NCBI GenBank assembly: GCA_004431415.1
Contig: QPMI01000048.1
Location: forward strand, 62,001-126,000
Source of the DNA: Cyanophora paradoxa CCMP329
Taxonomy: Eukaryota > Plantae > Glaucophyta
Direction: 5' to 3'
Length of the DNA: 64,000 bases
This document shows positions 1 to 64,000 of the stretch, one piece after another (within the stretch, counting starts at the first letter, position 1; each line of letters opens with the position of its first letter). The notes beneath the pieces were generated by a model. It was not told the DNA's origin, searched no databases, and saw only the letters and a program-made list of their open reading frames with translations. The position numbers and the translations under genes were made by a program.

Positions 1-46
1 CCCGTCCCGCCCCTCCCTCCCTCACCGGGGGCCGGTCGGGGCGCAG

Positions 47-3000
47 GCGGGTCTACGAGGAGCTGCGCGCCAAGCTCCCACAGGCCGAACTCCCCGAGCT
101 GGTAGTCTGATCTCTCTGATCTCTCTATCTTTTCACTCTCTCTCGCTCGGGTCTCACGGCTCTCGCTACCTTCCCGCCAGGTCCTCGACGGGGGGGAGAA
201 GGACCTCATGCCCCGGTGCGCGCGGCGCCGTACCCCCCCCCCCTCCCTCCCTCCCCTCCCGCGCCCGCCCTCCTCCCCGCCCTCCTCTCACCCCCCGCAG
301 GTTCGCGGAGTGGCTGGGGGCGCTGGGCGCCGAGCTGCCCTCCCGCTGCCTCCTCGTCCTCGACGGACTCGACCAGGTCCTCTTTCCCTCTTCTCTCTTA
401 AGCTACGGAGCTACGGAGGTTTCTGTTTCTACGAAGCTACGGATCGTCCTTGTCCAATCTTATACCTCCCCTTCCCCCCATCTTCCAGCTTTCCTCTCCG
501 ATCCTTCTCTTTCTGCTTCCTACTCCCCCCCCCCCCCCCTCCCCCCTCCTTCCCTCCTCCCTCGCCGTCCCCTCCCCTCCGATCTAACCCTCTCCAATCC
601 AACCCCCTCCCCCTCTCTTCCAGCTTTCCTCTCCGATCCTACTCTTCCTACGTCCTTCCAATCTAACCCTCTCCAATCCAACCGGCAGCTGCTGGACCGG
701 GAGGGCGCCCAGGGCCTGGACTGGCTCCCCGCCGGCCTCGCCGGGCCCCGCCTCCGCGTCGTCCTCTCCTGCGGCCCCGGTGCGCCCTCCTAAGATTGGA
801 TCCCTAAAATTAGATCTCTAAGATTAGATCCCGGCGCCGCCGATCTCGACTCTCTCAGGACGCAAGGGGCCCGCCCGGCCCCTCGCGAGCCACGCACCTC
901 TAATACCTCTAATCTAATCTAATCTCTGATCTATGTCATCGTCGGTGACGCTGGCGGGGCGACAGGGCACGCGCTGCAGGCGGCGGAGGGCCGCGCCCAC
1001 GTCCGCCTCGACGTCACCCCCCTCACCGACGTCCAGGCCCGCCCCGCCCCCCCGCCCCCGCCCCGCCCCGCCCTTCAGAACCACCTTCAAATATTCCCAT
1101 CACCGACCCGCCCGCCCCGCCCCCCGCCCGCCCCGCCCCGCCCACTAGAACCGCGTTACGTTGCCTCGCCCCGCCATCCCCCCCCCCCCCTCCCCCCCCC
1201 TTCCGCGCGCCCCGCCGCCCCTCCGAACGAGCGCGCGCCCGGGCTGAGGCGGCGGGGCCGGGGGGCAGGCGGAGGCGCTGGTGCGGATGGACCTCGACTA
1301 CAGCGGCAAGTCCCTCTCCAAGGTGCCCCCCCCGCCCCCCCCCCCCCCCCAACCCCCTCTTCCCCCCCCCCCCGTGACGCGGCGGCGGGGCAGGAGCACC
1401 TGGGAGGGTCCTCGCCTCGCCGCAGTGCCGCACGCCCCTCTTCGTCCTCGTCGTGCGCCACATCCTAGCCGCCGCCCCCTCAACCCCCACCCCCCCACCC
1501 CCCCCGCCCCGACCCACCCGCTCCGCCCGCCCCCCGACGCCCCCGCTGCTCGGCGGCAGCTTCTGGAGGAGCTGCGGGCGTCGGCGGTGCACGGGACGCT
1601 GGGGCAGCGGCTCGAGGAGGGCCTCGCCTGCACCTCCGCCGCCGAACTCTTCGCCCTCGTCGTGCGCCCGCGCTCGCCCGCCCGCCCGTCTAAGTTGAAG
1701 GAAAAGAGCGTCTTCGATTGCGATTAACATTCCTCAAAGCGAGCTTCGTGCGCCTATCTAGGTTTAATTTCCCTTGCTCGAGCCTTTTTGCCTTGGCCCA
1801 TCGGATCCCGGATTTGATCGATGCTTTGATCTGCGGCTTGCCCCAGCAGCCTTCGACGCGCCCGAACCGACGGCCCTTCCTCCCGGCGCAGATCAAGCGG
1901 CTGGAGGGGGCGCACGGGGCGGAGCTGGTGCGGGGCGCCCTGGCGGCCGTCGCCTGCTCCCGGCGGGGCCTCGCCGAGGGCGAGATCCAGGGCCTCCTGC
2001 AGGTCCGGCCGGCCGGGTTATCAGGCTCTCTTAGGCTTCGTTGTTATTAGACGTTTATAATTAATTAGAGGTAGAGAGGTAGACCCTCTTCTCTATCTAG
2101 CTGCTGCTTCGGCTTCTATCTAGGGCGACATATCAGGCGCTATTAGACTTCAGGCGCTATTGTATTAGGGCATCCTGCAGGTTCGGCCGGCCCCGCCCCG
2201 CCCCGCCCCGCACGTTATTGAGCGCCAGCAACTTCGTTAGACGGCCTGCGCCCTTCCTTTCTTTCTTCGCATACAATCTAGTTCTTTAGTCACATAGGAC
2301 GCGCATCGCGTAACGTTGTCCTTCGTCTCACTTCCCTGTCCCCGCAGGCGGCCGGCGTGCCGCACAGCGGCCTCGCGTGGGCCGAGTTCCTCGCCGCCTC
2401 CCAGGTCCCCGCCCTCCCCCCTCCCCTCCTCGGCCCTCGTGATTTCCCGCACCTGTTGACCCTCCCCTCCTCTTCCTCCCCGCCCCCCGGCAGTCCCTCC
2501 TCTCGGAGCGGGACTCGCTGCTCGGCTTCTCCCACCGCTACGCCGAAGAGGTACGCCCCATCGAACCCGATCGAATTAAGATCGCGAGAAGAAGCGAAGA
2601 AGCGCATTTATACCGAAAGATAGATAGAGCTGACGCGCGCGCTCCCCCGCAGGCGGTGGTGCGGGCGTACCTCACCTCGCCGGAGGCGCGGGCCCGGGAG
2701 CAGGGGCGCCTCGGGGAGCACTTCGCGGGGCTCCCGCCCTCCGCCCGCCGCGCCGAGGAGGCCCCCTGGCAGCTCGCCCACGTGCGTCCTTACATAACTT
2801 TTAAGAGATTCTATTAGGAAAACTTCCTCCGTTTCTAGGAGATTCTATTAGAGATTCTATTAGGAGATTCTATTAGAGATTCTATTAGGGCGCGCTAGAG
2901 GCCCCCTGCCAGCTCGCCCACGTAAGAGAATTACAACTTCTAGGAGATTCTATTAGGAAGACTTCCCCCGTTTCTAGGAGATTCTATTAGAGATTCTATT

Positions 3001-6000
3001 GGCAAGAGGGCGCGGGCCCGAGAGGGGGCGCGCTAGAGGCCCCCTGGCAGCTCGCCCACGTCCGTTCCTCGCGCCCCTGCCCGCGCGTCACAAGGGAACT
3101 TCTATTGTTCTCGGAGATCGCTTAAGCGTGTTGTTCTAGGCTCTCTTCCCTGGTAGCGTAGCTTCCTTGGGGGGACCCGCCGACCTGACAGCTCGCCTGC
3201 GTTCGCTTCATCATAATAGCTCCTTCTTAGCCTCTCAGCTTCTTAGCTGCTGGAATCGGTGCCCCGCTGACTTTGTCGCGCGGCAGGCGGGCCCGGGCCA
3301 CGGGGCGCGGCTCGCCTCGCTCCTCTGCGAGCCCGACGTCCTTCAGGTGCCCCGTACCCCCCTAGGCCTTTCCCCCCCCCACCCGCCCCGGCCCTTCGCC
3401 CTTCGCCCCTCGCCCTCCGGCGCCCCTCGCCTTGCGCGCCTCCTCAGACGTTGGCCTTTTGCCAGCCCCTCTAGCCCTTTGCCTTCTGCCTCGCGCGCCT
3501 TTTTGAGCCCCCACAAGCCTCGCTCGCTCACGCGCCCCGCCCCAGACTTCTGCCTTCCGCCCTCCCGCGCCCCACTAGCCTCTCTAGCCTCGCTAGCCTC
3601 GCTCGCTCACGCGCCCTCACGCCCGCCGGGCAGCACGTGCCGGCGGAGGAGCTGGCGCGCTTCTGGGCCGCCTCGGACCGCGAGGCCGACGCCGCCTCCC
3701 TCCTCGGCAAGTGCGTGGGATCGAATCCCCTCCGGACCCCCTCCCGCCCCCTTAAGCTTCCGACCCGGAGTGGGCGCGGGGGCGTGGCTAGAATCAAATC
3801 CAGAGAGAGAGATCATATCTAGAAAGCAAATCTGGAGAGCAAATCTAAAGATCAAATTTAGATCAAATGTAGATCTGGGCCGCCTCAGACCGCGAGGCCG
3901 ACGCGGCCTCCCTCATGGGCACGTGCGTGGGATCGAATCCAGAGATCAAATGTGGAGATCGAATCTAGATCGAATCCGCCCGCCCGCGCGGATCAAATTA
4001 CCTCAGAGCTGGAGCGAGGCCGGCCGGGCCGCCCCAGCCTCTGGCCCGGCCCGCGCCCGCGCCCGCGAGCCGGTCGAATCTAGAGATCAAATCTAGATCA
4101 AATCCGCGCGTATCACATCAGAGCCGGAGCGAGGTGGGCCGCCCTAGCCTCTGGCCCGGCCCGACCCCGCCCGTGCCTACGCATACGTGCCGCGGCTAGA
4201 CAACAACGAGCCGTCGCTATCATATCATACCGACCCCGCGCCTCCGCCTCCGCCGCAGGGGCATCGCGAACTTCCGGACGGGGGCGGGGGCGGGGGACCC
4301 CAGCGCCGTCGCCGCCTGCTTCGAGGGCGCCGCCCGCGCCCTTGTCCACCTCGGCCAGGTCCGCCCTTTTTATATATAGCTAAGCTTTGGATTCCTTTAA
4401 CTCATTTAGCTAAGCTATAAGCTTTACATCATTTAGCTGAGCTATAAGCTCTATATCATTCCGTCTCTCCCGCGCGTCCATTGAGTCTTGCCCTCGCGAG
4501 TTACGCTTTGAACAAGCTAAAGTACAAGCGAGCTAGAAGCTTCCTAGACTTCTTTAAGCTTTCTAGCCCTTGGCAAGCAGCACCCCCGGGTCCGTGCGAG
4601 CGAACCGCCTTCGTACCTCCTAAAGCCTCTTAACTTCTGAAAGCTTCCTAGCGCTACATTCATAGCTATAGCATCCTTCTCGGCTATCGGGCTCCCGATG
4701 CGAGGCGAGGCGAGCTCCGAGGCGACTCCCCCCATCCCGTTCTGCCCCCGACGGGCTCCCTATTGCCAGCGAGCCGCAGGGCTCCCGGCCTCTGCCCCCG
4801 CGCTCTGCCCGGCCTGGTCTGACCCGCCCCCCCCCCCCCCCCCCCCCCTCGCTCAGGTGGCGGCGGTGCTGGAGGGCCACGCAGCGATGCTGGGGAGCCG
4901 CGGCCGCCACGCCGAGGCCGAGCTCCTCCTCCAGGTCCGCCCCCTCCTTTAAGAGACTCTCTCTTCTCTAGGAGGACTGTGGGCTGTTAGAGATCCCCGG
5001 GGCTTTTAACAGGAGCTTCCTCTAACTTCATAAAGCTCTTAACTTCATAAAGCTCTTAACTTCTAGCTTCCACGGCCTCGGCGTGGCGGAGCTCGCCGAG
5101 GCCGAGCTCCTCCTCCAGGTCCGCCATGTAGAGCTAGATCCCCGCCCCGGGCTCCGCCCCAGGCCTTCCTCTATTTTCCTACTAGAGTGAAGGACCCCTC
5201 TATTTTTTAAAAAAGACTACGCCCCTCACAAGACTTCTTTATAGAGAGGACTATGTCCGCCCGCTCCCCCGCCCCCTCTATCGCACAGTGGCCATGCTAA
5301 TGCCACCGGGCCGAACCCCTTCCCTCATGATCTCCTGGCTCACTCGCTCGGCCCCCTCCTCCCCCCTTCCCGCAGCGTGCGCTGGGGATCCTGGAGAAGG
5401 GGCTGGGCGGGGGGCACCCCCGCGTAGCCGGCGCCCTCGACCACCTCGCCGCCGCCCTCGGCGCCCAGGTCCGCCCGGCCGCTTGGGTTTGAATCTCTAA
5501 CGGCCTGTTGGCTTTCTCTCTATCTTCGTGTTTATCGCGACTACGGTCTAGGCCCTTCGGAGCGCCCGCCCGATCCCGGCCCGGCTCTTGACCATGACCC
5601 CGCGTGCATGACCCCGCTAGGTTCTAAGATCGCGGCTTTGTTCTAAGACCCCCATCCGATCGGATCCGATGTATGCGGCCGCCCCTTGAGCTCGGGCATG
5701 GGCCCCTTAAGTGATCGCGGCTATGTTCTAAGACCCCCATCTGATCTCTTGAGCTTGATCATGACCTCTTAAGCTTGACCATGAAGCGGATCGCAACCGC
5801 GGTCTAGGCTCTGACCACGGCCCCGGCCCCGCGCGCAGGGCAAGCTCGCCCAGGCAACCGACGCCTTCCAGGTGCGAATCACGAAGCGCTAAGATTACTC
5901 CGCTCTGCTGCCGCTCCTGCGGGCATCAACTCGTTCTACGCAGCGGGCGCTGCGAGTGCACGAGGCGACGCTGGGGCCGACGCACCCGCGCGTCGCCCGC

Positions 6001-9000
6001 TCCCTCTCCAATATCGCGACCCTCCTCCTCGCCCAGAAGGTCGGGAGCCCGCCCCGCCCCTTTTACGGGACCGGCTCTAAGAAACCGGCCTCGCGTTGGA
6101 ACCGCATTGTTTGCGAGGAGTCGTTCGCAATCTGACTGCGGGCGGCCGCAGAACTTTTCCGAAGCCGAGTCCTGCGTCCAGGTGCCCTCCGCCGAGCTCT
6201 GCTGAGCTCAGCTGAGCGCCTGCCTGAGCTTGGGCCCTCGCCCTTTCTGCGCAGCGGGCGATGCGGATCCTGGAGCGGGCGCACGGGCCGGGGGCCCCCG
6301 AGCTCGCCCCGCTCCTCTCCACCCTGGCCCGCATCCAGCAGGCCCGCCCCGCCCCGCCCTTTTCCTCGTGCTTTCTTGGGGTTCGAGGCCTAGACTGGGA
6401 AAGAGGGGCGCGCCGCCTCAATTATCGGAGTCTGCTGAGGAAAGAGGCGCAAGGAAGCCAACTGCTGACCGGCATCGCTCGCGATCCGCGCGCAGGCGCA
6501 GGAGAAGACGGGGGACGTCGAGCGGACCCTCTCCGTGCGCCCCGCCGCCCCGCCCCGCCCCGCCCCGGTCTCTGGCCCGCCCCGGCCCCGGCCCCGGCCC
6601 CCCTCCAGTCTCTGGCCGTGCTTTCGAGAGCCACTGGTCGCGGCGGCGCACCCATCCTCGCGCTAGCTCCGTTCCTCCCCAGTCTCTGAGTCTACCACGC
6701 TGGCGGCCGGGCGGCGTTTCTCTGAGTCCCCGCCCCGGTCTCTGGCCGGCGTTTTTTCCTAGCCTCGTCCCACCCTCGCCCCGACTAGCCGCGCTGCCAA
6801 TGTAGCTCTAGATCTAGCTCGGCGGCGGCGGCGCTAGTCTCGCTCCGGCCGCGCTGCGCATCCAGCTCGCCCCCCTTTGCCTGGGACCTCGAGCTCACTC
6901 GCTGCTGACGGCCCCGTGCGGCAGAGGGCGGTGGAGATCCGCGCGTCGACGGCGGCCCCCGGCGCCGGCGGCGCCGACACCGCCGCCGCCCTCACCGAGC
7001 TCGCCGAGGTGCGCCGCGCCCCCTCTAGTAGATTCTAATAGAGCTCTAAGTACGGAGATGGAGCTCTTATCAAAGAGCTCTAATAGAGCTCTCTAATAGA
7101 GCTCTAAGCACGGAGATGGAGCCCTTATTACAGAGCTCTCATAGAGCTCTGAGCCGCCCCGGACTCTGGGCTCCCAGCTAGGAGCCTCTAGATCCACGCA
7201 AGTTCTGGAGGCCGCTCCCGAGAGCTCCCGAGCTCCCGAGCTCTCGCGCTCACGCCGCCCCCCCGCCCCCCGCGCCCCCCGCGCAGGCGCTGGAGAAGCA
7301 GGAGAAGCTCGACGAGGCCTCCGACCTCTTCAAGGCCCGCCCCGCCCCGCCCCGCCCGCCCTGCATCTGGCGCCCCTGTTCTGAAGCGCCAGCCGGCGCT
7401 AGCTCCCAGCGCCTATCACCTAGCGCTCCGCTCCACGCCGCCTCGCGCGATCTAGATCCTGCGAGTGTTCCCGCCCCATCCTATCCTAGTCGCGGTCCTC
7501 CGAGCCGCGCCTCTGTATTCCTCTGACGGCGGGGGCGGCCCTCTCTGAGCAGAAGGCGCTGGACCTGCTGGAGGCGGAGGCGAGCCCGCCCCTCCCCAAG
7601 ATCGCCGTCGCCGCCAGGTCCGACGCGGCCGCCTCCCCGCCCCGCCGCTCCGCTGCTAGCCACGGATCGCTCTCGTAAGCGGTGGCGCCCGCTCGCCGCT
7701 CTTCGGGATTAGATCGTTTCGCGCCGGCGTCTGGGCCAGGCTCATCGCGCGGGCTCGGGCAGGCGCCTGGGGCGCATAGATGCACCGGACGCCCCTCTAG
7801 ACCGCGCCCGCCCGCCCGCCCGCCCGCCCGCCCGCCGCTATTCTTAGGCTCATCGCGCGGGCCGGGGCAGGCACCTGGGGCTCATAGATGCCCCGTAGAC
7901 CCCTTTAGACGGCCCCCGCCCGCCCGCCGCTCCCGGGGCCGGCTTGACGCGGCCTCGCGCGGGCAGGCACCTGGGGCTGATCTACATGACGCTGGACCGC
8001 ATGGACGACGCCGAGCCCCTCCTCAAGGCGCCCCCTACCCCCCTCCGCCCCCTCCTCCTTCGCCTCTTCTGACCCCGTCTCTGCGCAGCGGGCGCTGGAG
8101 GCGCGGGAGCTGGCGCTGGGCAAGGAGCACGCCCTGGTCCGTTCGTTGGTCGAGCTCAGGCTTCCTAAAGCTCAAGCTTCCTATATCTTCTCCCCTCGCT
8201 TGCTCCGCTTTCACCTCTAGATCTCCCACCCGCTCGCCTTCGCTCACGTGGGGCCTGCCTCAGGTGGCGGAGTCCCTCTGCGACCTCGCCGATCTCCTCA
8301 ACTTCCAGGCCCGCCCCCCATCTTCCCAATTACAAGGCTCTTTTTAAAGCTCTCTTTAATCAAAGCTCTTTTTAAAGCTTCTATAAGACCTTCTCATGGA
8401 CGACCTCCTCAACTTCCAGGCCCGCCCCCCCACGCCCCGCCCCGACATTTCAAAGCCGAACATCTATAAGCCGTCAACCTCGTCCTTTTATTTTAAAGCT
8501 GCCGTCAGCCTCCGTCCTTCTATAAGCCAAACATCCCATCTATGACGATGGGTTGTTGGCCGTTGGGTCCGGCCGCTTGGACTTGGGCCGCCTGTTCCCT
8601 CTCCCCCCGCCGCTTCCCTCTCCCGTTCCCGCCTTCCCCCGCCGCACTCTTGCTCTGACCGGGCGCCGCCCGCCGCCCGCCGGCGCAGGCGAACCACGCG
8701 GACGCCAAGCGACAGCTGAAGGCGCGCCCGCCCCCGGCCCCCCTTCCGCCCTTCCCTGTTCTCCCGCGCAGCTGGATCCGCAGCTGACGCCGCCCCCGCC
8801 CCCGCCCCGCCCTGCCCCGCAGCGCGCGCTGGCGATCCGGGAGGCGGCGTCGGGGCCCGCCCACCCCTCCGTCGCCGAGGTGGCCCAGTACCCCCGCCCT
8901 GTAGAATTTAGGCGGAACTAGATACGCTTCTTGAACGGAAGCACGCCTAGCGCCTCCGCCACACCCGCTCCTAGCTGGGGACCTAGTTCCCTCGCCTAAA

Positions 9001-9940
9001 TTCTACGGCCCGCCCACCCCTCCGTCGCTGAGGTGGCCCCGCCCTAGATCTTGAGCCTAGGCCTAGGTCCTGACGCCCCGCGCCCCGTCCCGGCGCGCCC
9101 CGCCCCGCCCCCCGGCAGACGCTGGTGAGCCTGGCGGAGACGTTCGAATTCATCGACTGCTACCTCGACGCCGAGCCCCTCTTCAAGGCCCGCCCCGCCC
9201 CGCCCGAACCGCTTCTGGGACTCTATAAGACTAATTTCAATCTTATCATATGCGGGTCTTTGAAGCCATCCAGGCCTTCGCCTCGATGCTTCTGACTCTC
9301 TCCGACTCTTCGTTTGCGTGCGCGGTGCGCAGAGGGCGTACGAGATCCGCTGCGCGGCGCAGGGCCCCGGCCACAGGGACGCCATCCACGCCCTCGGCAG
9401 GCCCGCCCGCCCGCCTCCTTTCCCTCCCGTTCCCTACAGCTTTCTCTTCTGAACTCTAGGCCTTCGCGCGCAGCCTGGTGGAGTGCCAGATGAAGCAGGG
9501 GCGCGAGGAGGAGGCCATCGAGCTCCTCGAGAAGGTGCTCGACGTGCATAATTATTCCTTTCTACATAGCGGGTTCGCCTATGCATATGGCACGATAAGA
9601 TCAAATATTCAAGGTCTAAATAATCGGGGGACAAGATGGGGAGGGTGCTTGAGACATCGCTTACGTATGTACTGCCAGCGCATCGCTCAGAAAGATCGAA
9701 ACAATAGAAGTCGAAACGCCTAAACCGTTGAACGTGTCCTTATAATCAACACTAAACCATTTAGGAAATAGTCTGACTGGGGTGAGGGGGCAGGAGGTGG
9801 CGGCGGGCGGGGCGCAGGCGGAGGCGGCGGCGCCGCTGCTGTCGCGGGCGTACGAGGCGGCGGGGAAGGAGGAGGAGGGCGCCGCCATCCGCCGCGCCTA
9901 CGGCCTCCCCGCCGCCACCTCCCGCGCCAGCAACCTGTAG
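47..9940 (+). CDS. Multi-exon NACHT/NPHP3-like P-loop ATPase with C-terminal TPR array (5' end upstream of window)
   Basis: Hand-spliced exons give RCLLVLDGLDQL (Walker B, ~350-376), GLDWLP..RVVLSC, and ACSRRGLAEGEI. These are followed by repeated kinesin-light-chain-type TPRs (AELLLQRALGILEKGLGGGHPRVA, RALRVHEATLGPTHPRVARSLSNIA, AEPLLKRALEARELALGKEHALVAESL, RALAIREAASGPAHPSVAE). The last exon is 9794-9940 and ends in TAG. Confidence 0.85.
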
Positions 9941-10108
9941 CGAGCTCGAGGGAGGGTTTGGCCGGCCCGCGCAGGGCCGCTCCAGCGCTATAAGTAGCGG
10001 GCGGGACCGCGTCTTTAAACCGCTGCAGTGACTCGGCTAGTTACTAGTTAGTTAGTTGGTCAATTAGAGATGCATGGCGCGGCCAGATGTACAGCGGCGG
10101 CGGCGACG

Positions 10109-10152
<44 letters not shown>

Positions 10153-10479
10153 CGATGACTGTTGTTCGCAATATTGTGCAACCCTTCGTCGTCATGCGTG
10201 CAACACTTATTCAAATATTAATTTCGCCCCTCGCTTACTCTACAATGTAGTATGTCTACGCGTGGCATATATATCAGGGTCATTATCGCGTCCCTACAAG
10301 GCTATCAACCCCTCTAAATCTGTACTGTCGGCCAGCCCCGAGCTCGAGGCCGTCACACGGCGTCGTCCCAGAGTCGGACCCAGACGGTCAGGCCGTTGCC
10401 GCTGGGCCTAAGCGAGCAAACGGTTTTTTTGAGGCCTCCGTCCTTCCCGTTGATCATGAAGTTTAACTCGTTCATGATC
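9785..10479 (+). repeat. Left copy of direct duplication (last TPR-gene exon + 3' region)
   Basis: Near-identical to 56490-57084. Includes the GCA microsatellite (~10095-10151). This copy has an extra ~110 bp at ~10185-10290. Confidence 0.95.
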
Positions 10480-10772
10480 CGCGTTGCCAGCCGCGGAGCA
10501 GCTGGGAATCACTGTTGCTCTTGTGGCCATGGGCTGTCGATTATGATTATTTGCGCACGCCGGCAGTACTAGTAGAGGTTGGTTAGTAAGCTAGTTATGC
10601 AGCGTGTCCTAGTTAGTCTCTAAATTAAATGCTCGGCTGCATGCGCATGAGCTGCTGTAGACTGTCATCAGCTGCATGCATATGTATTGACTTTTGGCGA
10701 GGAAACTTGAAATTTTGAAAAAAATCTCATTTCACTCGCTACTGTACATGTAGTACTCGCTATATATCGCCA

Positions 10773-11230
10773 TCATTCTCGATGATCGTCGACCTCCTCG
10801 AGATCGGCGCAGTGGCGACACGTGCAGAAGCGCCGGTCGGATGAGCGCGGCGCGCAGCCTGGGAAAGGGTAGATGCGGGGGCCTGGAAGCTTCTTGCCAC
10901 GTGTACTCGTCCTGCCGAACTCCGCGCCGAGCAGCCTCTTGACGCACGCCTCGCAGAAAACGTGCGTCTTGTCCTTCTGGAAAACGAACGCGCTCCGCTG
11001 CTTGAGCGAGGCTCCGCTGCGCGCGCCAGGCTCATGATCAAGTCGACGTCCCAGAAAAGATTTAACAGTTGCTAAACGGTTTTCGATATAGCTATATAGC
11101 GCGCGTGCGCGCGTGCGCGCGCGCACCAGTGGCACTGGCCATGGGCGACGTCGACATTCCCGTCGCGGTTTGGGTTCGAATTCGCCATCCGCCGTAGCTC
11201 CGCTCTTACTTCGGCTTTCCCCTTGGACAT
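10773..11230 (-). pseudogene. Truncated paralog of the zinc finger-GTPase gene (zinc finger only, two Cys lost)
   Basis: Exon 1 reads MSKGKAEVRAELRRMANSNPNRDGNVDVAHGQCH|C. Exon 2 reads GASLKQRSAFVFQKDKTHVFCEACVKRLLG..RIYPFPGCAPRSSDRRFCTCRHC..*. Same intron position as in 28321 and 48862. C>F and C>Y changes relative to those copies. Confidence 0.75.
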
Positions 11231-11867
11231 CGTGGCCTTCGAAGAAGTACGGCAAGCCGATCACCGCGGATCCCGGCGCGGTCGATCGCGAATCCCCGGC
11301 GCGGGCCGATTAACTTGTAATATTGCGGCGCCGCCACGGGCCGGGCGCCGAACAACTAACCAGGCTAGTTCCAGCCTAGTACCATGCAGCTGCAAGGTAA
11401 TATAAGCGCTTTGATTGATTTATCATAGTACTACGGTATGCTGCGTCGATATATGCATATTGCTTTTTTTGTGAATATCCGGCCACAGTCACTGAGTCTC
11501 GGATCGATCGATAGATTCGATACACGATCATACATGTACACCAGACTTTGGGGGTAGGTGTTTGCTTAGCCCGCCATAGAAAGAACTCAGGATTCGGCAA
11601 TTTATTAAATTATATCGCCACGGCACAATTTTTGCAATATTAATTAAATCCGGGCCGGTTTCGCCGTTAAAACATTTCGATATATATCGCGATCGGTCGA
11701 TCAAATTCGGCAGTTAATTTAAAGAAGCAGCAATTTCAGCACTAATTAAAGAAGAAAAAATTTCGATCAGCACGCAATTTTCAGCACTAATTGCTTGAAT
11801 TGCTTGAATTGGGGTAAACCCATATGTACCCGGCAGAGCGGCGAAATTCTTAACAATTATGGCAGTG

Positions 11868-11890
11868 AGCCATTGTTGTATTTCGCCGGC
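11868..11890 (-). promoter_or_regulatory. Conserved upstream motif GCCGGCGAAA(T/A)ACAACAATGGCT
   Basis: The same motif occurs at 24607-24629 (and once in each tandem unit), 28041-28063 (variant) and 48139-48161. It is always upstream of, and co-oriented with, a zinc finger-GTPase gene. Function unknown. Confidence 0.5.
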
Positions 11891-12155
11891 GCGAGTTTTT
11901 CTCCAGCAGGGCAGGCCCGGCCGCGGCCAGCCACAACGGCCCACCTGTACTAACGGTACAAATTCACAGTACAATTGCAAGCGCTCGCGATCGCGATCGA
12001 GCTCGCCGGCTCGCAGCAGTGCACCTACGTATACGTGTATACGTGTACGTATATACGCGTACGGGCCTACAGCGGTAGTACAGAGTACTTACTACAGACT
12101 GTACAGCCGCACTCACGTCTGCCGCGGTCTGCGGTCCGGTCCGAATTCGAAGCTA

Positions 12156-12619
12156 CCGTGTAAGACTAATATACCGCGCTGACTTAACTACCGCGCTGCC
12201 AAATTACCGCGCCCAAAAGTTTTAGAACGCAGTAATTTGGTAGCGCAGTACGTATTACCCCCTTTGCTAACAAATAATACATTATCGAAGACGATGGAAC
12301 GCGGTAATTTGGTAGCGCGGTAAAGCGCAAATCGGGCCCAAATTTTTGGAACGCGCTAATTTGTGACGCGGTAATACGCGGCGGTACTGTAGGACGGCTT
12401 TTTTAGCCGTCGTTTTATTTTGCCGTAAATTGCCGAGAGGCCGAATTCGGCAATTTTAAGGGACGGCAATGTTGTGGGGGGTAGAGAGTTTCCAAGGCCC
12501 CCATAGAGCGAATGTCTGGATTCGGCAATTTATCACCACGGCAATTCCGGTTTGGGCGAATTCGGCAATTTTTCACCACGGCAATTTAAGCCGTCCTACA
12601 GTATTGAAGTCTTACACAG
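12156..12619. mobile_element. Tc1/mariner-type MITE (TA TSD) carrying a nested MITE
   Basis: Ends TA|CCGTGTAAGACT ... AGTCTTACACAG|TA. Internal TACCGCG/CGCGGTA repeats. Related to 48318-48563. Confidence 0.75.
12387..12601. mobile_element. Nested MITE with TA TSD
   Basis: Perfect TIR TA|CTGTAGGACGGCTT ... AAGCCGTCCTACAG|TA. Internal AATTGCCG/CGGCAATT repeats. Confidence 0.85.
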
Positions 12620-12665
12620 TAACTAGTAACGACGAAGGCGGGTCCGCCTGCGCATATGCGGCATA

Positions 12666-12890
12666 CTGTAGGAATGCTTAAATTGCCGCGTAGTTAAATT
12701 GCCGAATTCGACCAAAACCAGAATTGCCGTGGCGATAAATTGCCGAAATTCTGGATTTCTTCTATGGCGCCATACAAAAGCGGCCGTTTAGCCCTACCCC
12801 CTGAGAATTGCCGCGGCTCTAAATTGCCGAATTCAGCCTCTCTGCAATATACGGCAATTTAAAACATCGGCTAAAAAAGCATTCCTACAG
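12666..12890. mobile_element. MITE with TA TSD, same family as 12387-12601, opposite orientation
   Basis: Perfect TIR TA|CTGTAGGAATGCTT ... AAGCATTCCTACAG|TA. Confidence 0.85.
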
Positions 12891-12941
12891 TAATATTAAT
12901 GCGGGTGCGGTGCTGGGGGCGGGGCGGGGGTACCGGTAGCA

Positions 12942-13842
12942 CCCCTGATCCGGCCTGAAATTAAATTAAATAAGCCTGGTTCAAGTCTCATGCATACGTG
13001 CAAGCCTGATTGAAGCCTGACTCGAGCGGCCGTCGAGCCTGACTCCGTGATTTAAGCCTCTTTCAGCCTGATCCAAGCCTGCTAACGTTTCAGCCTAGGC
13101 CTGTTTCAAATCAGGCTCATGAGCTCGCTGAGCCTGTTTCAAATCAGTCCTCCGAAATTAGGCTGAGCTCGAGTCTGTTTCGCCAATTGCAAGCCTGTCT
13201 CAGCCTTATATAATATATTTAAGCCTGTCGTTCGATTCGCCGTCGTTTGCAGTTCGATTGCCCGCCTCGGCCCCGGCCGACTTTAGTGATTCCTTTGACT
13301 GTCCTGTTGCCTGCTCTTGATCCGCCTGATCCGCCTTCTTTGTCCTCCTCGTGCTGTATCCGTAGCTCTGCCCTTTCGCATCGTCCGACGGTCCTGCTTC
13401 GCCTCAGCCTCCGGATCCACGTCGTCTTGTTGTTCCTCTTACTTGCAATTGTCTGCTTCCTGTTCTTTATCTTTCTCAATTTTGTCCTCCGCTTGTTAAA
13501 ACGTTTTTTTTTGGTGAATTACCGGCCACAGCCTCTATAGCTAGTCTACTCCAGCACGTTAGTGATGTAATTTCTTCTGAAATTAATATTGATGGTATCT
13601 CTAGCTCTAGCTCTTCTTCGAATTCGTGTCTATCATCCTCTGTCCCTAGATATCGATCTGCTCGGTCTGGTTCGCTTCCTTTTTTCTTCGTGCTTTCGCC
13701 TAGTAGTTATTTTGCTTTTTGTCTCTATGCCCCCTGGGCAGCCCCCCGCAGTGCTGGTGTCTAGAGACTGTGGCCGGTAATTCACAAAAACAATATTTAA
13801 GCCTAATTTATAAATCAGGCTGAATTCGAAACAGCTGCAGGG
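12942..13842. repeat. AGCCTG-rich repeat (probable non-autonomous DNA element) interrupted by a retroposed insert
   Basis: Many AAGCCTG/CAGGCT units. Weak CCCTG...CAGGG ends with no convincing TSD. Confidence 0.4.
13227..13792 (+). mobile_element. Short retroposed (SINE-like or truncated LINE) insert with 12-bp TSD
   Basis: ATATTTAAGCCT occurs at both 13215-13226 and 13793-13804. Ends in GCAGTGCTGGTGTCTAGAGACTGTGGCCGGTAATTCACAAAAAC, a tail also seen at ~60815-60860, with inverted variants at ~13505-13535 and ~11463-11490. Confidence 0.65.
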
Positions 13843-13874
13843 CAGTGCAGGCTCGCGACCCCCAATTACTAGTA

Positions 13875-16800
13875 GGCGCTGCGCGCGCGTTGGCCTCTCA
13901 TCTCCGCAGCGCCGGCACTGCGTGCGCTGACCAGCTAAGTTATGTAGACTGCCTCTCCGTCAGCAATGGAGCGGCCTCCGCGCTCGCCTCGTCGCCGGTG
14001 CATGCCACCTGGAGCGCCCAGTCGCCGATCTCCGCGCGCAGAGCGAGGAGAGCGGGCGGGTGTGCGCGCGGAGCGGCCCGAAGACCGTCGCAGTTGCGCT
14101 GGTCGACGGGCGGACTCGGTGGGAGGTCTCGTCGGCCGTGGACGTCTCGCCCGGCGAAAAAAAAGTCCGCCTCGTCCCGCCCGCAGGGGCCGTGGTGCGC
14201 GCGCGCGCCGGCGGGCCGAGAGCGCTGCGCAAAGCTAACGGCACTGCGGCAGGGCCCTGACCACTTCGCGGCGTGCATCCGACCGGCTGGCGGCCACCGG
14301 CGGCCAGCCGGCGCGAGCTGGGCGTGCACCGCGCGGGCGCAGGCGCCCCGAAGCGGCCCTCGCGCCGCCCGACGGCTGCGCCCGTGCGCGGAAGCCCATG
14401 GCGTTCTGCGCTGAGGTGCGGCGGCGGCGGCGGCGGCGGCGCGGCGGCGCGAGCCGCCGCGGCGCGCGCAGCGCGGCGGCGCAGCTCGAGACGTTCGCGC
14501 TCCTCCTGGTGCGCCGCCCGCCGCGCGCAGCGCGGCGGCGCAGCTCGAGACGTTCGCGCTCCTCCTGGTGCGCCGCCCGCCGCCGCCGGCCTCTGCGACG
14601 TCGGCGGCGGCGCGCGCCCGGAGGACTGCAGCGCGGCGGCGCAGCTCGAGACGTTCGCGCTCCTCCTGGTGCGCCGCCCGCCGCCGCCGGCCTCGCGCGC
14701 CGCCTCTGCCGACGCGCGAGGAGCGCGGGCCGGATTCGCGTTCGCGAGCGAAGGGTCCCTCTGGCTGCAGGGCTTCGGGCAGCGCCCCGGGCTGCGTGCC
14801 GTTCACGGCGCGTCCTCGCGCGGGATGCGTCGGGTCGCCCCTCGCCCGTGCGCCCCCGCCGCCCTTCCCGCCGCCCGTCCGACGGGGCGCAGGACCCGAG
14901 GGCGTCAAGGTGTGCCGCATCGAGGGCCTGAGCGAGGCGCCCCTGGCGGCCGCGGCCACGCGCCGCGGCGCCGGCCCCGCCTGCCTCCGCTGCACGCCCG
15001 TGCGCCCGACCCGCCCCACCCGCTCGCGCCGCCCGCTCAGCCGGCCGCGCAGGGCGGCGGGCGCAGCGCGGCCGGCGTCGGGGGCGGGGCGCTGGAGCTC
15101 TTCGGCGCCGCCCGCAGCGGCCCGCGGCGGGCGCCTCGTCGCGCTCCCTGGCGCCGGCGCGGTCGGCCGCGCGGCGAGCGCAGCAGACCTTTTTTTTTTT
15201 TGGAAAGCCTGTTGCATTCGTACACACTTGACAACAGTCCCCCGCTCCTCGCCTACCGGATACTGGGATGCTGACTGCAGGAGGAGATAGATGACAAGAG
15301 TGCTACAGCTAGTAGTCGTGTCGAGCTGGTGCTTGAGCTGTAGTCTACCGAGTCGCCTCCAGAACATAATATGCGCCGGTCCTCTAGCAGTGAGCGCGGC
15401 ATTATGAGCTGCACGGTCCTAGATGCCCGCTTGCTGTCTCGTAGAACTTGGCCGTGGTGCGCTGTGTCCTATCTAATAATGGGGGAGATGCGGTAGGGGA
15501 AGAGGGTCCGCGGTGTCGTCGCGCCCGTCGTCGTCGCCGCCGTTCGAAGTCCAGCTCCGACCAGTAGGACGAGGCGCCGCGCTCCGAGACCTGCGCCACC
15601 CCCCCCCCCTCCCCCCTCCCCCCCCCACCCTTCCCTCCCCCCCCTCCCCCGGACCTCCTCGCTAGCCCTGTATTTCAGGATGTCGTGCCCCGAGGGTCGA
15701 CATGAAGGAAGTGATATGTAGCTGACAGGCGCAGTGATGAGCTGAGTAGTTGGCGGGCGTGTCTGGAGGGGCAGAGCAGATGTGGGAGACGGGCCGGGCC
15801 TGTGGGGGTGATCGCGCCATGGTGGATGCGGCGGCAGCCGCACGTTGCGCACATGTCTGGGAGGTATTGGAGTATGCTGCCGGGCTTTCGAGGTCTGCGC
15901 GGCTTCGGGGAAGGCGTCGGCAGTGGCGTCGGCGGCAGCGGCGGCGGCCGGGGCAGCGGGGGCAGCTCTTCCAGTCGGGCTGGCTGTCGGCGTCGGAGTT
16001 TTTTCCGGGGTTCCGAGGTTGCCTGGCCCGCGGGGGCGCGCACGCTAGGCGGCCGCACCGTAGCTTCTGCCATCGGTTTCCATTCGCCTGGGGCAAAGAA
16101 TTTAAAGATGGAGCCCTCAGGGAGCCCTGGAATGGGGTCCGGTGGAGAGGCTGAGGCGTCACGCTTGCCGCGTTTCTGTCCTGGAGGCTTCCGAGGGGCC
16201 GGGGCGTGTTTGCGTTTGCTGCTCAGCGGCTCTGATGGTGTTATCTCTGGGCGACGCTTGGCGCTGGGGGCCGGGGCTGCATCGTCATCCTCCACCGTAC
16301 GTTTGGAGCCAACGGGTGGGGCTTACTGGTGGGCGGTGGCGGGTGCTGCGGGGCCCGTGCTCGTCTCTGAAGCGTTTAGCTGATGTCGGGGGTGCTGCGG
16401 GCGTGGCCGCAGGCCGTTTCACTACGCGGGCGGGGGGCTGCGGGGGTATAGAAGGGGTAATTCCAAGTCGTTCGTCGAGGACGTGGGCTGGGAGGGGCTA
16501 GGATTGCGGACTAGGTGGAATCCGACTCCCGCTGCGCTGTCGATGCAGAGACCTGTAGCGAGGTGGCGGAGGCACAGGCGGGCGGAGGCAAAGCTTGCCC
16601 CGCAGGTGTCGCAGCGAGGGCGTCGCGCTTCGAGTTCGCGGAGGCGGGCGCTACGTCGGGGGGCTGGCTGTCCTGATGCTGAGCTGGGTGCTGACCGGTT
16701 CCTCTTCCAGCTTCTTCCAGGTGAACGCCGCCAGCTCGGCCGCCAGGGCAGGAGCTGCCCCGCCGAGGTACTCCGTGATCGTGACTTGTTGGCGTTCGAG

Positions 16801-19800
16801 CGAGGGGCACCGGGTAGTCGGGGTAAGAGGAATTGGAGCCGGGGCTGGAGTAGGGACCTGAGCCATCATCGAGGCCTTGGTCCGCTTGGTGCGTTTTTTC
16901 CCGGCGTGATGCCGTGTTCCTGTTCCCAGGCTATGACTGCGTCGCAGCGGGTTTTCCAGATGCTCCGTGCATGCTCGTCCGCTAGTTGCACCAAGCCGTT
17001 CACTGCTTGCTTCGAGGTCGTGGCTAGAGCTCGAACTCCGAATGCTCGGAGTAGGACGTGAATTCCTTGCGGGGCGACTAGCTGGAAGAGAGCTCGAAAT
17101 TCGAATTGGTGAAGGAGGTCAGCTGCTTCGAGAATAGCTAGTTTTTGGCCCAGTGGGCAATCCGGAGCGAATTCGAGCGGAGGGCTGGACATGCCGGGTC
17201 TAGTAGGAAGGGGAACAGCGCGTCCCAGGAGCTGCGAAGTCCCGTCGGCTTGTGTTTCATCACATGTTTAAGGACGTGCTCGCGGGCGGCTAGGCGGAAG
17301 ACGTTGACGGCAGTAGCGGCAGCAGGGCATACCCAGATGTGATCGAAGTCTTCCTCTGCGAGGCGGCAGCGGGGGCAAATTGGTCCCTCGGGGCAGATTG
17401 CCGCATAGATGTCCGGGCGCGTGCGAGCACGGACTCGCAGCGTGGCCAAAGATGCAGTCAGCAGTTTTGAGCGCGTCGCGCGAAGCTGAACCCCGGCTTG
17501 GGTCTTGCGGCGTCCATCTTTGCGGTGTGCAGACATGAGGGAGAGCGGCGTCGAGTTGGCCGCCAGTGAAGCGCAGGAGTCTACCAGCTTCGAGTTGACA
17601 GCTCCACTGAATGAAGTCCACGAGCTGGGCTTCCTCGTCCATGTGTTTGCGCGGGTCTCCGTTCACGCGGTACGCCAAGAGGTGGCCGGCGTATCTCTCT
17701 GTGCCGGTCGGCAGCTCCGCAGAGCCAGACTTAAGCTTGGTGCCATAGCGGATAAGCGGGGTAGTAGACCCGCATCCTGCGGGAAGGTATAGGAGGGCAG
17801 GGCAGGGCCCATCATTGCAGCTTTTCGCGAGGCGATCGGCCTGGTCGTTGTAGCAGTCGTACGCTGGATTGGGTACCAGTTCCGCTCCCGGCGCCCGGCG
17901 GGCTCGTGCACGGTTTTTCTTGGTCGGGTCAGGGGCAGGGGCCGGTGGGGGCGGTTTTGAGTTCTCTTCGGCGAGGGTAGCAACCTCAGCGGCACGGAGC
18001 GATGTCGGGCGGGTAAGGTTAGAGAGAATTTCGGCGCGAGGCAGATGCAGCCTCCGTTCTCTTTGTAGTTTTCCTACAACCTGGGCGAAGGCAGCTTCGT
18101 CTGATTTTGGCGGGGGGTCTGCTGCCGGGTCTGGTAATGTGATGAGCGTTGGCGAGGGAGGGCGGGAGTGAGCCGCGAGGGAGTCATCTTCGCTGTCGCT
18201 CGCCTGCGATTTGCCCTCAGGTGTGAAGCAGGTCTCGCCGTCGTCACCGATTTCAGAGTCAGGTGGCGTCGGCAGCGTGCCACCGCGGTGCGAGGTTCGC
18301 CGGCGCCGACTGCCGAGCGTTGGAACAGAGGCTGTTTTTGGAGTCGCAAACGCGAGCTGATCCGAGGGAAAGGGTTCGGGGCCTATTTCAGTGGTGCCGA
18401 GGTAAAGGGCAAGTACAATGAAATGGGTGTAGGTCCGTAGTCGTTCCGGGAAGTCCCGAATGAGTGTGCTGAGGCGCTGCGTCGACGGGTCTCCAGAGAG
18501 GACGTAGGCTGTCATGAGAAGAAGGATCCCGCAGGAGGAGCGGTCGATCTGAATGGGTCCGTCGCAGGCATCTGTCGAGAAGGATGTCCATAGAGGCGGG
18601 GCGAAGGGTTCGTCATCCCGTCGAAGCCAGATTCGGACAAGGTCAAGGCCTAGGGCAGTCCGGTCGGTCGGCTCCGGTTCCCGCCGTCGTAGATTCGGAT
18701 CGAGCGTTGTCTGGGGGCGATGAGAAGGAGGACCCAGTGGTCGGCTGGGTCGCCTTCCCGGTGCGGGAGGCGGGACGGGACCAGAGCGGGGAAGAAAACC
18801 ATGCGATACGACCGTAGTGGTCGTGGTGGCAGATAGTGCAGTGTTTGTGCTGGGTTAAGAGTATGGGGTTGGGCGCCGACACCAGCTGTGGAGATTGCAG
18901 TGGGGAGGAAGCAGACGTCGCCCCCGCGGCACGCCGGTCGGGCTGCCAGGACGTCGAGGAAGGCATCGACCACCCGATCCGGGACTCCACGGGGAAGAGC
19001 GTTAGCGATAGTCCTATAGCTAGTTCGCCCGCCGCTCGGTGCAGGGGGTAGGTCTGTGTATAGGCAGGCAAGGTCTGCAACGTAGAGCGCCGGGGCAGGC
19101 GAGCGGGATGGTCGGCTCTCCGGCGTAGTGTGAGCTCGCGGGTATCCAATGACGGCGTGTTCCGCTGCGTGGTCACCTCGGTTGAGGGCTGGGCCCCAAC
19201 TGATGCGGATTTGGGGAAGCAGGGCTTTCTCGGCCTGCGAGAGAGCTCGAGGGAGGGGCGGCACACGGGGTGGTAGCTGAGGGCTCGTCGCCAATGTTTG
19301 CACAGATGACACCGGTGGCAGCGTGGGAGGAGGCATTGAGTCCGCTGCGGGCTCTGGTGAGGACGTGTCGGCGAGCTTGGGTGCCGATGCAGGGCTAGGT
19401 GCGGGTGGCGACGGGAGCTCCGGTTGTAACGTCGTCACAGTTGGCGGGTCCACGGCAGAGTGGTGGTCATGAGTGGGCCCGGACCAGTCAGCGGGAAAGG
19501 AGGGCTTCGTTGGCTTGTAGCCTTGTCCAGTGAGGCTGAGATCTGAGAGGTAGAGAGCAGCGGCGTACCGGAGCCGGATTGCCGGAGAATTGTGCGCGAT
19601 AATTTGCCGGGGGCAGTCCCAGTCATGCGTGAGATGTAGCCCGATGCAATGTAGTCCGCGGCCGCCAATACTAACAGGGCGTCTTCACCGTGTTCTGCAC
19701 CGGGCCAGCTCGGCGAGTTGAGGGTGCTAGCATCGCAGAACCAGCGAGGGCATTGCGGGGCTGGGCCCCCGGCTTGCTCCTGCCATGCATCTGCCCAGGC

Positions 19801-22600
19801 TTGAAGCTCGGGGAGGACATCGGAGCAGGGCGTGTGGGAGCCGTCAATAACCCTTATAACTCGGGTGCGTGGAGAGATAAGCGCCAGGCGCCAGTGGCGA
19901 AGGAGTGCTCGACCATCAGGCCCAGGGATGGGCGGGAGGGGGAGCAGGAGGTAGTCAACGTCGTTTGGGCGGAGGGTCGCTTTGTTTGAGCAAATGAACT
20001 CTGGAGGGCAGTCGGGGTCCAGGAGGGCCCGTCTGGCTGCACGGGGAGAGACGAAAATGCAGCTGGGGAGGCCCGGCGTCCGTGCCCGTTCCTGCGCAGC
20101 TCGGCGGGCGACAAGGCGGAGGAACGCAATTACGTGCTGCTCGTGAAGGGGCATTTCTTGTAAGAGGAGCGCAGATGCGGCTTCATGGTCGGAGAGCGTG
20201 AGGGGGTTACGCATAGATGCCGCCTGCACTTGCTGGCGTAGAGTTGGCGGTAGCGGCGCGGCGCGGAAATTTGGGTATGCGGCTGAGACCCCCACGGTGG
20301 GCGGTGGCGGATGGTATGCACGGATTGCGTCTGCTTCTGTGAATTTGCCATGCGAAGGCCGTTCGGGCAGAATTGGGCTGGGAGTGTTGGGCAGAACTGA
20401 CGGGTGGCATAAATTGCAGAGGGGGGCTGGGCCCGCTCGCCAATCCTGAAGTACAAAATCAAGGGAAGTGCACGGGCGGTCCGGGTCGCAGCGGTGATAC
20501 GCTGCAGTGGGGTCGTTGGGGGACAGGGGCAGGTCCTCGTCCCAGTGCCAAGCGGGGTGCTCAGCCGGGAATGAGCCATTTTCAGCCATCTGCCATCGAG
20601 ACGGCGAGGCGAGCCAGGTAGTCTGGTCGCGCCGGGCCCCAGTCGAGGACGGAGGGCCAGTGAGGGGGTAATCCCGGCGTGCATTCGCGCGGACTGCGAG
20701 TGCATCCCAGTACTCCGTGCGTGACGGGCCCGTTGTGGGGAGAGACACATCGACTTCTGGCCAGAATATTGGGTTAATGGGGGAAGTGCAGTGGAGACTG
20801 ATACGAGTACGATACCGAATCGGAAGGGCGGCAAGCCAGGGTGCGTAGCGGCGTAGGAAGTCAGCTGGAGCTGTAATCACGAGAGACTTATCAGGCAGCA
20901 TTCGTGTGTGGGCCCTCGGGATGCGGATAGCAGTTTCCCAGATTATGCATTGCTCGGCAGGGTGTGCTGCCAGATCGGGGGCAGCTGCAGCAAGGTCAAG
21001 TAGGAGGTGGTGCGGCGTTCCAAATTGCGCAAGTTCTATGATTTCAGGGTTCGCCAAGTATTGTTCGTATTCGCCAAGCGTTTGGGGGGCAATATAAACG
21101 TGGGCACGCCCCTCGTCATCTGGGGGCCCATCATGGAGGTAGGCAATGGGAATATTTAGTCCTCCATAGACACTGCGATATTCCCGGGCTGCAGCCTCCG
21201 ATGGAGAGGGCTGGCTGCGTGGAGGCGCCGCGGCGCCGGCCCCGCCTGCCTCCGCTGCACGCCCGTGCGCCCGACCCGCCCACCCGCTCGCGCCGCCCGC
21301 TCAGCCGGCCGCGCAGGGCGGCGGGCGCAGCGCGGCCGGCGTCGGGGGCGGGGCGCTGGAGCTCTTCGGCGCCGCCCGCAGCGGCCCGCGGCGGGCGCCT
21401 CGTCGCGCCCGTCGCGCTCCCGGCGCCGGCGCGGTCGGCCGCGCGGCGAGCGCAGCAGACCGTCGGACCCGCCGCTCCGACCTCGATCCCTCGAGCCCGT
21501 GCGCCGCGCCGCCCCGCGCCCCTCGCGGCGCCGGGCCGAGCGGGCGCCGCGCAGGCCCGGGCCCCCGGCGAGCTCGTCGCGGGCAGCTTCGCCAGCGAGC
21601 GCGTCGTGTGCTCGCACTGCCCAGCGGCCCCCGGTCCGCGCCCACTCCCGCCCTTCCGCCCCCCCCCCCCCCCTTCCCTCCCCCCGACTCTTCCTCACCC
21701 CGGTACCCCCGCAGGGGCCGGCCGCGCGTGTACCCCTCCGCAACGTCGCGCCGCCGGCCCGCGCGGTCCGCTTGCTGCCGCCGCCGCCCCTCCGCCCCGG
21801 CCGAGCGCGCCGCAGCCGGCGGCCGTGCATCCGGGCAGCGCGCGCAACGAGGCCCGCGGCAAGGCGCCCGCCAAGCCCACCAAGGTGCTCCGCTGCGCGC
21901 CCCGCGGGCGCGTGCCCCGCCGCACTGACGTCCCTGCCCCCGCTCTCCCCCGAGCAGGCTGTACCCCGGCACGACGCCGCTCCCCTGCGGCGGGAGGAGC
22001 CGCGGAATGAGGAGCGGCGACACGAGTTCGCCTGCGCCCTCGACGCCAGCGCCAGAGAGGCGCCGGCGGCCTCGGCGCAGGCCTCCTCCGCCCCCACGCC
22101 CGCCAAGGTACCCGTTGCTCCGCCGCGCGCCCCGCGCGCCCCGCCGCGCCGACGGCCGCCGCAGAGACGACGCTGGTGGGGCGGGGCGGCCACGGAGGGC
22201 TCAGCGCGGGCCCCGCTCGAGGCGCCGCGCGCCGCCCTGCGAAGGGTCTCCCGCGCCCAGCGTGCCCGCCCTGCCCCGTAGCCCTGCACCGGCCCCGCGC
22301 AGGCCAGCAGATTGAGCGAGGCTCATGCTGGCGCAAGGAAATTCGGATAGCGCGAGAGCTAGGGTGAGGATGAGTGCACGTGCTTCACTTCCAATGTATC
22401 CAATGTAAAAGTTGCAAGCGCACTGGCGCTGCACGTGGGGGATGCTCATAATAAAGAGACAGAGCCGCTGAAAGGCGGGAGAGGCGGGGGAATGGTCGTC
22501 TACTGAATGGTCGGGATGGTACACGGCTAAAACAAAAAGAGAGTGCATACTCGGGTGGTTTGAACCTACAAGTTGCGGGAGCACATTGCCCCCGCAGGCA
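13875..22600 (+). pseudogene. Repeated GC-rich multi-exon gene 'A', copy 1, split by LINE insertion (13875-15189 and 21225-22600)
   Basis: Homologous to 35490-36110, 37165-38989, 39203-41520 and 45590-47980. GT..AG introns are retained, with exons such as GPKTVAVALVDGRTRWEVSS, GPEGVKVCRIEGLSEAPL and GFAFASEGSLWLQGFG. Internal ~58-bp triplication at ~14465-14690. Function unknown. Confidence 0.55.
15190..21224 (-). mobile_element. 5'-truncated non-LTR retrotransposon (LINE) with two Ulp1/C48-like protease domains, RNase H-like remnant and zinc knuckle
   Basis: Poly(A) tail appears as a T run at 15190-15201. The frameshifted ORF runs to the 5' junction. Motifs: HWRLALI..VIDGS; DHWVLLLI..IYDG..GPIQIDRSSCGIL; YNDQADRLAK; CPRCRLAEEDFDHIWVCP; IWKTRCDAVIAWEQEHGIT. 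G-rich 3' UTR. RT and endonuclease are absent because of the truncation. Confidence 0.8.
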
Positions 22601-23196
22601 ATATTTAACGTCCAAATGGTATTGGCATTAAAATTAAATGCAATACTCGATGTCTTGTGTATACGTACTCGTCTAAATACTGTGGCGCGTCTTGCATTTA
22701 TTTTGTTTGCACCACGTGTTTAATCTGTCTCATCTTTTTTTAAGGACCGACGGGGGCGAGCTCGAGGCCCGCAGCCAGGGGCGGCGGAGGCGGGACCGCC
22801 GGCGCCAGGTTAGCGAAAAGTCGGAGATGACACGCCCGTCGAGCTCGACATGCCCGCTCTTTGCGCCTCAAGGTCCTATAATAGAAGGTAGCCACTCCGC
22901 CGAGGATCCGCCTTGCGCTACGCGTCGCAGCGCCCTCGAGCTTAGTGACCGCCACTCCCCCTCGGCGTAGCTCGTTCTTTATGCATCATTATAATTAAAT
23001 CATTTTTTGCAAGAATGGAGGTCGCATTGATACACCGCGGCACATTATAATTATATAATCAATCTCACGGTTAGGACCGTAGGATCCAAAGGCCCCCAGC
23101 ACCTCCGGATCCGATCACCAAGGGAAAGTACGTATACAGAATTTGAACCCAGGCGATGAATTCTGAATTCTGAATTCCGATTGCGATGTAGCCGAT

Positions 23197-24319
23197 CTAG
23201 ATTTTCATTTCAAAAAGTGCTTCGTAGTGATTACACCGAAAGGCAATACGGATAGGCTCAATTCCATCTAAGTCTTTTGTTTTCGTTGAGTATTTAGTCA
23301 AGAGTGTGTAGCCTCCGTCAATGGTTTTGCTTGGGCTGTACAGCCAGATCGGCTGCTTGAGAATGAAGGACAAAATGCGAAGCTCAAGTTCGCCTCCTGA
23401 TCCGATCCTTGCATTAGAACGTATACGTAGATGGGAAAAAGAAGGAAGTCATGTACAGAAAAAAACCCTTACCCCAAACTTTCGGTTTGGAAATCTTTCT
23501 TGCATACTCGGTAGGTGTCATGACCCTGCCGTCTTCGAAGGGAACCTTATCATTCTTCAGGAAGTCTAGAATCTTAAAGTCGTCATTGCCAGTTGTGGCG
23601 GCCTGTTTCACAATGTCTCCGATCCGCGTCCTCAGCTCGTTGGCGATGGCGAATAACACTGGGCTGAACGCGTCCAGAGCATTCGGGAGGCAAAATACTA
23701 CGCCCTGCTTAACAGGTAGCTTCGCTTGGCAGCAAGCGTTGAAAAGGCAATCCCCGTCTCCTGCATTCCTGTGATTTTCATGATCATTACTCAAGGAGCT
23801 CCAAGTTTATAAATTTCGTTTGCGTACTTCACAGAGAACAAATCTGTCCTTGTCGACCCTGGTTTCTCCGGTTCCACATACGAAGACCCCATGAGAAGAA
23901 AAACGAGATCGCTTAATTCCTCCTCAGTCATAGACTGCCGCTCAACTGCGCGTACGCATGCACGTGCATTGCAACTTAGCCAACAGCGCAAATGGCTCAT
24001 TATCATGATCATCGAATCATAATCATCGGTTACAGCACGTACCATCGTAGTCATCGGTCTTTGTGGGTTTGCCGTTGACAAACTCGTAGGCCAAAATGCT
24101 GGCGCTGATCTCAGCTTTCACCTCATCTGTTAGTTCCGGGTGGACTCCCAGAATCTCGTACAGATGAGCTGAGGACAGCGATTGCTGAGACACCGGCTGC
24201 AGGATCGACCGCGAGTCCCCAATACCGATGCTAGCCTCGGGATGGATACGTGGAAGGACCGCTACGGGAGGCGCTGGCCCAGTCGACGTACGCGGCGACG
24301 TGCGACGTTTACGGGCCAT
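23197..24319 (-). CDS. OTU-family cysteine protease (deubiquitinase), 4 exons
   Basis: Spliced protein MARKRRTSPRTSTG...SVK|NAGDGDCLFNACCQ...EYARKISKPKVW|GGELELRILS...IRIAFRCNHYEALFEMKI*. Has the OTU GDGxCLF, WGGxxE and HY motifs with catalytic Cys and His intact. Confidence 0.88.
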
Positions 24320-27300
24320 CGTCCTGCACCTTCGCGCGAACGTGCCCCGCGCCGGAGCCAACAAGAGTGCAAGTGCTGTTTCCAGCGTTGTGCGACGCCC
24401 GCAAATTTATAGAAGGTCCAGCACTAGCCGTCCCGCCTAATTCTGTAAGCAGCCTAAGCGGATCGCGATCGGCGGAAGTACCTGGAGCTCGATGCCGGCG
24501 GACAGCTAATTATAATTCTTCGGCGACAATTCTGGGTTTTGCATAACACGGGACGCTGGAGGCTGCATCGGCACAACCGGGTTAAAAGTTTCCGCCGGCG
24601 GGCAACGCCGGCGAAATACAACAATGGCTTACAGCAACCGATTGTTAGGAATTTCGCCGCCGCGCGCTTGGAGTTCTAAGAGTGCTTCCAGCCATGTGAC
24701 CCGCGCCCCAGCTGCCGTCCGCCGAGTACACGTCCCGGCGTCGACAAAAGCGTATACGTGTATACTTTCGTAGGCATGCGCAAGCTTGCGCAGTCGGCCC
24801 GAGTCGCTGAGCTCAAAGACCGGCGTAATTCCGTAATGCTTTAGCATTAAATTATGCAATTACCGTGGTTTATATTAACGCGGTAGAACCTGGCACTCCG
24901 CTAGGCGAAATTCCCCGGAGCCGAATAACCGGGGGTACAAACTTCTCTGAGGCTTGCCAAAGGTTGCATGGCCCAGTGGGGCAGTGACAGGGGGCGTAAT
25001 GCATGCATGCATATGGGGCGACTCGCAGCAGAGCATTAAATAGCGCGGCGCCAAATGAACGCGGTGCGGCAGGATTGCGGCGCCTGGGGGCTCGCTTCGC
25101 CCTGGTCTCTCGAAACGACGGTTCTGCGATCGATATCAGCGCGTGCATTTGGTACCGCTTCATTACGTGAGCGCGTTATTTCAATGTTACACGGTTTGTG
25201 AAACGCGACGATTCCGGTGTCACTTGTTACTATCAGGTGTGAGACGTACAGATTCCGGCCCAGTCGACGCGGTTCGCGGCGACGTGCGACGGTTTCGTTT
25301 ACGGTCCATCGTCCTGCAGCTTCGTGCGCACGTGCCCCGGTGCCAACAAGAGTGCAAGTGCTGTTTCCAGCGTTGTGCGACGCCCGCAAATTTATAGAAG
25401 GTCCAGCACTAGCCGTCCCGCCTAATTCTGTAAGCAGCCTAAGCGGATCGCGATCGGCGGAAGTACCTGGAGCTCGATGCCGGCGGACAGCTAATTATAA
25501 TTCTTCGGCGACAATTCTGGGTTTTGCATAACACGGGACGCTGGAGGCTGCATCGGCACAACCGGGTTAAAAGTTTCCGCCGGCGGGCAACGCCGGCGAA
25601 ATACAACAATGGCTTACAGCAACCGATTGTTAGGAATTTCGCCGCCGCGCGCTTGGAGTTCTAAGAGTGCTTCCAGCCATGTGACCCGCGCCCAGCTGCC
25701 GTCCGCCGAGTACACGTCCCGGCGTCGACAAAAGCGTATACGTGTATACTTTCGTAGGCAAGCTTGCGCAGTCGGCCCGAGTCGCTGAGCTCAAAGACCG
25801 GCGTAATTCCGTAATGCTTTAGCATTAAATTATGCAATTACCGTGGTTTATATTAACGCGGTAGAACCTGGCACTCCGCTAGGCGAAATTCCCCGGAGCC
25901 GAATAACCGGGGGTACAAACTTCTCTGAGGCTTGCCAAAGGTTGCATGGCCCAGTGGGGCAGTGACAGGGGGCGTAATGCATGCATGCATATGGGGCGAC
26001 TCGCAGCAGAGCATTAAATAGCGCGGCGCCAAATGAACGCGGTGCGGCAGGATTGCGGCGCCTGGGGGCTCGCTTCGCCCTGGTCTCTCGAAACGACGGT
26101 TCTGCGATCGATATCAGCGCGTGCATTTGGTACCGCTTCATTACGTGAGCGCGTTATTTCAATGTTACACGGTTTGTGAAACGCGACGATTCCGGTGTCA
26201 CTTGTTACTATCAGGTGTGAGACGTACAGATTCCGGCCCAGTCGACGCGGTTCGCGGCGACGTGCGACGGTTTCGTTTACGGTCCATCGTCCTGCAGCTT
26301 CGTGCGCACGTGCCCCGGTGCCAACAAGAGTGCAAGTGCTGTTTCCAGCGTTTTGCGACGCCCGCAAATTTATAGAAGGTCCAGCACTAGCCGTCCCGCC
26401 TAATTCTGTAAGCAGCCTAAGCGGATCGCGATCGGCGGAAGTACCTGGAGCTCGATGCCGGCGGACAGCTAATTATAATTCTTCGGCGACAATTCTGGGT
26501 TTTGCATAACACGGGACGCTGGAGGCTGCATCGGCACAACCGGGTTAAAAGTTTCCGCCGGCGGGCAACGCCGGCGAAATACAACAATGGCTTACAGCAA
26601 CCGATTGTTAGGAATTTCGCCGCCGCGCGCTTGGAGTTCTAAGAGTGCTTCCAGCCATGTGACCCGCGCCCCAGCTGCCGTCCGCCGAGTACACGTCCCG
26701 GCGTCGACAAAAGCGTATACGTGTATACTTTCGTAGGCAAGCTTGCGCAGTCGGCCCGAGTCGCTGAGCTCAAAGACCGGCGTAATTCCGTAATGCTTTA
26801 GCATTAAATTATGCAATTACCGTGGTTTATATTAACGCGGTAGAACCTGGCACTCCGCTAGGCGAAATTCCCCGGAGCCGAATAACCGGGGGTACAAACT
26901 TCTCTGAGGCTTGCCAAAGGTTGCATGGCCCAGTGGGGCAGTGACAGGGGGCGTAATGCATGCATGCATATGGGGCGACTCGCAGCAGAGCATTAAATAG
27001 CGCGGCGCCAAATGAACGCGGTGCGGCAGGATTGCGGCGCCTGGGGGCTCGCTTCGCCCTGGTCTCTCGAAACGACGGTTCTGCGATCGATATCAGCGCG
27101 TGCATTTGGTACCGCTTCATTACGTGAGCGCGTTATTTCAATGTTACACGGTTTGTGAAACGCGACGATTCCGGTGTCACTTGTTACTATCAGGTGTGAG
27201 ACGTACAGATTCCGGCCCAGTCGACGCGGTTCGCGGCGACGTGCGACGGTTTCGTTTACGGTCCATCGTCCTGCAGCTTCGTGCGCACGTGCCCCGGTGC

Positions 27301-27875
27301 CAACAAGAGTGCAAGTGCTGTTTCCAGCGTTGTGCGACGCCCGCAAATTTATAGAAGGTCCAGCACTAGCCGTCCCGCCTAATTCTGTAAGCAGCCTAAG
27401 CGGATCGCGATCGGCGGAAGTACCTGGAGCTCGATGCCGGCGGACAGCTAATTATAATTCTTCGGCGACAATTCTGGGTTTTGCATAACACGGGACGCTG
27501 GAGGCTGCATCGGCACAACCGGGTTAAAAGTTTCCGCCGGCGGGCAACGCCGGCGAAATACAACAATGGCTTACAGCAACCGATTGTTAGGAATTTCGCC
27601 GCCGCGCGCTTGGAGTTCTAAGAGTGCTTCCAGCCATGTGACCCGCGCCCCAGCTGCCGTCCGCCGAGTACACGTCCCGGCGTCGACAAAAGCGTATACG
27701 TGTATACTTTCGTAGGCAAGCTTGCGCAGTCGGCCCGAGTCGCTGAGCTCAAAGACCGGCGTAATTACGTAATGCTTTAGCATTAAATTATGCAATTACC
27801 GTGGTTTATATTAACGCGGTAGAACCTGGCACTCCGCTAGGCGAAATTCCCCGGAGCCGAATAACCGGGGTACAA
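24276..27875. repeat. Tandem array of ~980-bp unit, ~3.7 copies
   Basis: Units start at 24276, 25257, 26235 and 27214 and are nearly identical. Each carries the conserved upstream motif. Units 2-4 also carry a variant OTU-gene start (minus strand MDRKRNRRTSPRTASTGPES). Confidence 0.95.
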
Positions 27876-28320
27876 TTCGGCGACAAGTGCGATTCTGGGT
27901 TCTTCAGCGACAATTGCGATTCTGGGTTCTTCATAAAACAGGACGCCGAATAATTCTAGGTCTCATCTCAATTATATGTATATCAATTAGATGCAGCTTT
28001 ATCGGCACAACCGGATTAAAAGTTTCTGCCGGCGGGCAACGCCGGCGAAATACAGTAATGGTTCACTCCAACAGCCCGTGCTCCATCGCTCGCTTTGATC
28101 GCTCAGTACTTAGTACGAGCGATCAAATTGACCGCCCCCCATGTGCTGTCGACTGTCCGAGTCAGCAGCAACAAGCTGCAGCTGAATGCACTTGGGTGCG
28201 GCGCTGAGCCAGGGCCGGTGCAGAGTGAAACCCCAACGGTGATCACTGATGATCACTTTTCGTCTTTGAATTGCCTTATTCTCGCACTCGACAACCAGCG
28301 AGCGATCTTCGTGGGTCGCA

Positions 28321-31300
28321 ATGTTCAAGGGAAAAGATCCCGTGAGACCGGCACGGGAGGTGCACGCATACCTCCACCGCTACAGATCCAGCACGAAAAT
28401 CACGCGATCTTTTGTCGCCCAGTGCCACTGGTGCGTGCACGTGCACGTGCCACGGCACTCGCAATCTGTTCGGGCCTGCAGCTGTAGCTGCAACCCTGTT
28501 GCAAATTTTTAATTGAGCCTGGCGCACGCAGCGGAGCCTCGCTCAAGAAACGGAGCGCGTTCGTTTGCCAGAAGGACAAGACGCACGTCTTTTGCGAGGC
28601 GTGCGTCAAGTCGCTGCTCGGCGCGAACTTCGCCAAGACGCGGGGCAAGAAGCTTCCAGGGCCCCGCGTCTGCCCTGTCCCAGGCTGCGCGCCGCGCTCG
28701 TCCGTCCGGAATTACTGCACGTGTCGCCATTGCGCCGAGGACGATGGCAACGACGATACGGGGGCGGCTGAAGGTCCGCTCGCGATCGATACTGATCGCG
28801 ATCAATCAGATATCATTATAAAATGTTGCCGGCCTGACATGCACTTACCGTTGCCTGCAGCTCTCCTCGCCCTGCATGCACATGCGGCTGGGGCATGCGC
28901 AGGCGCCGGCGCAGCAGCGGACATTAACAGCGATCGCGACGAAGACAGATCCGGAGACGAGCTCGAGGTGCCCGGCTCAGAGCAGCACAGAAAGAGCCTC
29001 TCGCAATCGAAATTAACTAACACAAATATCATTGCGGCCGCAGTTATCCGCCGCCTCGGACTCGCTTAAGCTTCCGGGCTCCAAGGTGAAGACCATCCCC
29101 GAGGACGGGAAGACGTTCCTCAATGCAGCGTGCTGCAAAGTGCAGACGGCCAAGCAGCGCGCAGCTCTCGTCCGGCAGCTCAGCGCCTCGTTCTTCTCGC
29201 GCCTGGGTGGCGGGCTCGACTACACCGCCACCGTTCTCCTGCTCATGATCAACTTCCTGTTCATCATGGTCGCGGCTCTCCTCGACGACCCCACGACTCC
29301 CCGTGCGCCCTCTCGCGCTCTCGTCTATGGGCAGGCTTGTGTTCAGGCCTCGGCTTACGCATTGTTTCTGCAGTGGAAGTCGCGCAAGCCTTGAAGAACA
29401 TCTGCCTCGCGCCTCTCAAGCGCGCCGCTGAGAACGTGGGCGCTCGCTCGCTGTGGGCGCTTATCCTTGGGGAATCCGGGCACGGTTCGCTAATTCTTGA
29501 TCAGATATATATAGAGAGAAGTTTAATTCTGAGTTTCGGATTTGCATCTCACATTCTGATCATGAAACAGGCAAATCAACACTGGCGGGGGCCCTTTTCA
29601 AGCGTCATGCACCCCGCGACCCGCACTACTTAGAACAGCTTTGCGAGCGCTTCGGGATTCCCGTCGACATTCCGATGGTGCGTTAATAAAACTTATATCA
29701 TGTGACTCTACATCGATATCGACTTGCGCGTTGTGCGAATTATGGGAATCTTGTCCTGGCTAAATATGTCGCAGGCGTCTGCTTCCACGCCGGTTCCGGC
29801 ACGTGCGCGTCGCTGGCAGCTGCGATTCGATCTCGAAGGGAAAGTTGCGGCTGGGACCAGCGTCTACCTCCAGGTGTGATGTGATGTAAACTGCAGACGT
29901 ATAAATATGCAGTGCCTGCGAAATCGGTCGATAAACTGAAAATAAAGGCTGTTCAAGCATTTCTCTGCTCCAGTTGAATTCTATGGCACACATTTGCTCG
30001 GTACATCTTACACTTCTCGCCCCCGTCGTGCAGCTCGGCGTGATCGATTCGAAGTCGAAAACTACGCTGCCGCATTCCTTTGTTGAGGCGAATGGGTCAC
30101 TTCACTGCGTGCGTACATGATTTAAGCATTTTTTGTCCATCGCCGCAAGTTGACTGACTTCAATCGCAATCGATTGCAGCTACAAGTCACCACCGACAAA
30201 GAACTTTACAAGAGAAGCCCCGAGCACACCGAGAAGACGCATCGCCTGTTCTCAATCGGCACCTCGTTTTTCCGACTCTGGTGCAACGACGACGGAACCT
30301 GCTGCTTGCAGGTTCTCGCCCGGACCCTCGCAGACAAGAACCTGATCACCACGGGCGCCGGGAGCAGCGGAGAGCGCCTCCCGTTGGACGAAAGAGACAT
30401 CGACAAGGCCAATTTCGTTGGCTTTGCACGCTCTGGCTCCAGTCAAGAGCCGATCGCGAGGAAGCTCTCCTACTCGTGCAGACGAGCAACGGTTCGCGTT
30501 CTTAATTGTATAAACTTGCGCTCGCTTGCGCTTCATATTCTAGCATCATTTATTTAATCTTCTACACGGTTCAGCGCGCTTGCACTAATATACCAATCGC
30601 TGCAGGCGGCCCGCTTCGCCCTCGTACTCGTTGAAGGGAAGGGGAAGTCGGCGGAGGATGCGCCCGGCCACCTCGAGCTTCACGTCGATTCTGTGGACGG
30701 GCCGCGCGTCGGCGTCGGCAAGCTAAAGAAGGGCAACGTGGACGCTCTCGTCGTCGCCTCCAGTCCATCTTCGGTCCAGGCGGCGGACTTCTGCCCCATC
30801 TTTATGGTCAGTTAAAAGCCGTAGCCGAGTCTTTTGCTGTCCCCGAACTAAGGATCAGCTACGAACAGGTCAACTCGAAGGAAAGTCGTGAGCCGCAGTC
30901 TGGAGGCTCATCGGGCGCAGAAGCCCTTTCCAAAATCCGCGCCCAGTTCTGCAGAACGGAATCGTGGAACAAGCAGCCCCTTCCTCCGTTGGAGTACGAG
31001 AAGTTCAAAGAGTTCGACACTCAGAGGGGAATCGCTCCTTGCGGGAAGCAGCATCGATACACCACTATCGTGCCCGAGGTGCGACGTTCTGCGTTCTGCT
31101 TACGCTGCACAGCTTTCAAATATTTTCGAGCTCACTGTTCGTGCATATGTGACTTGATGCGAAGGCACTGCGGAGTTGCGGGCCGACGGACACGCCAGCG
31201 TTGACGGTTGAATGGCGTGACGCGAGCTCGCTCTGGTCTCTAATCAAGAAAGGGCTCCATCTTCATGCTGAACCGATGCCGCCGACACCGCTCTCCACAG

Positions 31301-34300
31301 ACGAGGACTCGCCGAGTGCACAGGTGATCAAGGAACGGCAGCGGGTCGGAGGAGAGATCGCTGCGTCCTTTGGTCGCGACTGCAATCATCCAGACTACCG
31401 TCGCTTAAAAACCCTCGAGCAAACGCCTGGTGCGCAATTCGTGATCTTGAAATCGAACCCAATTTTTCCGCTTTCGGCTCTTGTAATTGATGGTTTTATT
31501 TTGCGGGTGCAGCTGACCTCGCCCTCCCTGTCGACATGGTGGACCGTTTGGGCAAGCGCGAGATCTTCGAAGTGTACAGCACTGTTTCCGAGGGCGTCCT
31601 TCTGGGCCTTCGCATTGCCGGCATCATGTGAGCCTCCGGATCCCCGCGACTGATACATACACACACAATGCAAAGCGCTTTTATTTAATCACGATGGACA
31701 TTGCAGGACAGCGACGGCGTTTCCTGGACTTCTGTGCACTCCCCTGGAGCTGGAGGCGACTGGCGTACGGCGTCTGCCCGCCATCACCTTCAACCTTCCC
31801 ACTCGGCTCCCGAAGGGCCTCGACGAAATGGTTGTCATCAGCACGCCGGTGCGCACTTGAATTCGATATTCAGACCTCTGCGATTATTTCTTAGTATTCG
31901 TTTAATACTGACTGCGGGCCCGGGCCGGGTCCTAGGGTGCGAAAACCGACAGAGATCTCCCGCCGTTCGAGCAGCGGCTCGTGAACGAGTCCGCGAACAT
32001 CGACGTCGACACGGCTCTTCTCGTGGCTAAAGAGCGGGCAATGACCCACGGGACTGTGCGCTGGCGCCCCCTGCAAATGAGGGACGTCGACCGCTGCGTC
32101 TGCCTGTTTGTGACCGCTTCGGCAGGTTGGCGACCAGCTTCGGAGGGGCGGGTCGGGCGGCACGAGCTCCGCCGTCTGGCACAATTATCTCCAGCGCAGC
32201 ATGCCATTTGGTGCGCTGCGAGTTGCAATCGGCGTGGAATTAGCGCTCTATTGCTGGTAACGTTGCAGCCCGCACCTTATATTAATCATGAGCCGCGTAC
32301 ATGTGCAGTGGCCGTGTGCAATCCCGACAAGGAGACGGAGGAAGATCCTGATCACATTCAGGAGGGGGTCAGTTTTTTGACCAACTTTTATTTCGAGTGC
32401 AGCTAAACTGACATGTTTCATTTCGGCAGGCGCAGATAATTGCCCAAACACTTTGGAGCCTCGCAGAGAAGACGCTCCTGAGGGATGCAGACGTGGAATG
32501 GGAGGAGCGGGTTGAAGACTGCAAACAACGGACCCTCTGCACGGGTGCGATTCGGATCCGTCAGTCTGCTCTATGCATACGCGCTGATCATGAAGCCCGC
32601 TATCCGGCTTATAAACAGGCGGATCTTTCACAAATCCCGACGCCGCCTGGTGATTATGAGGCCACTCTAAAGCAATCTTTGGAATAAATTAACTTGTACA
32701 TTGTTGTGGCAGGCTCGGAGTTCTGTGGGAGCAACTGCCGCTTCTGACCACCGCCTCCCGCACCGAACGCCTCCTTCGCATTGTAGAGGCCTTTCGCGCC
32801 GAGCTCCCTGCGTTGCTCGAAGTTTTGAATCCGGTGCGTCGTTGCCTTTGGAAGATTATCATGATCATCAACATAATATAATTTACGATCCCGAGCATAT
32901 GCATGCTTAATATTCGCGGTCTGTATGCAGGCGGTAGCTCTCGCAGAGCTCAACAATATCCCTCTTGACATCAAGGACCTGTGCTGGAGGCATGCCGGAC
33001 AGCAGATCATTGCCCGACTCGAGCGGCTCTTTGAAGAGAGCGACACCGGTGCCCTGCCTGGGCTTTCGGGCGACGATCAAGGCAAGGGGCTGTGGCTCGC
33101 CCAGCAGAACATCGCAGCTGGGATGGCTTTGCAGCAGGCGAGCGGTATCCTGGAGCGCGCAGCGGACATCGTCGCTCGGGAGACGACTTTGCCGGCACTC
33201 GTCACGAATCGCTTCTTCGAGCTCAATCGCAATCAGGTGCTCCACATGTACAGCTGTAAATGGTCACGAGCTCCTCGAGCTCTATTCACCAACTCGATAC
33301 ATTGCAATTGCTTTCGCAGAAAGTCAAGGCCGCGTTATCGAGCGTGGGCTCCAAGAAGCAAGCAGAGGCGTTCCTCTCTTACTGGGCGAAATGCGCCGAC
33401 CCGGAAGACGGCGGACCGGTGTGCTCGGACGCTCGTTAATTTCCCCAATTTCCCACCTCACGACGAGAAACGTCGCGCAGCTCGGCAACGTCCTGGTCGG
33501 AGACCTCGTGGCGAGGGCAGTGCAGGCTCTGGCAGAGCAAGCCAAATCCGGCGAGGGAAATACGGCCACCCTTTACGACGTCCTCATCGCGTTTGTTGAA
33601 GGCGCCTCACGGCGCCACGCTGACGCCTTCCTGGTGCGAAATAAATCACCGAGCGGTTCTCATACTGGCGGGTCTATTCGCGGGCACGTCGTAATTTGGT
33701 GCGCGCAGAACCTTGAGCCACCCCCGGGACTGGGCGAAGAGGAACTGAAGTGCTGGAACACACTTACCGAGACGTTCCACTGCCTGTTCCCAATGTGCGC
33801 CGGCTGCTCTTATTATGATTAATTTTGGGTTGATTTATCAAAAACATTAATCTCGTTCCGCTTCCGAAGGCATGCGCGAATGAAGCTCCGAGTTGTCGTA
33901 CACAGCATTCTCGACAAGTGCGCAAGTTCTTAAATATAAGAACTAGCTTTAGTGCACACCGTGAAATTTGATCTTGCGACGTTGTAGAATGCTTGCTGGC
34001 GACCAAACAAAGAGTGAGCATATAAGTTTCGTCTGGGGTGCAATCAGCAGAATTCTCGCAAGCCTTGTCTTGGTGCACCAGAGTTTTTTCTTGCGTTTTC
34101 TCGTAGGCGAAATTCTATATAGCTAATTATAATCCGTGCGCTTCTCGCAGGTGGATCTCCTCCCACCCAAGCCCAACTCCAAAGCAAGACAGCCAGCATC
34201 CTTTCAGGTTCCCTATTGATATCGCTATCGCTAGTGTAAACTGGCTTTGTTCTTGTTTCGTTGCTGGTTGACGCGCTTCTCGGGCCCGGGGCATCGATAT

Positions 34301-35409
34301 CCGCACGCGCAGCTTTCTTTCCTTGAGAAGCGGCTGCAACAACTGGCGGCCGCCGGCAATTCAACCACAGGGGGATGGCCGTGGCCTGCAGACCTTGGAG
34401 AAAAGTTCACTGTTGCGGTGCGATGTGCCAACGTTAACGTGCAATGTCTCGCCACCAGTATGACAAGCCTGCAATGCTGACTTCACTGTTGGGCTGCAGG
34501 GGCGGCCTTCAGGCTCCACTTTCGCAAGCCGCGGCACGCGCTCCGTAAGCTAAAATAGACCAACTTCCGAAGTTCAACATCACGTGCACCGCGTGCACGT
34601 GCTCATGACAGTTTGCAGGGGCCGTCAAACCCTGCGCTGGCGAACGAGATTCTGGAAGGGGCGGGCCCTGACGCACCTCCCGGCCTCCATAATTGCGTCT
34701 CCCGCTACCTGAGAGACGCAGTGCGCGCTCGGGGATCTCTTTCAAGTTCAGATTCGAGCGCCGCGGCGCTATATATGTATTAATGAAATGATTTTTCAAC
34801 CAGATGGGCGACGTCGGACAAAGCATTTCGAGCGAGATATTCATGCAGGTTATGGATATTTGCGCCTCCGATGTCCAAACCCTATCCCGGTAGGAATTCT
34901 CGCACGCTTGCAGGCTGCAGGCTGCAACTTCGTGAACGTCGCAACTGATCTAGATTTGCGGTTTTTCACAGGCCGCGAACAAACCTGGCGCAGTATTTCG
35001 GACCGGCTCTTGCGCCACTGGTCCGCGCACACTGCGGCGTAAGGGCGATCACCGCCGCCCTCACGAAGCTCCAAGCCCAGTGCGAGATTTAAACCTACAG
35101 CTGCTGTTGGCGGTTGAACTGCGGCGCTGGCTGACTCGCTGTACACTGATCAGGCTGCGGGACGAACGCCAGCAAGCTGACGTTCCCGTGGGCGCGGCGC
35201 GGAAGGCTTTCGCGAAAGCTCTTGCTATTCAGTCAGACGATGCATTCGAACCCGAGGTCCTGATCGACGAGGACCGCGATGCCGATCGCGAGGACCCCGC
35301 TGCGGCGCCGGCCGCGGGAACTTCAAATTCGGATGCCTCTGCCAAACGCGGTGATTCTACCAAATTTACAGGTACCGGTGCTCAGGAGTTTGCTGGAATT
35401 GCAAACTGA
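28321..35409 (+). CDS. Multi-exon Cys-rich zinc finger + dynamin-like P-loop GTPase + helical C-terminus, copy 1
   Basis: N-terminus QCH|CGASLKKRSAFVCQKDKTHVFCEACVKSLLG..CPVPGC..YCTCRHC. Walker A ALILGESGH|GKSTL spans intron 29485-29570. G2-like ASTPVP, G3-like VVISTP|G (31848/31936), DTALLVA, and G4-like AVCNPDK. Ends ...QEFAGIAN*. Confidence 0.7.
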
Positions 35410-35489
35410 CCGATATCTATATTAGGACTCGCAGGCTCCACTCGCACGCGTACCACCCCTTTGACGTTCCTCCGGCATGCGCAGGCCTC

Positions 35490-36110
35490 GGTCCGCGCCC
35501 CCCCCCCCCCCCCCTCCTTCCGCCCCCCCGCCCCCGACTCTTCCTCACCCCGGTACCCCCGCAGGGGCTGGCCGCGCCTGTACGCCTCCGGATCCGCGAC
35601 GTCGCGCCGCCGGGGCCGGCCCGCGCGGTCCGCTTGCTGCCGCCGCCGCCCTCCGCCCCCGGCTGAGCGCGCCGCAGCCGGCGGCCGTGCATCCGGGCAG
35701 CGCACACAATGAGGCCCGCGGCAAGGCGCCCGCCAAGCCCGCCAAGGTGCTCCGCTGCGCGCCCCGCGGCGCGTGCCCCCGCCGCACTGACGTCCCTGCC
35801 CCCCCGCCCCCCCCCCCCCCCCCCCCCCCCCCCCGAGCAGGCTGTACTCCAGAACGACGCCGCTCCCCTGCGGCGGGAGGAGCCGCGGGACGAGGAGCAG
35901 GAGGGCATCCAGTTCGCCTACGCCCTCGACGCCAGCGCCAGAGAGGCGCTGGCGGCCTCAACACAGGCCTCCTCCGCCCCCGCGCCCGCCAAGGTACCAG
36001 TGCTAGCACGCTTTATTTGCCGCGCGCCCCGGCCCACGCGCCCCGCGCGCCCTGGCCCGCCCCGCTGATCGTGATGGCCCGGCCGCCGCAGAGACGCCGC
36101 ACTAGCGGCG
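35490..36110 (+). repeat. Gene A 3' fragment (copy 2) inserted downstream of GTPase copy 1
   Basis: Matches ~21630-22170. The flanks align to the uninterrupted 3' region of GTPase copy 2 (~55900-56040). Confidence 0.75.
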
Positions 36111-37164
36111 GCAGCGCCGGCCCAAGTAGCGGGCGGAATTCAAAGCGCCAAGCCTCCCACTCCCCCGCTCCGGATCCAGTTCTGTCCGACGACGTCGAGT
36201 AATGAATTCGAATGGACCGGATGCTGGCCCCGGCCGCGGCCCGGGGGCCGGGCCCAGTGGCACGGTATACGTAAAGTGACGTCGACGTTGTAGGCTTAGG
36301 CAACTCAAGCATGAAGCGCTGATATCGATGATTATATAATTGGCCCAATTTTTTAGTGTTTAGAAAAGCCCAATTTAGAATAGCCCAATTGTTTGTATTT
36401 ACTTTTTCTTATGTCACGTGCATTGTATCATGATCACGTGCACCGCGAAATGTCTTCGAGTACACGTTCGCAGCTAGTTTTTATATGGCTATATAGTTAC
36501 ATTGCAATTCAATGATTTAGACATCTGATCATGAATTAATTTCGAATCTACAGCGCTAGCGCTAGCTTCTCAGAGTCTGGAATTCAATGATTCAGAGCTC
36601 GGGTGCCTCGTTCAAGTTTGAGCATTTCAGTTTCGACTTGATCAACGTTGTATACGTACACGTAGGTTTAGCATCGCATAAACAACCCAAGCATGATGCA
36701 CTCATAATTACCATCGCAAGCGCTTTGTATAAGCTAAAATAGCTCGATATATATATTTTGATGGTTTCGTGGGCGTTGCCGGCGCCACGAATAGTGTTCG
36801 AATTCGAGTAAGAGTTCGGATTCGCAGTTAGTCTTTACGTTGAATTTAAGATATCCGAATCATCAGCGTTAGCGCTATTCCATTTTTCCATTTTCGACTT
36901 CCTAGATTTGGCTTCAGCAGCTGAGCTCGCAATTGCCTTGTTCAACGGTTGCACATCGATATCGATATCTTTACACTCGGAAAACGGCTTAGGCGAATCT
37001 TGCAATCGATCGTATACTTTATGTTGTCCTAAAACAAGCGAGAGGCCCGGCCGGTTAGTTGTCCTGTGTTTAAGTTGTCCTTCGAGTCTTGGGGCTTCAA
37101 GGCGAGAGGGTGACCGCTCTTTGCATTAACACGGGGGGGAGTCATAGTCTGGGGGAAGAAGGAA

Positions 37165-38238
37165 GGGGGCGGGGGCAGGGACGTCAGTGCGGGGGGGCAC
37201 GCGCCCGCGGGGCGCGCAGCGGAGCACCTTGGCGGGCTTGGCGGGCGCCTTGCCGCGGGCCTCGTTGCGCGCGCTGCCCGGATGCACGGCCGCCGGCTGC
37301 GGCGCGCTCGGCCGGGGGCGGAGGGGCGGCGGCGGCAGCAAGCGGACCGCGCGGGCCGGCGGCGCGACGTTGCGGAGGGGTACAGGCGCGGCCGGCCCCT
37401 GCGGGGGTACCGGGGTGAGGAAGAGTCGGGGGGGGGCGGAAGGAGGGGGGGGCGCGGAAGGGCGGGAGTGGGCGCGGACCGGGGCCGCTCGGCGGTGCGA
37501 GCACACGACGCGCTCGCTGGCGAAGCTGCCCGCGACGAGCTCGCCGGGGGCCCGGGCCTGCGAGACGCCCGCTCGGCCGGCGCCGCGAGGGGCGCGGGCG
37601 GCGCGGCGCACGGGCTCGAGGGATCGAGGTCGGAGCGGCGGGTCCGACGCTCTGCTGCGCTTGCCGCGCGGCCGACCGCGCCGGCGCCGGGGAGCGCGAC
37701 GGGCGCGACGAGGCGCCCGCCGCGGGCCGCTGCGGGCGGCGCCGAAGAGCTCCAGCGCCCCGCCCCGACGCCGGCCGCGCTGCGCCCGCCGCCCTGCGCG
37801 GCCGGCTGAGCGGGCGGCGCGAGTGGGTGGGGCGGGTCGGGCGCACGGGCGTGCAGCGGAGGCAGGCGGGGCCGGCGCCGCGGCGCGTGGCCGCGGCCGC
37901 CAGGGGCGCCTCGCTCAGGCCCTCGATGCGGCACACCTTGACGCCCTCGGGTCTGCGCCCCGTCGGACGGGGCGGCGGGAAGGGCGGCGGGGCGCACGGG
38001 CGAGGGGCGACCCGACGCATCCGCGCGAGGACGCGCCGCGAACGGCACGCAGCCCGGGGCGCTGCCCGAAGCCCTGCAGCCAGAGGGACCCTTCGCTCGC
38101 GAACGCGAATCCGGCCCCGCGCTCCTCGGGCGTCGGCAGAGGCGGCGCGTGAGGGCGGCGGCGGCGGGCGGCGCACCAGGAGGAACGCGAACGTCTCGAG
38201 CTGCGCCGCCGCGCTGCAGTCCTCCGGGCGCGCGCCGC

Positions 38239-38269
<31 letters not shown>

Positions 38270-38989
38270 GCCGCACCTCAGCGCAGAACGCCATGGGCTT
38301 CAGCACCCGGGCGCAGCCGTCGGGCGGCGCGAGGGGCCGCTTCGGGGCGCCCGCGCCCGCGCGTTGCACGCCGAGCTCGCGCCGGCGGCCGCCGGCGGCC
38401 GCCCTTGGCCGCCCGCCGGTCGGATGCACTCCACGAAGTGGTCAGGGCCCTGCCGCAGTGCCGTAAGCCTCGCGCAGCGCTCTCGGCCCGCCGGCGCGCG
38501 CGCGCACCACGCCCCCTGCGGGCGGGACGAGGCGGACTTTTTTTTCGCCAAACGAGACGTCCACGGCCGACGAGACCTCCCACCGAGTCCGCCCGTCGAT
38601 CAGCGCAACTGCGACGGCCTTCGGGCCGCTCCGCGCGCACACCCGCCCGCTCTCCTTGCTCTGCGCGCGGAGATCGGCGACTGGCGACCAGCAGGCGCTC
38701 CAGGTGGAGTGCACCGGCGACGCGGCGAGCGCGGAGGCCGCTCCATTGCTGACGGAGAAGCAGTCCGCATTACTTAGTTGATCAGCGCACGAATTGCTGG
38801 CGCCGCGGAGATGAGTGGCCAACGCGCAGCGCCGGCGTGCGGCAAGCTCGTGGTTCTGCGCGGGCTGTGTGCGACTGTCAGACGTGCGGCATTGGTCGCG
38901 GGTGTGGGTTGAGCGCCGGGCATCGAGGTCCGGAGCCATGGAGGGCGCGTTCGTGTGGGAAAGGGTTGCGAGGCGGACCCGCCTTCGTC
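37165..38989 (-). pseudogene. Gene A copy 3 (3'-truncated), left arm of head-to-head inverted repeat
   Basis: Reverse complement of 39203-~41010, separated by a 213-bp spacer (38990-39202). Confidence 0.65.
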
Positions 38990-39202
38990 TTTACTCGCGT
39001 CTGTGCGCCTGTGCAGGTGGCTGCGCCTCTGCTTGCGGCTGGGCGCTGGCGGCCGGCCGCTGGCGGATGACCCTGGTGACGGGTACAGGGCCCCGCGACT
39101 CCAATGGGGGTACGGGCACAGGCCGCTTCCGAGCTATAGCTATGTCTGCGCTCGTTGCAGATAGTTTTAATTGTTCCAACATTGTTCTCTTCGGTAGCCG
39201 CC

Positions 39203-39919
39203 GACGAAGGCGGGTCCGCCTCGCAACCCCTTCCCACACGAACGCGCCCTCCATGGCTCCGGACCTCGATGCCCGGCAAGCTCAACCCACACCTGCGACC
39301 AATGCCGCACGTCTGACAGTCGCGCACAGCCCGCGCAGAATCACGAGGTCGCCGCACGCCGGCGCTGCGCGTTGGCCTCTCATCTCCGCGGCGCCGGCAA
39401 TTCGTGCGCTGATCAACTAAGTAATGCGGACTGCTTCTCCGTCAGCAATGGAGCGGCCTCCGCGCTCGCCGCGTCGCCGGTGCACTCCACCTGGAGTGCC
39501 TGCTGGCCGCCAGTCGCCGATCTCCGCGCGCAGAGCGAGGAGAGCGGGCGGGTGTGCACGCGGAGCGGCCCGAAGGCCGTCGCATTCGCGCTGAACGACG
39601 GGCGGACTCGGTGGGAGGTCTCGTCGGCTGTGGACGCCTCGCCCAGCGAAAAAAAAGTCCGCCTCGTCCCGCCCGCAGGGGGCGTGGTGCGCGCGCGCGC
39701 CGGCGGGCCGAGAGCGCTGCGCGAAGCTAACGGCACTGCGGCAGGGCCCTGACCACTTCGTGGAGTGCATCCGACCTGCAGGCGGCCGCGGGCGGCCGCC
39801 GGCGGCCGCCGGCGCGAGCTCGGCGTGCAACGCGCGGGCGCGGGCGCCCCGAAGCGGACCCTCGCGCCGCCCGACGGCTGCGCCCGTGCGCGGAAGCCCA
39901 TGGCGTTCTCCGCTGAGGT

Positions 39920-39959
<40 letters not shown>

Positions 39960-41520
39960 GCGCCCGGAGGACTGCAGCGCGGCGGCGCAGCTCGAGACGT
40001 TCGCGTTCCTCCTGGTGCGCCGCCCGCCGCCGCCGGCCTCGCGCGCCGCCTCTGCCGACGCGCGAGGAGCGCGGGGCCGGATTCGCGTTCGCGAGCGAAG
40101 GGTCCCTCTGGCTGCAGGGCTTCGGGTAGCGCCCCGGGCTGCGTGCCGTTCGCGACGCGTCCTCGCGCGGGATGCGTCGGGTCGCCCCCTCGCCCGTGCG
40201 CCCCGCCGCCCTTCCCGCCGCCCCGTCCGACGGGGCGCAGGACCCGAGGGCGTCAAGGTGTGCCGCATCGAGGGCCTGAGCGAGGCGCCCCTGGCGGCCG
40301 CGGCCACGCGCCGCGGCGCCGGCCCCGCCTGCCTCCGCTGCACGCCCGTGCGCCCGACCCGCCCACCCGCTCGCGCCGCCCGCTCAGCCGGCCGCGCAGG
40401 GCGGCGGGCGCAGCGCGGCCAGCGTCGGGGGCGGGGCGCTGGAGCTCTTCGGCGCCGCCCGCAGCGGCCCGCGGCGGGCGCCTCGTCGCGCCCGTTCCGA
40501 CCTCGATCCCCTCGAGCCCGTGCGCCGCGCCGCCCCGCGCCTCTCGCGGCGCCGGGCCGAGCGGGCGCCGCGCAGGCCCGGGCCCCGGCGAGCTCGTCGC
40601 GGGCAGCTTCGGCAGCGAGCGTGTCGCGACGCTCGCACCGCCCAGCGGCCCCCGGTCCGCGTCCGCCCCCCCGCCCCCCCCCCCCTCCCCCCCCCCTCCC
40701 CCCCCCCCCCCGCTCTTCCCCCACTCCTTCCCCCCACCCCCGACTCTTCCTCACCCCCGGTAATCCCGCAGGGGCCGGCCGCGCCTGTACCCCTCCGCAA
40801 CGTCGCGCCGCCGGCCCCGCGGTCCGCTTGCTGCCGCCGCGCGCCCCTCCGCCCCCGGCCGAGCGCGCCGCAGCCGGCGGCCGCGCACGTGCATCCGGGC
40901 AGCGCACACAACGAGGCCCGCGGCAAGGCGCCCGCCAAGTCCGCCAAGGTGCTCCGCTGCGCGCCCCACGGGCGCGTGCCCCTGCCGCACTGACGTCCCT
41001 GCCCCGCCCTCCCCGAGCAGGCTGTACCCCGGCACGACGCCGCTCCCCTGCGGCGGGAGGAGCCGCGGGACGAGGAGCAGGAGGGCATCTAGTTCACCTA
41101 CGCCCTCGACGCCAGCGCCAAGGAGGTGCTGGCGGCCTTGGCGCAGGCCTCCTCCGCCCCACGCCCGCCAAGGTACCCGTTGCTCCGCCGCGCGCCCCGC
41201 GCGCCCCGCCGCGCCGACGGCCGCCGCAGAGGCCGCCGGGCGACGCTGGCGGAGGCGGGGCCGTGGCGGCCGCGGACTCCGGGAGGGCTCAGCGCGGGCC
41301 CCGCTCGAGGCGTCGCGCGCCGCCCTGCGAAGGGTCTCTCGCGCCCAGCGCGCCCGCTCCGCCCCGTAGCCCTGCACCGGCCCCGCGCGGGCCAGCAGAT
41401 CGAGCGAGGCTCATGTTGGCGCAGGGAAATTCGAATAGCGCGAGAGCTAGGGTGAGGATGAGTGCATGTGCTTCGAAATCGATCCAATGTACGTGTGAAG
41501 TTGCAATTGCAAGCACACTA
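39203..41520 (+). pseudogene. Gene A copy 4
   Basis: Full-length homolog. Has an in-frame TAG (GGCATCTAG, ~41085-41092) shared with copy 5, where copy 2 has CAG. Confidence 0.65.
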
Positions 41521-42063
41521 GCTATGGTACTGGCGGGGGCGACTCAGCGTGAGATCTAGATTGTGCGCAAGAGACGGGGCGCCGTAAAGGCCTAGGAGAG
41601 TGATCGTGCTGCTGTGAAGGCAGAGGTGAGAGGCAGGAGAAATCTGCCCCCAGATCTAGACGTCGATCGATCGCGCGACTGCCCCGGTCTGCCCGCGGCC
41701 ACGGCCGCGGGGTACACATAACGCGAAAAGCGACAGCTGCAGCCTTCGCACAACGTTCCCGTTGACTGTAGACCGCGCTGCAGCTGGAGCGGACTATATC
41801 TGGCCTAGTACGAGGCTTTCTGTGTGCTCACCACTGCCTGCTTCGTGATAAAACATGACATTGCCCCCAGGCTGGGCCCCAGCAGCCCGCGCAGATTGAC
41901 ATTGGGCCGGCATCGGGGTTCATACGAAGGTTAGTCGGCGGTATTGATCCAAATAAGCCCTGACGCTATGCGCCGTGAAGAGATAGATGAAAGGGAATCG
42001 AAAAAATGCCCTGACAGCAGCATGCGCAGTTTGGCCTTTGACGGTTACGGGAGAGGCTTTCAA

Positions 42064-45000
42064 ATGGCATCCTCGGATCAGGGGATGAGAAGGTGCGCCT
42101 CGCAAAAGCCTTGCGCCCTGTCCCTGGCCAAATGCATGGCACCTCCTGATCTACGGCCTCTGCTGATCCAGGGACGGCGCCCACGACGGCCATTGCCTAC
42201 AAACCAGTGAGAGGTGTGTGTTGACCTTCGTAAGCGCGTGCGTGCATGGGCCGCACGGTGTGAATCCGTCGCATGCGCACAGAACGTTGACAGAAACGGG
42301 CTCCACGGGCGCGCGCGGCCATGACGATCCGAACTTCAGTTTCCCGGTGCATGCAATCCTTTGATGGGAGCTTATTGAGAAGCCTGACCCCCGCCGCGCA
42401 CAGCCCTCTGCGGGAAGCGGCGGGGGAACGGCTCACACAAGCGGTTCACCCGCTGCGGGATCTGCTCGCGGTCCTCGCACCAGAGCTCGAGCCGACGAAG
42501 ACACTCACGAAGCTCAGGTTAACGTTACGCTTACGGTGCGTACGCGTGAGCACCGGCATTTGCTGCTCGCTGCGCGCTCATCGCCTGGTTTTTTTCTAGG
42601 GGGGTGTACTCGCGACAAGAACCGCGCACCCGTGCGCTGTCTGCGGCTCCTGGCTAGCTCTCCACTCACTGAGCCGGAACCAGAAAACGCTCTACGGTCG
42701 CCACCGGATATGATCTCGCAGCGGCGCCGGCGCGATTGCAGCCAGCTTCGTCGTCGGCGGCTGCTCGCCCAGCACAGAGGTGATTCAAGCCCACGCTCCG
42801 CCTGTCGTTCGAGCTGACCCGTTCTTCGCAGACGAGAGTGGGCCAGCACGCTCATTGCAAACGATTGCGTTGGGCAGATCGCACCGTCCGTCTCTCGTCC
42901 CCATGGCCAGCGATTCTCCTCGCGGCTCACGAGCGACGCGTGCAGATCCTTCTCCTCCCCCTCGCGGTCGCCGCGTAAGCGCACTCGTGGAGACGAGCCT
43001 CGTGAGCAGCCGGATGTTGAGCAGCCGCCGCGTCGGGGCCGGCGCCACGAGGAAGACTTCGGCCGTGATCAGGGCGCCTCGTCGCCAGAAGGCTCCGTGA
43101 TTTCTTCCAGCGGCTACGGGTGCCGGCTTGCGGCTCCGATCTTCTTTTCCTTTCTTTTCTGAAGCGGCGCAGATCGAGTCATGAGACGCCGAACAGCGCT
43201 TCTGGCTCCCCGCACATCACCGCTCATCTCGGACGGCAATCCTCGCCTTCGGCGGCGCCCTGCAACGCGTCGTCCGTGCCCTTATTCCCGTTCGGGTCCG
43301 CGCTTGCCGCTGCGGTCGAGTCGTCCGTCCATTCATCGCTTCTGCAGGCGGTCGCCCTCTCCGCCGCGCTCCGCGCCGCCGCCCTGCCCGTGCGCCGCCG
43401 CCTGCCCGGCTCGCCACTTCACCCTCGCTCGCTGACTCGAGTCCAGCGGCGGCGCCGGCGCAGTGACGGCTGCTCGAGAGCCCCTCCGACCCGCCGCCGC
43501 CAGCCCGTCCGTCCCTACCCGCGCCTCCTCTTCCCTGCGCCCTGAGCCGTCCCGCAGAGCGCACGCGCCACAGCCGCCAGCAAGCCACGACGTCGACGCG
43601 TCCGCGTCGATCTCACAGCGTACAGCGGGCCACCGTGTCGCCAATCGGCCGAAGAAGGGGCCGCTGTGGTCTATGGTTTCCAAGACGGATAAAGGCGACG
43701 GCAACACGTACAGCAATGAGGATGCTCTGCTCAAAGCGATCGTCTTGAACTTCATTTGCCACTGCTGTCAGATCTTCAACAAGAACAACCGGCCACAGCG
43801 AGCAGCAGCGGAGGCAGCGTCAGAACTCCCGCTGGAAGCAAGGGGGCGTTGCTTCTCCCTGCACCGCAACTCCCTGCCAAAACCGCACCGCCGTTGCTTC
43901 AAATCGTGCAAGGAGATGCACAAGGTATGGAGCTCATTCAACATACGAGGCGACCCCACCGTTCGACCCAACAGACAAGCCAGACAAGCCGCCCGCACAA
44001 TCGTCGCCTGGTTCGCCCCGCTGCTGCGGATGGCCGCTTCCGCCGACGAGCGCGGCATCGACGTGCGCGCCCCTAGCCTCGCCTCAAGCTCACGATGCCA
44101 GAGCGGGCTCATGCGGCCCTCCGCAGGTGGAGAGCATGACGCTGTCGGGGCAGGGCGGGCAGCGGTGGAACGGGGACGAGTGGGCTGGGGAGACCTTCGA
44201 GAAGTTCGGCAAGCAGGTCTTCATCCGTTGCGTCGGCACCGCCCTCGCCGGCCAGGAGGTCCCGGACGGCCTCACCGACGTCATCAAGGCCTGGGAGCGC
44301 GAGGTCGACTCGCGAATCCAGGCGGCCGCGCTTCCCCCCTCGCCGCCTGCGCCGAAGCCTCCGCTGCCCCCCGCCCACCCGCCGTACCCCTGGCCCTCGC
44401 ACCTGTACCTCCTCGACCTGCACCCCCTCGGCTTCTTCGGCGGCTGGCCCGACGGCGCTCTTGTACCCCTCCCTCCATTACAGGCGCCGCCCGTGCCCCT
44501 CCCCGCCCAGCAGCAGCCGGCGACGGATCTCTGGCCCCTGTACCATGTCGCCGGGCCCCAGGCGCTGCCCGCGCCCTTCCCCGCCCAGCAGCAGCCGGCG
44601 ACGGATCTCTGGCCCCTGTACCATGTCGCCGGGCCCCAGGCGCTGCCCGCGCCCTTCCCCGCCCAGCAGCAGCCGGCGACGGATCTCTGGCCCCTGTACC
44701 ATGTCGCCGGGCCCCAGGCGCTGCCCGCGCCCTTCCCCGCCCAGCAGCAGCCGGCGACGGATCTCTGGCCCCTGGCCCATGTCGCCGGGCACCAGGCGCC
44801 GCCCGCGTCCCTCCCCGCCCAGCAGCAGCCGGCGACGGATCTCTGGTCCCTGGCCCATGTCGACGGGCCCCAGGCGCCGCTTTTGGCGGCCGAGGCGACG
44901 GCGGAGGGCTGGGCGGCGGGCGCAGAAGAGGCGACGGCGTGGACCCTGCAGCTCGAGCTGCAGCCGGTGCCGCTGCTCGTCGCGAGCGGTGGCTGTTGCG

Positions 45001-45221
45001 GCGCGGGCCTCAGCGACCCCGACGTTGACCGCTGGTCCTCCTTCCTGCTGGGCGTCGGGCCGCTTCCGCCTCTTGTCGTTGTGGGAGAGGCACCCGCCGC
45101 GGCAGGCCTGCCGCTGGGATCAGCTGCAGGCGCGGCGCCGGCTTGGCGCGTGAACTCCCCAGAGCCTCTTGCCGGCGCCGGGGCCCCCCTCGGCCCGCAG
45201 GCCCCGCCGCAGCTGGCATGA
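42064..45221 (+). CDS. Orphan multi-exon gene 'B' with Cys/His-containing core and 26-aa tandem repeats (start uncertain)
   Basis: Globular-looking exon ..GPLWSMVSKTDKGDGNTYSNEDALLKAIVLNFICHCCQIF..RCFKSCKEMHKVWSSFNIRG.. is followed by the 44127-45221 exon. Upstream Ser/Pro-rich exons were inferred from GT-AG sites only. Confidence 0.5.
44502..44880 (+). repeat. 78-bp coding minisatellite, ~5 copies (PAQQQPATDLWPLYHVAGPQALPAPF)
   Basis: Directly visible in the sequence and in ORF 44127-45221. Confidence 0.95.
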
Positions 45222-45589
45222 GGCAGCACGCTTTGTTCGGACGGTACGCTTTGTTCTGCAGCGCAGCGCTCGGGCGATGCTTGCACTCACCGCTCCCGGC
45301 AGACGGCTCGAGCCGCCCTTGATGGGGCCCATCATGGGGGCCCCGCGGGGGGTCGCTCCCTTGCGGCTTCAACGCCGCCGCTGCGCCGACCCGGCATCTG
45401 CCCCTGTCCTCCGCCGCAGGGCACGGCGGCTGCAGGCCCCTCCCGCTGACCCCTTCCTCACAGTCACCTTCGCCCCCTCTGACGGCGAGCCCGGCCCTCT
45501 AGCTGCAGCACCCCCCGCTCCCGCAGCACCAGCCCCGGGCCCTCCTGTCCCGGGCCGCACCTGCATCCTGCTCTCTGAGTCTGCCATAT

Positions 45590-47980
45590 GCTCCCTCAGC
45601 TTGTAGGCTCAAACCACCTGAGTCTGCATGCGCACTCTCTTTTGTTTTAGCTGTGTATACGTACCTCTCCCGCCTTCTGCGGCTCTGTCTCCTAATTATG
45701 AGCATCCCCCCACGTGCAGCGCCAGTGCGCTTGCAACTTTACATTGGATCGATTTCGAAGCACATGCACTCATCCTCACCCTAGCTCTCGCGCTATTCGA
45801 ATTTCCCTGCGCAAACATGAGGCTCGCTCGATCTGCTGGCCCGCGCGGGGCCGGTGCAGGGCTACGGGGCGGAGCGGGCGCGCTGGGCGCGAGAGACCCT
45901 TCGCAGGGCGGCGCGCGACGCCTCGAGCGGGGCCCGCGCTGAGCCCTCCCGGAGTCCGCGGCCGCCACGGCCCCGCCTCCGCCAGCGTCGCCCGGCGGCC
46001 TCTGCGGCGGCCGTCGGCGCGGCGGGGCGCGCGGGGCGCGCGGCGGAGCAACGGGTACCTTGGCGGGCGTGGGGGCGGAGGAGGCCTGCGCCAAGGCCGC
46101 CAGCACCTCCTTGGCGCTGGCGTCGAGGGCGTAGGTGAACTAGATGCCCTCCTGCTCCTCGTCCCGCGGCTCCTCCCGCCGCAGGGGAGCGGCGTCGTGC
46201 CGGGGTACAGCCTGCTCGGGGGAGGGCGGGGGCAGGGACGTCAGTGCGGCAGGGGCACGCGCCCGTGGGGCGCGCAGCGGAGCACCTTGGCGGACTTGGC
46301 GGGCGCCTTGCCGCGGGCCTCGTTGTGTGCGCTGCCCGGATGCACGTGCGCGGCCGCCGGCTGCGGCGCGCTCGGCCGGGGCGGAGGGGCGGCGGCAGCA
46401 AGCGGACCGCGGGGGCCGGCGGCGCGACGTTGCGGAGGGGTACAGGCGCGGCCGGTCCCTGCGGGATTACCGGGGGTGAGGAAGAGTCGGGGGTGGGGGA
46501 AGGAGTGGGGGGAAGAGCGGGGGGGGGAGGGGGGAGGGGGGGGGGGAGAGGGGGCGCGGACCGGGGGCCGCTGGGCGGTGCGAGCGTCGCGACGCGCTCG
46601 CTGCCGAAGCTGCCCGCGACGAGCTCGCCGGGGGCCCGGGCCTGCGCGGCGCCCGCTCGGCCCGGCGCCGCGAGAGGCGCGGGGCGGCGCGGCGCACGGG
46701 CTCGAGGGATCGAGGTCGGAACGGGCGCGACGAGGCGCCCGCCGCGGGCCGCTGCGGGCGGCGCCGAAGAGCTCCAGCGCCCCGCCCCGACGCCGGCCGC
46801 GCTGCGCCCGCCGCCCTGCGCGGCCGGCTGAGCGGGCGGCGCGAGCGGGTGGGGCGGGTCGGGCGCACGGGCGTGCAGCGGAGGCAGGCGGGGCCGGCGC
46901 CGCGGCGCGTGGCCGCGGCCGCCAGGGGCGCCTCGCTCAGGCCCTCGATGCGGCACACCTTGACGCCCTCGGGTCCTGCGCCCCGTCGGACGGGGCGGCG
47001 GGAAGGGCGGCGGGGGCGCACGGGCGAGGGGGCGACCCGACGCATCCCGCGCGAGGACGCGTCGCGAACGGCACGCAGCCCGGGGCGCTGCCCGAAGCCC
47101 TGCAGCCAGAGGGACCCTTCGCTCGCGAACGCGAATCCGGCCCCGCGCTCCTCGCGCGTCGGCAGAGGCGGCGCGCGAGGCCGGCGGCGGCGGGCGGCGC
47201 ACCAGGAGGAACGCGAACGTCTCGAGCTGCGCCGCCGCGCTGCAGTCCTCCGGGCGCGCGCCGCCGCCGCCGCGCCGCCGCCGCCGCCGCCGCCGCACCT
47301 CAGCGGAGAACGCCATGGGCTTCCGCGCACGGGCGCAGCCGTCGGGCGGCGCGAGGGCCGCTTCGGGGCGCCTGCGCCCGCGCGGTGCACGCCCAGCTCG
47401 CGCCGGCGGCCGCCGGTGGCCGCCAGCCGGTCGGATGCACGCCGCGAAGTGGTCAGGGCCCTGCCGCAGTGCCGTTAGCTTTGCGCAGCGCTCTCGGCCC
47501 GCCGGCGCGCGCGCGCACCACGCCCCCTGCGGGCGGGACGAGGCGGACTTTTTTTTCGCTGGGCGAGGCGTCCACAGCCGACGAGACCTCCCACCGAGTC
47601 CGCCCGTCGTTCAGCGCGAATGCGACGGCCTTCGGGCCGCTCCGCGTGCACACCCGCCCGCTCTCCTTGCTCTGCGCGCGGAGATCGGCGACTGGCGGCC
47701 AGCAGGCACTCCAGGTGGAATGCACCGGCGACGCGGCGAGCGCGGAGGCCGTTCCGTTGCTGACGGAGAAGCAGTCCGCATTACTTCGTTGATCAGCGCA
47801 CGCAGTGCCAGCGCGGCGGAGATGAGAGGCCAACGCGCAGCGCCGGCGTGCGGCGACCTCGTGATTCTGCGCGGGCTGTGCGCGACTGTCAGAAGGGCGG
47901 CATTGGCCGCGGGTGTGGGTTGAACTTGCCTAGCATCGAGGTCTGGAGCCATGGGCGCGGTCGTGCGGGAAAGGGTCGCG
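45590..47980 (-). pseudogene. Gene A copy 5; forms ~2.3-kb inverted repeat with copy 4
   Basis: Reverse complement of 39240-41510, sharing the derived stop codon and deletion. Its 3' flank matches 22400-22590. Confidence 0.65.
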
Positions 47981-48317
47981 CAGCGGGCGTGTGTCGGACC
48001 GGACCGCGAGTACGGCCGTAGGCCTGTAGGTGTGCTTAAGCATTGTATGTGCTTAAGCCTGTATACGTAGTACGTACGTAGCTTAAGCTTGAGCAAATGG
48101 AGGTTTGGGTACAATAAAACCTAGGAGGAAAAACCCGCGCCGGCGAAAAACAACAATGGCTCATTGCAATTATTCAGAAGAATTTCACCGTTTTGGGGGT
48201 ACATGGTTCTAACCCAAATTAACCGTTCGAATTCGTCGCCGGCTGCGGGCCTGCGCGCGCGGCGCATGCGCATGCGCACTGCGCAGCCGCTGCGCTTTCA
48301 TGCTCGAGCTAGCTATA

Positions 48318-48563
48318 CCGTAGACGACTTAAATACCGCGCCACATATTACCGCGTTCTAAAATTTCGGCGCCGGTAGGCGCTTTAGCGCGGCACCAAAT
48401 TAGCGCGTTTTCATCAATTTGGGGTACGGCCCATACAAAAGTGTTAGCAAATCTAAGCAAAAGACAATTACCGCGCTACCAAATTACCGCGTTCTAAAAA
48501 TTTTGAGCGCGGTAATTTGGTAGCGCAGTAGTTAAGTCAGCGCGGTATATAAGTCGTCTACGG
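48318..48563. mobile_element. MITE with TA TSD
   Basis: Perfect TIR TA|CCGTAGACGACTTA ... TAAGTCGTCTACGG|TA. Same family as 12156-12619. Confidence 0.85.
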
Positions 48564-48861
48564 TAGCCGCTGCTGACTCAGTGACTCGCCAGTGAGAGTC
48601 GCCACTGAGTCGCCAGCCGCTAGCTATAGCTAAACAGCATCACGCCAGCAGCTATAGCTACTAGTAGTGCTCACTGCTCATATCAGCGGCTGTCGAAGCC
48701 TGTCGACGTCGCAGCGCTCGTATACGTACCGTATATATAGTACCGCGCGCTAACGTTCTGCTGTCTCGATCAGTCACACGGTTATCGCCGTTGAATTGCC
48801 TCTCGCTCTCGCTCAACAACTAGCGAGCGAAGTTGGGGGCCAGGCCTAGGGCGCGGCCGCG

Positions 48862-51800
48862 ATGCCAAGGGAGAAAGATCTCGTCAGACCAGTGCGGGAG
48901 GTGCACGCATACCTCCACTGCTACAGATCCAGCACGAAAAGCTCGCGATCCTATGTCGCCCAGTGCCACTGGTGCGTGCACGTGAACGTGACACGGCTCT
49001 CGCAATCCGTTCGGGCCTGCAGCTGTAGCTGCAACCCAGTTGCGATTTATTAATTGAGCCTGGCGCACGCAGCGGAGCCTCGCTCAAGAAACGGAGCGCG
49101 TTCGTTTGCCAGAAGGACAAGACGCACGTCTTTTGCGAGGCGTGCGTCAAGTCGCTGCTCGGCTCGAACTTCGCCAAGACGCGGGGCAAGAAGCTTCGAG
49201 GGCACCGCGTCTGCCCTGTCCCAGGCTGCGCGCCGCGCTCGTCCGTCCGGACCTTCTGCACTTGTCGCCATTGCGCCGAGGATCGTGGCAACGACGATGC
49301 GGGGGCGGCTGAAGGTCCGCTCGATTCTGATCGTGACCGATCAACATGATTAATATTACTTTAATTTCCAGCCTGACCTGTGATCATGACATGCATATGC
49401 CATTAATTCATAAATATAAATAAGGGGCTTGCAACTCTTATAATCAGGCGCAGCCACGGCTACGGATCCGACGGCAGACACCATACGCATCGCGATCGAT
49501 ATCGACAGCAAACATGACAAAGACGGATCCGGATCTGGAGATGATGGCGAGGTGCCCGGCCCCGCACAGAACAGCACAAAAAGAGCCTCTCGCAATCGAA
49601 ATCAACTAACACAAATATCATTGCGGCCGCAGTTATCCGCCGCCTCGGACTCGCTTAAGCTTCCGGGCTCCAAGGTGAAGACCATCCCCGAGGACGGGAA
49701 GACGTTCCTCAATGCAGCGTGCTGCAAAGTGCAGACGGCCAAGCAGCGCGCAGCTCTCGTCCGGCAGCTCAGCGCCTCGTTCTTCTCGCGCCTGGGTGGC
49801 GGGCTCGACTACACCGCCACCGTCCTCCTGCTCATGATCAACTTCCTGTTCATCATGGTCGCGGCTCTCCTCGACGACCCCACGACTCCCCGTGCGCCCT
49901 CTCGCGCTCTCGTCTATGGGCAGGCTTGTGTTCAGGCCTCGGCTTACGCATTGTTTCTGCAGTGGAGGTCGCGCAAGCCTTGAAGAAAATCTGCCTCGCG
50001 CCTCTCAAGCGCGCCGCTGAGAACGTGGGCGCTCGCTCGCTGTGGGCGCTCATCCTTGGGGAATCCGGGCACGGTTCGCTAATTCTTGATCAGATAGAGA
50101 GAAGTCTAATTCTGAGTTTCGGAATTGCATCTCACATTCTGAAACAGGCAAATCAACACTGGCGGGGGCCCTTTTCAAGCGCCATGCACCCCGCGATCCG
50201 CACTACTTAGAACAGCTTTGCGAGCGCTTCGGGGTCCCCGTCGACATTCCGATGGTGCGTTAATAAAACTTATATCATGTGACTCTACATCGACTTTCGC
50301 GTTGTGCGAATTATGGGAATCTTGTCCTGACTAAATATGTCGCAGGCGTCTGCTTCCACGCCGGTTCCGGCACGTGCGCGTCGCTGGCAGCTGCGATTCG
50401 ATCTCGAAGGGAAAGTTGCGGCTGGGACCAGCGTCTACCTCCAGGTGTGATGTGATGTAAACTGCAGACGTATAAATATGCAGTGCCTGCGAAATCGGTC
50501 GATAAACTGAAAATAAAGGCTGTTCAAGCATTTCTCTGCTCCATGGCCAGTTGAATTCTATGGCACATATTTGTTCGCTACATCTTACACTCCTCGCCCC
50601 TCGTGCAGCTTGGGGTGATCGATTCGAAGTCGAAAACTACGCTGCCGCATTCCTTTGTCGAGGCGAATGGGTCACTCCACTGCGTGCGTACACGATCCAT
50701 GCATATGTGTCTGATGATCATGAATTTCGAATCAACGCCGCACGTGACCGAATTTTTGTATTACAATCGATTGCAGCTGCAAGTCACCACCGACAAAGAC
50801 CTTTACAAGAGAAGCCCCGAGCACACCGAGAAGACGCATCGCCTTTTCTCAATCGGCACCTCGTTTTTCCGACTCTGGTGGAACGACGACGGAACCTGCT
50901 GCTTGCAGGTTCTCGCCCGGACCCTCGCAGACAAGAGCCTGATTACCATGGGCGCCGGGAGTAGCGGAGAGCGCCTCCCGTTGGACGAAAGAGACATCGA
51001 CAAGGCCAATTTCGTTGGCTTTGCACGCTCTGGCTCCAGTCAAGAGCCGAGGAAGCTCTCCTACTCGTGCAGACGAGCTACGGTTCGCGTTCTTAATTAT
51101 GGAAACTTGCGCTCGCTTGCACTCAATAATCTAACATCATGAATGTAATAATCTACACGGTTCAGCGCGCGTGCACTAATATATCACTCGCTGCAGGCGG
51201 CCCGCTTCGCCCTCGTACTCGTTGAAGGGAAGGGGAAGTCGGCGGAGGATGCGCCCGGCCACCTCGAGCTTTACGTCGATTCTGTGGACGGGCCGCGCGT
51301 CGGCGTCGGCAAGCTGAAGAAGGGCAACGTGGACGCTCTCGTCGTCGCCTCCAGTCCATCTTCGGTCCAGGCGGCGACCTTCTGCCCCATCTTTATGGTC
51401 AGTTAAAAACCGTAGCCGAGTCTTTTGCTGTCCCCGAACTAAGGATCAGCTACGAACAGGTCAACTCGAAGGAAAGTCGTGAGCCGCAGTCTGGAGGCTC
51501 ATCGGGCGCAGAAGCCCTTTCCAAAATCCGCGCCCAGTTCTGCAGAACGGAATCGTGGAACAAGCAGCCCCTTCCTCCGTTGGAGTACGAGAAGTTCAAA
51601 GAGTTCGACACCCAGAGGGGAATCGCTCCTTGCGGGAAGCAGCATCGATACACCACTATCGTGGCCGAGGTGCGACGTTCTGCGTTCTGCTTACGCTGCA
51701 CAGCTTTCAAGTATTTTTGAGCTCACTGTACGGGTATATGTGACTTGATGCGAAGGCACTGCGGAGTTGCGGGCCGACGGACACGCCAGCGTTGACGGTT

Positions 51801-54800
51801 GAATGGCGTGACGCGAGCTCGCTCTGGTCTCTAATCAAGAAAGGGCTCCATCTTCATGCTGAACCGATGCCGCCGACACCGCTCTCCACAGACGAGGACT
51901 CGCCGAGTGCACAGGTGATCAAGGAACGAAAGCTGGTCGGAGGAGAGATCGCTGCGTCCTTTGGTCGCGACTGCAATCATCCAGACTACCGCCGCTTAAG
52001 AACCCTCGAGCAAACGCCTGGTGCGCAATTTGTGATCTTGAAATTGAACCCAATTTTTCCGCTTTCGGCTCTTGTAATTGATGGTTTTATTTTGCGGGTG
52101 CAGCTGACCTCACCCTCCCTGTCGACATGGTGGACCGTTTGGGCAAGCGCGAGATCTTCGAAGTGTACAGCACTGCTTCCGAGGGCGTCCTTCTGGGCCT
52201 TCGCATTGCCGGCATCATGTGAGCCTCCGGATCCCCGCGACTGATGCATATGCATGCCGCAAAGCGCTTTTGAATCACGATGGACATTGCAGGACAGCGA
52301 CGGCGTTTCCTGGACTTCTGTGCACTCCCCTGGAGCTGGAGGCGACTGGCGTACGGCGTCTGCCCGCCATCACCTTCAACCTTCCCACTCGGCTCCCGAA
52401 GGGCCTCGACGAAATGGTTGTCATCAGCACGCCGGTGCGCACTTGAATTCGATATTCAGACCTCTGCGATTATTTCTTAGTATTCGTTTAATATTGACTG
52501 CGGGCCCGGGCCGGGTCCTAGGGTGCGAAAACCGACAGAGATCTCCCGCCGTTCGAGCAGCGGCTCGTGAACGAGTCCGCGAACATCGACGTCGACACGG
52601 CTCTTCTCGTGGCTAAAGAGCGAGCAATGACCCACGGGACCGTGCGCTGGCGCCCCATGAACATGAGGCGCCGCTTTGTTTGCCTGGCCTGCTTGTACAT
52701 GTGACCGCTTCGGCAGGTTGGCGACCAGCTTCGGAGGGGCGGGTCGGGCGGCACGAGCTCCACCGTCTGGCACAATTATCTGCATCGCAGCATGCCGTTC
52801 GGTGCGTTGCGAGTTGCAATCGGCGTGGAATTAGCGCTCTATTGCTGGTAACGTTGCAGCCCGCACCTTATATCAATCATGAGCCGCGTACATGTGCAGT
52901 GGCCGTGTGCAATCCCGACAAGGAGATGGAGGAAGATCCTGATCACATTCAGGAAGGGGTGAGTTCTTTTGACCGACGTTTATTCCAGCCTGGTCAACAT
53001 TGCAATTGAACATTTCGGCAGGCGCGAATTGTTGCCGAAACGCTTTGGACACTTGCAGAAGAGACACTTCCGGGAGCGGGGGATGCAGATCTAGACGCCG
53101 AATCGGTGTCGACGTCGCGAGTTGAAGACTGCAAACAACGGACCCTCTGCACGGGTGCGATTCGAATCCGTCAGTCGGCTCTATGCATACGCGCTGATCA
53201 TGAAGCCCGCTCTCCGGCTTATAAACAGGCGGATCTTTCACAAATCCCGACGCCGCCTGGTGATTATGAGGCCACTCTAAAGCACTCTTTGGAATAAATT
53301 AACTTGTACATTGTTGTGGCAGGCTCGGAGTTCTGTGGGAGCAGCTGCCGCTTCTGACCACCGCCTCCCGCACTGAACGCCTCCTTCGCATTGTAGAGGC
53401 CTTTCGTGCCGAGCTCCCTGCGTTGCTCGAAGTTTTGAATCCGGTGCGTCGTTGCCTGCAAGCATATAATTTATGATCTTGACCATGATTAATATTTGCC
53501 GTCCGTGCACTCATGCAGGCGGTAGCTCTCGCGGAGCTCAACAACATCCCCCTAGACATCAAGGACCTGTGCTGGAGGCACGCCGGGCAGCAGATCATTG
53601 CCCGACTCAAGAGACTCCATTATGAGAGTGAAACCCTGCCTGGGCTTTCGGGCAACGATCCAGGCAAGGGGCTGTGGCTCGCCCAGCAGAACATCGCAGC
53701 TGGGATAGCTTCGCAGCAGGCGAGCGGTATCCTGGAGCGTGCAGCGGGCATCGTCGCTCGGGTGACGACTTTGCCGGCACTCGTCACGAATCGCTTCTTC
53801 GAGCTCAATCGCAATCAGGTGCTCCACATGTACAGCTGTAAATGGTCACGAGCTCCTCGAGCTCTATTCACCAACTCGATACATTGCAATTGCTTTCGCA
53901 GAAAGTCAAGGCCGCGTTATCGAGCGTGGGCTCCAAGAAGCAAGCGGAGGCGTTCCTCTCTTACTGGGCGAAATGCGCCGACCCGGAAGACAGCGGACCA
54001 GTGCGCTCGGACGCTCGTTAATTTCCCCAATTTCCCACCTCACGACGAGAAACGGCGCGCAGCTCGGCAACGTCCTGGTCGGAGACCTCGTGGCGAAGGC
54101 AGCGCAGGCTCTGGCAGAGCAAGCCAAGTCCGGCGAGGGAAATACGGCCACCCTTTACGACGTCCTCATCGCGTTTGTTGAAGGCGCCTCACGGCGTCAC
54201 GCTGACTCCTTCCTGGTGCGAAATAAATCACCGAGCGGTTCTCATACTGGCGGGTCTATTCGCGGGCACGTCGTAATTTGGTGCGCGCAGAACCTTGAGC
54301 CACCCCCGGGACTGGGCGAAGAGGAACTGAAGTGCTGGAACACACTCATTGAAAATTTCCATTGTCTTTTCCCAATGTGCGCTTGGTCTGGTCACGATTT
54401 TGTGACGCCTTCAAACTAGACTCGTAACTTTGATTACGAAGGCATGCGCGGATGAAGCTTCGAGTTGTCGTGCACAAGATTTGTGACGAGTGCGAATCAG
54501 CTGCACCTTCGAGGTTAAGAATAACTTCTAATCACCGGTTAAACCAGGATGCTCTCTGGCGACGAGAAAAAAAGCGAGCACATCAAGTCCGTGTGTAATG
54601 TGACAGGCAGATTGCTCGCGGGTCTCTTTCTGGTGCATTTCCGCTTACGCGTTTCTTTTGAGCGCGCTCACCTTCTGCGAATTCGAAGGTGGATCCCCTT
54701 CCCCTCAATCCAGACTCCAAAGCAAGAGAGCCAGCCCCGTTCAAGGTTTAAGCAGATATATCGCTTTTGCTTCCTCATTGCTTTGTCCTCAAAGCAGCCC

Positions 54801-55899
54801 AGTTCGCCTACCTCGGACAACGGATTGAACAGCTGGCAGCTGCCGGCAATGCAACCACAGGGGGATGGCCGTGGCCTGCAGACCTTGGAGAAAAGTTCAC
54901 TGTTGCGGTGCGATGTGCCAACGTTAACGTGCAATGTCTCGCCACCAGTATGACAAGCCTGCAATGCTGACTTCACTGTTGGGCTGCAGGGGCGGCCTAC
55001 AGGCTCCACTTTCGCAAGCCGCGGCACGCGCTCCGTAAGCTAAAATAGACCAACTTCCGAAGTTCAACATCACGTGCACCGGTACCTCGTGCACGTGCTC
55101 ATGACAGTTTGCAGGGGCCGTCAAACCCTGCGCTGGCGAACGAGATTCTGGAAGGGGCGGGCCCTGACGCACCTCCCGGCCTCCACAACTGCGTCTCCCG
55201 CTACCTGAGAGACGCAGTGCGCGCTCGGGGATCTCTTCCGAGTTCAGATTCGAGCGCTATATATATATATTAATGAAATGATTCGTCTACCAGATGGGCA
55301 CCATCGGCATTGGAATTTCGAGTAAGATTTCCACGCAGTTTATGGAGATCTGCGCCTCCGACATTCGAACTCTCTCGCGGTAGGAAGTCTCGCACGCTTG
55401 CAGACTGCAGACTGCAACTTCGTAAAAGTCGCAATTGATCTAGATCTGCGATTTTGCACAGGCCGCGAACAAACCTGGCGCAGTATTTTGGACCGGCGCT
55501 TGCGCCACTGGTCCGCGCCCATTGCGCTGTAAAGGCTATCACCACCGCCCTCACGAAGCTCCAAGCCCAGTGCGAGATTTAAATCTACAGCTGCTGTTGG
55601 CGGTTGAACTGCGGCGCTGGCTGACTCGCTGTACACCGATCAGGCTGCGGGACGAACGCCAGCAAGCTGACATTTCCGTGGGCGCGGCGCGGAAAGCTTT
55701 CGCGAAAGCTCTTGCTATTCAGTCGGACAATGAATTCGAACCCGAGGTCCTGATCGACGAGGACGCCGACAGCGATGCCGAGGCCCCCGCAGTTAACGTT
55801 GCGCCTGCAGCAGGAGCTTCGAATTCCGCTTCCGCGGGCGGTGACACTGCCAAAGGTACCGGTGCTCAGGAGCTCCCCGCTGCTGAAGTCGCAAGTTGA
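48862..55899 (+). CDS. Zinc finger + dynamin-like GTPase, copy 2
   Basis: Same exon structure and motifs as 28321-35409 (GESGH|GKSTL, VVISTP|G, AVCNPDK). Starts MPREKDLVRPVRE and ends ..QELPAAEVAS*. Confidence 0.7.
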
Positions 55900-56489
55900 C
55901 CGATATTGATATACATCATGACTCGCAGTCTCAACTCGCTCGCGCACCGCCAGTTCGACAACTCTTCGCGACCCTGGCCGGGGGCGGAAGCGCCGAGCCT
56001 CCCACTCCCCCGCTCCAGCTGTCTCCGACGACGATCGCGAGTGATCGGCGGATCCAACGGTGGAGTCGACATTGTAGCTATACATATACGCATAGGATTA
56101 TAATTAGGAAACTCAAGCTTGGAGCTTGAGAAAAGAGAATTCTGGCCCAGTGGTTTCGTCTTTCGTCACCGCTTCGTCTTCGAATATTCACAGACTCAAA
56201 GCCATTCATTGAACTTTAGATCTTCCCCTCTCGCCCCCAAAGCCCGATTCAGCCTTCTCAGCCTTCTTAACGGCACCAGCCGCGCCCAGCCGTTGGCTTT
56301 GGGGCTTGGACTGCGCATGCTTCCCGCTCCTGTGTCCGCCTTGGCTTTGGCATCATTCGGCGGGCTGGGGTCGTTTAGATCGTTTATAATTAGGTTTAAA
56401 GGTTTACCCCCTCCCTGCCTGGCCGGACCTATCCGAGCAATGTTTTTTAGCTATAAAGGTTTGGGGGCGGGGGGGAGATCTAGCTATAG

Positions 56490-57084
56490 AGGGGGCGCAG
56501 GAGGTGGCGGTGGGCGGGGCGCGGGCGGAGGCGGCGGCGCCGCTGCTGGCGCGGGCGTACGAGGCGGCGGGGAGGGAGGAGGAGGGCGCCGCCATCCGCC
56601 GCGCCTACGGCCTCCCCGCCGCCACCTCCCGCGCCAGCAACCTGTAGCGAGCTCGAGGGAGGGTTTGGCCGGCCCGCGCAGGGCCGCTCCAGCGCTATAA
56701 TTAGCGGGTGGGACCGCGTCTTTATACCGCACCAGCAACCGTTGCACCTGCAGTGACTCGGCTAGTTACTAGTTAGTTAGTTGGTCAATTAGAGATGCAT
56801 GGCGCGGCCACAGCGGCGGCGGCGGCGGCAGCAGCAGCAGCAGCAGGAGCAGTAGCAGGCGCTGACTGTTGTTAGCAGGCGCACGCAACCCTACAAGGCT
56901 ATCAACCCCTCTAAATCTGTACTGTCGGCCAGCCCCGAGCTCGAGGCCGTCACACGGCGTCGTCCCAGAGTCGGACCCAGACGGTCAGGCCGTTGCCGCT
57001 GGGCCTATGCGAGCAAATTAAACGGTTTTTTAGGCCTCCGTCCTTCCCGGCCCGTTGATCATGAACTTGAACTCGTTCATGATC
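56490..57084 (+). repeat. Right copy of duplicated TPR-gene last exon (56501-56647) + 3' region
   Basis: Intact GCGCAG acceptor, 147-bp exon and TAG. Four differences from 9794-9940. Confidence 0.95.
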
Positions 57085-57798
57085 ATATTCTGTGATCATT
57101 AATCAGCTTCGAGTTTCGAGTTCAACGGTTCGTGATAGCCGGGGGAACTTCGAGTTCGAATTCGCTCCAGTGGCGATTAACCCCCAGTGATTAAACCCCA
57201 GTGGCGAGTTACAAGCCGTGCCCCCAGTGGCGAGTGGCCATGGCCCAGTGGGATGTTCGCTTGCACTGCGCAGTGCAACTGCAATAGTTATATAATCTAG
57301 ATCTTTTAACAGAAAACTCGATTAATATGGTGAATTTACTCGAATTCAATCATGACTCAGTGATTCAAGATTTGTTTTTGAGAGACTACCGCGGGGCGAA
57401 TCCCCCTTAGGTAGTTCTATCAAAAGACAGCAAAGTACTATTTAAAGCCAGCAAAGTACTAGTAAACAACTATTGAAAAACAAAGACAGCAAAGTACTAG
57501 TAAGCACAAATCAAAGGAGCCGAGAGTACGTGCACGTGAAGCAAATGTGAACTGCGCAACAAATCTCAATCTTACTGTAGATGTCGCCGGCTGCGCTCGC
57601 TATCTGTGGCGCCGGCTGTATAAGCGAGCATGCATGAATCGAAATGGATGCGACCTGGCTTAATCTTTTAAAGCTTAAGGGCTTAAGCTTATAAAACTCT
57701 ACGGTGGAAATGGGGGCTTCAGCTTATAAAACTCTACGATTGCGATCTTGTCCATGGGAGCCATCCAGCTACAAATCTAGACTCGATAAGCTCTAGAT

Positions 57799-60700
57799 CT
57801 AGCCCTTGAGCTGTGCTTCTCGAAGCACGGTCCAGGCGTCCAGGTTCCGGCGCACGGCGGCCAGGGGGATCTCCATCACCTGTTAGAGGGGTCGGCTTAA
57901 AATAAATATGGCGGCCCGGAGCGGACAGCAGCGAGCTCGGCGAAGGCCAAGGGGAAGGGGCTGGGGGGGGGGGGGGGGGGCCGGACCGGTGAGCATAGAA
58001 GGGCCTTGGCGGATTCGAAGGCGGGAAGGGCGCCGTGGGACAGCAACGCGACCTACGCGGGGGCCGAGTTCGAACGTTAACGAATACGTACGGGTCGAAC
58101 TGAAATCCAAAATCTTATAATTAACACTGCTCACCTGCATTGACGCCAGCCCGCCGTCCGACTCGTCAGTCTCAGTGTATCCGTCCGGCACCTGCGAAAA
58201 AAGTCGGCTAGGCGCCTGCGGCCGGCCCGACCGCGGCCCCGCGCGCCCGTGCCCTTATTCGGGTCCACCTTTCTCTAGATCTGACCATGGCCATAACCCA
58301 CTCACCATAGCGCCGATCTCATCCAAGAGGCGCCCTTCCTCCAGCCGCTCTTGCTGCGCGAGGTTTAATTTGCGCGAATCAATTATAAGCCGGCTTCATC
58401 ATCAATATTGATCGCACCCTCTCGAGGGCCGCCCATTGCCGGCTGTGCTCGAAGGTCCGCGCGGCCGCCCCGTAGTGCGCGCACCGCATCAGCGCCGCGG
58501 CGGGCGTGCAGCTAGCGCTCGCCTCCGGCTCGGGTCTGAGGGTCGCCGCGAGCCCAGACTTCACGCTCAAGCTCACGTCCCCCGCTTCAGAGCAGATCGA
58601 GCCCCTGCTCCGCCAGCTGTAGTTGTCTCCCCGTCCGCCGGGCCCGGCGCCGGCGCCGCCGCCCGGGCTCTCGACGGGGCCGACGTCGGTCGCCAGGATG
58701 CAATCCACAATGAACTGCGCGCGTATCCAAAGCGTCAGCGACGTCGGAAACGATTTGCATTAGCTCACAACAATTACTAGCTAGGAGTTTCACATCGCCC
58801 AATTCATCTCTCCGACTAGATATCGCCATCGACGTCGCGATCGACGGGTCCGAATTTCTAAGCAGCTATAGTAGATCTAAACGCGAACAGAGCGAAGTCG
58901 AATTTCCGAATCTAGAGCGAACAGATCTAGATTGGTCCCGCTCTGTAGCACACAACAACAACAACTGCTAGGAGTTTCACACCGCCCAATTTATCTCTCG
59001 ACTAGATATCGATGGCGACGTCGTGATCGATGGGCCCGAATTTCGATGTCGCAGACGTGAACAGCGCGGGCCGGGCCGGGCGCGCGCACCGCGTGCAGCG
59101 CCCTCCGCTGTATCGGATCGACGGCGCCGGTGATCGCGCAGCCCTTTTGCTGCAGGAGGGCGAGCGCCCTCGCCCCGTGGTGGCTGCGCAGAGCGAAGTC
59201 GAATTAGAAGCCCGCGATCAGTTCCGGGATCCTACCGATTCGATTGCATCGGCCTATAGTTAAGCGTGTCGACGCCGCGCACTGCTCGAGCGGGGAGCGG
59301 TGGCAGTAGAGTGTCGAGATGGTGGACTGCGACTGGTAGAGGTACTCGGCGGAGACCCCCGGGTGGTCCAGGTCTGCCGGGCCGGAGGAACACTCGCATC
59401 AGAGGCGCGTTGCACGTCACGGCGTCGCCCGAGTTGCCGCAGTGCAGCGATCTCAACGCGGCGGACCAATGCAAAGGGCCGCGGACCATAAGGGCGAAAC
59501 GGTCGCGAACTTCGAAGAGAGGTTCTCTGCGCGCAGCCGCCCCATCGTTATCAGCTCAGCGGCTGGCCGAGCAATTGCAGGCCGCGCTACATATGTATCG
59601 GGGCCAGACTCGGCGATCACCCGACGGCCGCGGCCTGCGGTGGGACGTGCAACTCAGCCGCCTCCGGATCCTCCCTCGGCTGGTCGCCCTCCAGCTCGGC
59701 AGCTGCAGGGGCACGCTGGAAAGAAGATTTCCTGAAATAAGTCCCGCTGAAAACAATGCAAGAGTCCAGGGCGCGCTCATGATCACCTCGGGGGGTAGAC
59801 CGTATTCCCGCTCGGCCGGGATGCGGCGCAGCACGAGGTACCTGCGCGTGCGCCGGATCCCAGGGTCGGACCTTGGACTCGACGGGTACGCGGCGAACGT
59901 TAACAAAGAACGAGGCGGGTACATGAAGTGAGCGGTGTCGATGGCCCGGGCGGCGTTGTGGAAGGGAAGCTGCGGGAGCGCAGGAGCCTTAGCCACGTGC
60001 ACGCTGCCAAGCTCAGGCCGGCTAGCCGTCGGAAATTCGAAGACGCACCTGGCGGTAGGAGGCGAACACCGCTGTGGCAAAGGCGTGGAGCTCTCGTTCC
60101 CGTACCCGGAACCGGTCCAAAAGCTGCGGGAAGGGGGAGGAATCCGAAGCTATGAGGAGCAGTGCAGGTGGGAGCTCGAGAGCGGGGATCAAGCGCACCT
60201 GAAGGCGCAGAAGCATCTCGCGGAATAAGGAGGGGAAGGAGGCGTGGGGGCAGGTGGATGGGACGAAATCCCACTCGTCGAGCCGCCGGAAGGTCTGTTC
60301 GAAGACGTGTAAGTGAATTTAAGAGAGGGGCGAGGAGAATGAGAAGGACAGGGGGGAGGGGGTGGGGGTAGGGGTGGGGGGTAGGGGGGGGTGGGGGGTG
60401 GGGGGTGGGGGGAGTGGGGGGGTGGGGGGTGGGGGGGGGGGCAAGGCGCGCACGGGACCCTGCACGGGTTCGGATCCGGACTCCGGAGCCGCTCCCAGTG
60501 TCCCCACAGAGCTCGGAGGACAGACGCTCCACTGCGAAATTCAAAGGGGGGGGGAGGAGGGGGGGAGAGAGAGAGAAATTCAAGGGGAGGAGGGAGGAGG
60601 AGGACGAGGAGGAGGAGGAGGGGGGGGGGGGGGGGGGGGGGGGGTTCGCGCCAATCAGCCGATGCGTGCGCGCACAAATTAAAGGTGCTACGGGAAGCTT

Positions 60701-63700
60701 AAGGGTGGGACTAGCTTCGCAACTCGTACCGGGGGGCTGCGGCTCGCTTGGCCCAAGAGAAAGTGCGTGCACATCTGCAGCATGTTAATTCTGAATTCGT
60801 TCAAAATTGAATTCGCAGTGCTGGTGTCTAGAGACTGTGGCCGGTAATTCACCAAAAACAAATTCGTTGATGATATTAATTATTTACTAAGTTCAGCTTG
60901 ATTATAAGCTTTTGGGGCGCGCATGCGCAGGCGGCACTCGCCTCGCCCTTTCCCTTGACGTAGACCTTACCCCGGTCCTCGAAAACAAAAGAGCCTAGTA
61001 GGGGTACATGTAAAGTCCCGCACGCGATGTCAGGGGGGGTACGATGGCGGGGGAGACGGGACGGGGCGGGGGCAGGGGACGCCTCGGGCGCACCGCGCAG
61101 CTGCTGGAAAACCTCGTGAGTCACCTGCGTCCGACCCGGTACCCCCGAGCTCTCCATGCGGGACGCTGAGGGAGCGGCGCGCGGGGGAATGTCGGCGTCG
61201 CGATCAAATATTGAAGCGCGCACAGCGCGCGCACCCACGTTCACTGCGTCACCCCACTGCCGCCAGAGTGCAATTCAGACGGGCACCGCGCATAAGCATG
61301 CAGGGCGGAGGGCGGGGGTACCAGGTCGTAGAGGTACTTCTTCCTCCTGCGAAAGATCGATATTTATCGCAGCGCGCGGTCATGATCATGATCAGGCAGG
61401 CAGCCGCGGGCGGGCGGGACGTGGCGGCCAGATCTAGAACGGGAGCAGCCGCGGCCGGCGGCATCGATATCGCACCCAATGACGCCGGCCACGACGGTCC
61501 CGACGTGTATGCCGATTCGAATGCGGAAGGGCTGCGCGCGGGTCGGGGCGAACGTTAGCACGCATCACGAGCGCAATATTAATCGCGAACTGCTTCCGGT
61601 CGGCCCGAGCCGATATTTCGATTAGGAACGCGCCTTTCCGTCGAAGGATCGGAAGGCCGCCATTGCCGTGTGCATGTCGAGAGCCATGCGCTGACGCCGG
61701 AGCCGCGTCGGTCGGCAAGGCGCGCGGCCGGCGCGGCGCTGGAGACGCACCGCCATGGATTCGGCCGCGGCGCGGGGGCTGCTCGGCGCCCCGGCCCCCG
61801 GCAGCCCCGCCGCACACATAAAGGCGTCCCCAAGCGTCTGGGAATGGATGAGCGGGGGCGCAAAAAAGAATCTGACGGGATTGGAAGGGGGCTGCCTTGA
61901 TCTTTTCGACGCCATGCTGCTCCGCGAGCGCGTCGAATTCGGTGAAGATCTCTGCGGGCCGGGTGGGTGCGGGGCGGGCTCGCGCTCGATTCTGGGCCGA
62001 GCAGGGCCGGCGGCTCGGGATCGGGATCGCGCACGGTTGAGCAGCTCGACGAGCTTCGTCGCGTCCATCGAACCCGCCAGCGGCGTAAACTCGACTCTGC
62101 AAGGGCGCGACTACAAACTTCGAATTCGGAACTCGAATGGGTTGCTTCGTCGCGGAGGCGGCGGAGGCCTAGGCTATAGCTAGGGGGTCATATACGTGAT
62201 GGCGTGCACACGCATGTCGGGCTAGACGTCAAGGCTAGCTATAGGGGCCTAGGCTAGGTTGGTCAAGGCCAGGGGCCGGGGTCATCCACGCGCATGTCGG
62301 CGAACAGGATGGCGACGCCCTCGATGCGGTCCGCGATGCACTCCGCGGGCCGCTCCATCAGGCGATGCGCGATCCTGCGCGTGCGATACGTGTTATGGTC
62401 AGATCACCGGATTGAGGACGTGCATGTGTTTACAACGCATCGCGAAGCGCCACGCACGGGGCCGGCAACATGTTTTGCAGGAGGCTCTCAGTTCTGTGCG
62501 GCGGGCGCGTGCGCGTGTCAGAACAAGGCGCAGGCGCATGCAGCCTGACGTGGACGTCGTGATCGTTAATCGGCCCCGGCCCCGCCCCCGCCCCCACGCA
62601 CTTCTGCTTCTGGTCGTCCAGCCGTGTCTGGAGTGCCTTTCGGACGCTGATGTCTCGGATCTGCCGCGCGCGCATATTCATGCCGCGTACGCGTCAGCGT
62701 GTACGTGTACAGCAGTCTCCGACTGTCATCGTTTCAAAAAATCAAATGGCCATGGTAAGCCCCCCCAGATCGTTTTGCCATCGTTTTAAGTTGAATGCCA
62801 TCGTTTTAAGTGGAAGTTAAAGGCCCTCCGATTTCATTTCGCACCATGCCGACAAAGTAGTGTTCGGCTCCGATGACCACGTCACTGCGCGGCGCGCGCG
62901 CCGGCGTCGGCGACGGCGCTGGCGAGAGCGAGCGGGCGCATTCTATAGCTACTAGGCTAGAGATGTTAATATTCGAGGGGAGGATGGCCCGGACTTCATC
63001 GAGAGCTCGATGGGGAAGAGGGAGCCGTCGCCCGGCCGCATCGCGGTCACCTGTGCCGGAAGCATCTAAATCTGAGCTGCAAAGCACAGGCACACGAGGG
63101 GCGAACCTCCCGAATCGTACCGGCGACGGTGGGCCGCCCCGAGCGGAGGTAGGCCTCGATGTAGCCGTCTGTCACCCCGATCCCGCATGAATCACAATTC
63201 TTCTCCAATAGACGCAAAATGAAAGCTTAATTAATTGTAAGCTTAAGGCCCCCGCGCACCGTGGACGCGGGCCACCTCGGGCGGCATGAGCATCGCCACG
63301 TTTCGGCCCACAAGCTCCTCCTGCGACTCCACCTGGAACACTGCGCGCCCGTGCGCGCATGAGGATACGCTATGATGTGAAGGGCGCTCGAGGTCATTAT
63401 AATTAGTATTAATCCCGCCGCACTTGTGAGGGTCATGCGGTTGACAGAGACGATGGTGCACCGCGAGTCGATGAGGATGACGGCGTCGTTCGCGATGTCC
63501 TGCCGCACAGCGAATTTGAAATTTAAATCAATATGCGCGCGGCGCCGGCCGTGATGTATGGTTCTTAAAGCTTAGAACTAGCGTTTTCCCTCGCGCGCAC
63601 CATAATCTGTTTGCTTCGGTATTCCTCTGCCCTCATTTTCGCAACGGCAGCCTCCGCCCTGCGCGTCGTGGATCAGAGACTCAGAATTCGAAAGAGACGG

Positions 63701-64000
63701 CGACGCGCGCTGGCTCGCATCCGGAGCGAATGATCATATAAATTAAATGAGCGCACATGGCTCGCTGCGACGCGACGCGGGCCGCGGCCTCGCGGCGGCT
63801 GCGCGCGTCCCGCAGCACGCCCACAAAGTACACAGCGCCGCCGAGGCTCATCGAGCTGCGCCGCCGCCGTCAATTCACGCGAGCTCGAGAAACGAACTCG
63901 AAGTCTAACTCTAATTAATAATATTTATGGCGCAGGACGGGCCGGGGCGGGGCGCCGGCGGGCTCGCCTGAGGGAGAGCTCGCAGGGGATCTCCTCGCCC
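57799..64000 (-). CDS. PAS-domain class III adenylyl cyclase with C-terminal degenerate phosphodiesterase-like domain (5' end beyond window)
   Basis: PAS/PAC motifs: GEEIPCELSL, DAVILIDSRCTIVSVN, ELVGRNVAMLMP. Cyclase motifs: GVAILFADM, EKIK|TLGDAFM, RIRIGIHVGTVVAGVIG, KYLYDL|WGDAVNV|ASRMES, VKGKG. The Lys/Asp pair indicates ATP specificity. Tail: CILATD, LMRCAHYGAAARTFEHSRQWA, SMQVALLSHGALPAFE, RRNLDAW. Confidence 0.85.
59262..60780 (+). mobile_element. Degenerate LINE 3' fragment inside a cyclase intron
   Basis: Intronless ORF remnants ending SSGRLAVGNSKTHL..HRCGKGVE.., similar to the LINE ORF2 C-terminal zinc knuckle region, with stops and frameshifts. Followed by long G-tracts (60350-60645). 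Confidence 0.45.

Follow-up and report, generated by a model that had tools for sequence, protein, structure and literature searches.

The question raised by this locus of the glaucophyte Cyanophora paradoxa CCMP329 is why the terminal exon of an NLR-like gene is present twice, at the two ends of a 46-kb interval, and whether the DNA in between is a mobile island that integrated at the 3' end of the gene. A preliminary description had proposed just this, namely a giant insertion that preserves the gene by supplying a replacement exon, like integrative elements in bacteria or cargo-carrying transposons in fungi. In the window, by which we mean the whole analysed stretch of 64,000 nucleotides from contig QPMI01000048.1 (all positions are counted within it), the duplicated exon is found as described, and the 46-kb interval looks like an ordinary DNA-repair duplication, not like a new kind of mobile island.

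The affected gene occupies positions 1-9543 on the plus strand and consists of many short exons. It is of the NACHT/TPR type, as judged from matches to TPR_NPHP3, TPR_12 and TPR_10 and from a weak single-exon match to an NWD1-like winged helix, all profile matches having been made exon by exon and not with a joined, spliced protein model. The last exon before the duplicated one lies at 9474-9534 (or to 9543), and the last intron (9535-9793, plus strand) is AT-rich from 13 nt past the donor, has a GC content of 45% and matches nothing else in the window. The proximal copy of the repeat, A1 (9784-10479, 696 bp, plus strand), comprises 10 bp of this intron, the exon at 9794-9940 with its stop codon at 9938-9940, and 539 bp of 3' flank. 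The distal copy, A2 (56489-57084, 596 bp, plus strand), comprises 12 bp of intron-like sequence, the exon at 56501-56647 with its stop codon at 56645-56647, and 437 bp of 3' flank. What is present twice is the last exon, the stop codon and the 3' flank of the NACHT/TPR gene, and as this bracket of 0.6-0.7 kb starts 10-12 bp before the acceptor, it constitutes a complete spare terminal exon. Both copies align as direct repeats with a similarity far beyond chance, and both keep the acceptor AG, an open exon of 147 nt and the TAG stop. The exon of A1 is predicted to continue the preceding TPR exon in frame (phase 0), and the TPR gene thereby probably keeps a complete terminal exon. Beyond A2, a gene for a class III adenylate/guanylate cyclase that includes a PAS-like exon (57790-64000, minus strand; PF00211 above the cut-off on two exons) and is unique in the window converges on the repeat, with its end near 57790 and some 700 bp away.

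When a CAG/GGC microsatellite is excluded, A1 and A2 differ by 19 substitutions in 488 aligned bases (3.9%, hence about 96% identity), and the divergence falls from 7-9% in the outermost 100 bp on either side to 0-3% in between. A1 has an extra 110 bp (about 10161-10273) with CCCT microhomology at its bounds, A2 has an extra 18 bp, and each of the four differences within the exon changes the amino acid (A>V, Q>R, S>A, K>R). The copies are separate loci, as a single locus counted twice would not show the 3.9% difference and the two indels. On the left, the homology begins at GAGGGGGC, 10-12 bp 5' of the acceptor, and further upstream the two sequences are unrelated; on the right, it ends exactly after the palindrome GATCATGAAsTTkAACTCGTTCATGATC, a hairpin with a stem of 9-11 bp that is common to both copies. 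All four flanks are unique within the window. At the junctions 9783/9784, 10479/10480, 56488/56489 and 57084/57085, diagnostic microhomology or templated filler was not seen. On these features of the preliminary description, that is the repeat with its intact acceptor and stop, the unrelated upstream introns and the completed TPR gene, both analyses agree.

Some simple origins of the repeat were considered and rejected. A2 is not a processed retro-copy of the 3' end of the TPR mRNA, as it retains 12 bp of intron and has no terminal poly(A), and a retro-copy of a spliced or lariat RNA was dismissed on account of the retained intron bases, the missing poly(A), and a homology start that lies 7 nt 3' of a CTGAC branch-like site. 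The copies were also rejected as LTRs, as no reverse transcriptase (RT) or integrase was found in the scanned ORFs, the interior consists of 46 kb of host-like paralogues, and the repeat is the predicted in-frame exon of a neighbouring gene.

A1 and A2 exactly delimit a repeat-rich domain of 46 kb with sharp boundaries, in which 57% of the sequence is repeated within the window, as compared to 2% and 0% in the two flanks. This interior (10.5-56.5 kb) is a mosaic of local copies of two gene families with no recognisable element. Gene F encodes a RING-like zinc finger and a P-loop (GESGHGKST), and gene G is GC-rich and Arg/Pro-rich; there are three copies of F, four and a half copies of G, two tandem arrays, MITEs, and one poly(A) retroelement. 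The F and G copies are 76-98% identical and lie in both orientations, with the retroelement nested within, and such a patchwork does not fit the idea of a single cargo cassette. The statement that everything in the interval is repeated or mobile cargo holds for the repeated 57% and for the 6-kb retroelement, but not for the whole of it. A single-step history (tandem, mirror or inversion) that would give the order A1, F1, F2 and A2 was sought and none was found, nor was there any CpG depletion that would mark foreign DNA as silenced.

Two full copies of F were identified by self-comparison of the window, both on the plus strand: F1 (28257-36194), with a short 3' flank that is interrupted by a G fragment, and F2 (48782-56033), with its ATG at 48862 and its stop at 55897-55899. 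They differ by 8.7% overall, with 2-14% in most 500-bp windows and higher values in two poorly aligned ones. The truncated copy F3 (10804-11309, minus strand) is limited to the 5' zinc-finger part and shares 86-87% identity with F1 and F2. Between A1 and F3 there are 324 bp (10480-10803), and between the flank of F2 and A2 there are 455 bp (56034-56488), that are unique in the window. As to G, self-comparison detected G1 (13824-22589, plus strand), which is split by the retroelement. G2 (37129-38989, minus strand; EukProt model tig00000189_g14323) and G3 (39203-41506, plus strand) form a near-palindrome with a spacer of about 213 bp, and G3 also forms an inverted repeat with G4 (45583-47986, minus strand; EukProt model tig00000189_g14326), which is arranged divergently to F2. 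The GC-rich 4-kb loop between G3 and G4 (41507-45582) contains five tandem copies of a 78-bp repeat (44481-44877) with a Pro-rich peptide. The half copy, Gp (35484-36120, plus strand), consists of the last exons and the 3' flank of G, some 640 bp, and begins about 70 bp past the F1 stop on the same strand. G1, F3 and a diverged spacer together represent an inverted copy of the unit 45583-49279, and this block beside A1 is 76-87% identical to that unit in the spacer and in F, which is more diverged than A1 is from A2.

In a codon-position analysis, a third-position excess was absent from the G copies, so that a coding constraint on G is unproven. Searches with G proteins gave, among the matches listed, only the local models tig00000189_g14323 and g14326, and missed the local copies G1 and G3. 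For F, a protein word search with an exon had no match in the length range covered, and a scan of IMG/VR with F-exon sequence detected no viral relative.

The element that splits G1 (15190-21224, minus strand) is a retro-insertion of 6 kb that ends in poly(A), visible as twelve T's on the plus strand at 15190-15201, and it is flanked by a target duplication of about 230 bp (14960-15189 and 21225-21461, 96% identical, 3.8% divergence). It encodes Ulp1-like ORFs; RNase H-like and zf-RVT-like motifs were recognised by eye only, and an RT motif was not found in it. Close by are an ORF for an OTU-like cysteine protease (23417-23806, minus strand; a weak match to PF02338, E = 0.014) and a tandem array of about 3.9 copies of a 979-bp unit (24276-28072, 96-99% identity) that includes pieces related to the F-G spacer. 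A MITE of 250 bp with 26-nt terminal inverted repeats was found by self-comparison in the G4-F2 spacer (48316-48565), and a diverged relative of it is present at 12152-12373.

Hallmarks of mobility were searched for in the whole domain. Pfam scans covered about 70 ORFs and exons, and in the roughly 50 of these that are interior, no recombinase, integrase, transposase or RT was detected, as had been noted before, the scan being ORF-wise so that intron-split genes could escape it. No scanned ORF matched the DUF3435 tyrosine-recombinase captain in Pfam. Inverted similarity between any candidate pair of ends did not exceed chance, and no RNA gene emerged when the whole window was scanned for tRNAs and with Rfam. 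Exact-product look-ups returned no record for the G2 model, for both A ORFs, for one retroelement ORF, or for either of the minus-strand ORFs that cross the left ends of A1 and A2. A 34-mer common to A1 and A2 had no match in a metagenome scan. Two transposition routes were rejected by their ends: a LINE-mediated insertion of the 46-kb interval, as the outer junctions have no poly(A)/poly(T), and a Helitron-type capture, as there is no CTRR end and the hairpin is wrongly placed.

The explanation that we tentatively place first, at somewhat less than even probability, is that replication or repair inserted the DNA and left the bracket behind as a long target duplication, and that local duplication expanded the insert; the repeats would not be an attachment site used by a mobile element. 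We infer a template-switch mechanism with the following direction of copying and order of events. At the hairpin palindrome with which the TPR 3' flank closes, a fork or break would have primed ectopic copying of an F-G gene unit or cluster, and synthesis would then have switched back to the original template at a point some 0.7 kb upstream, just 5' of the last acceptor. The terminal exon and the 3' flank would thereby have been copied twice, which would have produced the layout A1, insert, A2. A1 would be the original exon, still preceded by its own intron, and A2 a redundant orphan beside the original downstream neighbour, the convergent cyclase gene; if A1 is the original, the TPR gene was never interrupted, and no replacement exon was needed. 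Before or after this event, the insert may have been enlarged by inverted and direct F and G copies, the two tandem arrays, the ~640-bp G fragment, the MITEs and the poly(A) retroelement. Such a repair insertion is favoured by the exact coincidence of the repeat-rich domain with A1 and A2, by the palindrome at the 3' boundary of both copies, and by the presence of a second insertion with a long target duplication in the same window, the 6-kb poly(A) element. The G2/G3 palindrome, the G3/G4 inverted repeat and the inverted partial unit at 10.8-22.6 kb are typical of template switching, the distance from A2 to the cyclase gene is a normal tail-to-tail spacing, and the lack of detectable terminal inverted repeats, tRNA, Rfam family, recombinase, transposase or RT points in the same direction. 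Also the divergence of A1 and A2, edges included, is of the same order as that of F1 and F2 and of the retroelement duplication, and Price et al. 2019 (PMC6704402) report a probably haploid genome in which 34.7 Mb, about a third of the assembly, are duplicate features. Against it, no source copy was found, the listed G proteins both stemming from this locus in a search of low power, the junctions have no informative microhomology, and a target duplication of 0.7 kb is uncommon with an insert of 46 kb or even with one unit of 10 kb. Moreover, the F3/G1 block is more diverged than A1/A2, which at face value means that parts of the interior predate the bracket. Relative ages are all open to distortion by gene conversion.

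Just this apparent age of the interior parts fits a different history, in which there is no island at all: the F/G cluster always lay between the TPR and cyclase genes, and A2 is an independent copy of the ~0.6-kb TPR 3' end that was later placed in the F2-cyclase spacer as a templated insertion during break repair. We regard this as possible though somewhat doubtful, and as nearly as likely as the repair insertion. The window has a like fragment in Gp, which is of the same size class and also a 3' gene end, situated about 70 bp past the F1 stop just as A2 is situated about 590 bp past the F2 stop on the same strand, and the G-family proteins come, among the matches listed, from this locus only. 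By chance, however, such a fragment would land in the one spacer that closes the domain in roughly 1 in 10 to 20 cases, and the flanks of A2 show neither a target duplication nor a filler signature. That the bracket is an artefact of the PacBio contig, through a chimeric join or through repeats placed in the wrong order, is improbable: repeats of 1-7 kb with 88-98% identity, palindromes included, make the region hard to assemble, but the substitutions and the 110-bp and 18-bp indels that separate A1 from A2 and the uniqueness of all four flanks speak against such an artefact. The flanks are also not collinear, unlike those of two alleles, and a haplotig mis-join was rejected for this reason and because the organism is reported to be haploid (PMC6704402).

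Least probable of all is the mobile or integrative island of 46 kb in the last TPR intron, with A2 as the original exon, A1 as the carried replacement and the repeats acting like attL and attR. A bounded, compositionally mixed and repeat-rich domain between direct repeats and an intact TPR gene are what one would expect of it, and the assignment of the two exons had been drawn from the AT-rich intron before A1 and the supposedly host-style intron sequence before A2, where there is a C-rich stretch 150-270 bp upstream. However, the TPR gene has at least three further AT-rich windows of 200 nt (40-48% GC), the 25-mer before A2 is not specific, as both the interior and the cyclase gene contain pieces of it, and the 258 bp upstream of A2 lack the C-skew typical of TPR introns. 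Composition does not discriminate between the copies, and the claim that A2 is original and A1 a replacement is therefore unsupported. An island is further disfavoured by about 50 ORFs with no mobilising enzyme, by the missing terminal inverted repeats and tRNA or other RNA genes, and by an interior of local copies of differing identity instead of one cassette, and a second copy was not found in the G protein search among the matches listed, the power of which is low. It is likewise very improbable that a genuine eukaryotic island uses a ~0.6-kb copy of exon and 3' UTR to enter and leave an NLR-like gene at its 3' end, through a Campbell-type circle or an undetected recombinase, and leaves the host gene whole in the way of ICEs at tRNA genes.

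If true, a mobile island would mean that an alga has an ICE-like integration system that preserves its target gene, the first of this kind; the evidence here does not support it. What the locus does offer is a clear, bounded example of new DNA built beside an NLR-like gene, by a process of repeated local copying in both orientations, with long target duplications and with spare 3' gene ends beside new copies. As the preliminary description had suggested, the interval could in principle be lost by recombination between the repeats (0.6 kb, about 96% identity), and the repeat pair predicts a presence/absence polymorphism of 46.7 kb.

Like bacterial ICEs and genomic islands at the 3' ends of tRNA and tmRNA genes, the locus has an accessory block between direct repeats, one of which, A1, would restore the 3' end of the TPR gene in frame. 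Unlike here, ICEs have a tyrosine or serine recombinase, att repeats of tens of bases and a recurrence with the same ends, none of which was found, and the target at this locus is a eukaryotic protein-coding exon with a repeat of 0.6-0.7 kb. The Starship transposons of Pezizomycotina fungi are similar in their size of tens of kb and their host-like cargo genes, but their hallmarks, a DUF3435 captain at one end, target sites in the form of short direct repeats and in many cases terminal inverted repeats, were all undetected here, where the interior is made up of local paralogues. Non-LTR retrotransposon insertions with long target-site duplications have a small counterpart in the repeat-insert-repeat structure at 15190-21224 with its poly(A) and 230-bp duplication, whereas the outer junctions of the 46 kb have no such poly(A)/poly(T), and an RT was not found even in the 6-kb element. 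There is also a likeness to segmental (low-copy-repeat) duplications and to template-switch insertions, complex rearrangements of the FoSTeS/MMBIR type, from which the locus differs in that the mechanism is here deduced from architecture alone, without junction microhomology or a source copy. Like in those cases, there are high-identity direct and inverted copies of 0.2-7 kb close together in a duplication-rich region, palindromic pairs, and a putative insertion that is flanked by the re-copied target and free of transposon hallmarks, with repeats that could mediate deletion by non-allelic recombination.

The structure bracketed by the two copies of the NACHT/TPR gene's terminal exon is true and neatly bounded, and the best explanation for it is segmental duplication of an ordinary kind in a genome prone to duplication, beside a member of a large NLR-like family. 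In the PacBio assembly of Cyanophora paradoxa, which has 67.6% G+C, duplicate features make up 34.7 Mb of 99.9 Mb, and the genome is probably haploid (Price et al. 2019, PMC6704402). The repeat had been recognized in the preliminary description and is real, as self-comparison of the window places direct copies at 9784-10479 (A1, proximal) and 56489-57084 (A2, distal). Both consist of a G-rich stretch of 10-12 bp, an acceptor AG, an exon of 147 nt with TAG at its end (9794-9940 in A1, 56501-56647 in A2), and a 3' flank of 437-539 bp. The homology starts at GAGGGGGC, 5' of which the sequences are unrelated, and ends directly after a palindrome, which folds in A1 as well as in A2. With a CAG/GGC microsatellite left out, 19 of 488 aligned bases (3.9%) are substituted; these concentrate at the edges (7% in the first and 9% in the last 100 bp), with near-identity in between. 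In A1 there are 110 additional bases with CCCT microhomology at their bounds, in A2 there are 18, and all four differences in the exon change an amino acid.

On the left side, the preceding TPR exon is in phase with A1, and profile searches on exons and ORFs taken one at a time assign TPR_12/TPR_10/NPHP3-type repeats and, weakly, an NWD1-like winged helix to the gene. On the right side, a class III cyclase gene on the minus strand ends near 57790, tail to tail with A2 at a distance of about 700 bp. Towards the 3' end of the TPR gene, at 9188 and 9406, two introns seemingly start with GC (AG/GCCCGCCC) and not with GT; as judged by eye with the exon frames as a guide, they are possibly of the GC-AG type, with an unusual C-rich start.

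The 46 kb between A1 and A2 consist of copies of two genes, F and G, and of insertions. Gene F is about 7 kb long, has 55% G+C (67.6% in the genome), and encodes a RING-like zinc finger and a septin-like GESGHGKST P-loop that is split by an intron; its Pfam matches are weak, and no relatives were detected in the searches made. There are two full copies, F1 (28257-36194) and F2 (48782-56033), and a 5' fragment of 86-87% identity on the opposite strand, F3 (10804-11309). Overall, F1 and F2 are 8.7% divergent, with values of 2-14% for most 500-bp windows. Between 28257-35465 and 48782-55959 there are long stretches whose identity is 98% in each of the three frames, a sign of probable recent gene conversion. 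Behind each full copy, in the same orientation, lies a piece of about 0.6 kb with the last exon or exons and the 3' flank of another local gene: the G fragment Gp behind F1, the TPR fragment A2 behind F2. These pieces may be borrowed terminators, may mark break-prone 3' ends or, with two cases, may be due to chance; the parallel is curious, but with n=2 and noticed post hoc, no argument is rested on it.

Gene G is Arg/Pro-rich, has 74-79% G+C, and matches no Pfam family. It is present as G1 (13824-22589, plus strand), G2 (37129-38989, minus), G3 (39203-41506, plus), G4 (45583-47986, minus), and the plus-strand fragment Gp (35484-36120) with the last exons and the 3' flank. A word search gave two proteins with EukProt names, of which tig00000189_g14323.t1 corresponded to 38939-37129 and tig00000189_g14326.t1 to 47785-46143, placing the window on a single contig of the PacBio assembly. 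These were the only two G-family proteins among the matches of a search limited to 8000 candidates, both from this locus, which is weak evidence against a mobile island as G1 and G3 were not returned. Head to head, G2 and G3 make up a near-palindrome (37167-41009) with arms of about 1.8 kb, 90-96% identity, and a spacer of about 213 bp. G3 and G4 are likewise inverted relative to each other, over 2.3 kb and with 96% identity, and enclose a 4-kb loop. This loop holds a 78-bp repeat (44481-44877, 5.1 units, 96%), whose plus-strand translation is a Pro/Gln-rich peptide repeat, PAQQQPATDLWPLYHVAGPQALPAPF, with no family match. Within the G core of 600 bp at 46783-47382 and its counterparts in G1-G3, there are 0-3 differences per 300 bp, whereas the flanks are 5-13% apart, and the substitutions show no excess at third codon positions. 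This pattern, with near-identity in all four copies, points to gene conversion and not to constraint at the protein level.

G4 and F2 diverge from a spacer of about 0.9 kb, in which there is a 250-bp MITE (48316-48565). It is bounded by terminal inverted repeats of 26 nt, TACCGTAGACGACTTAAATACCGCGC, and has palindromic ACCGCG motifs inside. A second MITE copy of 76% identity lies in the F3-G1 spacer (12152-12373), and from 22589 down to 10804 the same G-spacer-F arrangement is present as an inverted, older copy, with 76-87% identity in spacer and F. Directly 5' of F1 is a tandem array (24276-28072; 979-bp unit, about 3.9 copies, 96-99%) that includes short pieces akin to the F-G spacer and the MITE and whose ORFs have no Pfam matches; an OTU-like ORF is found at 23417-23806. 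G1 is interrupted by a poly(A)-ended insertion of 6 kb (15190-21224), which begins on the plus strand with twelve T's and is enclosed by an unusually long target duplication (14960-15189 and 21225-21461, about 230 bp, 96%). In G2, this target stretch is present only once. Together, these three features identify the 6 kb as a minus-strand retro-insertion. Its ORFs gave a weak Ulp1/C48-like lead (HW..L.I...I.V/YDG motifs; Atlas 0.81), RNase H-like ADRLAK and zf-RVT-like CPRC..H...CP motifs were seen by eye, and for reverse transcriptase neither a motif nor a Pfam match was found.

That this is a bounded, unusual domain holds, as sequence repeated within the window makes up 57% of the interior versus 2% of the left and 0% of the right flank. 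Its description as a mobile-looking cargo island is not supported, as the interior is no single cassette but is made of local paralogues of 76-98% identity that lie in either orientation, plus a nested insertion. Pfam scans of about 50 interior ORFs agree with the earlier impression that no mobilizing enzyme is visible (no recombinase, integrase, transposase, or reverse transcriptase), tRNA and known RNA genes were not found, no pair of candidate ends has inverted similarity, and there is no poly(A) at the outer junctions of the 46-kb interval. It is very improbable that the block is something like an integrative island. Composition also fails to identify A2 as the original exon. The AT-richness of the last TPR intron is confirmed, at 45% G+C and with no C skew, but 200-nt windows of 40-48% G+C occur in the same gene (2751-3025, 4326-4700, 8301-8550) and in the cyclase gene. 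The 258 bp ahead of A2 have 57% G+C and zero skew, whereas TPR introns are C-skewed, and pieces of the supposedly host-style 25-mer recur inside the interior (13535, 19014, 41552, 48620, 53087, 55440) and in the flanking genes.

For the origin of the bracket, two non-mobile readings are not decisively separated. A break or a stalled fork at the palindrome that ends the repeat could have led to ectopic DNA being copied in, and if synthesis restarted about 0.7 kb upstream, the bracket would be a long target duplication, with A1 as the original exon and no replacement needed. Such an event would account for the exact coincidence of the copies with the limits of the repeat-rich domain, for the boundary at a hairpin, and for the normal tail-to-tail distance between A2 and the cyclase gene, and it fits a locus rich in inverted and direct copies. 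A2 could also be an independent gene-fragment copy of about 0.6 kb, in support of which is Gp, about 640 bp long and lying on the strand of F1 about 70 bp past its stop, as A2 lies on the strand of F2 about 590 bp past its stop; this, however, needs a chance landing in the sole spacer that closes the domain, and the long target duplication is regarded as slightly more probable. Nor do relative ages decide between the two: divergence is of similar magnitude for A1/A2 (3.9%, with 7-9% at the edges), for F1/F2 (8.7%), and for the target duplication of the retroelement (3.8%), and gene conversion is evident among the G copies. In its layout of repeat, insert, and repeat, the 46-kb bracket resembles the 6-kb retroelement inside it, but the mechanism would differ.

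Follow-up and report, generated by a model that had tools for sequence, protein, structure and literature searches.

The genome of the glaucophyte alga Cyanophora paradoxa CCMP329 contains, in a 64,000-nucleotide window of contig QPMI01000048.1 (positions 62,001 to 126,000, assembly GCA_004431415.1; all coordinates below are those of the window), a stretch that appears to encode a zinc finger and a P-loop NTPase in one polypeptide. A preliminary description presented it as a zinc finger of the CDCA7 type fused to a dynamin-like GTPase, with motifs hidden by introns. This raises the questions of whether the two modules belong to a single genuine gene, and whether either of them can be placed in a known family.

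Structure and reality of the gene

The gene, hereafter copy A, occupies positions 28321 to 35409 of the plus strand and comprises about 33 exons with some 1,450-1,480 codons, running from an ATG at 28321 to a TGA stop codon at 35407-35409. Its open exon frames were mapped from the public protein model tig00000189_g14327.t1 of Cyanophora paradoxa (1447 aa; hereafter P0001), a computational gene model (BRAKER1/Augustus) that was built on a second copy, copy B (48862-55899, plus strand). The latter was delineated by self-BLAST and MAFFT, and P0001 maps to it at 100% identity. The two copies lie 20 kb apart, are 93% identical and share a layout of 33-34 exons per gene as well as, in their alignment, the position of the stop codon. 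All 33 exon frames of copy A are free of stops, and neither copy has a broken frame. A third copy of the finger exon, on the minus strand at 10785-11015, has decayed and lost two of its zinc-ligand cysteines (to Phe and Tyr); the family is made up of two intact copies and this one decayed fragment.

At 19 junctions, where the protein-to-genome mapping falls at the exact exon border, GT...AG is present in both copies; at the remaining 13 it misses the border by 1-2 nt, and in 10 of these the two copies have identical hexamers on either side. The introns of copy A have a mean length of 84 nt, and the GC content is 61% in exons (GC3 71%) against 48% in introns. Both the intron length and this contrast are typical of the Cyanophora paradoxa genome, where the genome-wide mean intron is 86 nt (PMC6704402). 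Comparison of the two copies gave a dN/dS of 0.36, with a pS of 0.12 that is close to the intron divergence of 0.11. The open frames, this dN/dS and a pS near the intron level therefore mark copy A as a real, selectively constrained gene, and they support the probable fusion of finger and NTPase in a single gene, which stays in frame in the two paralogs and in the public gene model. Every motif claimed in the preliminary description was located on the plus strand where it had been placed, and the proposal that introns hide them fits the outcome of scanning stop-free pieces singly, which yielded no Pfam match for these motifs. The splicing proposed earlier is likewise supported by P0001, which uses equivalent junctions and joins the finger and P-loop exons in the same manner.

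The least probable of the readings that we considered, and one that we regard as highly unlikely, is that the fusion is an annotation artefact, with the finger and NTPase exons residing in different transcripts, or that the locus is a duplicate that lacks function or expression. Support for the junctions comes from a gene predictor and from frame logic, the last exon of P0001 (56501-56644) falls beyond the duplicated unit and is suspect, and the authors of the genome paper themselves caution that the gene models need curation (PMC6704402). However, the duplicated unit begins about 70 nt upstream of the ATG common to both copies and runs to their common stop, the linker exons 3 and 4 have kept their frame in both although they are heavily diverged, and the above dN/dS goes together with intact frames throughout both copies.

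Searches for relatives

Sequence searches point to an orphan protein, with no detectable relatives outside Cyanophora paradoxa. Whole-protein searches and structure prediction used P0001, i.e. copy B, and pieces for the Pfam searches were taken from copy A as well. An exhaustive HMMER scan, for which exon 9 was the query, returned the paralog model P0001, beside one spurious match to a bacterial repeat protein (P0002) with 13 short repeats matching FF..F..N..G.CCL..V, which was judged to be due to chance. The finger, P-loop and tail were covered by length-limited word-index searches: whole P0001, searched among proteins of 796-2532 aa, retrieved itself alone; the NTPase part, searched among those of 386-1227 aa with E<=10, retrieved no match, and neither did exon 9. 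None of 20 stop-free exon pieces of copy A yielded a useful Pfam match; the searches with PADLOC, NCBIfam and PHROGs produced only noise at the level of the P-loop; phmmer against PDB gave only a chance match to ropporin; scans of viral and metagenome contigs and tblastn against phages revealed no relatives, and an exact-sequence contig look-up with P0001 returned no record. Pfam detected no transposase or other domain in the long open reading frames of the flanking GC-rich repeats, and therefore nothing supports a mobile element.

The Cys/His finger and the acidic linker

The finger, as read from the sequence, is encoded by exons 1 and 2 (28321-28430 and 28532-28773, plus strand; 28321-28773 overall) and follows the pattern C-x-C, x11, C, x5, H, x2, C-x2-C, x22, C-x4-C, x9, C-x-C-x2-C, in which the C-H-C is divided by intron 1, between the end of exon 1 at 28430 and the start of exon 2 at 28532. 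It includes FCEAC (28590-28604), CPVPGC (28671-28688) and CTCRHC (28716-28733), all on the plus strand. The module contains 11 Cys and 2 His, and all Cys and His of the finger are kept in copies A and B despite seven amino acid changes in exon 2.

The CDCA7 motif is partly resembled by the stretch FCxxC...CP...CxCxxC, and CDCA7-type zf-4CXXC_R1 fingers also share the number of about 11 Cys, in line with the earlier assignment of the finger to this type. That assignment could not be sustained: neither residues 1-125 of P0001 (at E<=1) nor the exon 2 piece matched any Pfam family, zf-4CXXC_R1 included, and no CDCA7 chain was among the phmmer matches to PDB. Moreover, of the four CXXC pairs that define the type this finger has only two (C58-x2-C61 and C101-x2-C104), its others being CxC, as in the first pair, and C-x4-C, and there is a His ligand at RING position 4. 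Measured against a RING C3HC4 spacing of C-x2-C, x9-39, C, x1-3, H, x2-3, C-x2-C, x4-48, C-x2-C, the finger fits at four of seven positions, with misfits at C-x1-C, C-x5-H and C-x4-C and no Pfam match. Alignment of the finger to the RING of RNF4 is weak (per-domain E of 2-3), and a language-model search (Atlas) gave a RING-clan lead with a score of 0.81. These leads are weak ones, and the ligand spacing appears RING-like rather than CDCA7-like. The finger is followed by exon 3 (28861-28967, plus strand; in copy A its acceptor may be at 28861 or further downstream), which encodes a variable acidic linker that is in frame in both copies.

The hydrophobic helix and the P-loop module

Exon 4 (29044-29302, plus strand), which has a high GC3 in this frame, carries a hydrophobic helix of 21 residues (29221-29283), with a Kyte-Doolittle 19-residue mean of up to 2.67; it is the sole such segment in P0001. 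The helix is a possible membrane anchor; if it crossed the membrane once it would place the finger and the NTPase on opposite sides, which would be awkward.

Exons 5-8 (29374-30108, plus strand) encode the P-loop module, which comprises the Walker A motif, the Thr-Pro element ASTPVP (29781-29798, plus strand), a predicted beta-hairpin and LGVIDS, a strand with Asp at its end. The Walker A motif GESGH-GKST (29469-29484 and 29571-29581, plus strand; P0001 residues 269-277) matches the regular expression GxxxxGK[ST] and is interrupted by a GT-AG intron of 86 nt (29485-29570) with the donor GTTCGC and the acceptor CAG. The motif is canonical, and from it and its flanks we infer a P-loop fold; a single-sequence AlphaFold model of residues 236-620, made with no homologues to align, had a pLDDT of only 38.7, too low to be of use. 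The best Pfam match of the module is AAA_16 (E=7e-5), which at 23.8 bits against a cut-off of 32.6 spans 60 of 167 profile positions. The P-loop matches (AAA_16, Sigma54, ABC, nSTAND3, RsgA and Septin) are all sub-threshold and fall within residues 251-310, and those to Septin, RsgA and GTP_EFTU (E 0.16-0.33) cover the P-loop alone.

These matches bear on one reading that we consider unlikely, namely a STAND/AAA_16-type ATPase in which a RING-like effector, a central NTPase and a helical sensor would be arranged as in NLRs, encoded by a diversifying small tandem family. The AAA_16 match also takes in the helix that precedes the P-loop strand, which is a feature of STAND NTPases with AAA_16 (MalT/AfsR type, NLR-like), and nSTAND3 is matched too; the layout in three parts agrees with this reading, divergence between the copies is greatest in the C-terminal exons, and the tandem copies with a relic constitute a local multi-copy family. 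Against this, the AAA_16 match is partial and below its cut-off, a regular-expression search over P0001 found no hhhhD[DE] Walker B 60-90 residues past Walker A, and neither a sensor 1 nor a GxP motif is identifiable. Furthermore, the PADLOC models gave nothing above P-loop-level noise, the diverged exons keep dN<dS, and the helical repeats of the tail would be hypothetical, its model having a pLDDT of 36.

The middle region, the tail and the dynamin question

Exons 9-13 (30180-31628, plus strand; about 370 codons) have no motif or family recognisable with Pfam. Exons 14-17 (31708-32367, plus strand) contain a G3-like VVISTP-G (31831-31848 and 31936-31938) and a G4-like AVCNPDK (32311-32331), both on the plus strand and neither canonical. 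The C-terminal tail, encoded by exons 18-33 (32430-35409, plus strand; about 550 codons), is predicted to be helical with an acidic stretch at its end, and a single-sequence AlphaFold model of residues 860-1399 has helices only, at low confidence (pLDDT 36.2). The idea of two tandem G-like domains was dropped, as a search for an internal duplication of the NTPase found no similarity between residues 236-600 and 640-960.

Along the lines of the preliminary description, these elements could be assembled into a dynamin-superfamily GTPase with a split G domain, in which G1/G2 at residues 265-315 would be separated by an insert of about 450 residues from G3 (STPG) and G4 (NPDK) at residues 778-856; the protein would carry a DNA- or chromatin-reading finger of the CDCA7 type and act in defence. 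We consider this distinctly unlikely, for all that several features speak for it. A hydrophobic strand precedes both VVISTPG and FVAVCNPDK, and their distance of 75 residues is close to the G3-G4 spacing of dynamins, and the language-model search returned low-score leads, to be taken as leads only, to MMR_HSR1, Dynamin_N, AIG1 and Virul_Fac (<=0.87). The protein also shares with the dynamin superfamily (Pfam Dynamin_N; BDLP, Mx, mitofusin) its large size, GxxxxGKST, T-x-x-P after helix 1, TPG and, going by the low-confidence model, a long helical C-terminus, and the finger recalls part of the CDCA7 motif. However, Dynamin_N is absent from the Pfam matches of P0001 and its parts at E<=1, as is every other GTPase family from those of residues 480-900, which have no Pfam match even at this level, and the matches of residues 230-480 concern the P-loop only. 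Regular-expression searches over P0001 found no G3 DxxG after a hydrophobic strand, given that LGVIDSKS lacks the Gly and VVISTPG has Ser in place of the Asp, and no G4 [NT]KxD but N-x-D variants only (WWNDD, CNPDK). LGVIDS, about 75 residues after the P-loop, is in fact a better-placed Walker B candidate. The long G2-G3 insert had been offered as typical of dynamins, a premise at odds with the domain layout of the superfamily, where the stalk comes after the G domain and is not inserted into it. The proposed G3 lies about 465 residues past G2, and we know of no GTPase with a 450-residue insert between these two motifs. The ligand spacing of the finger and its lack of CDCA7-type matches also count against this proposal. 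What stands of the earlier interpretation is one gene with a finger, a P-loop module and a predicted helical tail, whereas its dynamin and CDCA7 labels do not.

A still less probable proposal, which strikes us as very unlikely, is that of a glaucophyte-restricted new class of large membrane-anchored GTPases, whose G domain would be interrupted by about 450 residues past switch I and ahead of an STPG-type G3 and would be coupled to a RING-like ubiquitin-ligase finger, the genes forming a small tandem family that would be homogenised by gene conversion and might function in self/non-self recognition.

Proposed architecture and its significance

The reading that we favor, with moderate confidence, is a multidomain orphan of some 1,450 residues, represented by the two intact copies and the fragment, with the order finger, linker, helix, NTPase, a region of about 370 residues and tail. 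The N-terminal domain would be a RING-like Cys/His zinc module, followed by the variable acidic linker and the strongly hydrophobic helix. The fourth would be a P-loop NTPase in which the canonical Walker A is followed by the Thr-Pro element and the Asp-ending strand at TRAFAC-type spacing, with none of the canonical guanine-specificity motifs. The remainder would consist of the region of no recognisable nature and the helical tail. Such a protein might operate, possibly at a membrane, as a nucleotide-driven switch or mechanoenzyme whose state would be linked to a RING-like module for protein interaction or ubiquitin ligation. Its NTPase may be a TRAFAC GTPase or a STAND/AAA_16-type ATPase, and the protein is not assignable to the dynamins or the CDCA7 readers.

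A comparable arrangement is known from RNF112/ZNF179, which combines a RING with a GB1/RHD3-type G domain and membrane segments. The order in our protein is the same, with an N-terminal zinc finger of putative cross-brace type preceding a large P-loop NTPase and with a hydrophobic segment. The searches detected no sequence similarity of our protein to RNF112/ZNF179 or any other protein, its finger is off the RING consensus at three places, its G3 and G4 are non-canonical, and its hydrophobic helix lies before rather than after the NTPase. At present the gene is one among many orphan multidomain genes of Cyanophora paradoxa, and its product an uncharacterised entry of the public proteome with a function that cannot be read from it; the practical value is a negative one, in that neither the dynamin label nor the chromatin-reader label should be carried forward. 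If its NTPase could be assigned to a class, the protein would represent a lineage-specific way to link a large nucleotide switch with a RING-like finger, in an alga of a deep branch for which, to our knowledge, hardly any work on such systems exists.

Divergence between the two copies

Many in-frame indels between copies A and B are six-base insertions of the form X-revcomp(X)-X (X-X'-X), the scars of which occur in exons at a third of their frequency in introns, a difference that also speaks for a real gene. We withdrew our use of exon indels in multiples of three as a sign of coding constraint, since the 6-nt X-X'-X insertions dominate the intron indels too. In exon 3, 15 of the 27 aligned codons differ between the copies, and there are four X-X'-X insertion scars. 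The most diverged exons lie within the C-terminal tail (exons 18-33). Diversifying selection on the diverged exon patches was rejected in view of dN<dS, and these exons look old and unconverted rather than positively selected.

Gene structure and coding constraint

The protein under study is a P-loop NTPase carrying a zinc finger, encoded on the forward strand by two paralogous genes, copy A (28321-35409) and copy B (48862-55899), which are about 93% identical overall. The only real database match for the gene, EukProt EP00741 Cyanophora paradoxa tig00000189_g14327.t1 (hereafter P0001, 1447 aa in 34 exons), maps onto copy B with 100% identity, confirming the DNA as that of this alga; it already stands in the public proteome as an unnamed model and fits no family. 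P0001 is a computational BRAKER1/Augustus model with RNA-seq hints (PMC6704402), and its exons were carried over to copy A through the nucleotide alignment of the copies. Copy A was searched exon by exon, and every whole-protein test used P0001, its paralogue's public model, whose residue numbers we follow.

Reading copy A directly on the forward strand recovered each motif of the preliminary description at the position given there. The start ATG (28321) is followed by a C-H-C triplet interrupted by intron 1 (exons 1-2), FCEAC, CPVPGC and CTCRHC (all in exon 2, 28532-28773), a Walker A motif GESGH/GKST interrupted by an 86-nt GT-AG intron (29485-29570), ASTPVP (29781-29798), VVISTP/G (31831-31848 plus 31936-31938), AVCNPDK (32311-32331) and a stop codon (35407-35409) common to both copies. 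Pfam searches with unspliced stop-free pieces of copy A matched none of these motifs, in keeping with the proposal that introns mask them. The proposed joining of the finger exons, the two Walker A halves and the later motifs is identical in the P0001 model of copy B.

Several independent lines, as read from the two sequences, indicate that the spliced copy A gene is real. All 33 of the 33 shared exon frames projected from P0001 are open in copy A, with zero stop codons, and dN/dS between the copies is 0.36 over the summed exons, with synonymous divergence (pS 0.12) equalling that of introns (0.11). The 19 junctions mapped to the exact exon border show GT...AG and identical hexamers in both copies, GTGCG[CTA] being the most frequent donor; at the remaining junctions, where the mapping is shifted by 1-2 nt, the flanking hexamers are also identical, with three exceptions. 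The introns average 84 nt, against a genome-wide mean of 86 nt (PMC6704402), and exons have 61% GC (GC3 71%) versus 48% in introns. Similarity between the copies starts about 70 nt upstream of the common ATG and ends at the common stop. Exons 3 and 4, which encode a linker, maintain the reading frame from finger to NTPase in both copies despite the heavy divergence of exon 3. That the gene is an artefact of annotation, or its locus unexpressed, is very improbable. The last exon of P0001 (56501-56644) is a separate matter: it lies outside the duplicated unit, about 600 bp past the shared stop, and has a second copy (94%) at 9833-9937 adjoining a decayed relic of the gene; probably it either was joined in error or belongs to another repeated unit. 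Since the terminal exon is open down to the same stop in both copies, we take 35409 as the true gene end, in agreement with the initial proposal.

The N-terminal finger and the linker

Residues 1-117 contain 11 cysteines and 2 histidines, spaced as C-x-C, x11, C, x5, H, x2, C-x2-C, x22, C-x4-C, x9, C-x-C-x2-C. All of them are kept between the two copies, with exon 2 carrying seven substitutions; in the relic finger exon (10785-11015, minus strand) two are gone. The finger had been likened to the CDCA7-type zf-4CXXC_R1 chromatin readers. The comparison is not supported: Pfam at E<=1 recovered no family, neither zf-4CXXC_R1 nor any RING model, phmmer against PDB retrieved no CDCA7 chain, and the CDCA7 finger is defined by four CXXC pairs, whereas the Cyanophora finger has two. 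Instead, phmmer weakly aligned the RNF4 RING across the C-x-H-x-F-C-x2-C core (per-domain E 2-3), and a language-model search gave low-score RING-clan leads (0.81). These leads hint at a cross-brace finger of divergent, RING-like type that carries an additional C-x-C-x2-C knuckle; we assign it to no family. C-terminal to the finger, exon 3 encodes a variable acidic linker, followed by a 21-residue segment (Kyte-Doolittle mean 2.67), the only one in the protein that is strongly hydrophobic.

The P-loop module and its affinities

The P-loop module lies at residues 250-350, approximately. Its Pfam matches are all sub-threshold and limited to residues 251-310: AAA_16 (E=7e-5; 23.8 bits, cut-off 32.6), Sigma54_activat, ABC_tran, nSTAND3, RsgA, GTP_EFTU and Septin. 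An NLR-like ATPase of the STAND/AAA_16 type would agree with the AAA_16 match, itself below its cut-off, and we regard it as unlikely. Downstream of Walker A are a Thr-Pro element and two predicted hairpin strands, the second ending in an Asp (LGVIDS) about 75 residues past Walker A; it would sit where a TRAFAC-type core usually has its Walker B strand. VVISTPG and AVCNPDK, previously read as G3 and G4, follow about 430 and 505 residues later.

The earlier reading combined a dynamin with a split G domain and a chromatin reader, invoking a long G2-G3 insert as typical of the superfamily. Across the dynamin superfamily the stalk comes after the G domain, and therefore that premise is incorrect. 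A language-model search did return weak matches (<=0.87) to MMR_HSR1, Dynamin_N, AIG1 and Virul_Fac fragments, which by the tool's calibration are leads only. However, a regular-expression scan of the whole of P0001 found neither a DxxG following a hydrophobic strand nor an [NT]KxD, and Pfam matched no model on residues 480-900 or 900-1447. The dynamin-like assignment is not sustained, and its combination with a chromatin reader is decidedly improbable. PADLOC, NCBIfam and PHROGs added no information on the protein, and a test for internal repeats found none. In the AlphaFold runs, made on single sequences without alignment as no homologues were found, residues 236-620 had a pLDDT of 38.7; the tail (860-1399) came out all-helical at a pLDDT of 36.2. 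Neither model allows any inference.

An exhaustive HMMER scan of exon 9 (107 aa) against 1.84 billion cluster representatives recovered P0001 and one bacterial repeat protein, which we dismissed as spurious. Querying a word index with the full-length protein or its NTPase part turned up nothing beyond P0001 even at E<=10, and viral, metagenome and phage scans yielded no relatives. Hence, the protein appears to be an orphan, by a search exhaustive for exon 9 and less sensitive for other regions. We lean towards viewing it as an orphan large P-loop NTPase, possibly anchored in a membrane, whose nucleotide state and RING-like interaction or ligase module would be coupled. The order of finger, linker and NTPase and the constraint on the gene are plain; the enzymatic class, ligase activity and membrane anchoring are predictions.

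Duplication, probable gene conversion and the surrounding repeats

In the window, a GC-rich piece of eukaryotic DNA that has numerous short introns, the two copies form AT-richer islands (about 55% GC) amid surroundings of 65-79% GC. They alternate with a GC-rich (70-79%) repeat family present in both orientations (13881-15189, 21225-22484, 35486-36004, 37165-38989, 39203-41491 and 45664-47980), whose long ORFs, some of them proline-rich, gave no Pfam domain. A 78-bp tandem repeat (44481-44877; 5.1 copies, 96% matches) lies within a GC-rich ORF-like region. The relic is part of a rearranged segment (9.8-12.3 kb) combining the finger exon with pieces of the upstream and downstream flanks of copy B. 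Searches of the locus for signs of mobility found no transposase, terminal repeats or anything else of the kind. Immediately upstream of copy A is a tandem array (24276-27875) in which a unit about 980 bp long is repeated about 3.7 times at 98-99% identity; the array has no counterpart upstream of copy B and no evident function.

The alignment of the two copies is a mosaic, with long stretches of 97-100% identity that include introns, and strongly diverged patches, e.g. exons 3, 18, 26-28 and 31. Such a mosaic points to an old duplication that gene conversion has partly homogenised. Diversifying selection on the diverged patches was rejected, since dN stays below dS there.

A recurrent 6-nt insertion

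Indels of 6 nt make up 20 of all 47 between the copies, and 12 of these 20 are in introns. Clean cases, at least seven of them between 28321-35409 and 48862-55899, show a trinucleotide X in one copy and X-revcomp(X)-X in the other; one such case, at 30451 inside exon 9, adds two codons. At 24766-24790 in the 980-bp array, one unit has GCA-TGC-GCA and the other three GCA, which polarises the event as an insertion. Because such insertions weaken any case for coding that is built on in-frame indels, we dropped these indels from the evidence. Each gene copy contains 34-37 X-revcomp(X)-X 9-mers against about 2 expected; their density per kb is threefold lower in exons than in introns, and the exonic ones cluster in two regions, the linker and the acidic tail.
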